DNA from: a virus | Virus record (IMG/VR): IMGVR_UViG_3300045988_072096 | Reading direction: 5' to 3' (one strand) | DNA: 64,000 bases | Shown here: piece after piece, positions 1-64,000 of the stretch | Layout of the letters: every line of letters begins with the position of its first letter | How positions within the stretch are numbered: position 1 is the stretch's first letter | The notes under the pieces: generated by a model | What the model saw: the letters and a program-made list of their open reading frames with translations, nothing else | What the model was told of the DNA's origin: nothing | Databases searched by the model: none | Translations under genes and position numbers: made by a program

Positions 1-3000
1 CTAGACGTAGCGCCTATTTGAGGGAGTCTGTTATCGTATTCATGCAAGAATCCTATATTAGACCACGCTTCTTGCATTGTTTCCATAAGTTTGGTGTAAT
101 AGTTGTTTAAATCTTCATTTTTTGCAATTTGTTGTGCAATAGGATTAGTGTAAGATACACTACCACGACCAATCGTATTGTCAGTAAACGGCTACATTGT
201 TACTTTTGATGTTTCGTCAAATCTGGTATCAACCCAATTAGGATCGCTATTTTCAGCATCCAACTTAGAGTATAATTGCGTAGGCTGTTTTACTAATGCA
301 TCTATCCATTTGCCATCAATGCTGACTTTACTAGCTTTAGGTGCAGTAATAGTAAAGATACTAAGCGGTTTTAATGTATTATCGTTTACGTCTTTGAACA
401 TGAATTTTGCTATTTCCTATTGTACTCTAAGTCCGTTGTTTGGATTATTAGGGTGTTCGCGCTCTATGCGCAGTCTAATAGACTGTTCTATTTTCTGTAT
501 CCACGGTGTTTTTAATCCAAATTTATCTTCGTACTAAGCAGAGATTTTTCCAAGTAATTCAGCGTATCTTTCAGCCTAGTCTTTTGATACTTTATTACCT
601 TTAGATATTTTATATCTTTCTTTGGAGATTTGTTCATCAAGTTTTTTAAGATTTTCAAAGAACGGTTCATAGCCATCACGAATTTTTCCATTCTCCAAAT
701 CAAATACCTTTTCAATATTAGGATACGAAATACCTTTTAATTTTATCAGAGACATAAGTTTTCTACGCTTATTCTACAAATCCTCAAGAACTTCTGATGT
801 CCTGTTTCCAAATATTTTTGCAATTTCGTCCCATATTTTTGGGTTAACTGCAAGATACGTATTATTCTGTTCAAATAATTGTTTATTTGCAGCGTGTTCA
901 TATGCAGCTTTATATGATTCTTCGTCTAATTTATAAGCGACTTTATCTTTTATAAACATTTGCCATGCAGATAATTCATCTGCAATCTTACGTTCTACAG
1001 TACCGATTTCTTTTTCTTTTCCATTAGAATCGTATATTGAAGATAATTGAGCCTTTTGTCTCTCTAATCTAATCAACTCACGTTGTTTCGATATTGGCAG
1101 CAAATCTGTTCTTGTAGGCCCTTCTGGAAGAGATTTTCTGATGGCATTTATATCTCGATCTATTTGTTCCTAAGCTTTCAACGTAACAGATGACAACATA
1201 TCGATTCGTTTATCGTAGTAAGCCTTAGTAAATCTACGAACACAATGCGTAGCATACCAGTCATTTAATTTGTGACGATATTTCTTTTCAATATCTTCGC
1301 ATCCATCTGGAAACATTATTTGTCCATCATCATCGAATTGTAATTCATAGTCTTTATTACCTAATCTATCTGCTATCTGCTATTCTACGCCGTCTTTTCC
1401 CTATAATATGACGTTTAAGAATTTATTAAGCTCTCCATAAAACTTTCCGTAGTTGATTTCAGTAACCCAGTTACCAGTAAATCCGTTTTCATCTTTTTCC
1501 ATGAAAAGTTTTTCAACATTAGTTATGAGCTCCTTCCATTTACCTCCATTTGCTGCGATGGCTTTTTTACGGAGAATATTTAGTTCTGTACCACGCTTTT
1601 TGACTTCATTATTTCTATCATTAGTAATGGTATTTATAATATCTCCAAGCATTCTAATGACAGGTGAATTTACATGCTGAGTTAGTCCAACAAATACCTG
1701 GAACACATTCATATCTCCAAATACATTTTGGTCTTCTATCCAAGTATGCATACTATATTTCATACGTTCCTTTAAATCGGTAGAAAGGTTAACGTTTTTA
1801 TCAACATAATCATCAACAAATGCATAAATCTGTTTAGATATTGCATTTTCATACAATTGCTCACAATCAGCGATAATACTTTCTATTCCAGCTTGTGATT
1901 GTGTGCCCTTTAACATATCTAACAAATGCTGTTTAACTTCTTTTCCGTAGTATAATTCAAATGTTGGATCTGCTAATGCGCGGTTTAATTTAGATATAAC
2001 ATTTCTATAGAATTCAATCGTATTTTGCTTATACTCCTGTAAATCTTTAAACGTTATTTCTTTATCTTGAATTCCTTCTTTTCCTTGCTCATTTATATCA
2101 AGATACTGTATTCTGGTTTCTCCAGTATTTGGATCGACTATTTCTCTATAACACAGTCGTTTATACTTACCCAATTCTGCAGCACGTAAGATATTTATCA
2201 TCTCTTCTATTTCGTCAAACGCTCTTTCTGCAAATCTTGTTATCAGCTTAACATTCAAATCAATTTCTCCACCAGTATGCGACATATCGCGTTTATCTTG
2301 GTAAGATAGACGCTTTTTATTTAGATCTTTGACAAATGCTTCACGTTGAACACGTATTCCTTCAACAAACTTTCTAACCTCTTCTTCTGCTAATTGCATA
2401 TTCATCAAGGTTATAGGATTTTCCTAGGTCTTACGGTAAGATTTATTTCTAGATATCGTTCCTGTTATAATATTTTTTATAGCACTTTGTACTTTGTCAC
2501 CAAGAAGCGCCTAATATTCTGGATTATTACGAGCCTATATTCCTTCATGTTTAGCTTCTTTCATTAACGCTTTTATGTCTTTCTTTTTGAACATTCGCTA
2601 ATCGGCCATTTTAAATAACAAACGCTCTTTTTCGTTCATTTTTTGTTGCTCGTTTATTGCGAATGCTATAGCCATATTATTTAATAAAGCATTGCGTGTA
2701 AGACTATTGCGTATTTTAAATGTTTTATATAACATTGACCCAAATCTAGTCCAAAAATGTGCAAAGAATGAATCGTTGTTTGCATAATCCATGAACTAAT
2801 TGTCCATAGTTTTCATAGTAAGTAGATCGACTAAAGTTTCTTCACGTTCTTCGTCAGTCATTCCTTCTTTATTTACAGCACGTAATGCTTCTTGTACCAG
2901 TTTACTGCGCCAAAACATACGTAAATAATGGTGAGCCATCTCATGATTAAAAGTAGATGGGTCTGCTGAATTCAAAGCTATTCCTATTATATGATGCGCC

Positions 3001-5132
3001 ATAGTCGATTTGGTATTATAATCATAATATCCATTTGCATCATCTAGATATTCAAAGAATTGAACTAATAGCGAATCCTTCCCGTCTGCTGTCTTCCATG
3101 TGCCGTCTGACTATCTATGTAATCCAAATGCTGCTGCTAATCGTAACTATGTAGATTGCATTATTTTGCTTTGTTGCTATTCTACAAATTTATATCTAGC
3201 GTCTTCTACAGCCTACATAATGTCCGTATTTGGATCTTTTTCCAATCTTTCTTTTACAGCTTCTACTACAAAATCATCTTCTGTTTGAGATAGTTTTGTT
3301 AAGATAGTTTCTGTTTCAGAGTCCTATTGAGATTCAGACTCAGTAGATTCAGAGTCAAGTAATTCGTCTACATTTATGGAATCATCCGCATACTTTGATA
3401 CAGCCTGTTTTGCAATTTCCTATGATTGATCGAATGTATATCCATTATTATCCAAAATCTATAATACAACGCCTTCAATCTAAGATTGTGAGTTTTTATG
3501 AATAGAGTTGTCGATAATAGATACAACATTTTCTAAAGCGTTATTAAATTTATTTTCATCATACGCAGGAATATATTTAAGTAATTCCCTAAAGTTTGGA
3601 TTTGATACAAATTCTGCAATGAACTCGTGTTCGTTTTTAAGTCCATATACGTCGAGCATTGAAAAATATCTTGATTTATTAGCATTGTCGTATGCATTTA
3701 GGTAATCTACATATCCTCTAAGTACTGCTTTTATTTTAGGGTGCTCGTCTATATATCTACTAGTAACATAATGTACCGCTTCGTGTATTATAATATTACT
3801 TATGTGCGTATAACTACGAACGTTATTATTTAACGATATGACTTGCCCGTCTTCATCGTAGGAACAAACGCCACCGATAGATTCGTATTGTTCATTGAAT
3901 TTAAAAAAATAAACTTTACCGTTTGTATATCGTTTCAACGTACTAAGCAAACTACCAATATAAGTTTTTTGTTTGCCTTCCGGAGTAAAATTATAAATAA
4001 TATTTACCAGATTGGATAGCGAATTTTCTTTTTTCAATAATCCTCTAACGAAGTCAATATTATATTTATCTTCAAATATAGCAGAGTCTCTTGCGTTTTC
4101 ATATATAGCACGAGAGTTCTTAGCTAAAGAATTATCGTATATAGAAGCATATTTAACAAACTAGTTATATAATTTGTTTTTTATCTTATCTGAAACATTT
4201 GGTTTAATATCTACTATCTACTTAATTCTTTGCAATTTGTTATATTTTTGCTACAAAGCCATTTTATGTAAATTATGGCCTTCTATGAATATCTGTATCG
4301 CAGTATAAGCTTTGCCTTTTTGAGTCATTAATTGATGTTTATAATGTCCAAAATACTTATTAAGCTGTGCTTCAGTTATACCTGCTTTAAACAAATTTGG
4401 AAAGAATTGTCGTATTCTCTATTGTGTTATTATATCATAATCAGATATATCAGTAGTGTGTTTTCTTAAGAACGATAGCATGTTTTGGACATACCATTCT
4501 CCATAAACAGACGAATTGTCAAGCTATTTTTTATACTCAGATATTTTTTCCTAAAGTACTGGTTGTAAATTTTGACATATATAGTCTATTCTATTGTACA
4601 CATCGTCTAATGATACGTCACCTTCTTGTACACCATCTAATTCATCTCTTGTAAATAAACCTACTCCAAGTAAATCTCTTACGTAGTCATTGTATCTTAC
4701 TAAAAAATTACGATAATTGTCTACATCTTGCAGTTTTCTTAGTTTACCTTTTGTTATTCTAAGTTTACTAACAAAATTAACGTAATAATCCAATAAATCT
4801 TCTGGTATATGTTTTTCTATCATTCCAGAAAGTGGTTCCCTATTCTCATCTTGGAATACTGTATCCATATTAAACCAGTCACCAAATTTACTAAGGAACT
4901 ATTTTGTGAACACTTTAGCTTTTGAAGCAATTGCTCCAGCTATCATTCCACCATGTATTTTAAGTAGGTCTTGAAATAGTATAGAAGGCTCCCCATTGGG
5001 AGCCATGTCTATACTGTTTCCATTATTTTTAGACCATATATCGTAGGCACCTACTTCTCCTACAACGTCTTTAATCTAATTAAATTTCTCAGCAACTTGT
5101 GGTCTACTGAGTATTGGACACATTATTGCCAT
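1..5132 (-). CDS. Very large virion-associated protein, 3' end cut by the window edge (at least ~1,710 codons). It has two zincin-type HExxH motifs and requires TAG read-through.
   Basis: The seven listed minus ORFs 192..401, 774..1103, 1401..2408, 2598..2792, 2796..3002, 3480..4037 and 4551..4868 all share one frame (end coordinate = 2 mod 3). I walked every gap in that frame and found only plus-strand 'cta' (TAG), with no TAA or TGA. The ATG at 5132 lies 5 nt after the TAA of the upstream giant ORF. HEMAH is encoded at about 2928-2945 and HEAVH at 3771-3785. Confidence 0.7.
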
Positions 5133-5137
5133 ATTAT

Positions 5138-8100
5138 TTATCCTTTACAATGTTTACGTACTGTATCATCAAATTTATCGCTTGATTTAGCTTCTTCTTT
5201 TTCATTTTGTAATTCACTTCTAGCTATCGTTAATGATTTCGTAACTCCATCTTCATTACCTTTACGTATTATTTTAGCACTTTTTGTATTCAAGAGCTGT
5301 TTTAAGATTTTAGGATTCTATTTAAACGATTCTTTCATATTGTCAACCATCATGTCCACTGTAACCCTTACACTTTCATCTCCATATTGAGCTCTAGTGT
5401 CATTTAATGTTTGTCGCATTACAGTGTATGCTGAAGAACTATGCAATTCGTTTAATATTTTATCTTTAGCGTCTTGTGGAATCATCGAACTGTTCATTAC
5501 TGCTTCACAGTAATTAGCCTGTATTACATTATCATACTATATACCATTTTTTGTAAATGGCCTATTATACGTATTGCCAAATTGTTCAGCGTCTTTATGA
5601 GACAGATCGATCGGTTTTACTTCTTCTATATCATCAACATCGAAGTCATCATTCAATGAAGTATCTGATTTACCTTTTTTCTCGGAAGATTCTTTTTCAG
5701 ATTTTGAATATTTATCAATTAAAGCTTGCATATAATGCAAAATCTCATCTTCATCGTTCTATAAATTCTCTGACTTCTCTAGTGATTCAAGCTTTGCTTT
5801 AAAGCCACTATAAATATCATTTGGAGATCTCTTTATTGCATCATAATACAGTTGTTTAACCTTTTCTGCAAAATCTTTAGCACTAAGTTGTTCTTTTTGT
5901 AATTCTTTAATCCTCTCGTCTTTAACTTCAATGTCTTTAGCTCGAGATTTAAATTCATCAAGACTTTCTTCTTTTACTTCAGATTTAGCTTTATTTAAAT
6001 CTTTTCTAATCTTAGTTAGTATCTTACTTAATACACCACCTTGCTGTTCTACACCTTTAGAATTCTCATGAGAAATTGTCTTATCACCAGTATCTAGTAA
6101 TGCCTTTTTAGCTTCTTCATTCTACTGGAATGATTCTGTCATATATTTGGCGAGTAATTCATTATAGTCGTCACTCCACTTATTTGTATCAAGACCTTCT
6201 ATATTCTTACCATCTTTACGTGCTTGTATTGCTGATTCATCAGAAACTTTTTGCAATTTATCAAACAGTTCTTGTCCTTCGTCTGTTAAAATAATGTTTC
6301 CAGAAGCATCTCTCTCTTTTACATATTTACCTTCATCTGTATATAATAATTTAGTAGCCTAAATAGCGCCTTCAACAGAATTAAATTCAAACTTGCCTAA
6401 CCCGTCTATAGTAGCAGTAAACTTACGCTCTGATAGATTACTAAGTTCTCTATGTTGATCGTTGCCATAATGTACGTTTACAACCTTATCATTAGTTTTC
6501 TTATCGGATTTTTCAGTAGATTTACCTTTAGATTTTTCATCAGAACGCAATTTTATACGATGATCTTCATCTATATATTTACTGATTATCTCCTGAAGTT
6601 TAGTTTTAGTGACGTCTAATTCGTTATACTCAAATTCATCACCTAAACGTTTAATTAATTCAGTTTCAGTAAATAAAACCGGACTATTGTTGATAAGATT
6701 TGCAAATTTATCAATAAGAGTGTCTTCTGTAAATGGCTTATCTGACATCAAATGCTTACCGCTGAAGAATTTGTTTATAGCTTCTACTGTAGTATCATCA
6801 TACATAACCGGTCTTGTATATTGTGGTCTAATATAATCGTAATTATAACTTCCTGCACGCAATGTTGTAGAATTAGGTATAGTAATTGCGTATATCGGAT
6901 AAACGCCTTCTCCTGCACTTGCAGTATTTAAAGGTTTTGTATCTACAAGGCGATACAGTATGAAATTATCTGGGTCATATTTATCAAATCCGCGTTGTCT
7001 TACTTTTATAAATAACGGGAATTCCTACATTCCAGTTTTTTCATTCATAAAAGGTTTTATTGTAGAAATACGTTTTCCGTCTTTAGGGTTTGTTTTTACA
7101 CATGCCATTAATAAATTGACAGTCTTAGATTTTGATCTTGTGATAAAACTAGGTTTCCCGCCAGATTTACGCTGTTTCTGCACTAATATTTTCTTTGTAG
7201 AAACAGCTTGTGTGTAAAACGAAGCCTGCCATGATTTATAACGTTTAGTTCTAAATTCACGTACGATTTGTGGATCTGTCCAGTTATTATAACAAATCAT
7301 TGCGTACATTTCATCAGAATCCATCGGATAGGTTCCATCCTTAAAGTCGTCTTGTGCATTCGCCATTAAATCATTATATCCAGAATCAATTCTAATTGTG
7401 TTTGGAGCATACTTAAAGAACTTAGTTCCGCCTGTAGTGTCACCAGAAGTGTAAAACGCATATACAAATAGGTTTTCAGCAAATTGCTTAAATGTAATTT
7501 TCTGTTCTCCGTATTCTATGTAATGTTCTTCATCGTGATAGAGTTCGTCCCATGCGCGTTCTATTGCATTAGCGTTGTCACTATCATCGAGAACTGCATT
7601 TTCCAATTTTATGAATTTTGGATTAGCATACCCTTCTCTTTCTTGATATACGTCAGCCTATAATGCTTTTAATAGGGGATTTATTATAGTTCCATTAACA
7701 CCATAACTTGCAAACGAACCTTTCTTGTCATTTCTGATTTTATTCTATATCTTAAGTAGCTGATCTTGAATTGTATTATCGCCAAAAAACAAGCTTTCAG
7801 CATAATCCATAGCTGTCATTCCTCTATCTTCTGCATAGTCAGAGACGATGTCATCATCAAATATAAGCTATTTGACAACTTTCATCATACATCTTGATAC
7901 TTTTTTGCTCAATTCTTTATTTTGTTCAGAAGAATGGAACTTTGCCATAAGATCACTATGCATGTCTCTATATTGTTCAGTTCCTTGCATAGAAATTTGA
8001 CTAATTATACGTTCATATAAGCTTAATGCATTATTCGTCTTTTCCCCAATAAACGATTCGTTTTTAAGTCTATTAAGACCGTATTGTTCAAACAGTCTGT

Positions 8101-11100
8101 CATCGTTATCAAACACATCGTTGTATTTTGACTTAAACGCCTATTGTTCAACATAACTCTTACCTTGTTTTTTTGTATCAATTTTACAAGCATTAACTAA
8201 ATCAGAAAGTTTTTGTCCATATTTAGACATTTCCTAGTTTATATATGCCACGTACAATTGTACTTGTTTTGGTGATAAATCTATTGTTGTATCTACAAGT
8301 TGGCCATCATCGTTCTATACTTTAACATTAATTCTATATCTAGAAATCTTGTCTTCAAGATTATCAAACGACAATTCTTTATTTATATTATGTAAGACGT
8401 CCTTATTATTAAATATATCTTCAAGTATGCATCCAGATTTTGTTATAATCTCTCCATTATCTTGGATATATTCAAACTCGTTGCTATATGAACCATCGTC
8501 ATTTATTCCAAATAATGCTTTTGCAAATGATGCTATTGATTCCTCTACGTCAGTATTATTATTTCCAATATCTTGTAATGTCTTCTTTATATTTTTAAGA
8601 TTTCCTGTATTTGCGGCATCTTTAAAGTTATCGAGTATATAGTTAGTAACTGCAAATCTTTGTCTAGCAGCTTTGGATATAGTAATATCCTCCATATAAT
8701 TTCCACCTGCCGTTTCGTATACAGAAGCAAGCTCTTTCATAATAGGCTGCGATAAGAACATAAATGTACGCTCTCCCATACCTGTTCTAACTAATAAGTT
8801 AGTTGTATTATACGTAAACGTATTGATGTTTAATCGCTATATATACGGATCTTTGGCTACGTCCACATGAGCATTAATTAATCCTGATAGCCAAGATAAT
8901 TTTAAATTACCCTATTTATCTTTAAGACTGCTTAAATCAAGACATCCTAATTCTCTAAGAAGAGGACAATGGTCTGAGTCAAATTTAACACCATATAGCT
9001 GAGTTAAAATTTGACTATTGTTATTTAACGCAAACGGACCAATTCCGAATTTACCAACCACAAAGGATCCTCTAGTTCGTACCTAAAATGCAATATTACC
9101 AAACTTATATGCATATTCTTCTTGAGCCTATTTGTTTGTTTCAATTTTAGCCAATACGTTCTTGACAAGATTTGTATCTGAATCGATAGAGCGTAAACTG
9201 ATACCTGCACTTGCGCCATTTACAATTCCATTCTTTCCGAGATCTTTTCCATGATCTTTTAATATTGTAAGATAATAATTAAGAAGATTATTTCTAGATT
9301 TATCTTCAGAATCTTTCTTAAAATCAGTCGATACTTTGTCTATGGTAATCTTCTTTCCATTAGATTCTACCTCAATCTTATATGACCTATAACTTAATCT
9401 TGACAAATACAGTTTATCGATGTCGAAGTCAGAACCCGTAACCATTGTGAACTCTTTAGGAAGTACTATTGTATCTCTAACTACTGGCAAAACATCAACG
9501 AATCTTAATGCATGAATTGAAGATTGAGCCTGTGTAGGAATACGTGAAGCTATAGTGTTAGCTTTAGCATCTTTTCCTATAATCTTATTCTTTATAAGCC
9601 ACTTTCTACTTGCCTCAAAATCGTTTTTAAGACCTTCTGGTATTATATCCATAAAGAAATCTATAGATATAACAGCGTCCATACTTCCTTCCTCATTGAC
9701 AAGCTTAAGTTCGTTTCCATCATTAATTGTAGGAGAAAGTTGGTCGTCACCTAATATAGTCGGTTTACCTTCCATACTCCAGACAGATCTTTGATAAAAA
9801 GCATTTCCTTTTACATTAATGTCTACTATCTTTTTGTTTAGCTTTGCTACAAGTATACTCTGTATCCAATCGATAGAGGACATTGCTTCAAGATTAACTT
9901 TAAAATGTTTCTTTCCATCATTATCGACCTCTACTTGAATGCCATCAATCAAATTTTCATCAGCATCACGTGATTCTAATTCTTCTTCTAGGAATCTACT
10001 AAACTTTTCGATGTCTAATTCTCCAGAATCGTCAAACATCTCACGCTCGAGTTCTTCCATTCCGTACGTAGACAAATTATTGATCTCACGCATTATTTCT
10101 CGCAATAAATCTCTACCACGTAAAGTCTTTCCATCTGGAGTAGTATACTCTTTATTTTGTATAAGACTAGTAAGCGCAACTTTCGTCATCTGTGTACCCA
10201 TTTGAGCAAATTGCTTTTCATGAGGATCTGTATTCAACTGTTTACGTATGAATTTATATTCTTGATCATATGTATCAAACTAGAATGCTTCAAATGCCTC
10301 CTTGTCGTTAAGTAGTTTCTCTGTCAATTCTGCAGGAGATTGAGAACCTATCTTAACGGCACTATGCATCATTAGCATATCTATGTGTTGAGATTCCATT
10401 TTACTAAGTATTTGTTGAGTATATCCGGTGGCCATTTGCTTGAATAGTGGGAATAATGCAAACTTATTATAGTACTGTATTTTTATATCTCCTACAGGTC
10501 TATATCCATATGCACTGTATTTTTGTGCACCAAGCATTGCTTCGTATATAACTTTAAATGCCTACTTATTACTAAGAATATTGCTTTTTCGCTTACCCTC
10601 TAGATATTCAAAGGCCTCTCTTACAGGTTGTGTATACTTTCCAAGTTGACGTAATAAGTTTTTAGCCATTTTTGGTGTTATAAATGCAGCACCGTCTGCC
10701 ACATTTATCTAAGCTCTGCCTTTTTTATCAAGTCCAAATGAAGATGCTTCGTCTTCACCACGCTTTTTTGCTACATTAAATAAAGTAATCTAACCAGCAG
10801 ACTCAAAATCATTCTTGATTTCATCAAGAGACATCTCATTTACACCATTTTTTCCATATATCCTATCTGCAAGTTTGTCTAATTCATCTTGATCAACTAT
10901 ATCCTTAGACTTATATTCATAATAAATTTGACGTATTTCTGCATCTTGGAACAAAGAATTAAGCATATCCAATTGGTTAGATACAACCATTTGATCTTCT
11001 ACTTCTGCGCATTTATATTTGCTACGTATTCCAACCATATATGGCCTATTTCTTTCTCCAGTAGAGCCAAGACCACCAAGACGCTTAGTTTGATCGCTAT

Positions 11101-14100
11101 GTCTATCTACAAGACGTTTTACGCCATTTACAATGTCATATACCCATTTATATGATATCGGATTTCCAGTATATAAACGTTCTATTTCTTCTTCTGAGAT
11201 AATACCTCTTAAATATACATCCCACATATAAGCAAGTACAGCCTAACTTCGTGCTTTTGCTGCATTTTCTATTGTTATATTAGATCCACTTGGAGTTAAT
11301 TCAGCTTCATATTTAGCTTGAAGCTTATCTATACATACACTGTCGAATGCGACGTTTTTATATGTATAAAGTCTTCCTAACTTCTCAACACCTTCGTTGT
11401 CGTTTACAATTGCTCCACAATGTTCTGCTAAAGCTAAGTCATCGTAAAAACCTTCTTCCAGTGTTAATGCCATCATTTCTGCGCGTTGCTTGTCAGTAAC
11501 ATGATCTCCAAAGAATAAATCATCTGCTTTTTGTAAATAATACAACGGATCTTTATCGCCAGTTAAATGTAACCATCCGATACTTCCATCGTCTTTTCTA
11601 TACGCAATCTTCGTCAAAGAACCAAAGCGCATTCTATTATCACTAACACGCTCTATCTTTTTCAATATATTAAGAATAGATTTATCCTTTTCTTCATTTC
11701 GTTCTATTTCTCGTGCTATGGCATTTCTTTCACAAAAAGCATATTCGATCATCTGTCTGATCTATAAATCATATGGATTTACGCTTATGTGTAATTCACC
11801 GCCAACTTCTGTTACATGTAACAAATCGGAAGTCTATGTGTTTGTAATATTATGATAATCGATACCAGGAGTTTTTATTCCATCCAAAAAGAACCATGTT
11901 GATTTATCACTCAACGTAGGAAATACAATTCTACCTGCAGCAAGCATACCGCATTTACCTACAAAATCTTCACGCTCAGACGTCTTAGTATATTTTACAC
12001 CTCCTTGATAATCGCTATCAAGTCTAGCACCATTGTATGTCTACAATTTAAGTTTAAACTTATCTCCTGTAGCAATATACTTCATTATAAGAGATCCTAT
12101 CCTTTGAATACGGCCTGCAACTTTTCTAGTTGACCAACAGTAATTCCACTTAGATGAATCTTTAAGAATTTTACTTCCAGTAAAACTATCATTTTCCTTA
12201 TCATACCCACCTTCATTGATATCTTCAGTCATATCATATGCAGTGTGTCTCTGTGCCATTGTGTAATTCTTAGTACCTTCTGGACCATTTGTCATAAGGT
12301 CTGTAGATGTTTTGTTATATCTGCTGACAGCTTGCGCACACCATTTTATAAAAGAGTTGTCTGAATAAATATTTGTTCCAGACGCGAATTCCCTACTTCT
12401 GCCTTCAATTACTTCTTTCTTACCGGTCATCAATATATCGTTAATTTTTTCTTGATTTCCTTTAAGTAATGTTTGGCACAATGAATTTCCATTTTTATTA
12501 TATACGACAGATTCTATGAACTTCTAAAATGACAGATCTTGTTTAGCACTTGTGATTAGATATCCAAATGCCTTCTAAATAGATATTCCATTGCCGATAG
12601 TATCAAAATGTTCTCTTAGAGCCATTTCTAATGCAGGCTTTTGGATATCTATACCCAAGATATTCAAGCTGTTTATAAATTGCTGTTCGATATATATAAA
12701 ATCATCTTTGCTATTTTTATCGACATCTCTTTCTCCGATTTTATGTGTTTTTGCGACAGTTGTATACAATTTGTATATTTCACCCAATGTATCTTGCGCT
12801 TGTTTTAACAAAACTCTACCAGTTTCTTCTTCACCATTTTTAACAAACTTTATATTTCCATTTTTGTTCATGAAGAATATTCCGCTAACTCCAGTTCTAA
12901 ATTGTGCGAACCATTGCTTAGGGAACATACTTGCCGCATAACCACTATCTGAAGATTTAATACTGCTTGTATATTTACCATCCACTGGCTGTCCGTCCTC
13001 ATCGTGTACTTGAGAGAATACTACTTGCATAAAATCAAGTTTCTAACATGATACGAAATTAAATAACTGAGTAGCTAATGCTTCACTACTTGTGGAATCT
13101 ACATCGTAATCATATTCACTGATTACATTTCCGCTGTCTTTTCCATCTTTATCTGCTGATGTGAAATAAATTCCGTCTTCTCCATTATGCTAGAAATATG
13201 AGTTTTTCTTTAATGGTTCTCCATCTTTGCCAATCAGTATATACTTACCATCATCGTGTTTTTTAATAGAGTTATTTAGCAAAGCATTTAGCTTATGCTC
13301 AAGTCTATAAAATACAGGTTCAGTTTCTGCTAATTCATGAAGTTTCTACAATAGATCTTCTGCAGACTTACAATCGTGACATGCAGATAACAATAGATTC
13401 TTAACCTGGTTTCTAGGTACATATCCTGTAAAGCCTAATATTCCTCTATTGTTTGGTATCATTACTCTACTACCATCTTTATTCATTGTAGATTTTACTC
13501 TGCCAACTTTAACGTCTTCTTCAGTAGCAAATCTTTCGTCTGGAATAGTACTTAACATAAATCTTACTGCAGCAGTTGTGTCTTCAGAACGATCGTGCGT
13601 GTAAAAAGCATCATCATGTGCCGCTATTTCTTGACCTATATATGAACTATTCTCATCATCTGCTACATCGTTTTCATCATCTTCTTGTTTCTGTAGTCTG
13701 TCTAATTGAGAATCGATTCCGAGAACCTATAAACGTCTATTTATTTTCTGTTCGATTATATCCCAATTATTCTTATCGAATAACTGAGCGAACATTTTTT
13801 GAGATTGATTTAAGTCTTCAAATTTACGCTTATTTTCCTGTTCACGTATAAGAATAAGGATTTGTTTCTTTAGTTCGTTTATATCACCCTTTTCTACTTT
13901 AGCTGCAGCCTATCTTGTTAACTCTGCTATTTCCTATGATCCGTAATTTGTCTTATAGTACTATATAGCATCTTGTACAGTCATACCGTCATTTATATAT
14001 TCTCCAGTTAAGACTCTAAAGAACGCAGAATGTTCAGTACTTTCCTTTCCGTGAAATAATTTTTGCATTGAGCTTAAATCAGTAACAATTCTTGCTGCAT

Positions 14101-17100
14101 TTGATGCAGTCATATCTATACTATATCCCTGAATGATTGTAGATACTATATGATCAAGAGCTTCTTCGAACATCTGCATTCCACCAAATGCAGGAAATTC
14201 AGACAAATCTATATGAACTCTTTCAGATGTACGTTTACCATCTTCATCAGTGTGGTAACGTTTTCCGCTGATGGTAAGATACATTTGCCCATTAAAATCA
14301 TTGACAAAACGTTCAATATTAGCTTGTTTAGGTTTAATGTGTCTAAATATTCCAGAATTGGCCATAATAAATAACATAGCGAATTTACGGTCTCCTAACG
14401 CACGAAGTGCTTGTATATATTCTTTTATTTCATTGAATATCTTACTAACTTTCCAAAAGTTATTCCACTTAATGCTTATATGTTCTCTGTCAATCATAAA
14501 CATTCTAAACATTTCTGCCAATCCTTCAGCTACATCACGTTCTGTAAGCTTTCGTCCATGTGATTTTTCAAAGGCCGCTCCGTAATGTTCAGCATATCTC
14601 TAGTAAATCTTTTTACGTCGTTTTTCTCCTACAAGTAATTCAAGTATTCTATGGAATGCTTCATGATATTGAGCACCTTCTGGAGCATGCTTACTTAATG
14701 TGATGGTATCTGTTGATATCATACCGGCTACTCTTGCTCCATTGGATAACGTTGAAAGTTCATGCTCTACGAATATTAGTGGAACATTGCCTACAAGACG
14801 CTTTGTTTCTTTTTCAACAAACCTCTATTGTTCTTCAGTTAATCTACTATTTGCCAATTGATCAGTGACCATAAGCATACCAGGAGCACCATCATCAAAT
14901 AGATTACCGTCCATCCAAGACGACCCATTACTAGCATCATCCAATGCTTGATCAATACTAGCATCATCCCAACCGTCATCGATTTTACGTTTATTTGGTT
15001 CTTGCTCAGTCTATTCGCCTTCTTTAGTCTGCTGTTCTTGACTTTTTTCTGGCTTATGTTCTGGCTTTATTACAGATTTTTCTTCAACTTTTGTTTCTTG
15101 TTGAACTCCAACCTATCCTCCATCTGATGCTGGTTTAGCATCGTCTTCTGCTTTTTTCTTTTCAGCTTCATCGGATGTTTTTTCTAATTCTGTTATGGAA
15201 ATCAGAGGATTTTGTAATGATTCTGCATTAGTTCTAGCGTACCCATGCTTTATCATCCATCCTGCAAAATCAAGACCTTGCTCATAATCATCTCGTGTGA
15301 TTTCAAAATCTCCAAATTTGATTCTAGTTATATTATAATCGGTATTTTCAAATATACGACACACGCTGCCAAAGAACCCATTTTGGTCGTTTAGTTTAGA
15401 GCGCATTATACCAGCTTGATTTATATGCATGTCGACCAATGCTAATATGCGTCTAAGTCTTGCTAAATCTCCAGCATCAGTAATATCTAAAACGATTGTC
15501 GGTCTTGTTAGTAGTTTTGTCTTAGGATCTACAACAGGAGCCTACTCCATATCTGTTATCAAAATCATACTTCGATTTTGCGTCTTCTAATCCGCTCCTA
15601 CTGCATATTGAAATATAAAATCGTGTCCAGCAAAACTTGCCTATCTACCAAAACGAGTTATCATTTTTAGTATCTGCTGGCAGCTTATTCGTGACATCTC
15701 ATTTGATACTTCACCTTTATCGTCATATATATGTATTCCGTTGAATATAGTATCAGTGTTCTGATCATTTGCACTCGCAATCTACTGCAAACAATTTACA
15801 ATTAAATCAACGTCATTAGTTTCAAATTTTTTACCTCTAAGTGTTATATACACAACACGCATTGGTGCATCTACTGGGTCTTCATCGTACTTAAACTTAT
15901 ATAAGAATACTACACTACCTGCTGGCATATGTTCATCTTGAGTAAGCTCATTTCCTGGCAGAGGAGTATATCCCTTCGGTAACGGTTTACCATTTTCGTC
16001 CAATTTATTTGTATCACCTATAGTAGATCTATTCGTGTCACTGATTTCAAATATTTCACCGTTTTTACCAACAACTCCAAGCAAACTATCTTCTCCATTG
16101 AGCAATTTAGTAAGTGTAGACTCGCCAACTATAAATTGTGTATCCATTAACGAATGGTTGTTTTCGGAATACACCAATTGTCCATTGGTACGTTTAACAT
16201 TTTTAGCTACGATATATTCACCGGGCTTCAATGAATTAAACAATGATCTGTATTGACGAATTAAATTTCTAGCCATTATACTGTAATTACTTGGATCAGA
16301 TTGTACGTCCGAGTTACTTCCAGGTTCATTACCTAATTCATTGCCCAAACGTATTCGCATAGATTTGCTAAATTTAATGACCTTACTGCCCTTTGGAGCA
16401 TATGTGATAGTTACATTAAACGTTCCGTCGTCGTTTCTATATATTTTAAACTGTGAATTAACTATAAAATCTGATTTTATTATTGATTCCAGATAATGAG
16501 GAATAGTCTTTAAGAAATCAATAGTGGAATGAAGATTGTTAAATTGATACCAATGCTATTTTCCAGCTTCAGGAACAATTTCAGTCTGGCTATCTTCCCA
16601 GTTTTTATCAAGTAAGTGTTTGTCCTAATTATTTAAACTATCTGGAGATGGAGAACTATCTGTTGAAGATTTATATTCTTCAAGTTCCTGATCAAACTGT
16701 TCACCAATTGAAACTATATTTTGTTTTAATAAATCATATTCCTGTAATATAGATGCATGACTATCATCAGATACTAAATTATTTATGTGATTAATAAACT
16801 AGTTTGCAAGCTTTATAAAATCCCGCATTTTATTTTCAAGATCGGCAGAAACCCAATGATAAATATCTACATAATCTAATATATCTTGATACTACTAAAT
16901 ACTACTCTATAAGTCATCACAACATTTCTAATAATATTCACGATGATTTGTAGCACTATCGTCGCTCTATAAGTAATTATCTAATGCAGAGAATTCATCT
17001 TCAACTATAGTTCCATTTAGATTAACAATACCCTATGATTGTACAGTACTCATGTGGTCAACATCATTGCCGGCGTTGTCATAATCTACATAAAATGGCA

Positions 17101-20100
17101 ATATTTCAAGAGATGTTACTTTTACTCCAGTTTGTTCTTGAATCATAAGCCTATACATATGAAGCTATCTAGCATATTGCTGCGCATAATTACGTTGATA
17201 TCCTGCACCAAGATTTTCATCAAAAAATGGCAATTGCGTTCTCACTTCCGCGCCTTCCGGAGCCTCCATACCGTCCTGTATGTTTTGCCATACTTCCTCT
17301 CCTGTTATAGGATTTTTAGATTTAAATTGTCTTGTTGGTTTAAACCTACGGCTATTTTTAGTAGTCTTAAAATCAAGTACGCGTATATTACCTTCTCTAT
17401 CAATAGCTATTAAGTCTGTTTCACCAGCTACTCTTTGGTGATTCGGTAGTGTAAAATACCATGTATATGGAGTCGTATCTACAACCCATCCTCGTTTTAC
17501 AAACTCTGCCTATATTTTTTCAAATTCTTTAACTGTGTCTTTAAATATAGCATCAGTCATTTTGTATTCAGGCTTATTTGTAAGATCTTCTCCAGCAAAA
17601 AACGCTCTACCTATTTCATCGACAATCTGCCCTGCAATTACAGCTGGTCCTGGTACTTTATTAGTTACAATTTCAGATATAGCATAAATAGTGTTATCAA
17701 TTTCGCTATCAGATAACATTTGCTGTTTCGTATACATTTCCAGATTGATGCTGTACCGTTTATACTCAAAAGAATCTTTTCCGTAAGTATCTGCAAGGTT
17801 TTGATTGTATTCATTCTGTAATGCGCGTATTTCATTTTTTATATCCTAGGATTTACGCAATCGCTATTCTGCGATCTTTTGATCAACACTTCGAGATATG
17901 TCGCCTACAAACTAGGGGCCTATTATGCCGTGTACACGTATAAATGACATGAATACATGTCCAACTTTAATAAAGTAGTTAAATGCAGTTACTACTTTAT
18001 TTCCGTCTTTATCAGACTTGACTAATGACTTATCTTCTTCCTACTTCTTCTTAAGTTTGTCTAATACCTCCTACTATTGCTCATTCGGAGTTACTCGAGT
18101 TTCTTTCGGTTGTTCAGACGGCTGTTCAATCTAATCTACATACTGCTGCAGCTAGTCTTCTCCGGCAGCTAATGCATCTATGTTTCCACCATCTCTACGT
18201 TCAAGGTCATATACAAAATTCCCGTCCGCACCTCGAATACCTAAAATTTTGTAAACCTATCCTCCGTATATAACTTTATCTCCAGTTTTGTATTTTGGGG
18301 TATTATCTGTAGCGTCGTTAGCAAGTAATGATATATCTTCAGTATTTACAGAATAAGTGTTTCCATCAGCAGTCTATACAAATACATGATTGTCTTCTGG
18401 TGCTATATTAATTGGGCGAATTACTTTTCCTACATACTATTCACCATTATATATAAATCGTACAGTCTTACCTTCTAATTGATCTGTAGAAGAAGCTGGT
18501 TTTTGCTCAGCTGATTCACTTGGCTGTTGCTATGCCTATTGTGTACCATTATTTGGCTATTCGATTAAAAGCGATGTAGATTCTCCAGTTTGCGTAGATT
18601 TATCTGCATTTTGATCCTAAGTTTCACTTGTAGTCTATTCTGATGTCGTAGCAGTAGATGGTTTTGTATTTTGTGTCTACTTATTACGCTCGCGTGCAGT
18701 CTCACGTTCTGTTAGAGAATCGTGATATTCCATTTTACTAAACTGAAGATCTTCAGAATCGATTTTTCCGCTATTCGGATGATATCTACGTTTTGTCCAA
18801 GTTTCAGTACCATCTTTTTGTTTTTTACGATGTGTAATATACCAGTGACCGTCATTACCCACAAATATGTCGTTGTCTTTAACTTCTCTTACTGCAGCGT
18901 CTTCAATTCTACGAATAGAATTTACGTAATCTTCTTCAAGAATACGATTTATATTTTTATCAGTCTGAAGTTTATTATCATACATTTTAAGTTGATGATT
19001 CGGCATCTGCAGAAGGTCATTTAGCATATGTTGTTGTAACAATGCGTCATATTCTTGCATATGTCGTTGACGATATAGTCGCGCGATTCCATCAAATTGG
19101 TTGTCGCCATTAGATAAATAAACATCATTGTAATCAGTATCTTCTCTAATATTGCCATCTAATAAATCTTTTATTGTAAAATTACTTATATCAATACTTT
19201 GTGACTAAAGTGCTGGCTGTAATAATTGTATTAAAGTATTTCCGACTTCTGTATTATTGAGAGCCTTGAGTACATCTTCTTTATTTTCAACACGTATTCC
19301 ATGTTTTTCTAATGCCTTTTTTAGCATATTTGACTACATCTTGAAATGATTTGACAAAGAGTGTTCTTTGCCCATCTAATGTTCAAGTCTGCTGTAGTCA
19401 TCATACAACTGATAAAGTGCGTATAAAGATGCTAACGCTTTTGCATCATCTTCTCTCGTATCGCGATCAACATTTTGATCAACATCATCTTCATAGTAAT
19501 TATCGTCCGGCTCAATATGTGTACCAAACATCTTCTGTATCTCGGCATCAGTCTCCATCAACTATTGATATGACTCATTTCTACTATTAAGCCGATAATT
19601 CAATAACGAAACGAGCTTAGCATAATTTCTCTGACTAGAGCCACTCTTATAAAATGCATGTGGATTTATTCCAGCTCTTTGCGCTATTACATACATCTGT
19701 TCAGAATGAGCAAGATCGTAGATATCTTCACATGTTTTATACAGATCGTCTATTAATTCTCTAGGTATGGCATCTTCATCTTCTTCAAGTAAAGTTTCTC
19801 CGCGAGCTCTACGGTATGCATTTTCTCTGTCAGTAGCTCTATCGTGAGTGCCTACAATTCTTGCAAAATCTATAAACCGTTGTCTTGTGGTCTATTTATC
19901 TTCCATCATTGCTAATTTTGCAAGCAATTCTCCCTAAATTAGCTGAGTATCTGTAGTACGTTTTAATATATCTAGATTGTTTTGTATAATATCAATAGCC
20001 TTAACATCTGATCTAATTTTACTTGCCGACGTCATTAAAGATATTGATGGCTGTAATCCAAATAACGTCAATAAAGGAGTAGCATTCATTGATGGAACTA

Positions 20101-22738
20101 CATCTGCATCTGTATAGTAAGCAGGATCATTCTAGTTAATCCAATACCATACAGCTTTACCTCCAGTAATAATATCATCAAATGCGCGTTTTGCTAATCC
20201 GACATTAGACTATTGATCATATCCCCAATCACTATCTTTTGCTTTTTGGGCATTTAATCCTTGTACACCTTCTTGCGTCATTTCTGATGCAGTATTGATA
20301 CCCATACGCATTCCTACATTTGCGACACCTTTCGTTATAGCAGCAGCTTTCAGATATCTGCTAGGAACTGTTGTTGCAAATTGACGAACTCTATTAAATG
20401 CTCTAGCTATACCGCTTTCTCTTCCTATCCACTTTGCACCTTTTTCAGTATATCTAAGCGGTGCTGAAAGTGCATGTCCAACTTTTGCTGCGCCGTTTTT
20501 AGCTTTTATTAGTCCTGTAGTTAATGCACGTCCTGCCTCAGACTCAAGGGCTTTTTTAGCAGCTCCGTGAACTCCTTCTTTAAATCCAGCGAACTTTAAT
20601 CCAGCTGCTGTTTTTCCGAATTTCATTCTTGCCAATCTTCCAGCTGCTACTACTTTTGATCCTAATGCCAATTTTTCAATCGGCTCTAGACGAAGAGTTG
20701 TTGCTAATGTTCCAACTAAAGCATCAGTAGAGTTTACAGGTTCGTTTGCATAGAAAAGGTTATTTGTTCCTACAACTGCATCTCTATGTAGCATTGTTAT
20801 TTCTGGATTTGTAGAATGCCACATTCCATTACAATACATTTCAAGTATGCGCTGTTCGGTTTGCTCTTTATCGCCAAGTTTTTGTAAGTCCTTAATTTCT
20901 CCAAACTTACTCATTCTAGACAAGCCTTCTTTTATGAATTCATCATACAAGTTGTTGTTTATTAAAAAAGACCTCATCTAATCTGTAACCAGTGTACCTG
21001 CTTCAATGTTATTTTCTTCATTAGAAGCAGCTTTTTGCGCATTGTATCCGATACCGATAGTAGTGGCTTGTGTAAGTAATTTTGCTCCTACCAGTTTTCC
21101 AAAACCATATGTACCGCCGACAAGTGCAGATCCTGTACTTATTGCGCTTTTCCACCAAGATGAATTTGAACCACCAGCTATTCCTGACCAACCAAAAGCA
21201 GCCATTTTAATTGGATTTTTCCACGAATACTGTGAATATTGCAATGCTTCTGCCTCAGCTTTGTAATAATCGTCTACTTTAGCGCGGGCTTTTAATATAT
21301 TATCACCTGTAACCCAATCTTGAATATCTTTCAGATCAGTGGTATAATCATCCTACCAACCTTTAATTCTGTCTTCAGCAGCTGCATTGAAATTATTAAG
21401 CAAAGTACGTATTTTTTTAATACTTCTGTTGGTAGAATCAATCCATCCTTGATTGTATTCACGTGATTGCATTTTTTTAGCTAAGTCATCTGCCATTCCT
21501 CCTAATCCATTCAGATAATTTCTAATGCCGCCGATATCCAAATCTAATTTTGAATCTATTGCTTGTGAAATAAACCCCATTGGGCCTCCTGCAGACCATG
21601 TAGATAAGTTATTAAGGCTATTTCTCCATTCTGGATGCTCATTCAATGCTTGACGTATCTTTTGGTTTTCTTCAAGTAGTAAATTAAGCTTAGTCTTAGT
21701 GAGATGTAGTACGCCAGAATCAAGATGCGCATCATGACTTCCATATCCTGTAGCTAATTGTAGTTTTTGTATTTCTGCCAAATTATTAGCATATTTTTCT
21801 GTAAGTGTAAGGTATTTATCAACATCATTTGCCAAACCTTGTAACTCTTTAGCTCTAGAAACCTTACCTGTACTAATCTACGCTTGATTTTCGTTTGTTT
21901 TTATAATAAAATCCGACGCAAAACTTTTACCGTATGCAGAATTTACTGCTCCAAGAAAACTCATTGTGGTATTATACATACCACCAGTCCCTTGTACACC
22001 CATAGCATTGTAAGCATCTCCACTAATATCTTGTCCGTAATAATCATTAGGTTTAATTTTTTCAAGGTCTGACGCCTTCTTCTCTGCAGCTTTCTACTGT
22101 ATCTAATACTATTTATCGAAATCTTCCAATGCCGCTTTTAGGTAATCTGGATCATTCATTAATCGATAGTTATGGATCTCTAAATATTCTTTATCTGTTA
22201 AAGCTTTATTTTTATTAAGTTTTCCAAACGTACGATTTTCAAGTAAACGTCTATTCAGCCTTTCTACTGTACTCTCATGTTTTTTTGAATCAAGTATTTT
22301 TTGTAACTCATTGTCAAGATATCCTTGCGCAGCTTTGGTAGCTGGAAAAAGCTGCGCAGTACCAGTTTTGTCTTTTTTGGCTCTACGATTTGTTCTTTCA
22401 GCCCACGCTGCATATTCAGGCGACATTGGATCTGGAGAGATAGCGTCGTAGAAAGCATACGGATCTGCAGTTTTACTACTGTATTCCTGCGGAGACATTG
22501 TGCTGTATGCATTAGCCGGCTATGTTGGAGTAGGATTTTGCTGAGCCTATTTAGCTGGTGCATTTGAATTAGTCGGTTTTAATGTGTTATCCTACTCCTC
22601 TAATTCTTTTTTCTTTCGTTCATTTTCAGCTTCGATCTATAATTCCAGAGCTCTTTTTTCTTGCTCTAAAGCAACATTGTTGCCCATTACTTCTCGAAAT
22701 TGTTTAAACGAAAAATGATTTTTATCCTTTTTTGCCAT
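5138..22738 (-). CDS. Giant 5,866-codon virion (ejected) multidomain protein containing the crAss-type virion RNA polymerase module. It is translatable only with TAG as a sense codon.
   Basis: Twenty-two listed minus ORFs from 5537..5740 to 22109..22498 all have an end coordinate of 1 mod 3. I scanned all inter-fragment gaps in that frame: 87 in-frame TAG (hand count) and zero TAA or TGA between ATG 22738 and TAA 5138-5140. The ATG lies 6 nt after the upstream gene's TAA. DFDID is encoded at 9416-9430 in the context TGSDFDIDKLY, which matches the DxDxD metal-binding loop of the two-barrel crAss/YonO-type RNAP. HEAFH is at 14651-14665. A PD-(D/E)xK-like TDLIAID...VLDFK motif is at 17366-17416. 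Confidence 0.8.
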
Positions 22739-22743
22739 AACTA

Positions 22744-24441
22744 TTAATTTATTCTAGCGTCTTCAGTTGTTCTGCTCGCTTTATCGTTAAATAACTTACC
22801 AATATTTACATCCATAGATTCAGTTTCTGGAGCGGACCTATCGTCATAATTCGGGTTTATAATGAAATCTTTATTTTTTACATCTACAGAGCTTCCTTGA
22901 GTGGTTATATGAGTATCGTACCAATATGTATCTCTTGTACGATTCCATTTTCCAGATTTCTTTATTGCTTCATTACCATTAGCGTTCATCACATCTTCAT
23001 CGCTCTTTTTATACCAAACTTGTGTTTCAGCAAATGTTCTAACTTTACCGTCTTTACATAACGTAGTCAATATTTTTCCGGTAGGCCTCATTTTATAATC
23101 ATAATTATTGAAATCAACACTCTTATTTTGTGACAATACGGTGGTTTCGCCGGAATTGAGTTTAACTCTGGCCGTTCCGTACATATGGTTAGATACAGCT
23201 TTTGCAGAATATAATCTATTACCCATTGCGTTAGACAAAGAAACTGTATTATCTGGACCGACATTTAAACCTAACGACTTTGATACATTTGACGCTAAAT
23301 CAAAGGTACTCATATTACGTAAAAATTGAGTTCTAGTGTTAAATCTATTTGCATGTACTTTCTTTCTCTAAGCGGTTTTGATATCTAATGTCAACTATTT
23401 CATATTATCCGTTTTACCAGAATTAATATCTTGCAATAACGATTTCTTTATATCATTTACACTTCTTCCACTAATATGTGCGAATCCTGCAAACATATTC
23501 TCAGATATGTGCGAATGTCCTTCACTGCCACTACCGTCACCGTTTCTATATTTTGCAGCTTCTCTAGCATTTATTTCAGCCATTGTGAGCGCATGTTCAT
23601 ATTTTTTGAGTGCAAACGGATCTACTTCATATTTATCGGGAGATAAATAACGCATGTTCGCGTCAGCTATACGTCTATCTAATATATCATATGCTTTATT
23701 AATAAGCTCTTCTTTAGACGCATTCGGATTTTGTTTTGCAGCTTGTTCTTGTGCCAACTTCCACTCGAATGCACCTCTTGGAGTATTGATGAAATCTTGA
23801 GCGTTTGATTTTGCAGCGTTCAACAGATCATTATAATCATATGAATATCTTCTCTGTCCATTTTTCATGCCTTTGTACAACGGCTGACGTCCTTTGTATA
23901 TATAGTCCGTAACCTCTCCTAATCCCTAGAATGGACTAAATGTGCTATTGTATACACCGTCTTTAAGTGTATCCCAATCTTTAAAGCTAGCTCTACCGGC
24001 TTGCTGATCTAAGAAATCTTGATAAGCTTGACTATATAAACCTTTAGATTCAAGTTCGGCTTTAACCTTCAACGCATTTAATCCTTGCAATGCAGATGCT
24101 TTCAATTTAGCAAGTTGCCCACCAGGAGCTGCTGCTATAGTCTATGCAATCCTAGCTCTACCTTCTTGGCTACGTATCATGTCTGGGCCGTAATTCTATA
24201 ATAAATTACGTATTGGTTCATTTACTAGTTGATCCCAGTTCTCGTTATCTTTCTCATATGGACTATAGAATTCGCCATATTTACTATTATATTCTTTTAA
24301 ATCCTATGCAGCTTGCATATAATCTTGGCGCACAGCATTTGCATAATTCTACTGTGCTGCCAAGAATAATTGTGCAGTTGCAGGATCAAACATGTCATCT
24401 ATCTTATAGATAACAGGTTGTTCTTGTCCTAGTATATTCAT
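22744..24441 (-). CDS. Hypothetical structural (tail-module) protein, 565 aa with TAG read-through
   Basis: ORFs 22744..23313 and 23395..23880 share a frame (0 mod 3) and are joined through TAG codons. The frame stays open upstream to ATG 24441, which follows an in-frame TAA at 24481-24483. It ends in TAA at 22744. Confidence 0.65.
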
Positions 24442-24448
24442 TGCTATA

Positions 24449-26851
24449 TTATTTATATAGTGCCGTATCAATCCGTGGAATTAAGTTTTGGAAATAGTAT
24501 GGCTAACTATTTCTCCACTTGTTATATTGTCTAGAATAATCTGTTAGTGGATATTTCGGTGCGCTCAACTAATACATTATAGGAGTCTTCTTTTCGTACA
24601 TTGGAGTACTTGTTGCCATGTATTTATACAATCTATCACCAAATGATTGTCCAAATGGATTGAAACTTATTTTAGCTTCTGTACTCGAACCATTCTTAGC
24701 TTTATTTGAACTGTTCTTAGCATTAGCAAGATCTCTATTGAAACTCCTTTCTTCCAGATCTGCTTGACGGTCATATAAGTCAATAAGTCTATTATTATAA
24801 TCTTGAGCGCTTTCAAATTCTTGTTGCTGGAATAGATTCTTTCCGAGTGCTCCAAGCATATTAAGTCTACCTTGGTTAGCATTCTCCATACCAAGCAATC
24901 TACGTGCTACAGCCTCCCTATAAGCTTGCTGTTGCTGTGCAAGAGCAGTTTGTTGTCTAGCAGCATCTTTCTCACCAGCCTCCATTAGCGCTTGTGCATA
25001 AGCTTGTTTGTACTTATTATTAATATCGTTAGCTTCTCCATACAATTTGGCCATATTCATCATATAGTTGTTACCATGTGCAGCTAACATTTTAGTACGC
25101 TGTCCTGCACTAAGTCCGCCTTGTTGGTTTATATTATAGATACCTTGTCTATATGCATCACGTACCTATTGGGCTTGTTGATACGGATCAAAATGCATTT
25201 GCCCAAGTATACTCAATGCTCTATCTGCATTACTATTACGAACATAACTATTAGCAGCTTGTGGAGCTGAATTTTTATAATAGTTGTATTGGCTGTTAGG
25301 TATTCCGTATGCTCCAGCATATATTAATGGCTATAGCCAATTTAAATTAAATTTACCTTTATCATACTGAGGCATTGTGCCGTCATATATATTCTATATC
25401 TTATGTTGCATTTCTTGTCTATTTAACGGTTCTTTCGTGCTTTCTACAAGCTGCTATTGCATCAAGTCTAACTGCTTGAGATTAAGCTCTTTAGTTTTGC
25501 TGTCAGCATTTTTATTAGACTCAATTAACTTGCGTAATTTTTCATTTTTGGCATACTGCTTAGACATAGGAGCTACTTGATCTGCAAATGATTTTCCATT
25601 AGTCCAGTCTATATCGTTACCTGCAATGTAATTATTGTCGCCTTCTTGTACTGAACTATATTGATCATCTGCACGCTTTTTACCTTTGTCTATATAGGTC
25701 ATCTTACCTTCATCGAAGTTTACAATAGTCTCTCCTTTGCCAACCTTAGAGTTTATCGGACCAAGACGATACCCATCTTTATCGAATACCATTCCATATC
25801 TACCTTTGCTAGGTTGGTCTATTAAGTTATAATTTACAGCTGTTTTTCCTCTATCGGCATTGTATAAAGATGTACCAGTATAAGCATCATTATCGAATTC
25901 ATTTCTAAGTCCTTCTGATGCTGCTACAGATTCAGCTTGTTTATTCTGATTAGCGTAACTTGAAATCAAAGCTTCTTTTCTGCGTCGTAATTCGCGCTTG
26001 CGTCGTCTACGTCCAAATAATGACCCTATGCCACCTATGAGACCACCAATTAATCCACCACCAATGATTCCAAGCGGACCGAGCGATGTACCAAGCAACG
26101 ATCCTACTGCTAGTGCAGATCCTACACCAGCTCCTGCTCCAGAAATACTATTTGATAATATTCTATTATTTTCTCCGTATTTCAGCATTCTATCGTACGC
26201 AGAAGTATCTCCGAGGTTTTTAGTAGTATAATCAACTCCATTTACAGATTGAGTGATTTCATTGTGACTTTGGTCCATCATGCCTGAAGTTGGAATACTC
26301 GGACCTTTTGCCAAACCACTTCCGAGATTATATAATCCGTATGCAGCACCTGCTGCACTTAATGCAGTTCCAGCAGTACCTCCTAAAGCTGATGTTGCTT
26401 GTTTTGTAGTCTCCTATATTGATTTCTTGGCAGCTTCCTATCCAGCCTATTGCGCTCCAGCGGTTATTGTACTCCAAGGTGCGTTATCTATTGTATTATT
26501 TACGGTCGCCTTAAATGCATTATTCATCATAGTCTTCGCAGAAGCATCCAATGATGATTTAACAGCTTCTTTACCTGCTCCCGCCATTAACGATGAATAT
26601 TTTAACGCACCAGTCAATGGTTGTTTTAACACGGTAACATAAGGCATACCTGTACTTACAGCACCTTGCAATGATGGTTTATACATGCTGGCCTCTGCGG
26701 ACATATCTTGTCCTTGCTATATTGAAGGAGTACCTATGTTAAAGTTATCACTTTGCTAATAACCAGATGCAGTCTGTTTTGCTGCTAAATCATATCTAGG
26801 TAGTCCGTTTCGTATTTGTTTATATTGTAATAATCTATCTCTTTTATTCAT
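24449..26851 (-). CDS. Hypothetical structural protein, 800 aa, with a central Gly-rich hydrophobic segment followed by an Arg cluster
   Basis: ORFs 24569..25090, 25454..26314 and 26447..26704 share a frame (1 mod 3) and are joined only by TAG. ATG 26851 lies 2 nt after the upstream gene's TAA (26854-26856). TAA is at 24449-24451, 7 nt before the next ATG. It contains the segment GLIGGLIGGIGSLFGRRRRKRELRRRK. Confidence 0.65.
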
Positions 26852-26853
26852 AA

Positions 26854-29800
26854 TTAATTGTATGATTGTCTAAATTTGGTTATTATATGTGATATTGCAT
26901 GATCGTTGTTATTACTATTCATCAACAGTTCTTCTATCATCCATTTACCACGTAATCTACGAATTCTATCTGCACACCTTGGTATCGGGAAGCATATATT
27001 TCCTTCTCTATTTGTATATTCATCGATCGTTCCAGCTTCATCTAAATCTGTATAGAGATTGCAGTTGAAATTATCGTAATCAGCAGTTTGTTTAGTATGA
27101 CTCGAAGTAGTATTATATAATTGCGGGAAGACTATTTGCTGATTATCAAATACTTTTGTAACTGATGCATTTGGATTTACTACAAAGTTCAACCTGGCTG
27201 TATCATCATTAGTTGTTGGAGTTTCGCCATCATTACACCAACGTGTATATGCTGCAAAATTAGATCTTATCGAAATTGCATCAGTCTGATTTGTTAAATT
27301 ATTATATACTGTAGCTAATTGCCCATTTAACACATCATACATAGACTACGCTATACCTAATTTGCAGTTAAATGCTAATGTCATTTCCCCGATTAAAATA
27401 GCATTATTTTTAATCGGATGAAATAATAACTCGTCGTTAATTGCGTCATACGTAATTGTAGGTACTTGAACGTTGTCAGTAATATTTATCTACATTAGCG
27501 TCTTTACATTACAACTTTCTGTAAAGTCTACTACTGACATTTTAGCACCACCATATGCGCCAGATGTAGCTTTGTATGCTGCGATACATTTATTGCCATA
27601 ATCAAACCAATATATATCATTGTCGACATTTACTTTACACATATCCTGTGCCCTCATTCCAAACTTGGTACTCAAGTAATCGAATCTCTGTAATACAGTT
27701 CCCTATCCAAGTTGTATAAGGTTACTGTTTTCATCTTTGACAAGTGAGCGTTCATTAACAGATAACTTACCGAACGCTTTTGTTTGCCAGAAATATAATG
27801 TATCTTGTGCAGTAAGCATGTCAGTTAATTCTCCATATGTTGAATTAACATCTATATAATCTACAGGCTTAAATATATTCCAGCTATTTAAAAGTTCTCC
27901 ATTGGTCTTTAGCTGTGAATAACATATTCTTTGAGAATAATTATTTTCCAATCGCTCAGTACTTTGTGGTGAATATAGATCATTGCTAGTTCCATTATCA
28001 GAATAAATAAGATTATACTGATGTACCGGTCTATCTTGCGAAGCTACACCCTTTATTTCACCAGCTTCAGCTTGTAAGTTAGCGTTATTTGTATTACGAT
28101 AATTCATTCCATAATCGAAATACTGGTTAATAGTACTCTCCATTGGGATGTAGTGTATTGTCTACATAGATTGCAATGAACTCTTATCGTCATTAAAGTC
28201 ATATGCCTTATACATACCTTCTATCTCGTATATCTGTGTATACGTATCACCAGTAAATATATTTATCTTATTGACACCATCTGATGAATACGCCTTATAA
28301 TCACCGAATCCGTAATATGTATCATATTGTTTAGATGACATATCTTTGCCAGAATAATGAATAGCTGGATGTGTAATTTCACATAACAATGTACCAGGAT
28401 AACTATTTAATTTAGATATTTCTTCAGGGTCTTTATAATCTATATTACTATCAGGTTCAGGATGTGAATATATTAAAGTTCCACCATAATAGGATGGAGT
28501 AGATGCGTTTTCTATAAGATTAGTCGTTATAACTTCTCCAAATACATTTTTTAGAGAATACGACACTGTAATATCTTCAAACGGTATTAAATCGTCTAAT
28601 GACTATTTATCATTCGGCAATTGTACTATTAAGCACCTTGCTGCAGGCCCAATTGGTCCAATTGATGGATATGTTCTTGTTGTATGTTTGCCGGAATTAT
28701 TAACGTTTGTAAACTCGACAACATTTTTCCAAAGACTAGTGGTCCATCCGAATTCATTATTTGTCCCTACAGGAATATCATATTTACTACTACAAACCCA
28801 ATTCAAATAACTAGATGTTGATATATTTTTAGCGTACGATTTGTACTTCTTTACGGCATTTTCTAATACACTGCCATTTGTTACATGATTGGAAAATCCA
28901 TCCTCCCAATTGAGCATTTTCACGCTAGAAATATCTTGTATTTGTTTATAATAATTGTTTTGATTTAACTTAAAGACTGTTTCTTTCGTATAAAAGACAT
29001 TGTCTATATCTGCCTTGTCGTCAAAAGCCCTAAGATCTAAATTATCCCAAACCTGTGTATAATCATCGGGATTTAACATAAAAAATCTTCTAGAATATAC
29101 CGTATTTGTAGAGTCTAAATACTATAATTTGTTTATTTTATTCGATTTGTCTGACTTCGAGTAACTTAATGTTTTATAATTTATATTAGTATATTTCCCA
29201 AATGTATAGTCATGTCCAACTTCTATCTATGAGTAATCACTATTTTTTCCTATTAGTGGAATAAAACTTAATGAAAAGATTTTATTTTTTTGTGCCCGAT
29301 TCGATACATTTATCTATTGCTCAGTTGAATCACTATATGCGTCATCTTTTGTAAATTTTACAATTCCGTCTGTTGTAGAAGAGTACAAATATAAGGAGGG
29401 GACTAATGAAATCTAGTTTACCTTAAGTTTGTTTAAAACATTATCCACATACGTCTATATTTCAGGACAGTATATCTGATATAACATGTTATCAGAAGCA
29501 CCACTTGTCATTTGTTTTGGCCATTGCGTTGTAACTGCTCCGCCATCATAATCACACGGAGTATATCCAATATACTAAGGATTGCTTATAATAAATCCAG
29601 TAGGATAATATGGAGAATATGTACCATCGACAAGTTGTTGCCTAACAGTGCTTGCTATCACAACTTGTTGTAGAGATCTAGAATATTCATTTGTACGTTG
29701 ACAACGTACTATTTCGTATCCGCATATATTATTGTCAGTAGCAAATTTTTTAAACGCTTCATTTAATGTAAATTCTATACCTATCTGTTTTGTAGTATAG

Positions 29801-31545
29801 TTTTTGTTCAATTCAACTATATCCGGTCCAGGAATTCTAATGTCACCTATCCATACCACGTCACTTCTTGTGCCATCATTCTTATATAATATTATACCAT
29901 AGCGATATACTTCACCACGTTTAAGCGACTTAATACAGCTGCTTGTAATAGCATTATTATGTGATACTTTGTCTGGTTCTGGGAAACCACAATCGGAAAT
30001 AATATCCGTCTCTTTTGGTGCATTTACCTAAGATTCGTCTTTTCCGGAATATTCAAATTTGCCAGACTAATTATTATAATATATATAATCTGAATTATAA
30101 GTAATGGCTGTTTCTTCATCGGTGACTACGTTTGCCACTAATAACTTCCATGAAATGTAAACACCACTGCCACCGATATAATTATTATAATCGACCATTA
30201 CATTATTAAATGGTTCATCGAATTTATGGTTTATATCAGAATATGGGTTTGAATAATCTGCTTCATTAAACATAGGATCATTTATAAAAGCAGTTATCCT
30301 AGAATCTACGTCAGTTGTTTCTTCAACACTAGTTTCTACATGATCGTAAGTAGTTGGTACGAGATATGGAATGGTATGAGCATTATGGTAAATTGGTATA
30401 AACTATATAGCCCAGAATTTCTTAAGATCATTTCTACTTAATTGGAATGTAGTAGTATCTTTAACGTTTCCAGCGAATAAATAGCCTTGATTTTGTTCAA
30501 GTAGTTTAGGTATAATGTCCTGTCCATGTATCTAAGCGAACTCTTCCACGGATATAGTCTGTAAAGTCTTACGCCCGTTATCTATAACACTAATATTTGT
30601 GCCTGTAAACTCACCGTCATATATCAGATCAATCTAAGCATTCTAATTAGGTTTTATATATTGTATTCTATATACCTGTAGCCTATCGAATTGATCTATC
30701 TTTTCATCAACTGCTATTCCTAACTATAAACCTATTGACGTAACTGTATCTTCAGCACAGCCAATTTCAGTATCACGAGAAGGATTTATGACTTGATATT
30801 TACGACTCAATGGTGCTAACTTACTAGTTACTCCATATTTCTTATAGAACCTATAAGTATATTGTACCTATGAAGCTTTAAGTTGTCCTCCTACGATTGC
30901 CTTATATGTAATAGCATGTTTTGGGAAATACCTATTTTGACTAATTAAATCTATATCAATTTCTCCTTCTGTTTTGTGGGTTGTTTCATCTATTTTATAC
31001 AGACTTTTAATATAATCAGTATCCTTTACATTGATTATCATTATCTTATGCTCGCCGTCTGCAATGTATAAATTTACTACAGCATCGGTTTCATACTGTA
31101 ATACTGCCGAAACATTTCGCAAGTCAACTGCATCTTCTACTTTTTCTCGAATTTTTATCTTGCACAAGAACGTCCATCTATATCTTGGTAATTCATCAGA
31201 AGCCTCTACTTTATACAAATATACGTAATTATTATGTAGCTTAATTAAGATATTAGTGTCTCCTGATGTAATTATTTTTATTATCCGCTGAGTTTTATCG
31301 TCGTCGAATTTAGGTACAATCTAAGTCGTATAAGTAATGTCTTCATTTAACGCTTTAACTGGAGTCATTACGCCGTATTTTCCATATGCAGCAATATCAT
31401 TAAAGCTATTTATTTTCGACGTACCATACGGGCGTAAATTAATAGCATATATGTACTGGTTATTTTTAATAGTGTCATACGCAGAATCAGTATTCATACC
31501 ACCAGTAAAAGTATTTATAAACGTATTATTCTGTTCAGTAGCCAT
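26854..31545 (-). CDS. Large tail-module structural protein, 1,563 aa, with about 20 in-frame TAG
   Basis: Nine listed ORFs from 26854..27342 to 31321..31608 share a frame (0 mod 3). All gaps I scanned contain only TAG. The likely start is ATG 31545 (MATEQNNTFINTF...), which overlaps the upstream TGA by 11 nt. It ends in TAA at 26854. Confidence 0.65.
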
Positions 31546-32443
31546 AGTAATAATCATTATATAAAGACTGTTGTTTACCAATATTACTAAAGAATGTTTC
31601 ATCACCATCCCAATCTGGTATTAACTTATTCCAGTCTCTCTTTATGTTCTGCATATCATCTGCTGTAGGCATCATAGCTTCTGCATATGCTTGATTTCTA
31701 TAAAAATTCCATTGTTGCTGTAAGTAAGAATAAACAGCACCATTATTGTTCACACCTTTACCGCCGAGCTTTCCTTTAAGGTATTTTGAAAAGTTTATTT
31801 TCATTACTACATACCAATATATTGCCTCTTGATACGATGTCGTATCTGGGATAAGCGGATAGCCACGTTCATCTGTAGCGATTGCTTTATATTGTAATTT
31901 AATGTACCCATCTCGCATATTAGTAGAAATCCAACCTGGCTTAATAAAATATTCTGGTTTTTCATTAAGTCTATTGCGCAAATACTTCATTCCGTTTACT
32001 GTAGCAAACTGTGATTGAGTGGTTGGATATTTATACTTCATCTACTCGTGTTCGGGCTTAATTTCTTGCCTTTCTGCGGCTAAATTATTTGGGTCTGTAG
32101 GAAGTACGTATTCTTCTTGAGCCTTAGGTATTTGTTTGCTTTTAAACAATCCTGTAGCAGTACTCATAGGCTGCCATGGTCCATTTTCATTCTTAGAATA
32201 TGCCACACCATCTAATACAATTAAATCGGCAGGCATCGGTATTTGATAGTCTTGTATTTTAAATATAGGTACGCCATCTATGCCAGACTCTCTGACTATA
32301 TACTGCATAGGTGCGCCTATCTTTTCAGTAGCTTCAAATATCCATTCTCTAATATCCTCAATACGCTATCTTACCTCAGGCGAATCGAGGTCTGCCATAA
32401 TCTTAGCTATGACAGCCTCACACTTAGTATACTTGTATATCAT
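31535..32443 (-). CDS. Hypothetical structural protein, 302 aa
   Basis: ORFs 31535..32041 and 32042..32308 are contiguous in one frame across the TAG at 32042. The frame stays open upstream to ATG 32443, after an in-frame TAA at 32474. The stop is TGA at 31535. Confidence 0.6.
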
Positions 32444-32828
32444 TGATATCTATATAATCTTGTTTGTTGAATATTAACTAAGCTAGTTTACGTTTATTCG
32501 CGCGTACCAAATTAAGTTGATATCTATATCTGTCTGGGAACACCCTAGGTATCTTAGACCAATATAATCTAAATTTATACCCATCTGAATGTTCATTTAA
32601 GTGATATATTCGCTTACCGTACTCTTTACTAGCTTTATAATCTACAGATAGAGACTTGCTATCATAGTTCTTAGGTCTATATTTACCAACCTATATCATA
32701 CCTAACCCATAAGGCATTTTAAAGCCTTCTGAGCGCATGAATACGTGTTCTAGTATAATCTAGCACATACACTCTAATATGCGCTTATACGTAACGTAAT
32801 CAACCTCTATCGGCATTCCTTTGTACAT
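32424..32828 (-). CDS. Hypothetical small basic protein, 134 aa, absent from the ORF track because of 3 in-frame TAG
   Basis: My hand translation from ATG 32828 gives MYKGMPIEVDYVTYKRILECMC(Q)IILEH... In-frame TAG codons are at 32760, 32692 and 32478. TAA is at 32424-32426. The ORF fills an otherwise empty 400-nt gap. Confidence 0.5.
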
Positions 32829-32847
32829 GTCTCTAAATGTAATTGAT

Positions 32848-33558
32848 TTACTATTGTTCATCTTGTGGCCCATGCGGTTTAACACTAGCTAATGTAGCAT
32901 TATTACTATCATCGCTAGGTCTATTTAACATAAACGACAGTTCGTTTTTAAGTATATTATTCTTGATTGGAGGAACTAACCATGCTGGTATCTTTACTTC
33001 ATCCTCATCGATATCATCTCCATCTTCAGCATCTTCTATATCTTCGTATACAGCCATTACCCAAATATACTTAAATTTACTATCATCAGGCAATCCTTGT
33101 ACGTATATATAGCCTCCGTCATAGTAAGCAGTAATAGCATTACCTGTATACTTTCTAAATGCTTGGTAATGTTTACGTACGTGATTCATGTATTGTATTA
33201 TACAACCATTTTGATCATGTACGCTAAGTATACTTGATTCGTCGTTATTATATATACCTTCTAATTTTTCCTTGGTACGCTTAGTGTTGTTTGGCCAATG
33301 ATCATCTTCTGTAGGATCTATTAACTCTAATGGACCTTTTTCTCTAATAAATATATCATCTATATAATCCTCAAGCAGTTCATCGTCAACAGCCTACTCC
33401 TTCTATTTATCAAGCCTGTCTTTAAGGATCATCTACTTATAAGCTCTAATCCAAACGGCTATTTGATGTCTTGACAAATCTTCACTTTCACTAATATTGT
33501 TATTGCGTACTATTAAAAGTATATCGTCTATGAATTCTCTTAGTGAAATATATGTCAT
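32848..33558 (-). CDS. Hypothetical structural protein, 236 aa, with an acidic central patch
   Basis: ORF 32851..33189 extends upstream through TAG codons to ATG 33558, which is preceded by an in-frame TGA at 33577. The terminal TAG at 32851 is followed immediately by TAA at 32848. Confidence 0.6.
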
Positions 33559-33563
33559 AATTA

Positions 33564-34217
33564 TTAATTGTTTGATTCAACTATTCTTACATCTTTACTT
33601 TTAAGTAAGTCGTTTGTATTTACTATATTGTATTTATACTTAGTAACTTTCTTAAAGTCCAATGTAAATAATCGTTTAAAGAAATTCTTTTTATTTTTAT
33701 ATTCTCTTTTAGTATATACGTATAAATATTGTTCATTCTGTAAATCTATTGCTATATTTACAGTATCATTACCTATAGTATATTTAACTTTAGTTAGAGG
33801 GTTATATAATATACTATCTGTATATATACTATCTTTAACTATAATATTACCCCCTACCCCCTTGCTGCCTATAACGTTTAATACCTAGGTTTGAGTTGCT
33901 GCAGTATGTAACTGCTTGGGTTTTATTTTTAATTCGTTACGTACACTATCTAATTTATGAAGCACAGAATCATTTGAATTCTGTAATTGTTCGACTGTAA
34001 GCTTTAATACATTAGAAGCCTACTAAGAGTCGCTAAGCAACCCCTAATAGGCTTCAATGTTGTTCTAAGCTGTTTCTAAGCTCTGTGACAGCTTTTTATT
34101 CTAATTGTGAAGAATTACTCCCCAGCACAATAAAAGTCCAACACAAAGCCCAGAAATGGCCTTAAACAGAGTCTTACGATTGTTGAACAGATACTTCAGT
34201 ATTGTTTTTATCGTCAT
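33564..34217 (-). CDS. Spanin-like or membrane-anchored coiled-coil protein, 217 aa, the last gene of the lysis cassette
   Basis: ATG 34217 is embedded in the 3' end of the holin gene in the +1 frame. The N-terminal TM segment is AISGLCVGLLLCWGVIL, followed by a heptad-like Q/L-rich stretch. There are several in-frame TAG. TAA is at 33564-33566, 5 nt before the next ATG. Confidence 0.5.
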
Positions 34218-34716
34218 CATGTTTTTTCAATTCAATTTCTACTCCAGTATAAGCCTCCCCTTTCTTCTTTAAGAATTTACTTAAAGCTCTCCAAGGACCG
34301 TTTGGATTCAATGTATTTAAATTTTCAAGTATTGACCATATTTCAGTTAATGTTATAATAACTGTCGCGCCACCTGTCAATACAAATACGCCTTCGGTAC
34401 CAAGAACTACATATTCAAGCATTCGTGCTAAACATATTATAGCGAACTCAGCTTTTATTTTATTCCATGTACCATGCCTAGTATGGTCACTAGTAATTTT
34501 GCAATGCTATTTCTTTGCAACAGCTATTCCATAGAACATATCTATAGTAGATGCAGTGAAACAACATGTGAGTAAGCCTATAATAGGAGTAAAGTAAGCA
34601 GTAATAAGTGCTCCAGCAGCAACACAAATCTTTCCTAGTATTGTGTTACCACTTATTGTATTTATAACTTCATAGATACTTGAGCACACTTTTATTATAG
34701 ACTATCCTAAACTCAT
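34174..34716 (-). CDS. Holin (Phage_holin_4_1 / TcdE-like family), 180 aa
   Basis: ORFs 34174..34422 and 34507..34689 are joined in frame through the TAG at 34507. ATG 34716 forms an ATGA overlap with the upstream TGA. It has several TM segments and the family-typical TEIWSILENLN motif. Confidence 0.7.
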
Positions 34717-35141
34717 TGTATCGTAATATTAATTTTACCTTCCTTATAAGCTTTTTCTAATAATGGAAATAACTTGTCATACGTAATCTTTGATTCGACC
34801 ACTTTACCAACAACTTTATTTTTACCTACTATTATACAACCGAGGGAGTCCTTGGCTGTGTTTCCTGTGTGTATTCTTATACCTTCATAGCCTGGCACAT
34901 TCAATATGTGTGCCATTCTACGTTTAAATCTATTACTGTAATCAATGATTAATGAATATGTACCTGTAGGTATTGCTGTTTCACCGTACACTTTCTTTTT
35001 CTTTATGTCATTGATTGACATGTTTTGATTTAATCCACGATCTTTATCTTCAATTGTGTCGCAGAAATACACATTGTCAATATATAACTTGCCAATAGTA
35101 TATGTTTCTTTCTTGGCTATACGTTTCAGTAATATATTCAT
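34713..35141 (-). CDS. Putative cell-wall hydrolase with a YkuD/L,D-transpeptidase-like His...Cys catalytic signature (DUF5675-like)
   Basis: The sequence is MNILLKRIAKKETYTIGKLYIDNVYFCDTIED...IRIHTGNTAKDSLGCIIVG. It sits immediately upstream of the holin. Start ATG 35141 was chosen because the upstream gene's TAA is at 35146-35148. Confidence 0.55.
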   Translation of the reverse strand: MNILLKRIAKKETYTIGKLYIDNVYFCDTIEDKDRGLNQNMSINDIKKKKVYGETAIPTGTYSLIIDYSNRFKRRMAHILNVPGYEGIRIHTGNTAKDSLGCIIVGKNKVVGKVVESKITYDKLFPLLEKAYKEGKINITIQ

Positions 35142-35145
35142 ATCA

Positions 35146-36267
35146 TTAATCCTCCCAGCTACCATAATCACTAGTAACAGTTATTGTAATATTGTTCTTT
35201 GTAATAGGACTATATATCCAGAACGTACGATTATCATTAGTATTAACAGTACACCCATCACCTTGAGCACCAGTAACATCTCCTACAGATGCACCTGGGG
35301 ATTTAAATGCTTTAAACTAAATTATCTGTTTAGGATCACCTGACAGATAATCATTGTTTACAAATATTTCAGAAGGGCCCTAAACAGTAACAGCGCCATC
35401 ATAAATATATCTAATTGTATGCCATTTTCCAGAACTAACTACCTTCATTGTCGCATTTACAGCTACATCATCCTTCAATAAATATGTAACTTCTGTATTC
35501 ACATCGCTATATTTATCTATTCTGTTAATTTGTCCGTTTTTACCTACAGATATAGCAGATGGGTATCCATGCACGACAACAGTAAACAATTCACTGAATT
35601 CCTCAGAAGCTATTTCTTTAGATGTGCCATCAGAGTAATGAAGATTTATATTATATACAACATCGTTATAATCCTGATCTCCAATATTAAACACTTGTTC
35701 TGTTTCAAGCGTTAATGTACTAGGAACACTTATACTTGTTATATATGGAACATCAAGGTCTATGACTGTATCAGTGTCAACATCTTGATCATCGGAAGTT
35801 AATGTAAATATAATTCCTTTATCTATAGTATACGTACGTAAGTTATCTGCACCCCATCCAGTTTGATACAATGTAAGTACAATAACTACTCTATATTCTC
35901 CTAATAGCTTCTAGTCTACAGCAGGAAAATAAGCCTCTATCTTATTCTGTTCGGCCAACAGTCTAGATGGTGCTAAATATTCTTTCTTAATGCTCATAAA
36001 AGGCGTAGAATTTACGCCAAAGCCATTGTATCCAGGAAACCAGTGAGGAGCGTCTATATTGCATGGGAATACATTGTACATTGGTTTTCCACAGTTACAT
36101 ATATTATATTGTGCAGGATCATATGTTTGAGGAAACGGATTAACATTGCTATCAGATTCAGGTATGAAATAACATCTCAATTGTTTGATCATCGTAGCAT
36201 CAAAATCCGTTAATTCATGTAATGTAGTCTATACACGAATATCATTGCCTATTCTTATTCTTTTCAT
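35146..36267 (-). CDS. Hypothetical virion protein with beta-rich (Ig-like?) repeats, 373 aa
   Basis: ORFs 35380..35871 and 35911..36192 share a frame (0 mod 3) and are joined by TAG. ATG 36267 follows an in-frame TAA at 36331. TAA is at 35146. Confidence 0.6.
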
Positions 36268-36288
36268 ATTATTCGTGTTAAAACAATA

Positions 36289-36322
36289 AAAGCTAGAATG
36301 GGTAAATCCCCACCCTAGCTTT
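36289..36322 (-). terminator. Hairpin terminator downstream of the abundant structural gene 36343..37437
   Basis: There is an inverted repeat aaagctag (36289-36296) / ctagcttt (36315-36322). On the minus strand it is followed by a U-rich tract (UUAUUGUUUU). Confidence 0.45.
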
Positions 36323-36342
36323 AGTGTTTGTTAATATTTAAA

Positions 36343-37437
36343 TTAAGCAGCTTTATATGCAATCTCTTCAAGATTTACTCCAACCTTTGTAAATTCGTCT
36401 TTGAGAGCTTTGATATCTGTTTCTGCAGGTGTTTCTGCAGCAGGAACATAAATCTCAACAGTCTGCTTTGTATGACGCTGAATATCATCAGCAGCACGAT
36501 ATTTTGTCTCAAATTCGATAGTAATACCATCGTACTTCTTAGAAAGATTGGTAGTCATAGCAGGCTTAATGATAGGCCATGTGCAGCAGCCACGATTTAG
36601 TATACCTTCATAACCCATAGACTGTGCCTCACGGTCACGTACATTCTTAGCGCTCATAGGATCGTTATAACCCTCTTTCTTATTGATAGTAAGGCCTGTG
36701 GGGAAATACTTATTCTCAGAAGCGAAACCAGCTGCCTGAGGATTAGTATAATATACATTAGCATTGAAACGAACCTTGTTAGCTACGTTAATGGTATCTA
36801 CGCTATTATCATCATCGTAAGGCATTGCGGTAAGAATAAGTTTACCTTTAGCATCGTCAGCTTCAGCAGAAGCATTAGTGCCGGCTTTTGCCTCTACACG
36901 AGCACGCTTATACTGATCTGTAATTATTGTAGCAAAAGCTTTAGCAACATCATCAGCGGTATCACCTTTCTTCGTAAGATATTCATAAGACTCCGTCCAT
37001 TTACGGAAGCGAGTAGGCATGTCTTTGAAAGTCAGACGTACTACGATACGACGATTGCCCTGTGCAAATTCATTTTTATCATCAGTAAAAGCACCATTGA
37101 AATTAATAGTTATAGTATCCTCTTCAGCAAGTTTTGTATTCTTTTTGTAAGCATCTGCGAGCATAAACGTTGCAGACTTGATATAATTCTTATCAATCCA
37201 GTTAGACCACTTTACGATATTGGCGTAGGTTTCAGTTTTTGCACCATGTACGCGAAGTACATCATCTTTAACAAGACCGATGCGGAATTCATCAGAATTC
37301 TTTTCGTTCTTTTCAAATACGAACTTGCCAACATTTTCAGCAACATTCGTTTCAGTCCCTTTCAGAGTCTTAGTTTCTTCTATTACATCAGGATTGTTTG
37401 TGTCACTAACAAACACTGTATTTACATATGTAATCAT
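36343..37437 (-). CDS. Abundant virion structural protein, 364 aa, TAG-free
   Basis: This is an intact ORF ending in TAA with no internal TAG, unlike its neighbours. It is followed by a hairpin terminator. The function is not recognisable by eye. Confidence 0.8.
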   Translation of the reverse strand: MITYVNTVFVSDTNNPDVIEETKTLKGTETNVAENVGKFVFEKNEKNSDEFRIGLVKDDVLRVHGAKTETYANIVKWSNWIDKNYIKSATFMLADAYKKNTKLAEEDTITINFNGAFTDDKNEFAQGNRRIVVRLTFKDMPTRFRKWTESYEYLTKKGDTADDVAKAFATIITDQYKRARVEAKAGTNASAEADDAKGKLILTAMPYDDDNSVDTINVANKVRFNANVYYTNPQAAGFASENKYFPTGLTINKKEGYNDPMSAKNVRDREAQSMGYEGILNRGCCTWPIIKPAMTTNLSKKYDGITIEFETKYRAADDIQRHTKQTVEIYVPAAETPAETDIKALKDEFTKVGVNLEEIAYKAA

Positions 37438-37517
37438 AATTTATTATGTTTTAAATTTTCTACTTTCCCTATCAAATAATGCTAGACCTAACTAGCTGGG
37501 ATTTCCACGTTAATTTA

Positions 37518-38216
37518 TTACTCTTGAGTATTCACTTCATTAGAGATAGTTTGATAGCGTTGCTGCATAGGTATCTAGCTTTCTATATACATCTATGCTG
37601 CCATCTTGACTATCTCTGGCATTATTACATCTGGAAAATCGGAATACTCTTCTTTTGGATTATCCAGACTTATTTTATTTGGATTTCTAAGATAACCTAA
37701 TGTGTATTTAGTTATCTTATATTTCTTATCAGTTAAGAGATCGCATCCGTTTTGTGTCTTAATACGCAATGGCCTAGCTTTATAATGACGATAATGAAAA
37801 TCAGTAAGTGTGTTATTCACACGATACATAAAGCTGTCTGCAGTACATTCAAATACTGACGTGTCAAGCTCATGCCCACCATCAATCGAATCTATAACGA
37901 CATCCTCATTTAGCACAAACATCATCTTTTCAGGATAAGTTACTTTGTACTTATTATACGTAGCTCGACTTTCATCTACACTACTTAAATCTAAATCGTT
38001 TGATACAAATAGATTTATTAAATCTTTAGTACGTTTCTCATTCTATTCATATGATGTAAAATGTGGTGCATTACCATTAAATCTAGTTTTACAGAATTTA
38101 TAAACAGCCTGATTTAACCAATACAAAGAATCGTCGGTAGCAGGCTTATTGAGAGTATCATCTATTTGATTTATCTCTCGCTCAAATGCGGCTAATATCT
38201 ATATATTTGTCATCAT
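37518..38216 (-). CDS. Hypothetical head/connector-module protein, 232 aa
   Basis: ORF 37593..37925 extends through TAG codons upstream to ATG 38216, which forms an ATGA overlap with the upstream TGA. Downstream it extends to TAA 37518-37520. Confidence 0.65.
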
Positions 38217-38959
38217 TCATCCTCCTATTCATCTTGTTGGTTATTCTATTGATTAGATTGTCTCTAAGGCTATTTAGAAGCTGTCTAAGGCTATGAAGCA
38301 CCTCCGCGCTTATAGTTTATATACAACTAAACAGCGCCGTTTACAAGCTCATTAAAACACTCGTACGGAAGTTCACAAGCAACGCCATCGCCAAGTATAG
38401 TAAAGTTTGCCGGCATCTTGATATACCTAATGTCTATAGCTATTACTTTAGTATACTCATCTGTAATTACTTCAAACGTAGTTCCTTTTCCAGCATTCTT
38501 CATAACCAGTAATGGCCTACGAAGTATTTTACCTTTATTATAAGGATCTCGCATTATTTGTTTGTGTTGCTATGAATTTATATAATCATTGCCAACCCAA
38601 ACCTAAGTTTGCGAATTCTTTTCATCATATGGTTTTGCATAAGAACCTTCTATTAAAGAAGTAGAATCAATATACATATTGAAATCATCCAACTTAAATA
38701 GATTATATTCATCAGGGGTATATTCTCCCCAAACAATAAGTGTTTTGAGATAATCATCAATGTGATTAGAAGCATTTGAATTAGGCTAAATGCGATCTTT
38801 TGTTATATATAACTCTTTAACAAACTGATTCTAATATTCGTTTAAGAACGAATAAATATCTTCAGTATCGATCTTATCAACTGTTTTAGTTGACGGAAGT
38901 ATAGTTTGAACTCTGCGTTCAAATTCTATCCCCAATTGTCTTGTCTATTCTAATGTCAT
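38213..38959 (-). CDS. Hypothetical head/connector-module protein, 248 aa, with a TAG-dense Q-rich C-terminal tail
   Basis: ORF 38327..38554 extends in frame to ATG 38959, which forms an ATGA overlap with the upstream TGA. Downstream it extends to TGA 38213-38215. The last 39 codons contain 7 TAG interleaved with CAA, giving ...QPQTASKQPQRQSNQQNNQQDEQEDE. Confidence 0.65.
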
Positions 38960-39681
38960 GCCTCTAATGATTTAGTTTGTACTACTGTTGCTAATCTAGG
39001 ATCTTGTACATTTCTACAAGCAAATATTACAGCAAGGTTAATAAGTTCTTCACATACTGTATCTGATAACGGAAACTCTGTAGTATCCTAGTTTTCCTAT
39101 TTTGCAAAATCAGTTGGCATCATAATTCCACGTATGTACAAATCGCTATCAGTTATTTCACCTTTTCTGCTGTCTATAAGTACATGTATACGAATTGGAC
39201 TTTCTGATGATTCAGATGTAGTTTCAGGTGTCCGCTGTACGTACATTATAGGTTCCTTTAGCCAAGGTTTATTGTGAGCAGTCTCTTTAAATTTATCGGC
39301 TATTACACTAGTTAACAACTAAACTGTTTCTCTCGTCGTATCAGAGTATTCTATTGTACCTCCTAATATATAAGCAGGCAATGTATCATTATCACTGTTG
39401 TACACGTATTCAAACTCATTTTTTGCAGTACCACTACTTGCAGTAGATTGTGTGAAACCCCACGTTCTTATTAATGGTGCTATATCTGCCATAGCTTTAG
39501 AATCCATGTCCAATGCTATTTTACGAGGATTATTACCCGTAACCTTTTGAGCTATTAAAGCATACATTGCTTTATTTAAAATAGCTGCAATCTCTTCATT
39601 TGTAAGTGAAGGATATGACGAAGATACATCAGCCTTGTCATATTCAATCAAAAAATTTTTGTATATATCATTATACGTCAT
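38956..39681 (-). CDS. Hypothetical head/connector-module protein, 241 aa
   Basis: ORFs 39097..39318 and 39319..39681 are contiguous across the TAG at 39319. The frame continues past the TAGs at 39097 and 39088 to TGA 38956-38958. Confidence 0.65.
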
Positions 39682-39696
39682 ATCTCATTCTAAATA

Positions 39697-40449
39697 TTAC
39701 TTATTCTTAGTTTCGTTTATGATTGCAAGCTTAAGGTCTTGGTTCTTCTTGTTATCCAGATATGCAATTGCATCATTAAGTGAATCAGCAATCATCTCAG
39801 TACCATAATAGTACTGTGTATGCTGCTTACGGATAACACCTTTGGCAACAGCTTCCTCAAGTATAAATTGAGTATCCTTAGACTTGTTGTTCACCCACAA
39901 ATCAAAGAACTTTTTAGGCTGCTTATCTACAAGATTAAACAATGTAGACTCAACAAGTTCATTAGACATACGCTCACCGTTAAGACCAAACAGACGCAGA
40001 CACTTACGCATCTGATCGAGAGTAAGCTTACCGAATTCGATAATAGCCTCTCTACGTTGCTTATTAATCTTGTTAGCTTCAATAGCTTCAGCCTGACGAT
40101 TAATCAACAGATAATCCTTACCTTCAGTAAGTTTGTCAAGTGATGTAGCTACACGTTTATGTCCACTAAGAAACTTAATTGCCAAAGCCTGACGAGGAAT
40201 TGAATCATCAAGTATAAGTGTACGAGCACCTATTTTAATTACATAATTAATCCAGAAATCGCTAGTACGCGAAAGCGTACCTTTCTCATAACCTAAAGCT
40301 TTTTCAAAATATTCTTCATCTTCTGGTGTAAGACCAGTGTATCTCATCCCGGAACGAGTCCAATATGAACTAATATAATCAACACATCCTTTATATTTAA
40401 GAAGGCCTGCCCAGGGGTTTTTCTTTTTAATCTTTAATTCAACTACCAT
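39697..40449 (-). CDS. Conserved-looking structural-module protein adjacent to the MCP, 250 aa, TAG-free
   Basis: This is an intact ORF with a TAA stop and no internal TAG, located immediately downstream of the capsid gene. Confidence 0.8.
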   Translation of the reverse strand: MVVELKIKKKNPWAGLLKYKGCVDYISSYWTRSGMRYTGLTPEDEEYFEKALGYEKGTLSRTSDFWINYVIKIGARTLILDDSIPRQALAIKFLSGHKRVATSLDKLTEGKDYLLINRQAEAIEANKINKQRREAIIEFGKLTLDQMRKCLRLFGLNGERMSNELVESTLFNLVDKQPKKFFDLWVNNKSKDTQFILEEAVAKGVIRKQHTQYYYGTEMIADSLNDAIAYLDNKKNQDLKLAIINETKNK

Positions 40450-40481
40450 AATTTTAAATTAGTATGTTGTAATGTCGTACA

Positions 40482-40499
40482 CCGGGGAACGCTCCCCGG
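40482..40499 (-). terminator. GC-rich hairpin immediately downstream of the major capsid gene (terminator or attenuator)
   Basis: The stem is ccgggga (40482-40488) / tccccgg (40493-40499) with a 4-nt loop. It is the only GC-rich stem in this AT-rich intergenic region. No clear U-tract follows, so its function is uncertain. Confidence 0.4.
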
Positions 40500-40531
40500 C
40501 TCGAACATTATTTATCTTTTATTGTTTAATA

Positions 40532-42043
40532 TTAAGCGCCAACTGTAGTCATGCCATTATTAATGTGCTCAGCATCATCTGCATCACAGTACATAATACC
40601 GCAAGACAGCGGATTACGGAGCATAATACCTTCCTCGCCGAGGAAGTGTACCTGATAACCATCACGGCTGTTAGAACGTACAGTATTGATGTTATTAGCG
40701 TATCCAGCAGGAGTTACTGAACCGGCAGTACACCACTGAACAAATTCACGACCCTTGCGGCAAACCTTAACAATGTTAGCCTGGCCATCACGCTGGCCGA
40801 GGTCGATAAACAAGAACGTATATGACATCAACGGTTTACCTGACAGAGGATGAAGTTTACGGAACATCTCCATGTTGTCAAATAGAGCGCAACGTTTTAC
40901 AGTAAGCTCAATGCCGTTAGTCATCTTATAAGTTGTAAACTGACCACCAAGAGTAAGCTCCTGACCAGAACCGGTAATGAAGTGTGTATCAATCATCTGG
41001 AAGCTAGCTACTTTCTCTTTAAGAATACGGTCGAATTCACGGATACCCATCTCTCCTGTCAAAGCCATAAATTTACGCTCATTAGTACCAAGCAGATTAT
41101 AGCACAGATCGAAAAGGAACTCCTCGAACAACTCACATGTCAGAGTTGTATAGTAACGTACGTTAGCGGGTGAAATCTGCTCAAACAGACCTGCTGAAAT
41201 AGGTACAGGACGTCCGTTTGAACCCTTAAGGTTATATGTACCATCGGTATTGCGGTTAGACTTAGAGAACAGAAGAGCCTTCTCTTCACGTCTCTTCCAC
41301 TCGCGAAGAGCCTTCCAATACTGATAATCTGACCACAGATAAGACTTCTTACCAGTCTCAGGATCAGTCAAAGCAATAGCAAGTACTGTAGAATAAGCAT
41401 CACCGGTAATATCATAAGTAAGACGCAGAGTCATAAGATTGTTACGCATCTTAAACGGAGTCTGATAGTTGATGATATCAGCCTCATCACTGTACTCCTC
41501 ATAAGCTGAACCTACGCGATCTACCTGACGACCGGGAAGCAGATATATACCAGGAATGTAAGAGTTAGCAAAACCCTCAGCTACGTAGCACTCGTATACC
41601 CAAGCGTTACCGTCCTGATAAGGCATACCCTTTACGCGTACCTGGAAGTTGATGTCGTCAAACGCAAGGATTGTACCGGGGCCGTACCATTTCTCTTCGA
41701 GAGCAATATAGATAGGAGTACCATTAAGACCAGCTGCGGTATTTTCATTTACATCTACACCGTCACACTTAGCCCACATAATATTAACTGCGTGGTCACC
41801 ATCAATCATCACAGACCACTCATACTCACGATTATCAATAATCATAGTCTTGCCGAGACCACCGGTAATCATGTCAATGGCAGTAGATACGCCATCATCC
41901 TTTGTACCAAATACAAGCGAAAGCAGACCTGAAACCTGATGAGGATTTGTCAGCAAAGCGTTAGAAATCATATTCTCGTCTACCAGATCAGAAAAACGCT
42001 TACCGCGATAGAGCTGGAGACCATTAAGCAAATTGTTATTCAT
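40532..42043 (-). CDS. Major capsid protein (HK97-fold, crAss-like), 503 aa, TAG-free
   Basis: This is an intact 503-aa ORF ending in TAA. The call rests on its position (scaffold upstream, GC hairpin downstream), its size, and its higher GC content and TAG-free codon usage, which are typical of the most highly expressed gene. Confidence 0.75.
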   Translation of the reverse strand: MNNNLLNGLQLYRGKRFSDLVDENMISNALLTNPHQVSGLLSLVFGTKDDGVSTAIDMITGGLGKTMIIDNREYEWSVMIDGDHAVNIMWAKCDGVDVNENTAAGLNGTPIYIALEEKWYGPGTILAFDDINFQVRVKGMPYQDGNAWVYECYVAEGFANSYIPGIYLLPGRQVDRVGSAYEEYSDEADIINYQTPFKMRNNLMTLRLTYDITGDAYSTVLAIALTDPETGKKSYLWSDYQYWKALREWKRREEKALLFSKSNRNTDGTYNLKGSNGRPVPISAGLFEQISPANVRYYTTLTCELFEEFLFDLCYNLLGTNERKFMALTGEMGIREFDRILKEKVASFQMIDTHFITGSGQELTLGGQFTTYKMTNGIELTVKRCALFDNMEMFRKLHPLSGKPLMSYTFLFIDLGQRDGQANIVKVCRKGREFVQWCTAGSVTPAGYANNINTVRSNSRDGYQVHFLGEEGIMLRNPLSCGIMYCDADDAEHINNGMTTVGA

Positions 42044-42073
42044 ATAATATATTAATTGATTTTAAATTTATTG

Positions 42074-43252
42074 TCAAAAGAATCTTGACGCAAGATCTAC
42101 GACTGATTTAGGTTTATCTTCGACATTATAGGCTGTATGATTTTTAGCCTGATGTCTTAACATTTTTCTAAGTTTTTCTGTAGCGGATGACTCTCCGTCA
42201 CGTTTAGCAGTAGATACGAAGGAATCTCCCTTCATTGTAATATATGCAGTAGTAAGAAGATTATTGATAAAGTTATCCTTGTTGTTATAATCTCTTTGGA
42301 ACTTTGATACTCCGTTTTGATCAACATTAAAGATATAATCAGCAAGTTTAGCTCTATCTTCTTTTGGTATCTGTACACCTCTAATGCTTGAAAGTGACTT
42401 AATTTGATTCATGCAGTCATTATAGAACTGTTTAGATTGCTCTTCTTGTTGCTGCAAATATGTGGCCTGTTGCTGTTGAGCCATTTCAAGCTCATGCTGT
42501 TTAATCTATTTGAGCCTATCGAGAGCATCAGCAGATTCTTCTTCAAGCATATCTGCGTCTTCGTAACGTGATATTTTGTTTTTGATTTGATCATCTGTAT
42601 ATCCACTATAACGTAGAAGTTCGCTTACAACAGCCTTCTGATTATCTTCATCTTCCATATCCATATTATCGTATGAAATAGACTGCTGTTGTTTACCATA
42701 AAAGTCTTCAAACTTACCGCCATTTTTAACATATTCATCGAGCTACTGTATTCGCTCGTCTGCGTATTGAGGTACAGAATTTTGCTGTACAACTTCACGC
42801 ATGTAATTTGTCAAATCATCTACTGTTAAAGGACGATCTTCTTCTTTTATATCATCCATGTTCCAATCAAATGATTCGCCAATTGCGTCAAACAAGAGAC
42901 CTACTTGTTGTGCTTCATGCACATCTTCATCAGATGGTTCTTGCACATCTTCAGTATTATCTACTGTAGTATTGGCAGGTTCCTGAACTGGTTCTTCTTT
43001 TGGTTTTCCGTCCATTCTATCAAGGACGTCCTGTGGAATCTCACTATCATCGTCATTAATATTAGACGGATTAGTGTCATCCGCACTATTATCCTCAGCA
43101 GGTTTATCTGCTGGTTTATCTTCATCCTCAACGACGTTTATAAATGAATCTTGTGTATCCACATTGGTAGTTTCAGACATATTACCTTCATTACCATATA
43201 CACTATTCAATAGATCATCAAACGGCGTTGGAGTAGTATTCTTTTTTGCCAT
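42074..43252 (-). CDS. Scaffolding-like protein, 392 aa, with an acidic N-terminal half
   Basis: ORFs 42743..43252 and 42074..42484 share a frame (1 mod 3) and are joined through the TAGs at 42743 and 42506. The composition is strongly acidic and helical, and the gene lies directly upstream of the MCP. Confidence 0.6.
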
Positions 43253-43310
43253 AAATTATTATAATAATTTAATTTGTTATACTTATTTTATTCACTGTTC
43301 ATTCAGTGTA

Positions 43311-44339
43311 TTAGTGTTTCCATTTACGAGCATTTAGTGCAAACTATGCTCTTTTTCTTGTCAAAGGATTCTTAGAATGACTAAGTTCCTCTGTAGTTTT
43401 ACCTGTACGTTTTTTAGTAGCATTAAACTTACCACGATTAGCTGGATTTATATGTATTCCGGATTTACCGCAATCAAATGAAGCATTGTCTGTAATTACT
43501 GGATATTGTTCAGGCATTAATTTTGGGAGCTGTAACTGTGTACTAAAATTAGGAGTAGTTACTGGAATTGTAAATGTACCTAATTTTTGTGGGTCTAAAT
43601 AAGGTATCGTAGCAGACTGTTGTTTTACAGGTACAGGCTACACAAATTCTGCAGAGCCTGTTTCTGGATTAGGTTGTATTCCAGTTGTCTGGTTGTAAAA
43701 ACTACGTCTAACAGCGAGGTCTTGTGCTACAGCTCTATCTAAAGATTTTAATGTATTTAATTTACCTAAGTATTGTGAAGCAGCCTATCCTCTAAAATAA
43801 CCCTTAGCACCTAATGCGTTTACAAATCCAGCCAGATCTTTTGCATTTATCGCATCACGATATCTATCAGTCATTAGATTTAAATAATAATCTGCAAAAG
43901 CTCTGTCAGAATCAAATTTTCTATATCTATTATTACCTGGCATTTTTATTCCGCCATAGTTATGCCACTTGGAAATACCAGATGTTCCATATCCGGATTC
44001 ATGACCTATTTGGCGCATTAGATTGGCATATGCAGCATCTCTATTTTTAATACCTCTTGCTGTCAATCCTTGATAAATAAGTGGCCCCATTCTATGTACA
44101 AAACTTCCAATTTTACCTCCACCATATTCCGGCAAGTTTATCTTTACTGGATGGTCTTCCGCATGATCTAAATAATTCCAATAGTTAGCCAACTAAGACA
44201 TGCTAGGCGTATATTCAACATCGGCCTCATTCCAATCATTATTTGCTATTCCGTAAGGATCGTAGTTGCTCACATTTACGTATGAGGGCTGATCAGCTAT
44301 CTAATCTAGCCAAGTATAAAAATCATTTTTATTTTTCAT
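43311..44339 (-). CDS. Virion-associated peptidoglycan hydrolase (glucosaminidase / FlgJ-like domain), 342 aa
   Basis: ORF 43785..44192 extends through TAG codons to ATG 44339 and TAA 43311. The motif LMRQIGHESGYGTS...NYGGIK resembles the mannosyl-glycoprotein endo-beta-N-acetylglucosaminidase active-site region. Confidence 0.6.
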
Positions 44340-44370
44340 ATACAGTTTTTCATATAATTATCTATAAGAT

Positions 44371-45342
44371 TTACAACGGCTGCAAACTTTTTGTCCTAGA
44401 GTCTACAAACTTTAATAACTAGTCATAATCTCTAGCTTGATCAAATGTAATTCCAGGTTGAACATACCCAGTTCTCTAAGTATTAAAATCTCGCCTACGC
44501 CAAAAAAGACCGTTTTTCTCCCAGTAATTAAATTCGGATGCTGGGGCACTTGCGTGTTTAGGACTTCCGTTTTCTATCAATACGACCGGAGTTTGTTTAT
44601 ATATAAGAGCTTTTGGGTCGTATGAACCATGATGTCCTTTTGCAAATCTAGAAGCGTTGGTACCATCTATAATATAATCGCTGTTTATGGGATTATAAAA
44701 ATGTCCCGCTTGATTAGGCGGCAGTATAGTTCTATTAAGAATGGGATGTTTTGCTTGCCACTATAAAGCAGAGTTTAAAGCGTCTCTTCCTGCATCATTG
44801 AGTATTTTATATACCTATGAATACGGTACTTTAGATAGGACTCGACCTGCTCCAGAAATAGGAACTTTCGATGCACCCAAATCAAATAATAAATTAAGCT
44901 GCTTATCTCCGTAGCTATCACCAAATCCAGGATTCTTTTCATCCCACATAGGTATTCCTGTACGTAATGTACCAATCCAATTACTTGGTGTCAATGTTCT
45001 TAACACGGACATTGCTCCAGGAATTTTACTAATTGGCTCCATCACTTTACCTACAGTATTTCCTAGGGCATATTGTATACCTTCTGTTAGAGCGTACGGA
45101 TTAAACGCTGATTGATACGGATATTGTTTCTTGCCTATAACTTCTACATCAGGCGTAGTAATCTCAAGATTGCGTGCATTAATTGCGCTAGGGTCTACAT
45201 TAAATATACTACCGTCGTCAGTGACCACTATGTTCTTATCTCCAGTATCATATCTAGGCAAATCAATACCTCTTATATCCCAGTAACGCTCACCGTTCTT
45301 CCATCTATCATAACGTGCTTGAAAATCTTTAATATTTCTCAT
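44371..45342 (-). CDS. Hypothetical virion protein, 323 aa
   Basis: ORF 44815..45342 continues through the TAGs at 44815, 44761 and 44476 to TAA 44371-44373. It is preceded by an unusually strong AAGGAGG box 7 nt upstream of the ATG. Confidence 0.6.
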
Positions 45343-45410
45343 AATGTAGCCTCCTTATACTCTTCTTCAGAAATCTAAATAAATGTACAATTAAGTTTAC
45401 CACAATAGCC

Positions 45411-46095
45411 CTACTTATATTTAAAACAATACGATATAGCCGCTTTATCAATACCTAACTGTCTAGAAGCTTCTCGTAAAGAAGGATAATACTTTACATC
45501 ATCTGAAAATTTAACTTTTAACCAATATCCTTTTGGACGATTATTAAAATCGGCATATCTTCTTTTTGTCGACAAAGATATATTATTACTCCAAGATTTT
45601 CGTTTATCTTCAGAAACTTCATTGAATCTTGGCATATTAAACTCGCCATTTGAATATCTTTGTTTCATAGTTTCCGATTGTTTTGGCTTTTTTATGCCAG
45701 TCATCATGTTAGACCATTTTTCACGGCGTTCTTTACTCCATTTTCTACCTTTAGCCTTTTCGCTTATCTTTTTTCTAGTTTCTTCGGATAGTGTATTGCC
45801 GGAATGGTCCGCATATGGATCTATATTATATCCAAATTTTCTATCTGCGGCATGGTAGTAATCAATATATTCCTATTCTATTTTTAAGCATTGATCAGGT
45901 TCACACAGTTCGATTTCCTCTAAAACAAACGATTGTTCTCCGTATTTATTCCAAGCAGACTATAAGTGAGCATTTATATGTTTGTTAGCTCTAAGATTTC
46001 TAAGATGCTCTTTAAATCTCTACTCTATGTGAATAGAACTACCAATATATCTCTTACCATTTTACAGTATTGTAAATCTAATAAACTCCACTCAT
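45411..46095 (-). mobile_element. Free-standing GIY-YIG homing endonuclease gene with an I-TevI-like C-terminal DNA-binding region, interrupted by a +1 frame break
   Basis: ATG 46095 lies 2 nt after the portal TAA. The N-terminal frame reads MSGVY(Q)IYNTVKW* and the +1 frame continues NGKRYIGSSIHIE(Q)RFKEHL...HL(Q)SAWNKYGE...GYN...SLREASRQLGIDKAAISYC. The break is at the A4 run (plus tttt 46060-46063). There are four in-frame TAG. Confidence 0.75.
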
Positions 46096-46097
46096 AA

Positions 46098-48596
46098 TTA
46101 CTTACTTCTGGCCGCTTCGGCATTTGTTTTGTTCTTCAATGCAGTTTTAGCTTTAAGCTGTTCTCTTTCCATAGCAGCTTTATCTTTTTGCGCTTGAAGT
46201 TGTGATTCATGTTTCATCTTATCTTTCTCAAGCTATATCTTAGCGTCTTCGATCTCTTTCTTCTATTTAGATTCGTAGCGCTTAGAGTAAGCATCTTCAC
46301 GGATCTTCATCTGTGCAGTAGCATCTTTAGCTATCTCCATAGGATCTGGTATACCATTCTGATTAGCATCTTTATCTTCAGTACCACGATATGCAGAGAT
46401 CTCAGCTACAGTAATCTTAGTAGCATTGTCTTGATCTATCTTATATCTATCAAGATCCATTTGAGCTTCTTGAAGCATGAGCTCTTGTTGTTTAGCTTCA
46501 TTCTACATCTGTTGAAGCTGTTGCTGTGCTTGTGCTTCAGCTTGTTGCTGTTGTTGTGCTTGTTCTTCTTGACGTTTTTGCATAGCTGCAAGTTTCTGTT
46601 TAATGATATTAAAGTTATCATTAGTGAGTATTTCAGCTGCTTCAAGTAGACTAGCACCATTCTGCATAGCAGGTTGTATAAGCTGTTGGAGCTTCTGTAT
46701 GTTCTCAAGGTCTTTAGAAGTATCACTTACAAATACGTCCATATCTTCATAATAGAACTTATCTGCTATGTCAAGAAATGCACGCTCTCCATTGTCAAAT
46801 ATGTATGATAGTTTCTTTTTGCCAGTCTGTTGCCAAGCACCTTTAGCCGTATTAAGTAACATATTTAACACATGACGTTTACATTGAGCATGTGCCCAGA
46901 ATAAAGGTTCAGTAATATGTGAAGATTGTACAACAGAACGCTCAACATTACCAACAAGTTCTGAAGAACTGATAGCACCTTGGCGCTGTTCTGTAATACC
47001 AGATATAGTTCCAGCAAGTTGTTCGATCTTATCCATCAACTGAATATATTCAGATATAACATTAGACATCGTAAGATCTAATGCTGCAATCTGATTAAAT
47101 GAAGCAGGCTTACTGCCGTCTCTGCCCGGAATACCCCACTACGTCTCGTAAGGATTTACGAAATTAACTCCTACACTAGAAAGATAATGCATCCAGCGTT
47201 CCGGTGTAATATTCATAGATTTAGGTATCTGCGTAATATCCATGTTGATAACTTTACCTTTGTCACGAGCGATGGCCAATTCAAGTCTATACCACAATAC
47301 AATGTACATATACTGTAATGGCTTGAGTATACTTACAAGTGATCTAGGTTTACTATTAGTATTACTATATACACAACCGCAATATGGAAGTTTTTGGCTA
47401 TTAGGATTGTCAATACTTACGTGTTGGTATTCAATAGGCTGTATTCCAAAATACAAATCACTACCTGCACGATATCCTTCCCATACTTCTACAACCCAGT
47501 CTGGTTCCACAGATAATTCATTACCTATCTTTTTATACGACTCATCGGCAATTTGTACCTGAGGAGTGCCTGTCTCATCCATGACTGTTACGTAAAATAT
47601 CTTTTTAAAAGATTTCCAACAACAATGCCACACATTTATACAGTATCTACTTTTCTGATCAAATTCTGGATTATCGTATATATGCATCTATATTCCACCG
47701 CCGGTATCTACAGGATCACCTTCTCGCATATCACCCATTGGTTTTCCAGTGAGCATTTCATTGAGTTTATTTAGATCTTTTTCATCTAATTTGTTATAGT
47801 ACCTATCATACACTTCTGCTATTGGCAGTCTCATCTTACGACAACACCAAGATCCATCCTCTATAAATTCTAGATCGGGACTTTTATCATATGAAAAATA
47901 TAACGGATTAACACGTTCCATGTATGGTTCATCATTCTGAACACCTATATAGTATATCTCACTGCCGGAGATAAGTGCATCTTTCCATCCTTTTATAAAT
48001 TCATTGTCTAGGTTAAGCTTTTCTCTTAAGTAGACTAGCGTATGATACGCTGTATTTTCAACAGCATCTTTATACGTACTATCCATATATTTAGCAATTT
48101 GTTCAGGAGGCATTATTTCGCCATTTTGTAATTGCTGTTGAAATTGCTATTGTTGTTCTGGATCCATTTTGGCCATTATTGCGGACATCATATATTGAAT
48201 AAGCATATCCTTCTCTTTGTCCATTAAATCAGACGCAGCTTCCTAAGATGTGCGCACTACTCTAAAGTTCATGGGTCTCTTTGTTTCCTCACCAATGAGC
48301 AGGTCAATCTTAGGGCGTATGATATTAAAATCCTAAGGTGTTGCTGGGAATCCATCGTCTACTTTAAACGGATTTGTTATTCGTTTAAAATCTTTTTCAT
48401 CAAAAATACTATTATATAGATTATAATAAGTCTGCAGCTCCCCGAATTGTGTATTCTATCTTCCGCCTGATACAATATTACCTTCTCCGATAATATAATT
48501 CACACAACTGTGTTGCCAATCCTCATTCTTCTTTGATAGAGGTAACTTCTGTTGCGGAAATGTTGCATTGTATAAATTATCTTCTATTCTAACCAT
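46098..48596 (-). CDS. Portal protein, 832 aa with TAG read-through
   Basis: ORFs 46263..46478, 46503..47069, 47139..47687 and 47688..48113 share a frame (2 mod 3) and are joined only by TAG. ATG 48596 lies 2 nt after the TerL TAA. TAA is at 46098-46100. The call rests on its size and its position directly after TerL. Confidence 0.75.
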
Positions 48597-48598
48597 TG

Positions 48599-51500
48599 TT
48601 AAAAACTAAATATCGGTATATCATCTTGTACGCTATTGTCCTAGAACCACTATGTTCCAAACAATGGCAATTCAAAGAGTTCAACCTATTTATTCTATTC
48701 TTGTGATTTGCTAACCTTCACCTAGTACAACTCTTCTCGATATATCATAACCATGCATAATGCTATCACACGGTCTACGTTCTTAACGCCATCATTTTCT
48801 ATAAGTTCTTCTATTAAAGGTTCGCTATATACTCTCTCTACGTTAGGATGCCCAGGTTCATATTCCTCAAGTAACCACTCTAGGATAAGTCCTTCTCCAT
48901 ATGCTCTAATCTATTTAGTCATATGACATCCTTTACGTCTTTGTACCTTACTGTCCTTAAAGACCTCAGAAATAATCTTATCGGGCTAATCTGCAAGTAA
49001 GTAATCACAGTGTTTGTTTGTGAAGTACGGGTATATACCCTTACGTTCATTCTCAAATAATAATCTAGCATTATAGAACACTAATAGTTTTCTGACGTTC
49101 TCATAATACTCTTCTGCTGTATCAGGCCTACCTGAATATTCTGCTACTATTACATCATTCCAAGCTTCGCCAGCTTTTACACGTTTGAATATGAATACAG
49201 ATCCTAATGAATTTGTAAATGAATCATCATGGTCATCAATTTGTTATCGTTAAGCTTTTTATCTTAACTTCTACATGTCCCCATGTAGTTCAGCATATAT
49301 TATCACCAAAATGGCGTCGAGCACTCGTGGGAGAATTATATTTATTCATCTCCTATGCGTTACACTGTCTTATAGCCTTTCGCAATCTATAAGATTAGCA
49401 CGGTGTTTTCTGTTCTAGACTTTCACCGTTTTTACTCGATTATACCCCGCTGATAATTAACGGGTCGCAGTTATGTGTCAAAATGTTTCTGCACATAAAT
49501 GTATGTGTACCACATTCAAAATTGTATACATAACCGCTATACAACGATGATTCTATTTTTTCTATTTTGATCAGTATTTTATTATCAACGAATTTTATTT
49601 TACTTTTAGCAATTCCAGTAGTCTTAGAAAGTTCTAATACTTTTATCTTTCTGCTCCTGTATTGCGGATTTACAGCAAGAAACAAATTATCCTATCTACA
49701 TACATTTATTCTATACGATTGTTTTGATATGCCACCAAACCTGTTTTTATTCTATTTCTGATGCAAAACGATCGAATTGCGTATCTTTAATGAAAACAAC
49801 ATATCCTGTATATCTTCCAACAATTCTAAATTAACACTTGTAAAATTGCATCTAACTTTTCCATTGTCGTAAAATACAGATCCGTCTGTATCTAAGTATC
49901 CTTGTATAAAAGCTAACTTTAGATCTTTTGGAGACTATTTAATCCATTCCGGAACTCTTTTATTATACGCATTTGTACCGAATTGTTCACATAAATAATT
50001 TGCAAGATTTTTGTATGTAAACCTACGTGTATTTTCTCTATTTTTATGTACATGCACGCATTTTCTTTTGAATAATTTGTCAATTAATTTATCATACATT
50101 TCTGCAAATTCGGTCTCGTCTTTACCTATAGATAAATATATATCGTGTGAATTTTTATTTATATTTACAAATCCGTCTCCAAGCCATAAACCTAAGAAAT
50201 AATAAAAAAGTTGTTTATGTTTGTCCCCATTTGTTTCATTATTATAATATCTGTTTGGAATTTCAAGCCAATCTGTTTCGCTCAAATCTTTAGCTTTTAC
50301 AAAACCTTTATTGTGTATCCATATAGGATGTTCACTAGTAAACGTAGTTGTTCTAAATGATCCATACGGCTTTATTTTAAATATAGGTTCGTTTTCTTTT
50401 CTATATAACTATTGATTATGTATTTCGACAAACTGATTATCTTTATTCAACAACTTATCGTCAAGAGTAACATCTTCGACATTTACCAATCCTCGCTACG
50501 TATAAACCTTTTCTCCAGGTGTCAAACATCCTCCAATATACAATCCAAATGGCGGATCTTTTATGGGATATTCCCATATAACTATAGATCCATGTGGTTT
50601 ATCTCCTTTCTTAAGCGGATATTCAGTAATATCTCCAGACTTCTTTTCTGTAGCTATTATCTAACCATTACCATCCCAATTGAGATCTACTATATGTTTC
50701 ATATTACGTAGTTTTGTATTTGTACGTATACGTGTAAGCTAATCCATCAAAAGTTTTCTTGGAAATATATTCTTACCTAACTCAAGTACAGCCTCTCTTG
50801 GTTTAATAGGACGTTCTGATATAAATCTATCTATGGACTATTGTGAAGCACCTCCGTCTTTAATCTTATTACGTTGTTCTATTAGATTCTCAATAGCTTT
50901 CTCACGAAGACTATTTCCGTCTTTATCCATATAGATATAATTTCCATCTTTGTCAAAAGATTCTAGATTACTCCATGAAGGAACAAAGAATCCACAATTA
51001 GTTTGTTCAGCATTATCATCCCATATGTTTGGAAATGCTAATACGTTATATGCTTCAGGTTTATAAAATAATTCCTTCAAACCTGTAAATGAAGCTCCCT
51101 CTGTACCACCTGTACCATAAGCTATCATTAGACCAAAAGCTACACCGTCGTCAGTTTCTACAGACGGTTGTTCTATTCGCCACGCATCTAACAAGCCGGG
51201 GAACTTACCTCCCTCCTCCCATAGTACTAATTTACCACGAGTACCACGAATACGTTCTGGATCGTTCTTAAGTGTTATTCCACTAATAGATGACATATAA
51301 CCTTGTTCAGTCTATTTACCAAATTCGTCAGTTACCTTATAACCAGCTACGCGTTCCATACGAGTAGATACAAGCCTTTGTTTAGCCCATGCTGTATTCT
51401 TGTCTATAAAGTCCATGATTTGCCAAGCTTTTGTTAGCAAACCATCTCCTATTAAGAACTTTTGTTCTGATGCTACAGCAAAGTTTTTAGATCCAGGTAT

Positions 51501-59135: not shown

Positions 59136-59338
59136 CTGTACGTTTGTTTTTTGTTTGTTTTAAATCTGGTTTTCAGCTTAAACTTAAATAGCGTATTGAA
59201 TAATATGTCTTTAGTTTCGTCTCCCTTCATCAAGTCTACTGTTTGTTTAAAAGGATGTTTACATACACTACTTACAATCTATTCATCTATATTAAGTTTT
59301 TTAGATACTTCTTTTATGATATCATCTATATCAATCAT
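59132..59338 (-). CDS. Hypothetical small protein, 68 aa, with one in-frame TAG. It is missing from the ORF track.
   Basis: ATG 59338 is nested in the end of the upstream gene. The sequence reads MIDIDDIIKEVSKKLNIDE(Q)IVSSVCKHPFKQTVDLMKGDETKDILFNTLFKFKLKTRF... with the TAG at 59279-59281. TGA 59132-59134 forms an ATGA overlap with the next gene. The ORF fills a 195-nt region that would otherwise look intergenic. Confidence 0.5.
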
Positions 59339-59738
59339 TCTTTACGGCAACAATATCGAAATATCTGATAAGTCTACTATCTTTAAGTAGATCAAAAGGC
59401 ATTGTTCTAGTATGTTTGTAAAGAATAACATCTCCAACTTTTATTTCCATCAAAGTCGAATGGTTATTAGTTTCTTTGTATGTAATAGGAACTTTAATTA
59501 CAACACCTTGCTGATAATCAGATTCTACTTCTTTTACCTCGGTTTTAGGAGTTCCTTCAACAGCTTCTACGCCATCAGCATCCTTAACCGGTTTACTATT
59601 TGGAAGCTCTGTAACTTCCTTCTTTACCATAATCTTGTCCAGCGGTTTTACAAGAAAGCAATCATGAAATGTATAAGGGATTTTTTCTGCAACGCTTTCT
59701 GCTAACTGCGACTGATTCATCAATTTCTCTTCGTTCAT
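59331..59738 (-). CDS. GroES-like co-chaperonin, 135 aa
   Basis: The pattern LVKPLDKIMVKK...QGVVIKVP...IKVGDVILYK...YFDIVAV follows the GroES/gp31 signature. It has a TGA stop, and its ATG forms an ATGA overlap with the upstream gene. Confidence 0.5.
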   Translation of the reverse strand: MNEEKLMNQSQLAESVAEKIPYTFHDCFLVKPLDKIMVKKEVTELPNSKPVKDADGVEAVEGTPKTEVKEVESDYQQGVVIKVPITYKETNNHSTLMEIKVGDVILYKHTRTMPFDLLKDSRLIRYFDIVAVKND

Positions 59739-60136
59739 TTTCTAAGGTTCTTTAGGTGGTTAAGAGTTTTAATGAGATTTTTAAGTACAGTAGTCTTTTC
59801 TACTTTAAGACATTCGGGAACATTATCCATATCAGTGTCAATGTTCTTGAGATCGCTTGTGTATGTATTAAGCATCTTATCGATCTCATTGAATACATTC
59901 ACGAAAGGCTTCTTAGGTTCGTCCATATCAACAATTCCCTCTTCTGCCATTTCCTTCATATAATCAGCAGATACTGTAAATTCTGATATAAGCGATGATT
60001 TAAAATCGCCAGAATCATCAGTACGAGTAAACTCATCATGCTGCTTAGCAGTATAACTACCATCTTCATTCAGCTCAAATGTATCACCAGGAACCAAATG
60101 CATAAACGGTTTAATAACATTTAATGTTTTTGTCAT
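59735..60136 (-). CDS. Hypothetical protein, 133 aa, the first gene of the minus-strand block
   Basis: This corresponds to ORF 59735..60220. The internal ATG 60136 (MTKTLNVIKPF) is preferred, leaving a divergent intergenic region of about 180 nt. Confidence 0.55.
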   Translation of the reverse strand: MTKTLNVIKPFMHLVPGDTFELNEDGSYTAKQHDEFTRTDDSGDFKSSLISEFTVSADYMKEMAEEGIVDMDEPKKPFVNVFNEIDKMLNTYTSDLKNIDTDMDNVPECLKVEKTTVLKNLIKTLNHLKNLRK

Positions 60137-60182
60137 AGCTTCTATTTTTGTTTTACGCCGCCTTAACGTAGTGACGTACACA

Positions 60183-60217
60183 TTTGGTTGCAATAGGTAA
60201 ATATTTTTATAATTTTG
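60183..60217 (+). promoter_or_regulatory. Candidate Bacteroidota-type promoter (-33 TTTG, -7 TAnnTTTG) for the plus-strand block
   Basis: TTTG is at 60183-60186 and TAATTTTG is at 60210-60217, within the divergent intergenic region. The 23-nt spacer is slightly longer than I recall for the consensus. Confidence 0.3.
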
Positions 60218-60319
60218 CAACTTTTTCGTGTATTTTACGTTATGTCGGCATAAGAAGGGGGACTATAGGGGGTTAATAAACTTATATAGTCTATATTAAC
60301 ATAAGACTAATAGATTTGT

Positions 60320-60799
60320 ATGAATGATATAGAATTAAATGCTATTTTATACTACGCTGATCTTCTAAGTCTAAAAGAAACTTCTACACCAGTAACAGAT
60401 AACTGTAAGTGGTATTTCGTACATAACATGCCTATGAATAGTGCATGTATAGTAAATCTAATGCCTACATATGATGAAAATAATAAATATTTCATACAGG
60501 CTAAAGAAGATTACTATAGACTAAAAGAGAAGTTCTTAGACGATGGGGTTAAAAGTATTGTAGGACACATATGCAATTTGGATGCTCTTGGCTGTATAAA
60601 TGCAGAGCAAATGCTCAAGTGTATACACCAATATAGTTCTCGTAGGGAACGAGCATAGTCATTCAGTAAATACTATAATTGGAAGAATAATCAAATATTT
60701 ACGCATAAAACAATCAATGAGAACGGAGATGTAGTAGAACAAGAATGTACAAAATATGTGTTACACGCTGAAATAGGCCGCAGAGGACATACGCTTTAA
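60320..60799 (+). CDS. Hypothetical protein. It is 112 aa if TAG 60656 terminates translation and 159 aa if TAG is read through to TAA 60797.
   Basis: ORF 60320..60658 ends in TAG. The same frame stays open for 46 more codons (SFSKYYNWKNNQIFTHKTINENGDVVEQECTKYVLHAEIGRRGHTL) before TAA, which is unlikely by chance in AT-rich DNA. Confidence 0.55.
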
Positions 60800-60873
60800 G
60801 AAAGCAGTAGAATGGCTAAAAAAGGATTAGAAAACCCGCTTAGAAAACGGGTATTACGATAAAGATAATTTAT

Positions 60874-61236
60874 ATGGGAAAGATTTGTAAATACGCTAAT
60901 ATATATAGCAAAGAGTGCACTTCTTATAATTGTAAAGACCACATTATACGTCACGTAGACGATAATGGCGTACTTAAGGACTATACAATGGAAGATCTCG
61001 AACAATTAGTAGACAACCTTGGTAACGATAAAGATGAGAACGGTAAAATACGTAACATTGAAGCTTTCAATAACGCCTCATCTATACTGTTACAATACTA
61101 TCAGAAATACGGATATCCGCACAAAGACGAGTTGTTAAATATGTTAAGTAAAGCAAAACAACGTCCAATTGAAGAACAAGTAACTGATGCATTAAACGAT
61201 ACATACGATGAATACGAAGAAATTAAAGAAGCCTAA
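60874..61236 (+). CDS. Hypothetical protein, 120 aa
   Basis: This is an intact ORF with a TAA stop. Confidence 0.6.
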   Translation: MGKICKYANIYSKECTSYNCKDHIIRHVDDNGVLKDYTMEDLEQLVDNLGNDKDENGKIRNIEAFNNASSILLQYYQKYGYPHKDELLNMLSKAKQRPIEEQVTDALNDTYDEYEEIKEA

Positions 61237-61642
61237 CGTATATTCGTATAAATGCGATATATATCCAACCAAATTAGACATAATGTTTGATATAAATTGC
61301 ATAGAGTATTTAAACGATACATACGGCTGGGCAGATGCTCCAGATGCACTATTTGTACAAGATGACGATGATCACTACGGTTCTACGTACGATCTATTAT
61401 ACAATAAACTTGATATGTACAAAACGATACTGGTTGTATTTGATGGAATACCATCTTCTCCACAAATGGCGCATGAAGCATTTCACGTAGCAAATGGTAT
61501 CCTAAAGAGCGTAGATCTCGAGTTTAATTACAGTAAAAATACAGGCAACGAGCATTTAGCTTACATAATAGAATGGGCAGTTAAGTGCATGTGTGACGCC
61601 ATAGAAAAAGAAAAGAAATGCAAGAAAAAGAAGACAAAGTAA
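61208..61642 (+). CDS. Hypothetical small protein with an HEAFH (zincin-like) motif, 144 aa or less
   Basis: This is an intact ORF containing the motif SPQMAHEAFHVANGIL. The start is uncertain, because the listed ATG overlaps the previous gene by 29 nt. Confidence 0.5.
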   Translation: MNTKKLKKPNVYSYKCDIYPTKLDIMFDINCIEYLNDTYGWADAPDALFVQDDDDHYGSTYDLLYNKLDMYKTILVVFDGIPSSPQMAHEAFHVANGILKSVDLEFNYSKNTGNEHLAYIIEWAVKCMCDAIEKEKKCKKKKTK

Positions 61643-61869
61643 ATAGTCCTTCACATTATAGTTACCTAAAGAAGTTATGCGGTATTGAAGTAATAGACAT
61701 TACTAGACATATGGATTTTGACCTCGGTAATGCTATAAAGTACATCTTAAGAGCTGGTCATAAAACTGAAGAAGGATACGACGATAATGCTAAGACCATA
61801 GAAGATCTAAAGAAAGCAGTTTGGTATATTAACGATAAAATTAAAACACTAGAACATGAAACTAATTGA
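61618..61869 (+). CDS. DUF3310-family phage protein, 83 aa
   Basis: The pattern NSPSHY...IEVIDI...GNAIKYILRAGHK...EDLKKAVWYI is typical of DUF3310. Confidence 0.65.
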   Translation: MQEKEDKVNSPSHYSYLKKLCGIEVIDITRHMDFDLGNAIKYILRAGHKTEEGYDDNAKTIEDLKKAVWYINDKIKTLEHETN

Positions 61870-63526
61870 GCAATCATCAGAGATTTGTAAAACACACGGT
61901 TATACATTACAAGATATCTATAAAGATATAGAGCGTGCCGCTAGAGTATCATATAAATCTGAAGACAAGATAACTGAAGATAGCGCTGAAAAGATGGTTG
62001 AACGCCTCATAAATATGAAGCACTATAGCCCACTAGAGTTTGGAACCATTTACTTGAGAGTAAGAGATGTCGTATGCTGTGGAATAATATCAGAGGCACA
62101 CGCAGAAGGATGTATGGGTAAGCCATGGATACGTGTAAATAAAGTAGATGAAGTAGAGTCAGATGGCAGATATGTTACAAACTACTATATAACTACTAAT
62201 TATAGATTTATAGTAGAAAATAAACTGGGAAAGTTACTACAATATATGTGTGAACCAACTGAATATCACAAAAGACGTACTACAGTTAAATTTATAACAA
62301 ATAGAGCAATGACACACGAGTTAGTACGTCATAGATCTATGTCATTTATGCAGGAATCACAGCGATATGTATCAAGTTGCAGTAAACGTTATATTGGCGA
62401 GTATAATTGTGATAATGTAGACGACATAATTTCTGCATATATAAACGGTTTCTCAATGCGAGAAATATCAGATAATAGTTGTTTTACCGAGTGGCAAATT
62501 AGATGTATACTAAAAGAAAACAATGTACAAATAAGAGGCTTTGGTTGTCGAGGGATTGTTGATACCGATTACTTTAAACAAATAGACACAGCAGAAAAAG
62601 CTTATTTGTTGGGTATAATTCAAACAGACGGTAGCATTGTTAATAAACCAGGACATAAAAGTGTGCATATAACACAACATAAAGATTATTCTTGGTATAT
62701 AAAAGACATGTTGTTACAAATAAAAGACAAGATAACCTGTTCTCCGGATGGAGATTGTACACATTTACAATTTGGTTCAAACGATATTGTGGACGATCTC
62801 ACATCTATTGGAATTATTCCAAATAAAACGTATGATCAATCGTCGGAAGATATAGATAAATTATGGAATAGTATTCCTGAAGAATATAAGCCTGATTTTA
62901 TCAGAGGTTTAATTGATGGCGATGGGTGGGTTAGATACTTTATTCAAAAAAGAGGTGTTAATGAAAGCTGTAATATCGGATTTTGTTCGCATAACCAACA
63001 TATTGTAGATATATTAATCGACTATATAGATAAGAAATATTTCTATAAGTGTACTAAACAGTATGATGGATCTACATTTAAGCTCAGTATTTCTGATTAT
63101 AATAAATCAATAGAGATTGGCAAAGATTTATATAAGCATTTTAAGTATCCATTCGGACATCCAAAAAAAGCCGCCACTTGGATAAAAAGAATCGGAGACA
63201 CTTATCCATATGCGTCATATAAAGATTTAAAATTTCAAATGGTTGTTCCAGCATTCGATTTATCACCAATAGAAAAATTTACATATCTAAGTACACTGGA
63301 TAATATTGAAGATGCTTACGTCTCGTTGAGATCATTAGGCTTTAAACCGCAACAGGCTCGTATGATACTCCCAAATGCTACTAAAACAGAAATATATATG
63401 TGTGGATTTAATGATGATTGGGATCATTTCTTTGACCTAAGAGATAAATACGTAGTAGATCCTCAGATGTACGATCTAGCACATAAGTTACACCTAGAAT
63501 TCATAGAGAAAGGTAAATGCAAATGA
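61856..63526 (+). CDS. thyX: Flavin-dependent thymidylate synthase ThyX carrying an in-frame insertion of about 283 aa
   Basis: The ThyX signature ELVRHRSMSFMQESQRY is at aa 155-171. The C-terminal ThyX portion resumes around KFQMVVPAF...ARMILPNATKTEIYMCGFNDDWDHFFDLR. It is a single uninterrupted 556-aa ORF ending in TGA. Confidence 0.8.
   Translation: MKLIEQSSEICKTHGYTLQDIYKDIERAARVSYKSEDKITEDSAEKMVERLINMKHYSPLEFGTIYLRVRDVVCCGIISEAHAEGCMGKPWIRVNKVDEVESDGRYVTNYYITTNYRFIVENKLGKLLQYMCEPTEYHKRRTTVKFITNRAMTHELVRHRSMSFMQESQRYVSSCSKRYIGEYNCDNVDDIISAYINGFSMREISDNSCFTEWQIRCILKENNVQIRGFGCRGIVDTDYFKQIDTAEKAYLLGIIQTDGSIVNKPGHKSVHITQHKDYSWYIKDMLLQIKDKITCSPDGDCTHLQFGSNDIVDDLTSIGIIPNKTYDQSSEDIDKLWNSIPEEYKPDFIRGLIDGDGWVRYFIQKRGVNESCNIGFCSHNQHIVDILIDYIDKKYFYKCTKQYDGSTFKLSISDYNKSIEIGKDLYKHFKYPFGHPKKAATWIKRIGDTYPYASYKDLKFQMVVPAFDLSPIEKFTYLSTLDNIEDAYVSLRSLGFKPQQARMILPNATKTEIYMCGFNDDWDHFFDLRDKYVVDPQMYDLAHKLHLEFIEKGKCK
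62372..63220 (+). mobile_element. HTH plus double-LAGLIDADG endonuclease-like domain inserted in frame in thyX (approximate boundaries)
   Basis: An HTH-like segment ISAYINGFSMREISDNSCFTEWQIRCILKENNV is followed by the LAGLIDADG motifs AYLLGIIQTDGS and FIRGLIDGDGW. I could not find an intein block A (Cys/Ser-1) or a terminal HN-Cys/Ser/Thr. Confidence 0.65.
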
Positions 63527-63690
63527 AAAAACAATTAGATGAAACTGAGCGTAATAGAATGCTCAAGTTAATTGATGAAGCTAAGAAACGTGGAGAAGAC
63601 GGAATGGCTAGTATGATACAATTAGCTGTAGATCTTAGTGATAAAGGAGAATACGATAAATTCATACAAGTATTTAGTGAAAATGATTGA
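63523..63690 (+). CDS. Hypothetical small protein, 55 aa
   Basis: ATG 63523 forms an ATGA overlap with the thyX stop. The sequence is MKKQLDETERNRMLKLIDEAKKRGEDGMASMIQLAVDLSDKGEYDKFIQVFSEND, ending in TGA at 63688-63690. Confidence 0.5.
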   Translation: MKKQLDETERNRMLKLIDEAKKRGEDGMASMIQLAVDLSDKGEYDKFIQVFSEND

Positions 63691-63886
63691 AACATTACTA
63701 CAATTATCGGTCATAATTGGTATAGGTTTCTTTGTCGCCTGGGTAGTATCTCCAGATAAAAACGTAGAAACATATAGGAAATATATTAAAAATATAATCG
63801 AATCTACCGTAACTGATGCATTTAGTTTATATCCAGACCAGAAAGATGCGATAATATATATTAGAAAGAGATTATTGGGTAATTAA
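63683..63886 (+). CDS. Small membrane protein, 67 aa
   Basis: I prefer ATG 63683 (MIETLLQLSVIIGIGFFVAWVV...), which overlaps the previous stop, over the listed 63638 start. It has one TM helix and a TAA stop. Confidence 0.5.
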   Translation: MIETLLQLSVIIGIGFFVAWVVSPDKNVETYRKYIKNIIESTVTDAFSLYPDQKDAIIYIRKRLLGN

Positions 63887-63890
63887 TATA

Positions 63891-63925
63891 ATCCGGGTTA
63901 GCCTAGCTAGCTCGGATTTTTTTTG
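63891..63925 (+). terminator. Rho-independent terminator ending the plus-strand block
   Basis: An 11-bp stem atccgggttag / ctagctcggat (with G.U pairs) and a 5-nt loop is followed by T8 at 63918-63925. Confidence 0.7.
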
Positions 63926-64000
63926 TTTTTTATTTTTTAAAATTTTTTATTTTACGGGCATATAAAGAGGAAACAAAAGTTTTTTGTAATATGAGTGTAG

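Follow-up and report, generated by a model that had tools for sequence, protein, structure and literature searches.

In-frame TAG codons very probably encode glutamine in the late genes of a delta-group crAss-like phage

Introduction

The DNA analyzed here, IMG/VR record IMGVR_UViG_3300045988_072096, is a stretch of 64,000 nucleotides (the window) whose long minus-strand frames are interrupted by TAG. This raises the question of whether TAG terminates translation in this virus or is read as an amino acid, which amino acid this might be and in which genes. A previous, sequence-only reading had taken TAG for a sense codon, most likely glutamine, across positions 1 to 60,799. The window covers about two thirds of the genome of a phage of the Suoliviridae (delta-group crAss-like phages): its major capsid protein matches Pfam Crass_capsid (E=1e-208), its portal protein finds 122 crAss-like records, and its gene order is that of phage cr131_1 (NC_055902.1; Suoliviridae, Oafivirinae, Cacepaovirus simiae). 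The two phages are 93.6% identical at the nucleotide level over 73% of positions 36000..60000, where gene order is common to both. Of 136 window TAG sites that align with a codon of cr131_1 rather than with a gap, 76 are TAG in that phage, too. In the RefSeq record of cr131_1, CDSs are annotated across TAG by read-through, and a suppressor at the equivalent map position is labelled 'tRNA-Gln'.

Results

When genes were called with TAA and TGA as the only stops, 242 in-frame TAG were found among the 18,373 codons of the minus-strand block 1..56485 (13.2 per 1000), distributed over 25 of its 31 ORFs and accounting for 25% of the summed TAG, CAA and CAG codons. As had been claimed for the fused frames, not a single TAA or TGA was present in these 18,373 codons, while the remaining two frames of the coding strand contain 1779 TAA and 1237 TGA, about 3000 altogether. 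Coding coverage of the block amounted to 97.3% with this gene set, compared to 55% for all ATG-ORFs of 60 aa or more which the standard code gives on both strands, and the longest ORF increased from 557 to 5874 codons. The genes terminate with 34 TAA, 10 TGA and no TAG, the HNH ORF 55610..56485 being the one ambiguous case. Gene junctions are formed by ATGA and TAATG overlaps or by spacers of 1-7 nt, which bears out the compact map described before, and base +4 after TAG is without anti-termination bias.

It is extremely improbable that TAG still terminates and that the long frames are pseudogenes, assembly artefacts or in-frame strings of short genes. The standard code does give many ORFs in this region, some of considerable size, but alignments of homologous portal, terL, tail and giant proteins continue through the TAG positions, the corresponding ORFs of standard-code relatives are uninterrupted there, and such strings would have to lack TAA and TGA throughout. 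Sequencing errors can be excluded because in two independent assemblies, the human-gut contigs L207 and L208 (99% identical), every one of the 67 and 60 sites that aligned, respectively, is also TAG. The reading of TAG as a terminator was refuted by the alignments.

With TAG as a sense codon, the minus strand begins with two giant late genes. The first (1..5132) continues beyond the window edge, its N-terminal 1710 codons comprising 29 TAG and neither TAA nor TGA. The second (5138..22738) is uninterrupted over 5866 codons with 87 in-frame TAG (88 from stop to stop) and encodes an RNA-polymerase-like motif, TGSDFDIDKL, at about 9416..9430. At TAG 9083..9085 of this gene, four of five distant homologues possess CAA or CAG and the fifth has TAG. 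Three large virion/tail genes at 22744..24441, 24449..26851 and 26854..31608 (the last with 1584 codons) contain 7, 11 and 20 TAG. The fusions reported previously for the second giant gene and for the last tail gene were thus found again with the same numbers of TAG.

Thirteen virion and lysis genes of small or medium size follow (31535..39681, minus strand), and TAG occurs in eleven of them. It makes up 2 of 4 Gln-type codons in the holin gene (34174..34716) and 6 of 13 in its membrane/coiled-coil neighbor (33564..34220), a bias of lysis genes that is statistically not strong, coming from one genome. In 38213..38959, 12 of 22 Gln-type codons are TAG and seven TAG lie within the final 38 codons, in agreement with the cluster described there before.

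The portal gene (46098..48596, minus strand, 832 codons) contains 9 TAG. One of them (48333..48335) corresponds to CAA or CAG in 12 of 12 standard-code relatives; another (48147..48149) does so in 7 of 12 and is indeed located in a Gln-rich run (DPEQQ-TAG-QFQQQ). The large terminase gene terL (48599..51938, minus strand) consists of exon 1 (51938..49460) with 9 in-frame TAG and exon 2 (49236..48599) with 7, separated by a 223-nt intervening RNA (small intron, 49237..49459). Exon 1 contains a LAGLIDADG intein (49473..50528) which itself carries in-frame TAG. At TAG 50739-50741, seven of eight standard-code relatives have CAA or CAG. The splitting of terL by an intein and a small intron had not been reported in the sequence-only reading. 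Three further minus-strand genes within 51941..54248 contain 1, 2 and 6 TAG.

To assign a meaning to TAG, its positions were compared with related phages. None of 12 standard-code relatives revealed an in-frame TAG, and glutamine was the top residue at the TAG sites of the window; for instance, it was found at 15 of 21 sites in the relative L036 and at 11 of 15 in L037. Glutamine was the majority residue of the standard-code relatives at 11 of 40 TAG sites (27.5%), many of which are variable positions. This low share is matched by the window's own glutamine sites, where Q is the majority residue in 32%, compared to at most 5.7% for the sites of every other amino acid. In a likelihood test with substitution matrices derived from the same alignments, Q exceeded E, the second-best residue, by 110 nats. 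Its margin was 333 nats when recoded relatives were used, and for the two giant ORFs alone Q was again best, by 16 nats.

At the codon level, window TAG corresponds in cr131_1 to CAA at 15, CAG at 5 and GAA at 8 sites besides the 76 TAG, the remainder being scattered. In HSPs with an identity of 80% or more, 30 TAG sites were variable and the alternatives were led by CAA (17 sites), CAG (12) and GAA (7). Conversely, of 67 sites with TAG in a relative, the window has CAG at 24 and CAA at 20. The TAG at 45960-45962 lies in a GIY-YIG motif (HINAHL-TAG-SAWNKYG) and had been proposed to occupy a conserved glutamine; in an alignment with T4 I-TevI (PDB 1MK0), this TAG and a second one, two out of four, fall on I-TevI glutamines. 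TAG is an ordinary sense codon whose positions are equivalent in evolution to those of Gln codons, in agreement with the sequence-only reading.

By contrast, it is very unlikely that TAG is a sense codon for another residue, be it Glu, Lys, Arg or pyrrolysine. Among the partners of TAG, Glu codons rank second, but an exchange of Q by E is the usual substitution pattern of glutamine, and E and K were 110 and 119 nats behind Q. Arginine was not among the eight best residues, stood at -56 nats in the giant genes, and its codons are nearly missing among the TAG partners in close relatives. Moreover, mass spectrometry of a related phage identified Gln (PMC9523058). The remaining indications of another residue come from the tRNA.

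A putative amber-suppressor tRNA of 72 nt with the anticodon CUA is encoded at 57464..57535 on the minus strand. The cloverleaf is its lowest-energy fold, while its Rfam tRNA score of 29.8 bits is barely above the Rfam threshold. The tRNA has a U1.G72 pair, the discriminator A73, a bulged T stem and A20, and CCA is not encoded. It is located among TAG-free genes at their border with the TAG-containing late genes and lies upstream of the recoded block, whose orientation it shares; following the direction of transcription, the first genes with TAG that come after it are the three within 51941..54248. The sequence-only reading did not mention this tRNA. L207 has exactly the same tRNA and contig L027 one that is 90% identical, with compensatory changes in three anticodon-stem pairs. 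The candidate suppressor is kept by purifying selection.

The origin of this tRNA is less clear-cut than its anticodon. Only 39-41 of its 72 bases are identical to Bacteroidales tRNA-Gln, and it is as similar to a tRNA-Arg(UCU) from bacteria of the candidate phyla radiation (CPR) as to suppressors of sister phages; when compared to a biased sample of tRNAs, it scored best with a tRNA-Arg(UCU) from a CPR bacterium. This body, no less similar to tRNA-Arg than to tRNA-Gln, together with A20 and the label 'tRNA-Pyl' given by ARAGORN might speak for a residue other than glutamine. However, ARAGORN uses this name for any CUA anticodon, and the window tRNA is just as similar to the Gln-like suppressors of sister phages; among those of cr131_1, cr272_1 and cr53_1, several clearly resemble Bacteroidales tRNA-Gln(UUG). 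Bacteroidales tRNA-Gln has U1-A72 and A73, which the U1.G72 and A73 of the window tRNA fit, and the CUA anticodon retains U35, a main determinant for GlnRS. Charging with glutamine is probable, but because the tRNA is atypical and divergent from tRNA-Gln, we infer it from the alignments and not from the tRNA itself.

Sister phages sharing the same TAG codons possess unrelated suppressor tRNAs at one map position. The atypical type (bulged T stem, A20, poor similarity to tRNA-Gln) occurs in the window and in L027, other types in cr131_1, cr272_1 and cr53_1. It is conceivable, albeit rather unlikely, that suppressor tRNAs were repeatedly swapped in place while the meanings of more than 240 TAG were kept, and that the window tRNA owes its Gln identity essentially to the CUA anticodon alone by a non-canonical route or, more radically, is partly mischarged.

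Several genes are devoid of TAG. The major capsid protein (MCP) gene (40532..42043, minus strand) contains neither TAG nor CAA, all of its 15 Gln codons being CAG, and three further late genes of this strand (36343..37437, 39697..40449 and 54251..55276) have no in-frame TAG. The sequence-only reading had not mentioned the TAG-free capsid genes. In the genes of the most abundant virion proteins, TAG is avoided and CAG is the sole Gln codon; suppression may therefore be less efficient than normal decoding.

On the minus strand, a block compatible with the standard code extends from 55363 to 60136. It comprises a dUTPase gene (two exons), 56822..57445, genes for a small membrane protein and a co-chaperonin-like protein, others, and a tRNA-Val (58278..58353). 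All its genes are TAG-free apart from the intron-borne HNH ORF (55610..56485), in which a single TAG lies 7 codons ahead of TAA and may be either read or a terminator. On the plus strand, the genes within 60874..63886, among them thyX with a LAGLIDADG intein (61856..63526), are also TAG-free. Thus, the genes that should be early and standard-coded lack TAG with the exception of 60320..60799, the replication module lying outside the window. Among the plus-strand genes, this one, of 159 codons, is alone in containing TAG in frame (codon 113, 60656..60658), and it is situated outside the late block; its homologues align over 146-152 residues, beyond the TAG, so that the right-hand limit set previously at 60,799 is appropriate.

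The distribution of TAG bears on the possibility that there is no phage-driven switch and that the host itself, or a host suppressor, reads TAG as Gln, the phage always mirroring the code of its host. This is highly improbable. It would be in line with some recoded crAss-like genomes in which a suppressor tRNA was not detectable (PMC7886860), but purifying selection acts on the CUA tRNA that the phage itself encodes, and the complete avoidance of TAG in 55363..60136 and 60874..63886 would be needless in a TAG-sense host. Furthermore, Bacteroidota that use the standard code have been shown to harbor recoded phages and prophages (10.1101/2021.08.26.457843).

Discussion

In all likelihood, this delta-group crAss-like phage has reassigned TAG to glutamine in its late genes, i.e., those for virion, lysis and giant proteins. 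Once a Bacteroidales host with the standard code has been infected, translation would begin with the TAG-free genes. The suppressor tRNA would then build up, be charged with glutamine by the host GlnRS and outcompete release factor 1 (RF1), and for this reason full-length virion, lysis and giant proteins would be made only late. We infer a timing role of the recoding from this model. On the other hand, the TAG in the plus-strand gene outside the late block counts against a temporal switch. The suppressor might act like supE of Escherichia coli, a tRNA-Gln with a CUA anticodon that inserts Gln at amber codons in competition with RF1. However, supE differs from a canonical tRNA-Gln by a point mutation, while the window tRNA is divergent and its presumed Gln identity comes from codon alignments only.

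The window is a textbook case of a phenomenon already documented for this phage group, as the sequence-only reading had suspected. Reassignment of TAG to Gln in delta-group crAss-like phages was published by Yutin et al. 2021 (PMC7886860). As in the window, their phages have TAG in terL, portal and RNAP-like genes as well as in terL inteins, recoding concerns mostly late genes, suppressor tRNAs are phage-encoded, and group I introns occur in core genes. There is no essential difference; the window is one more such genome.

By mass spectrometry, Peters et al. 2022 (PMC9523058) proved that TAG stands for Gln in a related 94-kb phage of code 15, L3_063_250G2_scaffold_974, whose family-level gene set is that of the window. 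In their metaproteomics data, the MCP gave no code-15-specific peptides, matching the TAG-free MCP gene described here, and the recoded Gln of the portal peptide VAVMDITQIPK corresponds to a canonical, conserved Gln in the portal protein of the window (VINMDITQIPK). Their phage is another species, as shown by peptides that do not agree with the proteins of the window.

According to the lysis-timing model of Borges et al. (10.1101/2021.08.26.457843), who found crAss-like lysis-cassette genes to be rich in TAG, a TAG-free early block lies beside recoded structural and lysis genes. This arrangement is also present in the window, with the suppressor tRNA upstream and TAG-rich genes adjacent to the holin gene. 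At variance with the model, neither RF2 or another release-factor gene nor an aaRS gene was seen in the window in a Pfam run on part of the proteins.

Despite their close relationship, cr131_1 and the window phage differ in several respects. Their suppressor tRNAs are unrelated (43 of 72 bases identical), and protein identity in the giant-gene region amounts to only 26-44%. In cr131_1, an insertion of about 910 nt (gp49) splits the giant gene within the motif, at TGSD|FDID, where the window gene is intact, and the MCP gene, which is unsplit in the window, is split by an HNH element. Finally, cr131_1 originates from macaque faeces, whereas the 99% identical relatives of the window stem from the human gut.

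Reading frames and gene map

The window (G+C content 34%) belongs to a crAss-like phage whose capsid gene matches Pfam Crass_capsid (E=1e-208). Megablast with 36000..60000 revealed 93.6% identity over 73% of the query to crAssphage cr131_1 (NC_055902.1; Suoliviridae, Oafivirinae, Cacepaovirus simiae), which was obtained from macaque faeces. In its RefSeq record, full-length CDSs are annotated through in-frame TAG, and a 'tRNA-Gln' is annotated where the window has a CUA tRNA. Two 94-kb human-gut ENA contigs match the window at 99% identity, with TAG at 67/67 and 60/60 aligned sites.

According to stop-to-stop and first-ATG lists, the genes form head-to-tail chains, on the minus strand from 1 to ~60100 and on the plus strand from 60320 onwards. 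Under the standard code the longest ORF comprises 557 codons, compared to a minus-strand frame of 5874 codons when TAA and TGA are taken as the sole stops. The minus-strand late block (1..56485), which carries the virion, lysis and giant-protein genes, contains 242 in-frame TAG among 18,373 codons and not a single in-frame TAA or TGA, as a previous sequence-only reading had claimed for its long frames. Since the other two coding-strand frames of this block hold 1779 TAA and 1237 TGA, a chance origin of the open frames is excluded. Comparison of translation tables, which that reading had proposed, yielded a coverage of the block of 97.3% by the TAG-sense gene set versus 55% by standard-code ORFs (all ATG-ORFs >= 60 aa, both strands). 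The genes terminate with TAA (34) or TGA (10) but never with TAG. In the HNH ORF 56485..55610, a TAG seven codons before the TAA may be either read through or terminating.

The earlier counts were reproduced as well: 87 TAG were found in 5138..22738, 29 in 1..5132 and 20 (previously about 20) in 26854..31608, the individually quoted sites have the coordinates given, and TAG is present in the portal, terL, scaffold-like and holin genes and in many small genes. The gene map is as compact as described, with junctions formed by ATGA or TAATG overlaps or by spacers of 1-7 nt. Towards the 3′ ends of genes there is no excess of TAG such as former stops would have left behind (~4 genes versus roughly 5 expected; last 12 codons, hand count over the first-ATG gene list), and no anti-termination signal follows TAG, the +4 base corresponding to the overall codon background. 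A PHROGs search with 10 late proteins gave almost no functional names. Under the standard code the region decays into hundreds of fragments and the largest phage genes are lost, which makes a TAG-sense table obligatory for gene callers here.

Meaning of the TAG codon

To read the partner codon at each TAG, window proteins with TAG written as X were compared by tblastn with the DNA of 88 related loci (cr131_1, four other RefSeq crAss-like genomes, 80 IMG/VR portal-region loci and the two ENA contigs). At TAG sites of the window, cr131_1 has TAG 76 times, CAA 15, CAG 5 and GAA 8 times, the remainder being scattered. In HSPs of >= 80% identity, 30 TAG sites are variable, with CAA (17 sites), CAG (12) and GAA (7) as the commonest alternatives. 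In the reverse direction, TAG of the relatives corresponds to CAG (24) or CAA (20) of the window at 44 of 67 sites. Because two mutations separate CAA from TAG, mutational proximity does not explain the exchange of these codons, which is due to selection on the amino acid.

Twelve relative loci showed no in-frame TAG over 900-3800 aligned codons and hence either employ the standard code or do not conflict with it. In the nearest two (75-76% protein identity), Q is found at 15/21 and 11/15 TAG sites of the window. Within the portal gene, CAA or CAG is present in 12/12 standard-code relatives at 48333..48335, in 9/12 at 48243..48245, in 8/12 at 46503..46505 and in 7/12 at 48147..48149, a site highlighted by the sequence-only reading; for terL, the TAG at 50739..50741 is matched by CAA or CAG in 7/8. 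A likelihood test, for which the conditional residue frequencies were derived from these very alignments, ranked Q first, E and K scoring -110 and -119 nats with seven non-redundant standard-code loci, and E -333 nats relative to Q with eight recoded loci. As a control, the majority residue of the standard-code loci was determined. It is Q at 27.5% of the TAG sites, compared to 32% of the window's Gln sites, and the share does not exceed 5.7% at the sites of any other residue. At the level of sequence comparison, this control settles what TAG means. The assignment to Gln made by the earlier reading, which had itself called for an alignment of orthologues, is in agreement with the standard-code relatives, the likelihoods and the control.

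At the protein level, two of the four aligned TAG of the GIY-YIG ORF fall on glutamines of T4 I-TevI (PDB 1MK0), among them the TAG in the GIY-YIG motif to which the earlier reading had drawn attention. For a related 94-kb phage, mass spectrometry proved a recoded Gln in the portal peptide VAVMDITQIPK (PMC9523058 Supplementary Data 6); this residue aligns with a canonical, conserved Gln of the window portal. By contrast, database entries are circular evidence, since the homologues have been translated with code 15: public protein databases already translate such genomes with TAG = Q. The portal search returned only relatives of 95-99% identity, the matches (P0001-P0120) show Q for TAG as a result of code-15 translation, and DNA look-ups of portal homologues revealed that the gene does not translate to the database protein. 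The Q of database homologues was left out of all counts and DNA loci were used instead.

The suppressor tRNA

ARAGORN detected a tRNA with the anticodon CUA at 57463..57536 (-), whose 'Pyl' label is due purely to the anticodon. The Rfam tRNA model aligned to 57466..57534 (29.8 bits) and the 72-nt RNA 57464..57535 forms a cloverleaf at minimum free energy. It possesses U1.G72, the discriminator A73, U8, G10 and A20, an anticodon loop CUCUAAC and a T stem from which a single A bulges. L207, one of the human-gut contigs, has an identical copy of the tRNA; the counterpart in the related locus L027 (79% portal identity) differs by three fully compensated pairs of the anticodon stem. The molecule is thus selected as a tRNA.

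U35 of a CUA anticodon is a strong determinant for GlnRS and, taken together with the codon alignments, suggests that the suppressor has Gln identity. Several suppressors of the relatives have the D arm, variable region and A73 of Bacteroidales tRNA-Gln(UUG) recovered from genomes; the window suppressor shares only 39-41/72 bases with Bacteroidales tRNA-Gln. Its similarity to the sister suppressors (score 21) was the same as that to a tRNA-Arg(UCU) of a candidate-phyla-radiation (CPR) bacterium (23), in a reference set biased towards CPR, as it derived from a single genome scan with a search pattern favouring this group. Arginine as the meaning of TAG was rejected by the codon alignments. A blastn search with the suppressor tRNA against phage records gave no match.

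At least five CUA tRNAs other than that of the window were found in the relatives. Six or more CUA tRNA types thus occur in this group, which suggests that the suppressor has been exchanged repeatedly, and such non-orthologous tRNAs in close relatives are a small detail added to the published picture. The suppressor of cr131_1 (34971..35043 in L001, a stretch of this phage) has the same map position, its sequence being unrelated (43/72 identical).

Distribution of TAG and proposed mechanism

In the direction of transcription, the minus-strand genes from 60136 down to 54251 are devoid of TAG. This stretch comprises small genes, tRNA-Val, the suppressor, 56822..57445, the dUTPase gene and 54251..55276. 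The first gene with TAG is 52755..54248, from which TAG continues to the window edge. Plus-strand genes from 60874 on are TAG-free as well; an exception on this strand is 60320..60799 with one TAG, which is read through in homologues.

Four late genes on the minus strand, 40532..42043 (major capsid), 36343..37437, 39697..40449 and 54251..55276, lack TAG. They hold 42 Gln codons; the probability that none of these is TAG is ~5e-6 at the 25% TAG share of the block, and their usage (CAG 35, CAA 7) is opposed to that of the whole late block (CAA 500, CAG 221). In the major capsid gene all 15 Gln codons are CAG. A capsid protein without code-15-specific peptides was likewise reported for a related phage studied by mass spectrometry (PMC9523058). 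The complete avoidance of TAG by these four genes and their preference for CAG is a further small detail added here. On the other hand, TAG accounts for 6/13 Gln-type codons in 33564..34220, 4/7 in 32424..32912 and 12/22 in 38213..38959, which agrees with the published bias of lysis cassettes (10.1101/2021.08.26.457843) as these genes lie in the holin area.

TAG-to-Gln recoding of late genes was described for delta-group crAss-like phages in 2021 (PMC7886860), in a study that also reported suppressor tRNAs, terL inteins containing TAG and group I introns, and Gln decoding was proven by metaproteomics for two crAss-like phages in 2022 (PMC9523058). TAG encodes Gln in this phage, and this was already known; both papers and the annotation of the nearest RefSeq genome bear out the sequence-only reading, which had spoken of a known phenomenon. 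The window illustrates the published model clearly, since early genes without TAG are followed, at the border, by a suppressor tRNA and then by late genes that are recoded. The lysis-timing model was put forward by Borges et al. (10.1101/2021.08.26.457843), and the published mechanism is most likely the best account here. Genes compatible with the standard code would be expressed first, while the phage tRNA(CUA) builds up and is presumably charged with Gln by the host GlnRS. The charged tRNA would compete with host RF1, and the recoded virion, lysis and giant proteins would be completed only after the suppressor has accumulated.

The giant genes

Relatives of the giant genes (1..5132 and 5138..22738) are only 26-44% identical and are all TAG-recoded themselves. 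Q was again the best residue at TAG (E -16 nats; 64 sites). The only TAG site with Q in the predicted protein of every aligned homologue (13 homologues) is 9083..9085; in homologue DNA, it is CAA or CAG in four of five sampled and TAG in the fifth. An IMG/VR related-locus search with 900 aa of the giant protein as query gave no match. The window phage and cr131_1 are about 93% identical elsewhere but only 26-44% identical in protein across the giant-gene region, so that this module is mosaic.

The idea that the 5866-codon ORF consists of several genes joined by TAG was rejected, since the gp50/gp49/gp48 boundary of cr131_1 is an insertion within one gene. The window protein aligns with gp50 up to its end (...EFTKITGSD) and continues without a break at codon 2 of gp48 (FDIDHLYL...), and the insertion of ~910 nt carries gp49 (15903..16813 in L002, another cr131_1 stretch, versus 9425..9430 of the window). 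The 5866-codon ORF is one gene. The cr131_1 genes gp50 and gp48 are halves of one giant gene split exactly at ...GSD|FDID..., the window allele being uninterrupted. The insertion site lies in a DFDID motif, a kind of motif by which RNA polymerases of the multisubunit type bind their catalytic metal.

Mobile elements and tRNA-like structures

The window is dense in mobile elements, which make annotation harder regardless of the code. The terL gene (48599..51938) harbors a LAGLIDADG intein of 353 residues (49473..50528, minus strand; CLTPGEKV...ILTHN|C) with in-frame TAG inside and, three codons after it, an ORF-less intervening RNA of 223 nt (49237..49459, minus strand). In the crAss-like phages cr272_1 and cr10_1, terL is contiguous (...GGCDPYDHD...) across the site of this RNA. 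The U at the end of the 5′ exon lies in a U.G pair of a P1-like hairpin and the last base of the RNA is G, two features that are hallmarks of a group I intron. RNAalifold with nine relatives revealed compensatory changes in 21 of 54 predicted pairs; an Rfam search gave no match at E<=1. The cr131_1 record leaves the intervening stretch and exon 2 unannotated. A second LAGLIDADG intein is located in thyX (61856..63526, plus strand), which encodes 556 aa versus about 270 aa in cr131_1. The dUTPase gene (55363..56820, minus strand) is split by a group I intron between ...GVIDA and YRGEILLKF..., with an Rfam Intron_gpI core at 55700..55916 (55.4 bits). The HNH ORF 56485..55610 resides in this intron and overlaps with its 3′ end the ribozyme core and the 3′ splice site.

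The GIY-YIG homing-endonuclease gene (45339..46097, minus strand) separates the portal gene from the one that follows. It exhibits a +1 frameshift at the plus-strand T-run 46060..46063 (GTAAAATGG versus GTAAAC-GG in the related locus L008). Three independent assemblies share this exact frameshift, and the window strain therefore probably carries a pseudogene here.

Two tRNA-like elements adjoin tRNA-Val. The element at 58168..58250 (-) is a tRNA (Rfam 39.6 bits; ARAGORN Ala(agc)) with a 15-nt anticodon loop or insert, and that at 58063..58133 (-) shows an acceptor stem and a T arm that is perfect, but no normal D and anticodon arms (weak tRNA-Sec match, 23.8 bits). In cr131_1 the two elements are conserved (89% and 98.5%) and unannotated.

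Follow-up and report, generated by a model that had tools for sequence, protein, structure and literature searches.

In Cellulophaga phage phi14:2, early genes are transcribed by gp66 (PDB 6VR4), a 2,180-aa single-chain two-barrel RNA polymerase (RNAP) with a DFDID motif, which stands alone and is experimentally a virion enzyme; fused polyproteins and a zincin domain were noted in the same study (10.1101/2020.03.07.982082). The virions of ΦcrAss001 contain Gp45, Gp46, Gp47, Gp49 and Gp50, as detected by mass spectrometry (PMC10172136). Gp47 and Gp50 (with Gp49) are encoded there by separate genes on opposite strands, in the standard code and with no NADAR tail. RNAP genes of crAss-like phages reach about 6000 aa (PMC10136315), and a zincin protease has already been described within a "single huge polyprotein". 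In phages N4 and P23-45, an RNAP is likewise delivered along with the genome (10.1101/2022.12.01.518664), but the N4 enzyme is T7-like rather than two-barrel and that of P23-45 is fused to the tape measure. Polyvalent proteins are large injected multi-enzyme chains in which zincin-like HExxH peptidases form a hub domain (Iyer et al. 2017, PMC5512222, whose text holds no crAss example).

The nearest annotated counterpart of the protein analysed here is gp79 of cr130_1 (Chuhaivirus simiae, Suoliviridae, Oafivirinae; YP_010113266.1), a single 5,801-aa CDS in RefSeq that is likewise TAG-recoded (74 TAG), carries HEAFH and then DFDID, ends in a NADAR-like segment and is followed by a separate zincin-bearing gene of about 2,000 aa. 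Related giants occur in cr131_1, cr114_1 and cr124_1. RefSeq labels gp79 a "DprA-like DNA recombination-mediator protein", not an RNAP.

A 5,866-codon frame in a syntenic late block

We analysed a 64,000-nucleotide stretch of IMG/VR record IMGVR_UViG_3300045988_072096, hereafter the window, for which a preliminary description had proposed one uninterrupted frame from the ATG at 22738 to the TAA at 5138 once TAG is read. The giant ORF and its neighbours are:

5138..22738, minus strand: giant ORF, ATG 22738-22736 to TAA 5140-5138, 5,866 sense codons
22744..24480, minus strand: upstream gene, 578 codons, homologue of cr130_1 gp78
1..5132, minus strand: downstream gene, ATG 5132-5130, more than 1,710 codons, running off the window

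The codon count confirms the frame. Read as its reverse complement, 5138-22738 spans 17,601 nt from a starting ATG to a final TAA, and a re-scan found 87 in-frame TAG, no TGA and no TAA other than the terminal one (5138-5140). The two other frames of this strand hold 248 (182 TAA, 66 TGA) and 704 (356 TAA, 348 TGA) such codons, so that a frame free of both lies far beyond chance. The longest run without TAG is 384 codons, and the predicted product has a mass of 667 kDa and a pI of 5.5.

The giant ORF sits between cargo genes and a gp65-like gene. The upstream gene, the positional counterpart of the ΦcrAss001 cargo protein Gp46, ends with a TAA 5 nt ahead of the giant ATG. The downstream gene matches phi14:2 g065 across its HEIMH motif (tblastn, E = 7.6e-7) as well as cr130_1 gp80, and carries HEAVH (residue 450) and HEMAH (residue 730). 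It is thus homologous to gp65 of phi14:2, an "RNAP-associated protein" with a zincin domain, and stays separate here; phi14:2 gp67 carries no HExxH. Gene order follows cr130_1 gp66-gp80 throughout, with neighbours up to 77% identical (7 of 13 at 54-77%), and the giant ORF occupies a position like that of gp79 in this fully syntenic block; by synteny, it is the orthologue of gp79. Over the alignable part (residues 2442-4702), the two proteins share only about 29% identity. BLAST does not align the N-terminal ~2,400 aa, and the giant protein has a second NADAR copy that gp79 lacks. That the fusion is exceptional in size, as had been proposed with an implication of novelty, is not supported: besides the gp79 CDS, there is an IMG/VR relative with 6,075 codons. 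The closest relative, IMGVR_UViG_3300045988_109035 among those found, has 5,516 codons and 86 TAGs in an unchanged module order, but only one NADAR domain instead of two and only 7 TAG positions in common.

The giant protein joins Gp47-like, polymerase and NADAR modules

Along the polypeptide, we distinguished the following features:

19043..22738, minus strand: N-terminal region, residues 1-1232, coiled-coil-like with Gly/Ala/Ser-rich stretches (the latter at 20300-21250)
16955..19042, minus strand: Gp47-like region, residues 1233-1928, homologous to ΦcrAss001 Gp47 residues 1350-1932, containing the nuclease
18479-18703, minus strand: Q/T/E-rich linker inside the Gp47-like region
17099..17491, minus strand: PD-(D/E)xK nuclease core, residues ~1750-1880, GETD (1772-1775) ... 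D1789-F-K1791
14483..15235, minus strand: candidate zincin-like metallopeptidase domain, residues 2502-2752, with homology to the C-terminal portion of ΦcrAss001 Gp47
6701..14179, minus strand: crAss-type single-chain virion RNAP module (predicted), residues ~2854-5346, catalytic DFDID at 9416-9430
5969..6460, minus strand: NADAR domain 1, residues ~5427-5590, Pfam PF08719 and PHROG 1017
5141..5641, minus strand: NADAR domain 2, residues ~5700-5866, second PF08719 stretch, tandem copy

The DFDID loop (residues 4437-4441) lies in the C-terminal third, where the preliminary description had placed the RNAP, but the module as a whole takes up about 42% of the protein. It aligns with PDB 6vr4_A, that is, phi14:2 gp66 (E = 5.6e-24), with TGSDFDIDK aligned, DFDID facing gp66 residues 1361-1365 and matches on either side of the gp66 connector (gp66 residues 946-1252 and 1318-1763). 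A family HMM matches gp66 over its residues 107-2061 (E = 4.9e-80) and ΦcrAss001 Gp50 (E = 2.1e-36), the latter corresponding to giant-protein residues 2881-5346, DFDID included. TGSDFDID is invariant among 18 relatives, and the following residue is K in 17 of them and H in cr130_1. Judged by these alignments, the module is a crAss-type virion RNAP, and it is indeed joined here to upstream domains that are separate from the polymerase in ΦcrAss001 (Gp47, Gp50) and phi14:2.

Those upstream domains correspond to Gp47, which matches residues 1233-1928 and 2502-2752, YHEAFH included. With the family HMM, Gp47 gives E = 3.9e-41 as a whole protein and E = 8.5e-24 for the domain at residues 1233-1928. 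The nuclease-like motif proposed at 17366-17416 was recovered as DLIAIDREGNIRVLDFK (residues 1775-1791). Its core matches PHROG 298 "exonuclease" (E = 6.7e-8) and, at 16.3 bits, falls under the 22-bit cut-off of Pfam PDDEXK_1. The motif (GETD/GEPD ... D-x-K) is complete in seven sequences, namely this one, the closest relative and relatives L007, L009, L012, L016 and L086; it is partial in cr130_1, where D..D is kept and K is lost, and is absent from the shorter forms.

The N-terminal region is conserved with the closest relative and, from about residues 463-774, with relatives L009, L010 and L016. It has no Pfam or PHROG match and none in a search of 5.8 billion proteins. Because no homologue of these ~1,230 residues was detected beyond the close clade, an ejection or membrane-associated role is a guess. 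The segments at residues 497-813, described earlier as Gly-rich and hydrophobic, are Gly/Ala/Ser-rich, but no 19-residue window reaches a Kyte-Doolittle value of 1.0, and they are not classical transmembrane helices.

At the other end, PF08719 matches two stretches (E = 4.7e-13; 50.1 bits against a gathering cut-off of 35.1) and PHROG 1017 gives E = 7.7e-15. The closest relative has one segment to which both copy 1 and residues 5708-5865 align, and the copies share 37% identity across 70 residues. These two domains had been missed in the preliminary description.

A zincin-like domain that may cut the chain

The HEAFH motif at 14651-14665, as first reported, corresponds to residues 2692-2696, with H2692, E2693 and H2696 as the motif residues. 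YHE[AS][FW]H is invariant across 55 distinct relatives, ΦcrAss001 included, and a conserved E..LA[ED] block downstream contains E2738, a candidate third ligand of the gluzincin type, 42 residues past H2696. The region matches Gp47 by tblastn and HMM (domain E = 1.8e-23), with no sequence match in Pfam, PHROG or PDB. For a 40%-identical homologue (P0002), AlphaFold gave a pLDDT of only 40.8, too low for the model to be used. In the literature, the zincin fold is assigned to the orthologues of phi14:2 gp65, the counterpart of the downstream gene and not of this domain.

As in the literature, we infer that the giant protein may process itself: its zincin-like domain could cleave it into functional parts, either prior to packaging or once the host has been entered. 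The Q/E/T-rich linker pointed out earlier is seen in the translation at about residues 1346-1420, and another at 2520-2600; these long low-complexity stretches at module boundaries would lend themselves to cleavage. In ΦcrAss001, these modules function as separate proteins (PMC10172136), and passage of a 667-kDa chain through the tail would need extensive unfolding. These points weigh against a chain that is never cleaved and works intact, like the tethered domains of N4 vRNAP, with HExxH directed at peptidoglycan or proteins of the host, or only structural. Such a chain is nevertheless a possibility to be taken seriously, if not the one we would expect: the ~3,500-aa N4 vRNAP, also with an HExxH subdomain, is ejected as one chain (PMC13434306), some peptidase-bearing polyvalent proteins are transferred full-length (PMC5512222), digestion of peptidoglycan is named by Drobysheva et al. 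as another possible role of the zincin domain, and a cleavage-site signature was not found in the giant protein.

TAG is probably decoded as glutamine

Under the standard code, the longest minus-strand ORF does not exceed 510 aa. With TAG as sense, the strand tiles into syntenic crAss genes, each ending in TAA or TGA; the whole late-gene block is TAG-recoded. A tRNA that would read TAG is found in the window:

57463..57536, minus strand: suppressor tRNA, anticodon CUA (ARAGORN; anticodon loop CU-CUA-AC checked)

Among 80 aligned TAG sites of the giant ORF, 30 face a Gln codon or TAG in the closest relative. Its CAA/CAG positions show a like profile there, with Gln and TAG as commonest partners (67 and 33), and in standard-code relatives Gln makes up 9.3% at TAG columns versus a background of 3.4%. 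TAG inside conserved late genes, Gln equivalence in alignments and a suppressor tRNA thus occur together, as for TAG-to-Gln reassignment (genetic code 15), which metaproteomics has confirmed in Suoliviridae (summarised in PMC10136315). TAG in the giant ORF is therefore probably decoded as Gln, and the phage tRNA(CUA) would aid its translation.

With 87 TAGs in series, a full-length yield depends on decoding that is very efficient and outcompetes host RF1: if each TAG were read with 99% efficiency, about 42% of chains would be complete, and at 95% about 1%. One could imagine a gene whose decoding is deliberately incomplete, giving a ladder of N-terminal truncations and little full-length product, with suppression efficiency setting the dose or timing of polymerase packaging. 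In crAss-like phages, recoding falls mainly in late genes and has been suggested to control timing (PMC10136315), and six late ORFs, that of the major capsid protein among them, lack TAG altogether, which suggests that the codon has a cost. Yet the catalytic polymerase lies past 71 TAGs, is strongly conserved and is needed in every virion; TAG density is ordinary (about 1.5% of codons versus 1-4.8% elsewhere in the late block); and the same gene holds up to 124-135 TAGs in relatives, which argues for efficient decoding. We consider deliberately incomplete decoding unlikely.

One gene rather than several

ΦcrAss001 and phi14:2 encode the corresponding parts in distinct genes, and the host uses TAG as a stop codon; on these grounds, some of the 87 TAGs could still be terminators that divide the interval into consecutive genes in one frame, such as a Gp47-like gene and then an RNAP gene. 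The comparison of boundaries makes this very improbable. The ΦcrAss001 Gp47/Gp50 boundary maps to residues ~2750-2885, within the TAG-free run 2714-2925, so that the single-ORF fusion withstands this comparison. The nearest TAGs (2926, 2935, 2943 and 3004) face sense A, E, Q and R in the closest relative, and the frame runs on. True flanking boundaries have the form TAA + 5 nt + ATGGCAA, and ATG is found close to TAG at 41% in the giant ORF versus 42-44% in controls, with no enrichment. It is also very improbable that several genes would share one frame without TAA or TGA terminators.

Relatives point the same way. The 5,516-codon relative aligns in a single BLAST HSP over residues 7-5595 (50.8% identity), with most aligned TAGs flanked by homology on either side. 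One standard-code relative has a 5,358-codon ORF without any stop, and two others have ORFs of 4,956 and 4,525 codons. In each of the 78 relatives with an ORF that does not run into the end of the locus, HExxH and DFDxD lie in one ORF, arranged as here. We conclude from these comparisons that 5138-22738 is, as predicted, one gene and not several. A chimeric assembly or a decaying pseudogene that yields no intact product, which nothing except the unusual length would suggest, can be practically dismissed: the architecture recurs in about 80 independent contigs plus RefSeq genomes, TAA and TGA are strongly selected against, and the catalytic motifs are invariant.

A putative polyvalent ejection protein

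Taken together, these results make it highly likely that the giant ORF is one TAG-recoded late gene of a Suoliviridae-like gut crAss phage, encoding a presumably virion-packaged "polyvalent" ejection protein with Gp47-like, Gp50-like and two NADAR modules. As in polyvalent proteins, unrelated enzymatic domains (nuclease, HExxH, RNAP and two NADAR) are united in one late-block gene, whose product may likewise be delivered into the host. Earlier work has annotated and described giant RNAP fusions in the crAss-like family, and this is a new example only; its variable C-terminal enzyme tail is a mildly fresh lead.

By extension from the work on ΦcrAss001 and phi14:2, packaging, injection and early transcription may be proposed for this protein. 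Counterparts of Gp47, an RNAP-associated cargo protein with nuclease and zincin-like HExxH, and of Gp50, the DFDID two-barrel RNAP, would be joined head to tail in a chain made late, once TAG can be decoded. It would be packaged in the cargo zone of the capsid and ejected before the DNA or along with it. The polymerase module would then transcribe early genes without the host enzyme, while the accessory enzymes (nuclease, NADAR) may act on host or defence targets.

A single reading frame spans 17.6 kb

The preliminary description had proposed one uninterrupted ORF, with TAG read as sense. Rescanning the reverse complement of 5138-22738 (17,601 nt, ATG to TAA, 5,866 sense codons) confirmed this reading: the frame contains 87 TAG, no TGA, and TAA only as its terminator, versus 248 and 704 TAA and TGA codons in the two alternative frames on that strand over the same stretch. 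The DNA is 33% GC, and a frame kept free of TAA and TGA across 17.6 kb at this composition must therefore be under strong selection. In the closest relative, IMGVR_UViG_3300045988_109035, the orthologous ORF has 5,516 codons, 86 of them TAG, and aligns as one HSP with window residues 7-5595 at 50.8% identity. Most aligned TAGs are flanked by homology on both sides, and only 7 TAG positions are common to the two ORFs.

Evidence free of any recoding assumption comes from relatives that use the standard code. IMGVR_UViG_3300005282_000008 carries one ORF of 5,358 codons without TAG, TGA or TAA, and two further standard-code relatives have ORFs of 4,956 and 4,525 codons. Moreover, an HExxH region and a DFDxD motif, about 1,460-1,770 residues apart, lie in one ORF in all 78 relatives whose ORF is uncut by a locus edge. 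The boundaries that delimit the giant ORF (22733-22746 and 5127-5140, minus strand) are alike, with TAA, 5 nt and ATGGCAA, while ATG shows no excess near internal TAGs (41%, versus 42-44% in controls). A pseudogene or a chimera was rejected, as were TAGs terminating at hidden gene boundaries; the one junction between parts that are separate genes in other phages falls in a TAG-free stretch, contrary to the coincidence of gene boundaries with TAGs that the preliminary description had named as a refutation. We conclude that the giant ORF is one gene, not several.

The late block is TAG-recoded

Read with the standard code, the minus strand is broken up, with no ORF longer than 510 aa; once TAG is taken as sense, closely spaced genes emerge, each ending in TAA or TGA. 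The entire late block is thus TAG-recoded. TGA recoding was rejected, since reading TGA as sense brings no comparable gain. In the giant ORF, 1.5% of codons are TAG, and in most neighbouring late genes the share is 1-4.8%. A tRNA with the matching anticodon was found, and its anticodon loop checked:

57463-57536, minus strand, tRNA with anticodon CUA

Of 80 aligned window TAGs, 30 lie opposite a Gln codon or TAG in the closest relative. CAA/CAG positions of the window follow the same pattern, Gln and TAG being their commonest partners (67 and 33 cases), and Gln is 2.7-fold enriched at window-TAG columns in the three standard-code relatives. Metaproteomic confirmation of TAG-to-Gln decoding in Suoliviridae is summarised in PMC10136315.

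Some late genes contain no TAG, in contrast with their neighbours at 1-4.8%:

40535-42061, minus strand, major capsid gene, zero TAG (PHROG 11589, E=5.7e-123)
39697-40458, late strand, ORF without TAG
36343-37440, late strand, ORF without TAG
34713-35180, late strand, ORF without TAG
54251-55282, late strand, ORF without TAG
56822-57499, late strand, ORF without TAG

Genes that are expressed most highly or needed earliest may avoid TAG. The CUA suppressor tRNA overlaps the 5' end of the last of these frames, and is one of three tRNA genes at the junction of the late block with the oppositely oriented genes, the others being:

58168-58250, minus strand, tRNA called Ala(AGC), unusually long at 83 nt
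58278-58353, minus strand, tRNA called Val(UAC)

Antisense to late gene 36343-37440 lies an open frame of 418 codons (36223-37479, plus strand), probably a mirror ORF arising from codon bias.

The giant protein joins a Gp47-like and a Gp50-like part

An HMM made from 18 members of the family was compared with the proteins encoded by two experimentally studied crAss-like phages, phi14:2 and ΦcrAss001.

Matches of the family HMM, in residues of the target and of the window protein
phi14:2 gp66, the solved virion RNA polymerase: 107-2061 = window 2854-5227, E=4.9e-80
ΦcrAss001 Gp50: 183-2386 = window 2881-5346, E=2.1e-36
ΦcrAss001 Gp47: 1350-1932 = window 1233-1928, E=3.9e-41
ΦcrAss001 Gp47, second region, same E: 2008-2208 = window 2502-2752

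These matches show that the giant protein is a head-to-tail fusion of a Gp47-like and a Gp50-like part, bearing out the proposal that a crAss-type polymerase is joined to upstream domains in one ORF. As had also been expected, the polymerase and cargo functions occupy separate genes in ΦcrAss001 and phi14:2, whereas here they form one chain. The junction lies at about residues 2750-2885, and no window TAG occurs between codons 2714 and 2925. A junction near residues 2880-3040, roughly suggested by BLAST offsets and containing four TAGs, was discarded in favour of the HMM mapping; those four TAGs correspond to sense codons in relatives.

When 744 aa surrounding the active site were used as query, the gp66 structure (PDB 6VR4) was matched at E=5.6e-24, and TGSDFDIDK fell on the catalytic loop, with DFDID at 9416-9430 exactly as first described. 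TGSDFDID is invariant in 18 of 18 aligned relatives, followed by K in 17 and by H in cr130_1 (Chuhaivirus simiae, Suoliviridae). A phmmer search of the PDB with a 3,266-aa query gave no match, and neither PHROGs nor Pfam returned a polymerase match on the giant ORF.

In cr131_1 (NC_055902.1, 3792-21910), the orthologous gene is split exactly within the catalytic motif: gp50 ends in TGSD and gp48 begins with M-FDIDHLY. Between them is a 243-aa ORF with LAGLIDADG-like motifs, so the insertion is most likely a group I intron within the active-site codons. At another site in the window, a 557-aa standard-code ORF (61853-63523, plus strand) matches thymidylate synthase at residues 141-175 and 477-550, on either side of an endonuclease domain (residues 179-428, PHROG 4645); this arrangement suggests an intein or a homing endonuclease inserted in frame.

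Domains upstream of the polymerase

The HEAFH motif is present at 14651-14665, as previously noted. The surrounding block, YHE[AS][FW]H ... E..LA[ED], is invariant in 55 distinct relatives, including ΦcrAss001 Gp47; it has the sequence signature of a gluzincin, which makes it a zincin candidate. Profile searches of this region returned no match to a zincin fold, and the predicted structure of a 40%-identical homologue was too poor for a fold search (pLDDT 40.8). The adjacent downstream gene remains separate from the giant ORF:

1-5132, minus strand, gene of more than 1,710 codons with 29 TAG, running off the window; homologue of phi14:2 gp65

Gp65 is a zincin-bearing 'RNAP-associated protein', and its HEIMH aligns with HEAVH at residue 450 of the downstream product, which has a further HEMAH at residue 730. 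At least three HExxH motifs are therefore spread over two adjacent giant genes.

The candidate HExxH domain may cut its own chain, before packaging or after entry. Cleavage could naturally fall in the long low-complexity linkers (about residues 1346-1420 and 2520-2600), and such processing would fit the 'polyvalent protein' model, whose most frequent hub domain is a zincin-like peptidase (PMC5512222). The vRNAP of phage N4 nevertheless shows that a giant polymerase carrying an HExxH subdomain can function in one piece (PMC13434306). The other possibility is that the domain attacks host targets instead of its own chain.

The PD-(D/E)xK-like motif DLIAIDREGNIRVLDFK was likewise verified at 17366-17416, within the following domain:

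17099-17491, minus strand, PD-(D/E)xK domain

Its assignment is based on a PHROG 298 match (E=6.7e-8) and a conserved GETD...DFK motif; Pfam scores the region below its cut-off. The domain occurs only in larger members of the family (the window, its closest relative, and loci L007, L009, L012, L016 and L086), is degenerate in cr130_1, and is missing from the three standard-code relatives as well as from forms of 4.0-4.5k aa, which marks it as an accessory insertion rather than a core part. The Gly-rich hydrophobic stretch of the preliminary description is indeed rich in Gly, Ala and Ser, but too weakly hydrophobic for a classical membrane helix.

Conservation of the first ~1,230 residues, followed by walking along relatives' contigs, is limited to a close clade, and neither Pfam nor PHROGs gave a function match there. 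Homologous-protein searches found nothing with residues 1-2600 and only 3 fragments with residues 2601-3248; a related-locus search with residues 560-1032 found nothing.

A variable enzyme tail

The giant protein ends in two NADAR domains (Pfam 50.1 bits versus a 35.1-bit cut-off), absent from the preliminary description, which occupy this phage's own tail segment (5141-6460); the closest relative has one. Among 80 relatives (ORF ends of loci L007-L086), the tail past the last conserved polymerase block measures 170-1,404 aa, and about half have only a short tail of ~245 aa. BLAST against exemplars distinguishes at least 14 tail combinations, whose domains include NADAR, a cpYpsA/SLOG-like domain, an SF1 helicase accompanied by DUF1848 and DUF7831, and a second HExxH domain. 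These tails probably explain why RefSeq orthologues are named 'DNA helicase', 'exonuclease V' or 'DprA-like', labels that probably describe only accessory tail domains and hide the polymerase, as 'nuclear pore complex protein-like' may do too. For the helicase and SLOG names, we infer this origin.

From these domain comparisons we entertain, without favouring it, the possibility that Suoliviridae polymerase polyproteins, as injected proteins, bear a swappable slot for effectors at their C-terminal end. If so, tails entering with the genome would be pre-made counter-defence enzymes, exchanged between lineages in a manner akin to polymorphic-toxin tips; NADAR, for example, could strip DarT-type ADP-ribose off DNA or break down signals derived from ADPr. 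A search combining Crassvirales and NADAR in one paper collection found only two unrelated reviews, and the general concept is already covered by the polyvalent-protein literature (PMC5512222, PMC9503650). We regard the variable tail as a modest lead, not a discovery.

A divergent member of a known family

By tblastn, the polymerase region falls in Crassvirales, with best matches to Suoliviridae genomes at about 28-35% identity. Between 38.9 kb and the start of the window, gene order corresponds one for one to cr130_1 gp66 to gp80. Seven neighbouring genes are 54-77% identical to their cr130_1 counterparts and the giant gene only 29% over its alignable part, in line with the fast evolution reported for such proteins (PMC7886860). 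Megablast of the whole giant ORF against the GenBank phage collection gave no match. The phage is only distantly related to deposited genomes.

The exceptional size initially claimed did not hold. The RefSeq orthologue cr130_1 gp79 (YP_010113266.1) is a single TAG-recoded CDS of 5,801 aa with 74 in-frame TAGs, in the same arrangement as the window gene, and IMGVR_UViG_3300001525_000014 reaches 6,075 codons with 124 TAGs, so the window gene is not the largest of its kind. The cr114_1 version has 4,272 aa, and that of cr131_1 has 4,372 + 1,401 aa, the only interruption being a mobile endonuclease gene. Giant ORFs of up to 15 kb were reported by Guerin et al. (10.1101/295642), and a 2023 review describes RNAPs 'up to ~6000 aa', with giant RNAPs as a hallmark of the group (PMC10136315). 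The Gp47-Gp50-type fusion is well known in Suoliviridae, and the window gene is a divergent example. The earlier reading correctly identified the single ORF, its fusion and its motifs, but erred on exceptionality.

Proposed mode of action

ΦcrAss001 virions contain Gp45, Gp46, Gp47, Gp49 and Gp50 by mass spectrometry, and a proposed capsid 'cargo zone' would house multiple copies of each (PMC10172136). The phi14:2 virion polymerase transcribes early genes in rifampicin (10.1101/2020.03.07.982082). Judging from homology and synteny, the giant protein would most likely be the ΦcrAss001-type cargo as one 667-kDa chain, made late, packaged in the virion and expelled with the DNA, after which its polymerase module would transcribe early genes while accessory enzymes act on the host.

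Two points could repay experiments. One is the variable enzyme tail; the other is the decoding efficiency demanded by 87-135 serial TAGs. The 87 of the window gene would need near-complete decoding, as 99% per codon would yield only ~42% full-length product. Standard-code gene callers shred such TAG-recoded giant genes, and the present case is a clean worked example in which the frame is real, given a standard-code relative with the same ORF and the position of the junction, and the fusion is mapped onto experimentally studied proteins. The finding mostly confirms that, in gut crAss-like phages of the Suoliviridae type, the machinery for early transcription is packed as a single huge TAG-recoded protein.

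Follow-up and report, generated by a model that had tools for sequence, protein, structure and literature searches.

The large terminase subunit (TerL) is an essential phage protein and a standard phylogenetic marker for Crassvirales. Delta-group crAss-like phages typically carry an intein in TerL, and TAG codons occur in both the intein and the extein (Yutin et al. 2021, Nat Commun 12:1044, PMC7886860). That paper, in which introns were detected via their endonuclease domains, describes neither the site analysed here nor an adjoining ORF-less intron. The terL intron of Lactobacillus delbrueckii phage JCL1032 was reported to be self-splicing (Riipinen and Alatossava 2004, Arch Virol 149:2013, as cited in PMC6669764), and the JCL1032 terL CDS is annotated as a join. 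One gene may also carry more than one such element: the nrdE gene of Bacillus phage SPbeta is cited as containing an intein and a group I intron (in PMC3653736), and the MCM of Haloferax contains neighbouring inteins (PMC10643990). TerL inteins of actinobacteriophages were described to invade conserved functional sites (bioRxiv 10.1101/2025.01.02.630785); the site described there is located in the ATP-binding Rossmann fold, and the host phages are unrelated to the one studied here.

Organization of the terL locus

The window analysed in this study is a 64,000-nt stretch of viral DNA (IMG/VR record IMGVR_UViG_3300045988_072096). Its source is a gut crAss-like phage of the Suoliviridae (Delta group) in which TAG is read as Gln. 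It is near Cacepaovirus simiae cr131_1, and window and cr131_1 DNA are 95% identical over the entire locus. The plus strand is stop-rich at the intein coordinates, which places terL on the minus strand. As listed in Table 1, terL contains two separate selfish elements, a predicted intein and a predicted group I intron. They are 10 nt apart, in the motif GG/CDP-Y/DHD (slashes mark the insertion points), which is invariant among crAss-like TerLs. We assign a probability of about 0.88 to this combined reading, taken together with the expression pathway proposed below. The anatomy of the locus, its homologies, the fold, the covariation of the RNA, the empty alleles and the selection on the sequences are shown by the data, and RNA splicing, protein splicing, endonuclease activity and the route by which the intron moves are inferred from them.

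Table 1. Features of the terL locus and the suppressor tRNA gene in the window
Feature	Position	Strand	Details
terL exon 1 (N-extein)	50529..51938	-	470 codons, ATG at 51938, 4 in-frame TAG; spliced TerL 98-99% identical (aa) to cr131_1 TerL and ~93% (92.6%) to cr130_1
Predicted intein	49470..50528	-	1059 nt, 353 codons (353 aa); class 1 with LAGLIDADG endonuclease domain; 5 in-frame TAG
10-nt exon segment	49460..49469	-	TGC GAC CCG T, between intein and intron; codes for +1 Cys, Asp, Pro and base 1 of the Tyr codon
Predicted group I intron	49237..49459	-	223 nt, ORF-less; within the Tyr codon; terminal G at 49237
terL exon 2	48599..49236	-	Tyr codon bases 2-3, then DHDDSFTNSLG...; TAA at 48601..48599; tblastn alignment spans query aa 475-685
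Suppressor tRNA	57463..57536	-	anticodon CUA (ARAGORN); loop CU-CUA-AC; cloverleaf fold

Spliced TerL matches PHROG 6681 'terminase large subunit' with an E-value of 6e-145. By tblastn, TerL matched 158 phage records, 117 of them at a coverage of at least 80%. Exon 2, which presumably encodes the C-terminal nuclease domain, has a pN/pS of 0.02-0.13 in comparisons with five relatives, and must therefore be expressed in frame.

The TerL intein of recoded crAss-like phages has already been published, and the intein reported by the initial annotation of this DNA confirms known work; it is not a discovery. Like the other Delta-group TerL inteins (cMAG OBYQ01000140; cr131_1, NC_055902; cr7_1, NC_055895; cr118_1), it is located in the same gene of the same phage group, is Hint-type with an endonuclease and is accompanied by TAG codons in extein and intein. 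The adjacent intron was missed by the initial annotation and by the public ones: in RefSeq cr131_1 and cr7_1, the TerL CDS ends at the intron, and exon 2, intein and intron are all unannotated.

Sequence and fold of the intein

The initial annotation had placed a 353-aa in-frame intein at 49470-50528, and its coordinates and motifs proved exact on the minus strand. The N-terminal CLTPGEKV, block B (FTSEHP, with the T-S-E-H of TxxH at residues 64-67), the two LAGLIDADG motifs (LGLWLGDGF and IQGYLDTDGS) and the C-terminal NILTHN followed by Cys can all be read directly. The N-side flank LYIGG was also given correctly; exon 1 ends with ...PPFGLYIGG. The catalytic set of a class 1 intein (Cys1, TxxH, His352-Asn353 and +1 Cys) is present, and these positions are kept in every homolog that covers them. 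D118 and D215, the catalytic Asp residues of GLWLGDG and GYLDTDG, are invariant in 16 sequences.

Intein and Hint profiles match the insert. Pfam LAGLIDADG_3 (PF14528) matched two stretches above its cutoff (E=3e-16), Intein_splicing (PF14890) gave an E-value of 6.9e-6 and 26.4 bits, below the gathering score of 35.8, and PT-HINT gave an E-value of 0.02. Given the LAGLIDADG_3 match and the uninterrupted ortholog of cr130_1, the insertion is not due to chance. The NCBIfam models matched were all of intein-containing proteins, except for one weak match to XepA (E=0.004), and PI-PkoII was the best match in a PDB sequence search (1e-6).

Evidence for the fold comes from the AlphaFold model of a homolog, P0001, which is inserted at the same site and is 67% identical to the window protein. 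The pLDDT of this model is 80-95 across the intein. As the top 16 PDB matches, the fold search retrieved only inteins containing homing endonucleases (E 1e-16 to 1e-12), with TliVMA, PI-SceI, PI-PkoII and PI-PfuI ranking first (E 1e-16 to 1e-13); TM scores to solved inteins of this type are 0.52-0.70, with E-values down to 2.5e-16. The P0001 model also resembles the fold of I-DmoI (TMt ~0.7). Recognition of the Hint domain is weak by profiles alone; the fold evidence is strong, but was obtained through the P0001 homolog. In PI-SceI (Sce VMA1), TliVMA/PhoVMA, PI-PkoII and PI-PfuI, as in the window intein, the Hint domain is split by a two-motif LAGLIDADG endonuclease, and Cys1, TxxH, the C-terminal His-Asn and the +1 Cys are common to all. 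Compared to these solved structures, the window intein is only 12-14% identical and is shorter (353 versus about 430-540 aa); unlike theirs, its host protein is a phage terminase, translated with TAG as Gln. By its sequence, the insert is a class 1 Hint intein with a LAGLIDADG homing endonuclease, and the dN/dS of 0.05 against cr131_1 indicates that it is under purifying selection.

The insertion point, between Gly470 and Cys, is sharply defined by empty alleles. In cr130_1 (92.6% aa identity) and L032, TerL reads ...LYIGGCDP..., and the alignment shows a clean gap exactly at the intein site; cr130_1 TerL carries no insert and reads ...LYIGGCDPYDHDDSF... there. Homologous inteins are present at the identical site in cr7_1 (about 68% identity) and in the standard-code phage cr118_1. 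We also found 39 clusters of metagenomic intein homologs, and all aligned members covering the junction use the same site.

TAG codons and the suppressor tRNA

All five in-frame stops of the intein are TAG; there is no TAA or TGA. The TAG positions align with Gln in standard-code relatives, and the CUA tRNA is annotated as tRNA-Gln in cr131_1. The tRNA(CUA) reads TAG and is needed for the translation of both extein and intein. The cr7_1 intein has TAG at two of these five positions as well, which supports a long residence in recoded genomes, one of the two options that the initial annotation had offered.

A predicted group I intron follows the intein

The gene had been described as split into ...LYIGG / CDPYDHDD. 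The N-terminal side of this split stands, but CDPYDHDD is non-contiguous in the DNA: it was quoted as the C-extein, although 223 nt (49459..49237) had to be removed to obtain it, and this removal was not mentioned. After TGC GAC CCG T (49469..49460), the unspliced frame continues as LIISGV-TAA, and (Y)DHDD (..AT GAC CAT GAT GAT) picks up at 49236 in a different frame. Excision of the 223 nt gives CCG T/AT GAC, which codes for P-Y-D and matches uninterrupted cr130_1; the predicted junction of the ligated exons is ...GACCCGT/ATGACCATGA....

The structure of the 223-nt element argues for an ORF-less group I intron, which is probably self-splicing. In P1, the last five nucleotides of the 10-nt segment (exon CCCGU) pair with the internal guide sequence GCGGG, so that the 5' splice site is marked by U.G. 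The intron contains helices P3, P4, P6, P7, P7.1, P8, P9 and P9.1, with a P3/P7 pseudoknot in the conserved core, and its MFE z-score is -3.5. P7 is formed by CGCAUA/UAUGC-U-G and shows one compensatory change from A-U to G-C; our first manual P7 (CAGUGUA/UAUGCUG) was dropped, as covariation favours CGCAUA/UAUGC(U)G. In an alignment produced by MAFFT without fitting to structure, 93.4% of the core cells are paired, versus 28-42% in slid controls. Double (compensatory) changes occur in 30 of 43 pairs, and none of 500 shuffles scored as high; the 43 pairs are from P3, P4, P6, P7, P7.1, P9 and P9.1, and the proposed P5 and P8 are outside this count. In four relatives, the exon/guide pairs of P1 change according to where the intron is inserted. 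The 10-nt segment is identical in all seven intron-containing alleles, and the intron-less alleles differ from it at synonymous sites (cr130_1, TGTGACCCTT; cr118_1, TGCGATCCGT); the exon partner in P1 is fixed in intron-containing alleles only.

Even at a limit of E<=10, Rfam RF00028 did not match the 223-nt element, and the only Rfam matches on it were CRISPR-DR40 and mir-1542, both at chance level (E>1). RF00028 does match another intron in the window. At E<=0.1, it matched neither the JCL1032 terL intron nor its Staphylococcus phage relatives, and its failure on the JCL1032 intron points to a sensitivity limit for this subfamily rather than to exclusion. A search of the window with the intron family (nhmmer) returned no further copies.

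The core of the window intron is homologous to that of the JCL1032 terL intron (blastn, 69-78% identity). Helices P3-P9.1, with compensatory changes, are shared with the terL introns of JCL1032 and Staphylococcus Sextaecvirus; like the window intron, these relatives are ORF-less, about 225 nt in size, located in terL and end in GATAACA..G. The insertion sites differ, being Walker A (GRKNG/KT) in JCL1032, Walker B (VADEV) in SscS-F1 and the presumed nuclease motif here. Both the JCL1032 and the SscS-F1 introns have their own matching guide sequences, which are different from that of the window intron. Whereas the JCL1032 and Staphylococcus introns reside in phages of Firmicutes and have no adjacent intein, the present one resides in a crAss-like phage of Bacteroidota.

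The initial annotation had placed the split at the start of the nuclease domain, which no profile confirmed. Judging from its invariance and the general architecture of TerL, the motif interrupted by the two elements, GG/CDP-Y/DHD, may be where the C-terminal nuclease has its first catalytic motif. Neither the Asp of CDP nor the D-x-D after it varies among sequences down to 32% identity. No nuclease match for the C-terminal region was obtained with spliced TerL in a phmmer search of PDB; a Pfam search with the C-terminal 243 aa (E<=10) and a search of PDB with a profile built from five diverse C-terminal regions of crAss phages gave nothing relevant. These placement searches (phmmer, Pfam and profile against PDB) returned spurious HLA matches only.

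Proposed expression and homing pathway

To obtain functional TerL, the RNA would have to be spliced, TAG suppressed and the protein spliced. In the pathway that we propose, the pre-mRNA would self-splice, with guanosine attacking after the U of CCCGU, which forms pairs with the guide GCGGG. The 3' splice site would be set by the terminal G, and the frame would be restored. Translation with the phage tRNA(CUA) would yield a 1038-aa precursor. An N-S acyl shift at Cys1, transesterification onto the +1 Cys, and cyclisation of Asn353, assisted by the penultimate His, would then yield TerL (685 aa) and the free endonuclease. The latter, a putative monomeric LAGLIDADG homing endonuclease with two motifs, is predicted to cleave the empty allele site-specifically, and would thereby cut intein-less terL alleles during co-infection, leading to homing; the purifying selection and the patchy distribution of alleles lend this cleavage indirect support. 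In the crAss-like phage literature, we found no demonstrated splicing or endonuclease activity.

Other explanations for the interrupted gene are much less plausible. The insertion could be a degenerate, splicing-dead intein or a fused endonuclease, with terL being a pseudogene or TerL working with the insert retained. This agrees with the Intein_splicing score below threshold, with the TAG stops and the frame break after CDP that appear under the standard code, and with the RefSeq TerLs of cr131_1 and cr7_1 being annotated as truncated proteins only. However, the suppressor tRNA accounts for the stops and the structured intron accounts exactly for the frame break; Cys1, TxxH, His-Asn and +1 Cys are all intact and conserved, selection is maintained in the intein as well as in the exon past the break, and the window holds a single copy of the essential TerL. 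We regard a dead insertion as highly improbable. The 223-nt gap could instead be bypassed in translation, by hopping or a programmed frameshift, or could split TerL into an ATPase-intein and a nuclease polypeptide; the missing Rfam group I match would fit, and the unspliced mRNA would encode N-extein-intein-CDPLIISGV-stop, in which the intein is still complete. To our knowledge, 223 nt is far longer than any translational bypass. The strongly covarying group I-type fold with its P3/P7 pseudoknot, the U.G at the 5' junction together with the terminal G, and the homology to the JCL1032 intron, which Rfam likewise misses, all argue against both options. Excision inside the codon gives the exact ortholog sequence, and exon 2 has neither ATG nor another start context, its first in-frame stretch coming after the TAA. 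On the intron structure, the junction and the missing start of exon 2, we rejected bypass and split gene as scarcely credible.

Relation between the intron and the intein

All four allele states were found: empty, intein only (cr118_1, P0032 and P0033), intron only (L032) and both. Intron identity is 95-100% across phages that share 78-99% identity in the flanking exons (flanks: 70-99%), so its spread was probably recent and independent. Strong constraint, instead of recent transfer, could partly underlie the high identity of the intron. Another intron of the window (55700-55916) proved unsuitable as a conservation control: it is absent from cr131_1 at the corresponding place, and no cr7_1 match was among those listed.

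An alternative that we consider doubtful, though worth some weight, attributes the near-identity to vertical descent with very strong purifying selection acting on the ribozyme. There are no synonymous sites in RNA, most exon differences are synonymous (pS 0.7-0.8), and the insertion site is the same in all copies. Yet the divergence of the intron (1-5%) is below even the pN of the flanking TerL exons (0.09-0.13), family members of the same fold accept a divergence of 15-30%, and identity falls off abruptly on either side of the intron; the patchy presence of the intron, which cr130_1 lacks, suits gain and loss. Quite unlikely is a single co-mobile unit, in which the ORF-less intron would be carried along by co-conversion when breaks made by the intein endonuclease are repaired. 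In its favour are the spacing of just 10 nt, the intein homologs reaching the C-terminus, 10 of 12 of which continue into the intron, and the size of the intron, 223 nt without an ORF and hence without an endonuclease of its own. But either element is found alone in the alleles named above, the window and cr7_1 share an intron that is 97% identical next to inteins that are 67% identical, L032 and cr7_1 have near-identical C-exons and introns and differ in the presence of the intein, and no co-conversion tract was seen in exon 2. The allele states and identity profiles thus led us to largely reject hitch-hiking of the intron, although intron and intein may occasionally be transferred together.

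As in SPbeta nrdE and Haloferax MCM, several self-splicing parasites are stacked in one conserved gene, and such neighbours have separate histories and may interfere in homing. Compared to those systems, the present locus combines a protein-level and an RNA-level element 10 nt apart in one conserved motif, and stop-codon suppression is needed as well. One further reading, which is speculative and rather unlikely, joins independent spread of the intron with a functionally meaningful 10-nt spacing and interference between intein and intron. The intron might spread in a way that would not produce a co-conversion tract, such as a free-standing endonuclease acting in trans or reverse splicing guided by the 5-nt pairing of CCCGU with GCGGG. 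As the intron alters the DNA from +11 of the target of the intein endonuclease, it may block or permit homing of the intein. If this is true, two parasites would be rivals or partners at a single catalytic motif, representing natural intein-intron interference in an abundant gut phage lineage.

Implications for crAss-like phages

In RefSeq cr131_1 and cr7_1, truncation of TerL at the intron leaves the C-terminal domain wholly missing. Because of the use of TerL as a marker, errors enter marker alignments as well as gene calls wherever ORF-less introns, inteins and TAG recoding go unrecognised. Expression of this one essential gene would involve three non-standard decoding steps, namely splicing by a ribozyme, suppression of stop codons and splicing of the protein, and the four natural occupancy states provide a ready comparative system for the interaction of neighbouring selfish elements.

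The terL reading frame and its two junctions

Translation of the intein interval on the plus strand gave nonsense, and the minus strand is open for 353 codons with TAG read through. By direct translation, this stretch starts with CLTPGEKV and finishes with NILTHN, followed by Cys; it contains FTSEHP and two LAGLIDADG motifs (LGLWLGDGF and IQGYLDTDGS), and its in-frame stops are five TAG codons, with no other stop type. Upstream and in the same frame, the N-terminal region of TerL runs from its ATG to ...PPFGLYIGG and has four TAG but zero TAA or TGA. The coordinates and motifs of the intein-like insertion, as proposed in the initial annotation, match the translation.

The C-side flank, which had been given as CDPYDHDD, stands only in part. 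From the +1 Cys codon on, the sequence is TGC GAC CCG T, then TAATTATCAGC..., which translates into CDPLIISGV and a TAA stop; DHDDSFTNSLG... of TerL restarts ∼220 nt downstream in a different frame. CDPYDHDD is obtained on joining T49460 to A49236 (CCG T/AT GAC CAT GAT GAT), but it is not contiguous in the DNA; therefore, a 223-nt intervening sequence had been removed without being stated. With TAG read, the precursor after RNA splicing would be 1038 residues in length. The doubly spliced product (685 residues) matched PHROG 6681, 'terminase large subunit', with an E-value of 6e-145.

The G-x-D-x-x-D-x-D motif at the insertion site is invariant across crAss-like TerLs, down to 32% identity. 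TerLs generally combine an ATPase with an RNase-H-like nuclease, and on that architecture the motif is probably the first catalytic motif of the nuclease; profile and PDB searches for this assignment returned no confirming match. In some intein-free lineages the +1 Cys position is Ile or Val, and such sites could not support splicing.

Features of the window discussed in the text
Feature	Coordinates	Strand	Basis
terL start codon	51938	-	direct translation
Intein	50528..49470	-	direct translation
ORF-less group I intron, assigned by comparison	49459..49237	-	
C-exon of terL, start	49236	-	
Second, different group I intron	55700-55916	-	Rfam RF00028, 55.4 bits, E=2.4e-11
tRNA, anticodon CUA	57463-57536	-	tRNA search (ARAGORN), anticodon read
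tRNA-like gene	58168-58250	-	Rfam tRNA, 39.6 bits; ARAGORN, 83-nt tRNA-Ala(agc)
tRNA-Val	58278-58353		

Identity of the intein and its occurrence in relatives

Profile searches for intein and Hint-type domains supported the intein interpretation of the 353-residue insertion. In Pfam, LAGLIDADG_3 matched two stretches above the cutoff (E=3e-16), Intein_splicing matched below the cutoff (E=6.9e-6) and PT-HINT matched with E=0.02. Except for one weak match to XepA (E=0.004), the NCBIfam matches are all models of intein-containing proteins (such as IF-2, RNR, Tes, DnaB, Pol II and GyrA), and in the PDB the closest sequence is that of the intein endonuclease PI-PkoII. The search of a large protein collection gave 39 clusters, each of them metagenomic, and the aligned members that cover the junction all share one TerL junction, LYI(G/A)G/CLTPGEKV...THN/CDP. 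The alignment shows no variation in the catalytic Asp118 and Asp215 or in the glycine framework of either LAGLIDADG motif. A structure model was made not for the window protein but for P0001, a homolog of 67% identity at the same site (pLDDT 80–95 across the intein, pTM 0.78). Its top 16 fold matches in the PDB are all homing-endonuclease inteins, including TliVMA, PI-SceI, PI-PkoII, PI-PfuI and PhoVMA (E-values 2.5e-16 to 8e-12, TM-scores 0.52–0.70); I-DmoI comes next, through the endonuclease domain alone.

At the DNA level, the locus shares 95% identity with RefSeq cr131_1, a phage from macaque feces (Crassvirales; Suoliviridae; Oafivirinae; Cacepaovirus simiae). Orthologous TerL shows a clean gap: cr130_1 TerL (92.6% protein identity) is one continuous 685-codon ORF, ...PPFGLYIGGCDPYDHDDSFTNSLG..., uninterrupted across the site. 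Its reading fixes both junctions of the window terL, that of the intein between GGA (Gly) and TGY (Cys), and that of the second element within the Tyr codon, 10 nt beyond. Like the window, cr7_1 TerL has both insertions. In the TerL of cr118_1, a standard-code phage of another subfamily, the identical site holds a homologous intein of 371 residues (48% identity) that is free of TAG, and the second element is absent. Amino acid identities for intein and extein are 97/99% with cr131_1, 68/82% with cr7_1 and 48/55% with cr118_1; by these values, intein divergence follows extein divergence. The dN/dS of the intein against cr131_1 is 0.05, indicating purifying selection.

TerLs of five other phages (L004, Dulem virus 42; L015, cr53_1; L016, cr56_1; L017, cr111_1; L018, MT835839) carry in-frame insertions of ∼300–370 residues at no fewer than five other sites, around residues 133–179, 264–286, 378–431 and 631 in window numbering. 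Since each ends with ...HN and the next residue is C, S or T, which defines the C-terminal boundary only, they are probably further inteins.

The 223-nt element is assigned to the group I introns

Comparison with phage relatives shows that the 223-nt element is an ORF-less group I intron; a scan of it for open reading frames found none. In blastn, sequences of 68–78% identity were found in terL of Staphylococcus Sextaecvirus phages and Lactobacillus phage JCL1032, whose TerL CDS is annotated as a join of two pieces. According to PMC6669764, which cites Riipinen & Alatossava 2004, no group I introns of Lactobacillus phages other than those of JCL1032 are proven. Rfam gave no group I intron match to the element, even at E<=10; this silence is uninformative, because the JCL1032 and Staphylococcus phage relatives were missed too.

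In the relatives as in the window, the exon end pairs with an internal guide sequence to form P1, with a terminal U.G (exon/guide: JCL1032, AACGGU/GCCGUU, at Walker A; SA2, GACGGU/GCCGUC; SscS-F1, GAGGU/GCCUC, at Walker B; window, CCCGU/GCGGG). Each of these four introns ends with GATAACA..G. An explicit structure (P3, P4, P6, P7 in pseudoknot with P3, P7.1, P9 and P9.1) was scored on a 12-member MAFFT alignment without fitting to structure: 93.4% of cells are paired versus 28–42% in slid controls, and 30 of the 43 pairs show compensatory double changes, values reached by 0 of 500 shuffles. The element also folds more stably than shuffled sequences (z = -3.5). The downstream exon has pN/pS of 0.02–0.13 and so must be expressed in frame, which needs removal of exactly these 223 nt. 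The 10 nt upstream of the intron, TGCGACCCGT, are identical in all intron-containing alleles and differ synonymously in intron-less ones, a pattern that constraint on the exon by P1 pairing would produce.

Intron and intein as separate elements

Scanning IMG/VR with a 46-nt core of the intron gave 14 contigs. The intron occupies this terL site in six of them, and five of the six, including cr7_1 and cr131_1, also have the intein; one further contig (L022) is cut inside the intron, and in seven a core of 85% identity lies in other genes. L032, the remaining intron-containing terL, lacks the intein: the intron follows directly on DPPLGLYIGGCDP, and residues 1–473 of TerL are contiguous. Four allele states thus occur, empty (cr130_1), intein only (cr118_1), intron only (L032) and both (window). 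Ten of the 12 intein homologs reaching the C-terminus continue into the intron, and two do not.

The ∼85%-identical cores of L019–L021, L023–L025 and L027 (IMG/VR) lie at two other insertion sites in other genes, and their guide and P2 regions differ; accordingly, members of this family of ORF-less introns have spread to several genes of related phages.

Hitch-hiking of the intron with the intein would account for their joint presence in most alleles, yet it is mostly refuted by the allele states, the identity profile and the lack of a co-conversion tract. A nucleotide comparison of the window with cr7_1 gives 74% identity for the N-extein, 67% for the intein, 97% for the intron and 77% for the C-exon, and the borders are sharp. 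Over all pairs, the intron is 95–100% identical, the neighbouring 300 nt of exon 78–99% and the intein end 70–99%. Exon 2 is polymorphic from position +5, and therefore there is no co-conversion tract. L032 and cr7_1 differ in intein presence, their C-exons being 99.5% identical. Strong constraint on the ribozyme is a partial alternative explanation of the high intron identity; the divergence of the intron is below even the non-synonymous divergence of the exons. These sequence comparisons lead us to conclude that the common ancestor of the intron is more recent than that of the surrounding sequence, and that the intron moves separately from the intein.

TAG recoding and other features

TAG stands opposite Gln in relatives (window NQ*LYRK versus cr118_1 NLQRYKK; window GK*TEQ versus cr130_1 GKQTE*), and the CUA tRNA of cr131_1 is annotated as tRNA-Gln. 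The N-extein and intein together have 9 TAG, 3 CAG and 17 CAA codons. Of the five TAGs in the intein, two are common to the cr7_1 intein (68% identical), the remaining ones being lineage-specific. Long residence of the intein in recoded genomes, suggested in the initial annotation, is supported by the shared TAGs, the tracking of extein divergence and the purifying selection.

The CUA suppressor tRNA of the window, unlisted by Rfam at the gathering threshold, and that of cr131_1 (L033 9258-9330) are quite different in sequence despite 95%-identical genomes; the gene may have been replaced or independently acquired. The tRNA-like gene adjoining the normal tRNA-Val has ∼15 extra nt in its anticodon region and may contain an intron or be unusual in some other way; cr131_1 has no tRNA annotated at the matching place.

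The second group I intron lies in the dUTPase region; cr50_1, cr1_1 and prototype crAssphage annotate an 'intron-encoded HNH endonuclease' beside dUTPase. In cr131_1, elsewhere 95% identical, the match at this locus is confined to the downstream exon, and the intron appears to be absent. By coordinates, the dUTPase–terL interval of the window (∼51938-55300) is ∼2.6 kb shorter than that of cr131_1 (NC_055902, 11364-17336), which implies an indel of one or more genes. The cr131_1 annotation divides the major head protein into two pieces and places an HNH endonuclease gene between them (L033 27379-29758, NC_055902), consistent with an endonuclease-carrying intron; Yutin et al. described one in the MCP gene of Delta-group phages (PMC7886860).

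Proposed expression and relation to known systems

After transcription of terL with both elements, guanosine would begin self-splicing at U49460/G49237 and the Tyr codon would be restored. Translation with tRNA(CUA) would then give the 1038-residue precursor, from which class-1 protein splicing by Cys1, the +1 Cys and Asn353 would release 685-residue TerL and a free LAGLIDADG endonuclease, able to home into empty alleles in co-infection. Unspliced RNA encodes N-extein-intein-CDPLIISGV-stop, and we speculate that the endonuclease could be made from it even without RNA splicing.

For Delta-group crAss-like phages, it has been stated that 'TerL typically contains an intein' (Yutin et al. 2021, PMC7886860), and a 2023 review repeated this (PMC10136315); with the 95%-identical RefSeq genome, the initial finding is thus a correct re-discovery. 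As in the window, a group I intron in phage terL is already known in JCL1032, and SPbeta nrdE has both intron and intein (PMC3653736). Yutin et al. detected introns via endonuclease domains (PMC7886860), and the mention by Gulyaeva et al. is limited to joining TerL fragments 'potentially split by introns'. The RefSeq TerL CDSs of cr131_1 (NC_055902, L001 1501-4837) and cr7_1 (NC_055895, L003 1119-4480) stop a few codons into the intron, leaving ∼840 nt for the whole C-terminal domain unannotated, with no intein or intron feature. Our literature search found no description of an ORF-less group I intron 10 nt from an intein in crAss-like terL, or of the separate distribution and unusually high conservation of this intron. 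The stacking of the two elements in terL is apparently unreported and modestly interesting. Neighbouring inteins interfere with co-homing (PMC10643990), and this work lends the intein–intron arrangement some experimental interest.

Follow-up and report, generated by a model that had tools for sequence, protein, structure and literature searches.

The terL gene of a TAG-recoded crAss-like gut phage is very probably split by a group I intron that lacks an ORF, is 223 nt in length, and has spread independently of the intein. The assignment is based on features that are observed: the borders of the insert, the reading frame restored by its removal, its membership in a family of related elements, and a secondary structure which covaries among them. 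The DNA analyzed, hereafter the window, is a stretch of 64,000 nt (IMG/VR record IMGVR_UViG_3300045988_072096), 95% identical to the crAss-like phage cr131_1 (Suoliviridae).

Organization of the terL region

The components of the split gene, and the tRNA gene relevant to its decoding, are the following.

50529..51938 (-): terL exon 1, N-extein part, from the ATPase domain to ...PPFGLYIGG, TAG read as Gln
49470..50528 (-): intein, 353 aa, CLTPGEKV...ILTHN, between GG and CDP of TerL
49460..49469 (-): 10 nt of exon separating intein and intron, TGC GAC CCG T
49237..49459 (-): probable ORF-less group I intron, 223 nt, UAAUUAUCAGCGGGG...AACAAAUUG, assigned from covariance model R1 (see below), restored protein and fold
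48599..49236 (-): terL exon 2, nuclease domain, AT GAC CAT GAT GAT ... TAA
57463..57536 (-): suppressor tRNA, anticodon CUA (ARAGORN)

TAG is the only triplet found among the in-frame "stops" of terL and of the intein, and Gln residues of related proteins (e.g. cr130_1) align opposite to the TAG codons of the window. These data, along with the presence of the CUA tRNA, indicate that TAG is read through, and hence that the TAA met inside the insert is a real stop. The CUA suppressor tRNA is needed for reading the TAG codons of both terL and intein.

Exon 1 and exon 2 are collinear with residues 1-470 and 474-685, respectively, of the TerL protein of cr130_1. The 10-nt segment codes for the Cys+1 of the intein, Asp, Pro and the first base of a Tyr codon, and includes the CCCGU tract which makes up the 5' strand of helix P1. 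Past TGC GAC CCG T (49469..49460) the unspliced frame reads LIISGV-TAA, and terL coding resumes at 49236 in another frame, exon 2 having no start codon of its own; the preliminary description, made from the sequence of the window, had read the interruption in the same way. Deletion of 49459..49237 on the minus strand rejoins terL as ...GGCDPYDHDDS..., a sequence identical to that of the uninterrupted cr130_1 orthologue, and the spliced protein aligns gaplessly with the 685-aa cr130_1 TerL, which reads GGCDPYDHDDSFTNSLGS at this place. The restoration of CDP-Y-DHDD proposed earlier is thus borne out. The borders are fixed by homology, since a shift by one base in either direction replaces the conserved Y by F or D. 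The insert sits within the Tyr codon of the nuclease motif CDPYDHDD, and the motif is contiguous, as CDPYDHD(D/E), in at least 71 intron-less alleles.

Sequence hallmarks of group I introns pointed out in the preliminary description are all present: the 5' exon has as its last base a U, which lies within a CCCGU/GCGGG pairing, and the last base of the insert is a G (...AACAAAUUG), aligned with the terminal G of homologous introns. The predicted junction of the ligated exons is TGCGACCCGT|ATGACCATGATG, and the predicted sequence across it AACTGCGACCCGTATGACCATGATGATTC. No sense-strand ORF of useful size was found in the insert, nine read-through codons being the maximum; an endonuclease ORF, a feature of autonomously mobile group I introns, is missing from the 223 nt. 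The insert folds better than 200 of 200 shuffled sequences (z = -3.5). The same insert is found in cr131_1, in cr7_1 and in five IMG/VR contigs, which are independent assemblies from different samples, and is therefore no assembly artefact, a possibility left standing in the preliminary description.

The intein, located 10 nt from the insert, is missing from cr130_1 at exactly its insertion point in TerL. It features an N-terminal Cys, a C-terminal His-Asn (...THN at 49470), a +1 Cys and an in-frame insertion, and hosts an apparently intact LAGLIDADG homing-endonuclease domain (Pfam LAGLIDADG_3, 3e-16). The match to Pfam Intein_splicing (7e-6, 26.4 bits) is under the Pfam cutoff (35.8 bits). 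The LAGLIDADG domain of the intein was also considered as a maturase of the intron; such a role was rejected as a requirement because of allele L033, which has the intron and no intein.

In RefSeq, the terL genes of cr131_1 and cr7_1 end at the TAA within the insert, and exon 2 is unannotated. The cr131_1 counterpart of the CUA tRNA gene is annotated as tRNA-Gln.

Secondary structure of the insert

The helices recognized in the insert are listed below. Those in the P3 to P7.1 region derive from the RNAalifold consensus of homologues, and from pair counts in 28 sequences.

49446..49451 (-): internal guide sequence AGCGGG, P1 3' strand, pairing with exon CCCGU and the first intron U
49316..49439 (-): P3 to P7.1 region
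49439-49435 with 49321-49317 (-): P3, UCGAG/CUCGA, enclosing P4, P5, P6, P6a and P7.1
within P3 (-): P4, CGGUG/CACCG
within P3 (-): P5, short, 2-3 bp, one pair being non-canonical in the alignment to the model
within P3 (-): P6, GCU/AGU
within P3 (-): P6a, CUUAUAG/CUAUAAG, conserved loop AUUGCGAAAGG
within P3 (-): P7.1, GGAGA/UCUCC, conserved loop UGAAUAAAUAUAAU
49293..49358 (-): region of the P7 pseudoknot helix, GCAUA (49358-49354) with UAUGC (49297-49293)
49316-49304 (-): P8, CGCCA/UGGUG, between the two P7 strands
49237..49288 (-): P9, P9.1 and the 3' tail GAUAACAAAUUG, whose last base is the terminal G
49288..49271 (-): P9, CUACAUG-GGGA-CAUGUAG, 7-bp hairpin with GGGA cap
within 49237..49288 (-): P9.1, GUUAAG/CUUAAC, conserved loop AUAAAAAG

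The core is ordered as P3 around P4-P6, P7 5' strand, P3 3' strand, P8, P7 3' strand and P9, with the P3/P7 pseudoknot. P7.1 resides between P7 and the P3 3' strand, and P2 is absent. On this model the terL intron may be described as compact and, among group I introns, as belonging to the phage IA type; related phage introns have been classed as IA1 or IA2 (PMC2504315). The dense structure and the GGGA-capped hairpin noticed earlier are recovered as such, the latter as P9.

P1 is formed by CCCGU|U and AGCGGG, the 5' splice site lying at a U·G wobble. P1 hairpins ending in U·G are found also in the phage introns SA2 (GACGGU/GCCGUC), JCL1032 (AACGGU/GCCGUU) and in the MCP intron of cr128 (AAGGGU/GCCCUU), and vary in sequence together with their exons. 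P1 covariation rests on these four clear cases, as the 5' splice sites of the cr118 helicase, F1 and L019 introns could not be fixed. P10 is weak, being reduced to a 3-bp UCA/UGA pairing with a one-base offset, and no covariation of L1 with the 3' exon was found among terL intron copies in the attempt to define it.

The splicing chemistry of the insert is inferred from homology to the terL intron of JCL1032. In the pre-mRNA, the AGCGGG guide would pair with the exon CCCGU to form P1; exogenous guanosine, held at the P7 G-C pair, would attack after the wobble-paired U, and the freed exon would attack after the terminal G, so that ...CCG U is ligated to AU GAC.... The product, once translated with TAG decoded as Gln, would yield a TerL precursor carrying the LAGLIDADG intein three residues upstream, the intein being then excised by protein splicing. 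A single catalytic motif would thus need one RNA-splicing and one protein-splicing step.

Intron family and covariation

In phages of Staphylococcus and Lactobacillus and in crAss-like phages, blastn detects homologues of the insert that split terL and the genes for MCP, helicase and polymerase/primase; weaker matches are located in unassigned genes of phages of Clostridioides and Bacillus, or close to such genes. RNAalifold, run on seven homologues with the window left out, predicts P3, P4, P5, P6, P6a, P7.1, P8, P9 and P9.1, with compensatory changes in 37 of 50 pairs. A covariance model built on the same seven homologues, and thus excluding the insert of the window (model R1), matches the insert along its full length (201 bits, E 5e-60, model positions 1-220 of 220), and matches also the intron of the window which is positive to Rfam RF00028 (68 bits, E 3e-19).

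In 28 family members, 97% of the cells corresponding to 55 pairs in 10 helices can pair, vs. 29-45% in slid controls, percentages which are inflated for every helix but P7, as the alignment was fitted to the model structure. Changes on both sides were observed at 47 of the 55 pairs. P7, which the model does not include, is paired in all 28 sequences, as GCAUA/UAUGC, GCGUA/UACGC or GACUA/UAGUC; compensatory changes extend to the P3/P7 pseudoknot. The first P7 pair is G-C in all 28 sequences, corresponds in the alignment to the G of the GACUA strand of the intron positive to RF00028, and is the putative guanosine-binding pair. Even terL copies that are nearly identical differ by compensatory changes (L032 in P6a, L023 in P9). 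Family members residing at other insertion sites are 63-75% identical, and P5, P6a, P8, P9, P9.1 and loops vary freely.

The search with RF00028 suggested in the preliminary description gave no match to the insert, either at the gathering threshold over the whole window or at E<=10 over 48800-49900. RF00028 at E<=1 misses three other homologues as well as the terL intron of JCL1032, for which self-splicing is reported (Riipinen & Alatossava 2004, as cited in PMC6669764), and which is cited as the proven group I intron of a Lactobacillus phage. The result is not taken as evidence against the intron, as this homologue is missed too; a score above the RF00028 threshold depends on the model and does not define the group I class. 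The lack of a covariance-model match, set in the preliminary description as a refuting outcome, is uninformative. Phage introns are under-represented in Rfam and GISSD models according to the literature. The terL gene of JCL1032 is annotated as a join (NC_019456), which was reproduced here, the 5' splice site being at a U·G pair and the last intron base a G. Taken together, family homology and the covarying core from P3 to P9.1 strongly support the initial view of a group I intron lacking an ORF and located 10 nt past the intein.

Allelic states and spread of the intron

Four states of the terL site were found: empty (at least 71 alleles), intein only (18), intron only (L033) and both elements (six). 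The counts are lower bounds; the best 80 of 365 related terL loci are all uninterrupted. The nearest relatives of the window, cr130_1 and L034-L037 (82-87% nucleotide identity), are empty, and the far more distant L027, L029 and L033 bear the intron. Intron and intein are 98.7% and 63.6% identical, respectively, between the window and L029, and 97.3% and 67.3% between the window and L027; overall, exons are 74-78%, inteins 64-67% and introns 97-99% identical in these comparisons. In L027 and L029, the identity is 91-94% in exons, 72.7% in the intein, and 97.8% in the intron. Third codon positions of exons are 51-56% identical between diverged alleles, i.e. near saturation. Around the intron, exon similarity is raised over no more than about 10 nt on the upstream side and 4 nt on the downstream side, the flanks diverging from +5 downstream. 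Differences among copies cluster in L1 (two of the three changes distinguishing the window and L029 introns fall in this loop, in a stretch of 9 nt). These comparisons indicate that the intron passed among diverged alleles of terL as a discrete unit, and did so independently of the intein.

The upstream exon sequence TGCGACCCGT is found in 7 of 7 intron-bearing alleles with readable upstream DNA, and is replaced by CCT or CCA variants in the nearest intron-less relatives; of the 89 intron-less alleles, 31% have GAC CCG, and the 9 nearest ones all lack it. The association between TGCGACCCGT and P1 is suggestive, and not statistically firm because intron carriers belong to only two deep host lineages; selection on P1 and a short co-conversion tract could both account for it, and are not separable.

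The preliminary description hypothesized that the intein endonuclease may co-mobilize the intron, i.e. that the LAGLIDADG enzyme cuts empty terL genes, the adjacent intron being co-converted, and both elements spread as a unit. The 10-nt distance between insertion sites, the intact appearance of the LAGLIDADG domain, the presence of both elements in six alleles, and the documented collaborative homing of phages, in which ORF-less introns are trans-mobilized by endonucleases encoded elsewhere, all speak for this hypothesis, and co-conversion may still occur in any encounter of an empty allele with a donor carrying the two elements. Yet spread as a unit predicts matching divergence, and the identities of the two elements are discordant (97-99% vs. 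64-67%); one allele carries the intron only, and 18 contigs the intein only; the flanks are short. In an intein-bearing allele the intein homing site is disrupted, hence the enzyme has no route into such alleles, and the entry of the intron into alleles with diverged resident inteins cannot be explained. As the main route, joint spread is contradicted by these data, and we regard it as quite improbable. Somewhat less improbable, though still unlikely, is that the intron is old at the terL site and vertically inherited, its high identity resulting from strong purifying selection, and its patchy distribution from precise losses. The clustering of changes in L1 fits a neutral loop within an otherwise constrained RNA, and a few compensatory changes are seen among terL copies. 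The positions of P5, P6a, P8, P9, P9.1 and of their loops are, however, not individually constrained, as they vary freely in family members found elsewhere, which are 63-75% identical; exon third positions are near saturation, and empty near relatives along with intron-bearing distant ones demand repeated precise deletions.

That there is no intron at all, the split gene resulting from two separate proteins, translational bypass, a pseudogene or an assembly error, is scarcely credible. The RefSeq gene models ending at the TAA and the missing Rfam match agree with such readings; against them stand the break inside a codon of the catalytic motif, the missing start codon of exon 2, the recurrence of the insert in different samples, the 201-bit match to an intron model along with covariation, and the fact that terminase is essential to a packaged phage.

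An independently moving intron is therefore preferred, for which a trans-acting endonuclease and reverse splicing are candidate routes. No free-standing endonuclease tracking the intron was identified on checking the HNH gp72 and the GIY-YIG gp84 of cr131_1 vs. cr7_1: neither gp72, encoded just after the portal gene, nor gp84 has a close homologue in the intron-bearing cr7_1. Movement by reverse splicing, or by another route guided by the approximately 5-nt P1 target CCCGU, and not by classical endonuclease homing, is a tentative suggestion with odds against it; it is prompted by the passage of the intron across synonymously saturated terL lineages, with or without intein, flanking identity being left over no more than about 10 nt. 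Most likely, intein and intron are adjacent because both independently target the same invariant site, the nuclease catalytic motif, in which terL is most conserved.

Discussion

The terL intron, unannotated until now, belongs to a known family of phage introns. The terL intron of JCL1032 interrupts the same host gene, is similarly ORF-less and has a comparable size (226 nt as reconstructed vs. 223 nt); it shares helices P1, P3-P6a, P7, P7.1, P8, P9 and P9.1, the conserved loops AUUGCGAAAGG, UGAAUAAAUAUAAU and GAUAAAAAGC, the U·G 5' splice site and the terminal G. In contrast, nucleotide identity is about 63%, the JCL1032 intron interrupts the ATPase domain at its Walker A codons (GRKNG|KT), and the phage has a Firmicute host, the standard code and a terL gene without visible intein. 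The closest relatives outside the crAss terL site are the terL introns of Staphylococcus/Mammaliicoccus Sextaecvirus (VB-SauS-SA2, vB-SscS-F1, 6ec), 73-77% identical over about 92% of the length, which also have ORF-less cores in terL and a P1 ending in U·G, but reside in the N-terminal half of the gene, some copies adjoining homing-endonuclease ORFs. A further group I intron of the window interrupts the dUTPase gene (core 55916..55653), and reaches the RF00028 threshold (55.4 bits). It matches model R1, with aligned P3, P4, P6, P7, P8, P9 and P9.1, and its P7 is the canonical GACUA/UAGUC; unlike the terL intron, to which it is about 44% identical, it has an HNH ORF upstream of the core.

In collaborative homing, as described for psbA of cyanophage S-PM2 with F-CphI, and for T4 mobE with I-TevIII (reviewed in PMC3984707), an intron devoid of endonuclease and an element which carries one converge on the same conserved target, as found here. 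The terL site differs in that the nearby endonuclease lies in an intein, and intron and intein travel apart.

Delta-group crAss-like phages (Suoliviridae) are known for TAG recoding, for TerL proteins typically carrying an intein, and for group I introns in core genes (PMC7886860). The survey by Yutin et al. 2021 located introns via their endonuclease domains (PMC7886860); the ORF-less terL intron is mentioned neither there nor in a 2023 review, and RefSeq records derived from the survey truncate terL at the intron. Thus, in at least two crAss-like genomes of RefSeq (cr131_1 and cr7_1), terL is annotated as truncated, because the intron is invisible to Rfam and to intron searches based on protein domains. 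Model R1 would recover ORF-less phage introns missed by the pipelines in terL, MCP, helicase and primase genes. TerL serves as the standard phylogenetic marker of Crassvirales, and hidden introns and inteins distort gene calls and trees.

In the phage described here, the terminase nuclease motif would be assembled only after RNA splicing, TAG suppression and protein splicing. Should the P1-guided route hold true, the terL site would be a natural system for the RNA-guided spread of group I introns in phages, and for an intron and an intein competing for one target. The terL site, with its four allelic states, is a clean system in which to follow the spread of an endonuclease-less intron, and to ask if selfish elements in close vicinity assist, ignore or exclude one another.

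The terL gene and its insert

The window derives from a crAss-like phage, the terL region being 94.9% identical to that of cr131_1 (NC_055902; Suoliviridae, Oafivirinae; source, rhesus macaque faeces) and about 75% to that of the crAss-like phage cr7_1.

Features of the window
51938 to 48599, minus strand: terL
50528..49470, minus strand: intein of 353 residues (CLTPGEKV...ILTHN), inserted after ...PPFGLYIGG
49469..49460, minus strand: extein segment TGC GAC CCG T, restarting after the intein
49459..49237, minus strand: insert of 223 nt
~56568-55642 (core 55916-55653), minus strand: second group I intron, detected by RF00028
57463-57536, minus strand: tRNA, anticodon CUA

Within terL and its intein, which contains a LAGLIDADG_3 domain (3e-16), every in-frame stop codon is TAG, and the CUA-anticodon tRNA is encoded nearby. 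These TAG codons align with Gln codons (CAA/CAG) of the relative cr130_1; TAG therefore stands for Gln in the late genes of the window, TAA and TGA still being stops. The same recoding has been published for Delta-group crAss-like phages (PMC7886860). A tRNA-like gene (58168-58250, minus strand), called by ARAGORN as an 83-nt tRNA-Ala(agc), is not annotated in cr131_1. In the Rfam alignment it features a 15-nt stretch versus 5 in the anticodon-loop consensus, and it may represent a tRNA carrying an inserted segment.

Beyond TGC GAC CCG T the terL frame continues for nine codons to a TAA, and the remaining TerL picks up at 49236, in a different frame and without a start codon. Excision of the 223 nt yields GGCDPYDHDDSFTNSLGS, restoring the frame as anticipated in the preliminary description. 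Freed of both intron and intein, the protein aligns gaplessly over its whole length with TerL of cr130_1, which is uninterrupted and 685 aa long. Shifting the borders by one base eliminates the conserved Tyr; the two splice points therefore follow a U and a G, respectively, the residues already proposed to end the 5' exon and the intron. The insert is also found in cr131_1, cr7_1 and five further IMG/VR contigs, and an assembly artefact is thus ruled out. In cr131_1 and cr7_1 the RefSeq terL CDS terminates at the TAA within the intron; about 840 nt spanning the intron and the nuclease-domain exon (4062-4904 in NC_055902, 3654-4486 in NC_055895, respectively) are unannotated in RefSeq.

Structure of the terL intron

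The terL insert is very probably a group I intron. The RNAalifold consensus of seven homologues (alignment A2; the window and near-identical copies left out) includes 50 pairs, 37 of which feature compensatory changes. Its helices are arranged as in a group I core, with P3 around P4, P5, P6, P6a and P7.1, followed by P8, P9 and P9.1; the P7.1 hairpin lies between the 5' strand of P7 and the 3' strand of P3. The covariance model R1, derived from A2, matches the window at 49446..49236 (201 bits, E 5e-60), the terL intron filling 220 of 220 model positions with one non-canonical pair. R1 also matches the RF00028-positive second intron (55874..55653; 68 bits, E 3e-19), which links the family with canonical group I introns.

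In alignment A3 (28 matches, 26 sources), which is fitted to the model and so biased toward model helices, standard pairs occupy 97% of cells, versus 29-45% in controls with partners shifted by 1-3 columns, and both sides change in 47 of the 55 pairs. P7, which lies outside the model, pairs in 28/28 sequences. In the window it reads GCAUA/UAUGC; eight other members have GCGUA/UACGC, and the canonical intron has GACUA/UAGUC. P3, like P7 a candidate pairing in the preliminary description, is part of the homologue consensus. The pairing of the 5' exon with an internal guide, proposed there too, holds: P1 is formed by CCCGU+U and AGCGGG, with a U·G pair at the splice site. The hairpin capped by a GGGA tetraloop noticed in the preliminary description is P9. 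The window intron lacks P2, has a P5 of 2-3 bp only, and a weak P10. Loops conserved throughout the family (AUUGCGAAAGG in L6a, UGAAUAAAUAUAAU in L7.1, AUAAAAAG in L9.1) probably make tertiary contacts. The P7.1 insertion marks the predicted fold as subgroup-IA-like; related phage introns have been classed as IA1/IA2 (PMC2504315).

Homologues and family membership

The Rfam search suggested at the outset gave no match: RF00028 does not detect the terL insert, not even in a 1.1-kb slice searched at E<=10, and does detect the second intron of the window (55916..55700, 55.4 bits). The miss is uninformative, because JCL1032 and three other homologues are also unmatched by RF00028 at E<=1. A 2025 study reports that phage introns are under-represented in Rfam and GISSD models (PMC11878797).

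In blastn searches of phage genomes, homologues covering 75-92% of the 223 nt were found in terL of Staphylococcus phage VB-SauS-SA2, phage vB-SscS-F1 and Lactobacillus phage JCL1032, in a helicase gene of cr118_1, the MCP genes of cr128_1 and bajarodcaudo virus 1, a polymerase/primase gene of Dulem virus 41, and at several other places, some copies adjoining HNH or other endonuclease ORFs. The terL CDS of JCL1032 carries a join annotation, and the intact protein is reproduced by splicing after AACGGU and after ...CACAAAUG, the 5' splice-site U wobble-pairing with the guide GCCGUU. A citing passage in PMC6669764 names JCL1032 as a Lactobacillus phage proven for self-splicing group I introns (Riipinen & Alatossava 2004). 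In Staphylococcus phage SA2 (1477-2635) terL is still interrupted once the homologous 229-nt intron is removed; the further insert holds a 198-aa ORF (1866-2462), and terL resumes at 2635.

Family copies inserted elsewhere do not exceed 75% identity to the terL copies. Introns of this kind in IMG/VR contigs L020, L021, L022, L024, L025, L026 and L028 share with the terL intron an identical 43-nt P7/P7.1/P3' core, are 71-75% identical overall, and differ in P1 and guide. Group I introns, ORF-less ones included, are already well known in phage terminase genes, and the terL intron joins a known family as a member not annotated before, at a new site.

The second intron interrupts the dUTPase gene between ...GVIDA and GYRGE.... 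An ORF for an HNH endonuclease (MIIKVCKQCGKEF...HHINFNHNDNR...) lies within it, 5' of its ribozyme core. In cr131_1 (L132, 27379-29758) the major head protein is annotated as two pieces with an HNH endonuclease gene between them, a split that looks like another intron. R1 finds no match in the corresponding region of the window (near 41000-42000), and this putative intron would therefore belong to a different family.

Proposed splicing route

As a member of its class, the intron would be removed from the pre-mRNA by guanosine-initiated self-splicing, rejoining the Tyr codon. Reading TAG as Gln, ribosomes would then make a TerL precursor that still contains the intein, three residues ahead of where the intron had been; its removal at the protein level would complete the TerL nuclease motif. 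On unspliced RNA, ribosomes would reach the in-frame TAA after nine intron codons and halt ahead of the ribozyme core; early stops so placed are commonly described for phage introns.

Allele states and probable spread of the intron

All four possible states of the terL site are found among public viral contigs.

States of the terL site
Empty: at least 71 alleles, contiguous CDPYDHD(D/E) motif
Intein only: 18 alleles, ...THN/CDPYDHD...
Intron only: contig L033, GLYIGG-CDP-intron-YDHDD
Both: window, cr131_1, cr7_1, contigs L027, L029, L032

Nucleotide identity of the window to three alleles of a second host lineage
Exons: 74-78%
Exon third codon positions: 51-56%
Inteins (L027, L029): 64-67%
Intron: 97-99%

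Within the second lineage, L027 and L029 share 91-94% identity in exons, 73% in inteins and 98% in introns. The nearest relatives of the window (cr130_1, L034-L037) have empty alleles. Exon identity does not rise beside the intron, synonymous differences being found from +5 downstream; upstream, only 10 nt (TGCGACCCGT) are common to all carriers. CCG in carriers, versus CCT or CCA in the nearest empty alleles, fits either P1 selection or a very short conversion tract, an association not statistically firm because carriers represent only two deep lineages.

On the simplest reading, the intein has long occupied the site and has diversified there, and the intron is a recent arrival that travelled horizontally as a separate unit, entering alleles that have the intein as well as alleles that lack it. 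Co-mobilisation of the two through the endonuclease of the intein, put forward in the preliminary description, is for this reason not the main route: introns are 97-99% and inteins 64-67% identical, L033 has the intron only and 18 alleles the intein only. Moreover, an intein-bearing allele is already immune to the endonuclease of that intein. An alternative is ancient vertical inheritance of the intron under extreme constraint, at which the clustering of the few inter-copy differences in the L1 loop hints, but many precise losses would be needed, and such constraint is at odds with how freely these helices vary in other family members.

The L1 differences cluster at window 49458-49451 and at the same positions in L027, L029, L031, L032 and L033. 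Overall, terL copies are 96-99.6% identical, with their few differences concentrated in the 9-nt P1 loop (UAAUUAUCA, UAAUCAUCA, UAAAUGUCA, UAACAUAUCA, UAACACAUCA), variation of which does not covary with the 3' exon.

The terL intron has no ORF. In cr131_1, two free-standing endonucleases are annotated, GIY-YIG gp84 and HNH gp72, and neither has a close homologue in cr7_1. Reverse splicing, which requires only a guide-sequence target and leaves no co-conversion behind (summarised in PMC2504315), would fit the pattern and is a candidate route.

A survey of this phage group reported dense introns and inteins; introns were detected there via endonuclease domains, and for TerL it lists inteins only (PMC7886860). 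Downstream of terL in L033, where the portal gene is expected, a weak LAGLIDADG/intein-like match (9494-10474) is 23% identical to the terL intein.

Inteins and group I introns generally target the most conserved codons of a gene (PMC2814812). Both elements do so in terL, which is enough to explain their 10-nt spacing. The terL site neatly illustrates, in nature, how two selfish elements can use one target and still evolve independently.

Follow-up and report, generated by a model that had tools for sequence, protein, structure and literature searches.

In a 64,000-nucleotide stretch of DNA from a crAss-like phage (IMG/VR record IMGVR_UViG_3300045988_072096; hereafter the window), the thymidylate synthase gene thyX is interrupted in frame by a complete homing endonuclease, which comprises a helix-turn-helix (HTH) module and two LAGLIDADG motifs and has neither a start nor a stop codon of its own. 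We consider it reasonably likely that this insert is a mobile homing endonuclease gene persisting as an unspliced domain insertion in ThyX, and sequence comparisons together with structure models suggest that the enzyme probably still works, with the nuclease as a permanent additional domain. The open reading frame (ORF) at 61856-63526 (+), which encodes 556 aa, is the only long one at the locus, and the other frames of 62372-63214 hold ORFs of at most 56 aa. A search for empty sites among relatives, as proposed in the initial annotation, was successful in the two closest ones, cr130_1 (L001) and cr131_1 (L002), whose uninterrupted ThyX proteins are empty at the exact insertion point. Alignment with these proteins delimits the features listed in Table 1 and places the insert directly after the ThyX motif, following V172. 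The initial annotation had recognized this position, the HTH and both LAGLIDADG motifs, and its first nucleotide of the insert proved exact; its 3' limit at 63220 lies 6 nt too far downstream, and the length of 283 aa that it gave is corrected to 281.

Table 1. Features of the interrupted thyX gene, with positions in the window
Feature	Position	Strand	Remarks
thyX 5' part, aa 1-172	61856..62371	+	ends with the ThyX motif and V172; Pfam Thy1, NCBIfam thyX
ThyX motif RHRSMSFMQESQRY, aa 158-171	62327..62368	+	dUMP-binding residues; endonuclease enters one codon 3'
Empty-site sequence in cr130_1			…CAAGAGTCGCAACGTTACGTA before and GCATATGATAAAGATAAATTC… after the insertion point
Insert, 281 codons (aa 173-453), 843 nt	62372..63214	+	between V172 and S454, from the cr130_1/cr131_1 alignment
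N-terminal linker SSCSKRYIGEYNCDN, aa 173-187	62372..62416	+	lower model confidence, pLDDT block ~69
HTH DNA-binding module, aa 188-226 (approx.)	62417..62533	+	three predicted helices: 188-196, 201-206, 212-221
LAGLIDADG motif 1 AYLLGIIQTDGS, aa 249-260	62600..62635	+	candidate catalytic D258; Pfam LAGLIDADG_3
LAGLIDADG motif 2 FIRGLIDGDGW, aa 348-358	62897..62929	+	candidate catalytic D356
YPFGHPKK	63146..63169	+	conserved in ThyX-embedded copies; Y..RKY in free-standing relatives
thyX 3' part, aa 454-556 and stop	63215..63526	+	in frame with the insert; opens with flank SYKDLKFQMVVP

Both parts of the host gene retain the features of ThyX. The 556-aa product matches Pfam Thy1 above the cutoff in three stretches (2.2e-28), and its NCBIfam thyX score of 86.2 bits falls just under the cutoff of 87.9 because the match is split. 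The 5' part is alignable with uninterrupted crAss ThyX proteins and ends in SQRYV172 at the insertion point; among fused and empty ThyX proteins, R158, S168 and R170 do not vary at all, and R160, S163 and Y171 hardly vary. The equivalent motif residues of T. maritima ThyX (Arg78, Arg80, Ser88 and Arg90) bind dUMP, and the insertion point is two residues past the Arg that binds dUMP and adjoins a flexible active-site loop of this tetrameric enzyme (PMC3498832). In the 3' part, where the best Thy1 stretch covers residues 462-546, R502, L505, W522, R529 and P536 are invariant. The protein thus combines the marks of the ThyX class, namely the Thy1 domain, the RHRxxSxxxxSxR motif and the conserved downstream R502 and R529. 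The flank 3' of the insert follows x[YF][KG]DxKFxxIxP in all fusions; at the same place, empty crAss ThyX proteins read NYSKDKFGNELTFIxP.

The insert can be aligned from its first to its last residue with free-standing phage HTH-LAGLIDADG endonucleases of 260-330 aa, and since this end-to-end alignment fills all 281 codons, neither a Hint domain nor a ribozyme would fit in. It matches phrog_4645, annotated as 'endonuclease', at 8e-29, and Pfam LAGLIDADG_3 is found in the 556-aa ORF at 1.6e-6. Direct Pfam matches on the HTH of the window are weak (HTH_58, E=0.055); the same segment is also present in free-standing relatives that bear HTH_23 or HTH_7. The two LAGLIDADG motifs lie about 100 aa apart and each ends in a conserved acidic residue, as in monomeric two-motif enzymes. 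Among 57 fusion and free-standing sequences, D258 and G259 of the first motif are nearly invariant, and R350, G351, D354, D356 and G357 of the second are invariant. Embedded copies have two further motifs in common, ITQHKDY and YPFGHPKK. The latter, located about 15 residues ahead of the insert end, may be where the nuclease meets ThyX or may help to recognize the target. On the other side, the RYV that precedes the insert is invariant in the fusions.

Structure prediction is consistent with this anatomy. The AlphaFold models of the window protein (pLDDT 90.5, pTM 0.86) and of a divergent fusion, P0022 (pLDDT 90.3, pTM 0.84), are of high quality by these scores, and in the former the insert leaves the surrounding ThyX fold undisturbed. 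The top match in BFVD is the uninterrupted ThyX of cr126_1 (TM 0.76, target-normalised), with an alignment spanning the insert. The insert itself has the pseudo-dimeric alpha-beta-beta-alpha-beta-beta-alpha fold in the model, and its Foldseek neighbours are I-Tsp061I (TM 0.66) and enzymes of the I-AniI, I-DmoI, E-DreI and I-OnuI type. It would be surprising that four 281-aa domains are tolerated beside the active-site loop of a ThyX tetramer.

An in-frame insertion absent from homologues is what an intein would present, and the 281 codons are indeed missing in cr130_1 and cr131_1. No Hint or intein family was matched in Pfam or NCBIfam at E<=10, searches for Hint blocks with PHROGs and Foldseek returned endonuclease or HTH matches only, and in a further profile search, endonuclease domains were the only PDB sequences matched (2dch at 8e-8). 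Splicing blocks that the initial annotation might have missed were therefore not uncovered by profile searches of Pfam, NCBIfam and PDB sequences, and its report that they are absent was borne out. Blocks A and B (Cys/Ser/Ala1 and TxxH) and a Hint fold are lacking, the N-terminal 75 aa being linker and HTH, as are blocks F and G with a terminal His-Asn (or Gln/Asp) followed by Cys/Ser/Thr. Across 34 fusions, the first insert residue varies among S, G, K, A, R, D and N, with no conserved nucleophile, and no terminal His-Asn occurs at the junctions; the last insert residue is A, V, S or D in the fusions, and the +1 residue is S, N, D, E or V.

Similarly, E-value scans with Rfam found no intron in thyX, either in the window region or in eight homologous loci, and the junction RNA folds no better than shuffles (z 0.2-0.4). 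A group I or group II intron was rejected on the absence of a ribozyme from the Rfam scans, the ordinary junction folds and the occupation of all 281 codons by the endonuclease. In addition, an intron-borne ORF would normally end inside the intron, and here the frame passes the 3' junction in 13 of the 14 loci checked at the DNA level, in which both junctions are open. With a single sequence, the earlier argument that a continuous frame speaks against an intron ORF carries too little weight, but it becomes strong when the frame is kept across many diverged loci and no ribozyme signal appears. Neither flanking repeats nor target-site duplications nor terminal inverted repeats were found at the insert, and a transposon-like insertion was rejected for want of the latter two.

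The same endonuclease occupies the identical site in no fewer than 35 clusters of proteins (50% identity). These come from diverse phages with unrelated backbones, whose contigs measure 95-340 kb, and the fusions occur in both crAss-type and short-type ThyX. Recurrence of the architecture in dozens of independent sequences rules out a chance ORF. Most ThyX proteins have an empty site, and every large insert at this loop is the same endonuclease; the possibility that ThyX homologues normally carry some large insertion here, which the initial annotation had asked to be checked, is thereby settled in the negative. Related genomes thus hold occupied and empty alleles with a sporadic distribution, the pattern that marks homing endonucleases. 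In P0179 the LAGLIDADG motifs are degenerate and the frame is nonetheless kept. In a close relative of the window phage, L008, an in-frame TAG TGA lies within the nuclease and would truncate ThyX, unless the assembly is wrong there or the copy is decaying. The ThyX motif is degenerate in one fusion lineage (P0072, P0079 and L092), with RHR changed to RVS, which means that not all fusions retain ThyX activity. No paralogues occur in the 64 kb window. When the insert and a junction-spanning peptide were compared by tblastn with 50,697 GenBank phage records, no fusion emerged; the matches were free-standing or intron-borne endonucleases of at most 39% identity, plus plain ThyX. A description of a ThyX-LAGLIDADG fusion was not found in a full-text literature search.

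Comparison of the window with a close relative, L010, revealed that all three segments of the gene are under purifying selection. The nuclease has a dN/dS of 0.037 at a dS of 0.93, the thyX 3' part has a dN/dS of 0.21, and the 5' part, with a hypervariable stretch left out, has values of 0.014-0.13; dS across the segments is 0.6-0.9. The low dN/dS of the nuclease and of the downstream ThyX part implies that the fusion is translated and maintained. A foreign composition was not found, the insert being fully ameliorated, with a GC content of 0.317 (GC3 0.238) near that of the flanks (0.33-0.35; GC3 0.24-0.26). The endonuclease is often far more alike between two sequences than the surrounding ThyX, for example 84% vs 58-70% identity between P0004 and P0005, and 68% vs 45-51% between P0061 and P0002. 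Such higher conservation could reflect tighter constraint instead of lateral transfer; overall, nuclease and ThyX identities correlate (r = 0.58). Taken with the sporadic distribution and the kept catalytic Asp residues, the identity mismatch points to an apparently still mobile element. Of the options listed in the initial annotation, an endonuclease domain that ThyX tolerates has the strongest support; on the grounds just given, this support does not extend to its domestication.

We propose that a gene of the free-standing type, encoding an HTH and a monomeric double-LAGLIDADG nuclease, may have entered thyX via homing, in frame and one codon past the ThyX motif, and that nothing would remove it thereafter. 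The product would be a single 556-aa polypeptide, in which both ThyX segments are predicted to fold as they do in ordinary ThyX, with the 281-aa nuclease projecting from the loop adjacent to the active site. Having neither a start nor a stop codon nor its own promoter, the nuclease would be supplied through the expression of ThyX. During co-infection, it would be expected to cut an uninterrupted thyX allele in the highly conserved DNA that encodes the motif, and repair off the occupied allele would transfer the insert and with it a short flanking stretch of thyX. Under this proposal, neither the mRNA nor the protein would be spliced, the fusion would still act as a thymidylate synthase, and the empty site would be cut by the nuclease.

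Several other explanations have to be weighed against persistence of a mobile gene as an unspliced domain. The fusion may be translated and yet no longer be a thymidylate synthase, the ORF being kept for expression or stabilization of the nuclease or for a new, DNA-targeted function of the chimera; we regard this as unlikely. Insertion two residues from a dUMP-binding Arg at a flexible active-site loop (PMC3498832) would suit such a loss, as would the RVS lineage, in which the ORF is kept, and the dN/dS of downstream ThyX, which exceeds that of the nuclease. However, that value is still clear purifying selection, the catalytic residues on both sides of the insert are invariant in most fusion lineages despite only 40-50% ThyX identity, and the ThyX fold is kept in the model. 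Nor was an alternative thymidylate synthase found in the 64 kb window, where a ThyA-type backup was sought with an E. coli ThyA sequence as query. There is a rather small chance that the insert is removed without a known signature, by RNA-level excision, by a new protein-splicing chemistry or by proteolytic release leaving a two-piece ThyX. Fusion-specific conserved motifs near both junctions (RYV and YPFGHPKK) would fit removal, the stop codons within the L008 insert would be harmless under RNA excision, and phage enzymes split by endonuclease genes can still work (PMC2988022). Against this, the residues at the scissile positions are unconserved and mostly non-nucleophiles, and the novel splicing chemistry considered in the initial annotation gains no support from junctions that vary so freely. 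The endonuclease fold explains the whole insert with no extra domain, nine loci gave no ribozyme signal, and RNA excision would not select for the open 3' junction that is kept in nearly all loci, including the one with a dead nuclease.

Domestication into an immobile, endonuclease-derived DNA-binding domain, which would serve ThyX or the phage by tethering dTMP synthesis to DNA or by regulating expression, appears similarly improbable. WhiA and the LAGLIDADG maturases offer parallels for a domesticated LAGLIDADG domain, and several observations would agree with one here: the identity correlation fits long vertical co-descent, the insert length is near-constant (281 aa in 7 of 12 lineages), purifying selection on the nuclease is very strong and the high pTM suggests a fixed geometry between the domains. 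Yet domesticated LAGLIDADG proteins usually lose their catalytic Asp residues, and those of both motifs are retained in nearly all copies. In addition, the closest relatives of the window phage are without the insert, the nuclease and ThyX are incongruent in several pairs, and the common flank signature resembles a co-conversion tract. Least probable, and to our minds very remote, is a degenerate intein whose splicing (Hint) blocks have disappeared, an option likewise raised in the initial annotation. An in-frame LAGLIDADG at the active-site motif of a nucleotide-metabolism enzyme is a typical intein location, and genuine ThyX inteins are known from actinobacteriophages (bioRxiv 10.1101/2025.01.02.630785; PMC5050341). 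This option is disfavoured by the full-length homology to free-standing endonucleases: the 75 residues ahead of LAGLIDADG motif 1 are an HTH as in those proteins, replacing the N-terminal Hint half and not a remnant of it, and the C terminus of the insert coincides with the free-standing protein ends. A Hint signal is absent from all profile and fold searches, and no intein block exists in any of about 35 diverged lineages.

The nearest precedent for a mobile gene carried as an unspliced insertion is the ShiLan domain of a mycobacteriophage DNA methylase, which has been described as an in-frame, read-through insertion that is actively spreading (Arsenault, Gosselin and Gogarten, 2025; PMC11855218). 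Both cases show in-frame read-through without intron or intein features and a sporadic distribution, and both inserts are predicted to stay as a projecting module. In ShiLan, however, the HNH endonuclease lies in a different frame and the in-frame product is a hairpin-like loop, whereas in ThyX the nuclease shares the reading frame of its host and is predicted to form a folded 281-aa domain at the catalytic motif, found in Bacteroidota-type and other large phages and backed by dozens of lineages and by dN/dS. The ThyX insert resembles LAGLIDADG inteins, including those of actinobacteriophage ThyX, in its in-frame position at a conserved active-site motif and in its empty and occupied alleles; it differs from them in lacking Hint, blocks A/B/F/G and conserved nucleophiles, in its N-terminal HTH and in being filled by the nuclease. 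Free-standing HTH-LAGLIDADG endonucleases (phrog_4645; P0025-P0060) belong to its family and have its domain order from end to end, with 25-37% identity, but these are separate genes with a start and a stop codon, whereas the embedded copy is fused to ThyX at both ends.

Endonuclease genes without an intron or intein have also been found in critical regions of other nucleotide-metabolism genes, namely mobE in nrdA of Aeh1 and mobA in gene 60 of T4, with host function retained after insertion (PMC2988022). Those insertions yield two host polypeptides and a separate nuclease, whereas in the ThyX case the three parts would form one polypeptide. In-frame rps3-LAGLIDADG fusions occur in mitochondria of Ophiostomatales (Gibb and Hausner, 2005, cited in PMC7902536), and the yeast WHO/HO elements are LAGLIDADG-type nucleases that persist without conventional splicing (PMC7282813). 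ThyX is like both in having a LAGLIDADG-type nuclease in or near host coding sequence with conventional splicing absent. The rps3-LAGLIDADG cases are, as far as is known, terminal fusions, and WHO elements adjoin their target gene and do not lie inside it. The ThyX case, by comparison, is nested, flanked on either side by host sequence in a single frame.

In the textbook view, a homing endonuclease gene within a conserved gene needs an intron or intein for its removal, and otherwise is intergenic or splits its host. The ThyX family suggests that this removal rule is not absolute. On balance, we lean towards a third lodging for homing endonuclease genes in essential genes, that of a permanent, unspliced in-frame domain seated in a permissive loop, in ThyX immediately beside the active site, which would be produced as a piece of the host enzyme and still be mobile, with ThyX::LAGLIDADG as a widespread and anciently maintained phage family. 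ThyX is an antibacterial drug target, and if our reading is true, its active-site loop tolerates very large insertions. The fusion would also be a natural chimera of two enzymes, in which expression of the nuclease is tied to the host gene. In a survey of crAss-like phages, introns and inteins were identified via endonuclease domains (PMC7886860); if the ThyX inserts are what we propose, surveys based on such domains may misclassify them.

The ORF at 61856..63526 (+; 556 aa) is the sole long ORF of its region, and was assigned to ThyX both by Pfam (Thy1, E 2.2e-28, in three stretches, along with LAGLIDADG_3, 1.6e-6) and by NCBIfam (thyX, 86 bits). The nearest database genomes are cr130_1 and cr131_1, crAss-like phages (Suoliviridae) from macaque faeces, which have neighbouring genes in common with the window and a thyX of just 277 and 269 codons, respectively. 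In protein and codon alignments, the additional sequence of the window falls after V172 and before S454, which defines the insert listed in the table below. In cr130_1, the empty allele has CGT TAC GTA directly followed by GCA TAT GAT AAA GAT AAA TTC, and the same site of the window reads CGA TAT GTA (TCA AGT … CCA TAT GCG) TCA TAT AAA GAT TTA AAA TTT, with the insert in parentheses. The in-frame module within ThyX described in the initial annotation was thus confirmed by ORF, profiles and alignments, including its helix-turn-helix (HTH) and two LAGLIDADG motifs; the start proposed for it is exact by alignment, and the proposed end lies 6 nt too far.

Features of the thyX fusion and tRNA genes in the window
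Feature	Position	Strand	Remark
Insert	62372-63214 (aa 173-453; 843 nt)	+	alignment with empty alleles
ThyX motif RHRSMSFMQESQRY	62327-62368	+	insert starts one codon downstream
LAGLIDADG motifs, two	62600-62635 and 62897-62929	+	
HTH segment, three helices	about aa 188-226		
tRNA, anticodon CUA	57463-57536	-	ARAGORN: tRNA-Pyl; amber suppressor
tRNA-Ala	58168-58250	-	
tRNA-Val	58278-58353	-	

Searches with the insert as query revealed about 24 relatives in which Thy1 and LAGLIDADG_3 occur together (37-94% identity over the insert) and about 35 free-standing relatives of 260-330 aa, several of them with Pfam HTH_23/HTH_7 plus LAGLIDADG_3. In a joint alignment, the insert matches the free-standing endonucleases from first residue to last, and both share the order of short N-terminal stretch, HTH, motif 1, motif 2 and C-terminal helix. 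This end-to-end match indicates that the insert is a whole homing endonuclease gene of the free-standing type, lacking only its start and stop codons; it has neither residues to spare for a Hint domain nor nucleotides for a ribozyme. The top PHROG was phrog_4645 “endonuclease” (8e-29, profile positions 43-287 of 308). A PDB profile search matched the intron-encoded I-Tsp061I (8e-8) and I-DmoI/I-CreI proteins, as well as the intein PI-PfuI solely inside its endonuclease domain, and Foldseek with the AlphaFold model of the fusion agreed with these matches.

Two of the explanations offered in the initial annotation were a degenerate intein that can no longer splice and a novel splicing chemistry. 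True ThyX inteins are known in actinobacteriophages (bioRxiv 10.1101/2025.01.02.630785), and of the intein-defining sequence features the insert shows just one, being in frame. Neither Pfam nor NCBIfam yielded a Hint or intein family at a cutoff of E<=10, whether queried with the entire protein, the insert alone or its two ends. In all 34 fusion proteins the residue preceding the insert is V (…RYV), followed by S, G, K, A, R, D or N as the first insert residue; the insert ends in A, V, S or D before an S, N, D, E or V of ThyX, and the junctions have neither His-Asn nor a conserved Cys/Ser/Thr. The absence of intein splicing blocks noted in the initial annotation therefore holds for both profiles and junction residues. 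At the RNA level, an Rfam E-value scan of 3 kb of the window and eight homologous loci found no group I/II intron in thyX, the junction RNA shows no folding advantage over shuffled controls (z 0.44 and 0.22), and neither direct nor inverted repeats flank the insert.

Fusion loci were also read at the DNA level (n=14, the window and 13 others, nine of the latter found by tblastn independently of gene calling), and 13 of them keep one open frame that covers the ThyX N-part, the nuclease and the ThyX C-part. The sole interrupted locus, contig ERZ941599 k127_149903 of a close relative, has an in-frame TAG TGA inside the nuclease at about 2591-2596, versus TAT ATA (window ~63020-63025, Y-I of DYID) in the window and in L010, a 98-kb IMG/VR contig with an intact fusion and an insert 94% identical to that of the window. 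The sequence past these stops is still conserved, the contig stops 105 nt further on, and the locus may represent a freshly inactivated or decaying copy or an assembly error. Nei-Gojobori comparison of the window with L010 gave dN/dS values of 0.037 for the nuclease insert (dS 0.93), 0.014-0.13 for the conserved regions of the ThyX N-part (dS 0.97-2.2) and 0.21 for the ThyX C-part (dS 0.62), showing purifying selection on all three segments in a single reading frame. These low values argue against a dead gene, and the frame kept across the 3' junction argues against excision at the RNA level, which gives no reason for keeping it. In the 596-aa fusion P0179, the LAGLIDADG motifs are degenerate (…GVMSDSYLV, …GLFDANHAP) and the nuclease looks dead, yet it is kept as an in-frame insert; the intact frame through ThyX is as expected if selection guards translation of downstream ThyX.

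AlphaFold2 (57-sequence alignment) modelled the window fusion with a mean pLDDT of 90.5 and a pTM of 0.86, the confidence dipping solely at the crAss-specific N-terminal loop and the N-terminal linker of the insert; the divergent fusion P0022 (~40% identical) reached 90.3 and 0.84. The best BFVD match of the window model, the uninterrupted ThyX of cr126_1, aligned across the insert (TM 0.76, normalised to ThyX), so the two ThyX segments are predicted to build the fold usual for ThyX, the nuclease being an excursion from it. The site of insertion lies two residues past the Arg equivalent to Arg90 of Thermotoga maritima ThyX, which binds dUMP and adjoins a flexible active-site loop of the tetramer (PMC3498832). 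Separately, the crAss-type-specific N-terminal module at 62054-62185 (ThyX aa 67-110) is hypervariable relative to L010 (dN 0.79, several indels), with pLDDT <50 at aa 82-88; elsewhere thyX is conserved.

Searched exhaustively with HMMER, 1.84 billion cluster representatives yielded at least 35 clusters (50% identity) with matches across the ThyX-nuclease-ThyX junctions. The host contigs include crAss-like contigs of ~95-100 kb, others of 144 and 168 kb and a jumbo-phage contig of 340 kb, and one fusion-bearing contig has genes for Pol III alpha and NrdD nearby. The 185,579 reference genomes yielded one match only, a 3.5-kb contig binned with a Bacteroides MAG, and no fusion occurs in the 50,697 GenBank phage records. 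At least two ThyX architectures carry the fusion, the crAss type with its extra N-terminal module and a short canonical type. Between pairs of fusions, identity in the nuclease correlates with identity in ThyX (r = 0.58), with clear exceptions: P0004, which has a crAss-type ThyX, and P0005 are 84% identical in the nuclease and 58-70% in ThyX, and P0061 and P0002 68% and 45-51%. A post-insert flank, x[YF][KG]DxKFxxIxP, is common to all fusions regardless of backbone, versus NYSKDKFGNELTFIxP in empty crAss-type ThyX. We read this flank as a co-conversion tract travelling with the element; alternatively, the loop may have adapted to the insert. Three observations speak for a homing enzyme that is still active: the closest relatives have empty sites, the catalytic Asp residues are conserved, and the target codes for the most conserved ThyX peptide. 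Of the three explanations initially offered, the analysis narrows to the third, an endonuclease domain tolerated within ThyX, with “domesticated” giving way to “probably still mobile”.

Several further features were observed in the window and in other fusion-bearing phages. In crAss-like phages, both suppressor tRNAs and late genes with recoded TAG are known (PMC7886860), and the fusion ORF of the window contains no in-frame TAG. A weak Rfam “L20_leader” match at 63837-63929 (+; 27.5 bits, far under the gathering score) consists just of a GC-rich hairpin with a run of T after it and probably marks the thyX operon's intrinsic terminator. At locus L009, a cluster of self-cleaving-ribozyme matches with an adjoining tRNA lies ~2 kb upstream of the fusion (1247-1862, -); Hatchet (87.6 bits) exceeds its gathering score, and Twister-P1 (50.6) and RAGATH-6 (111) fall below theirs. 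At locus L007 (6695-9467), nrdD appears as two parts (411 aa NRDD, then NRDD/Gly_radical) with a NUMOD4/HNH_3 endonuclease ORF in between, an arrangement that may reflect an intron or a split gene; Rfam gave no intron there at E<=1. In one fusion lineage (locus L092, 214-1905, and proteins P0072 and P0079), the ThyX motif is degenerate (SRELNRVSPNNIAERSTRY; RHR to RVS), and its ThyX may have lost activity or serve another purpose; the L092 fusion keeps its nuclease and an open 563-aa frame, and next to it (2053-3063, -) lies an ORF that, judged by eye on its zinc-ribbon motif, resembles a TnpB/IS605-type protein. In the fusion of the 168-kb phage contig L011, the ThyX C-part is interrupted in frame once more, at about 3500-3650, by ~40 aa (…AKDYWGEYWLINKNTNKVDKVIPGRSWKDINSVPRSMYNIVERGFFP…) without a recognised domain.

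In our full-text literature search, no account of a ThyX-LAGLIDADG fusion came up. Among published cases, the ShiLan domain of a mycobacteriophage methylase comes closest, as an actively spreading, in-frame read-through element that is neither intron nor intein; it differs in that its HNH nuclease occupies another reading frame and just a loop is made in frame (PMC11855218). Partial precedents are nrdA of Aeh1 and gene 60 of T4, where endonuclease genes split the host into separate polypeptides (PMC2988022), the yeast WHO/HO elements (PMC7282813) and the in-frame rps3-LAGLIDADG fusions of fungal mitochondria (PMC7902536). We propose that thyX mRNA and protein stay unspliced and that the chimera would be an active ThyX. 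Across the fusions compared, the insert neither opens with a conserved internal start codon nor closes with a stop, so the nuclease can only be made as part of the fusion. Produced along with ThyX, it would cut the uninterrupted thyX of co-infecting phages, and recombinational repair would then copy the insert and some flanking sequence into the cut allele. We rate the element as a homing endonuclease gene that probably resides in its host gene by an unorthodox, splicing-free route. For crAss-like phages, a published survey remarked on “longer in-frame inserts” and recognised introns and inteins chiefly via their endonuclease domains (PMC7886860), a practice that would not tell an element of the thyX type apart from them.
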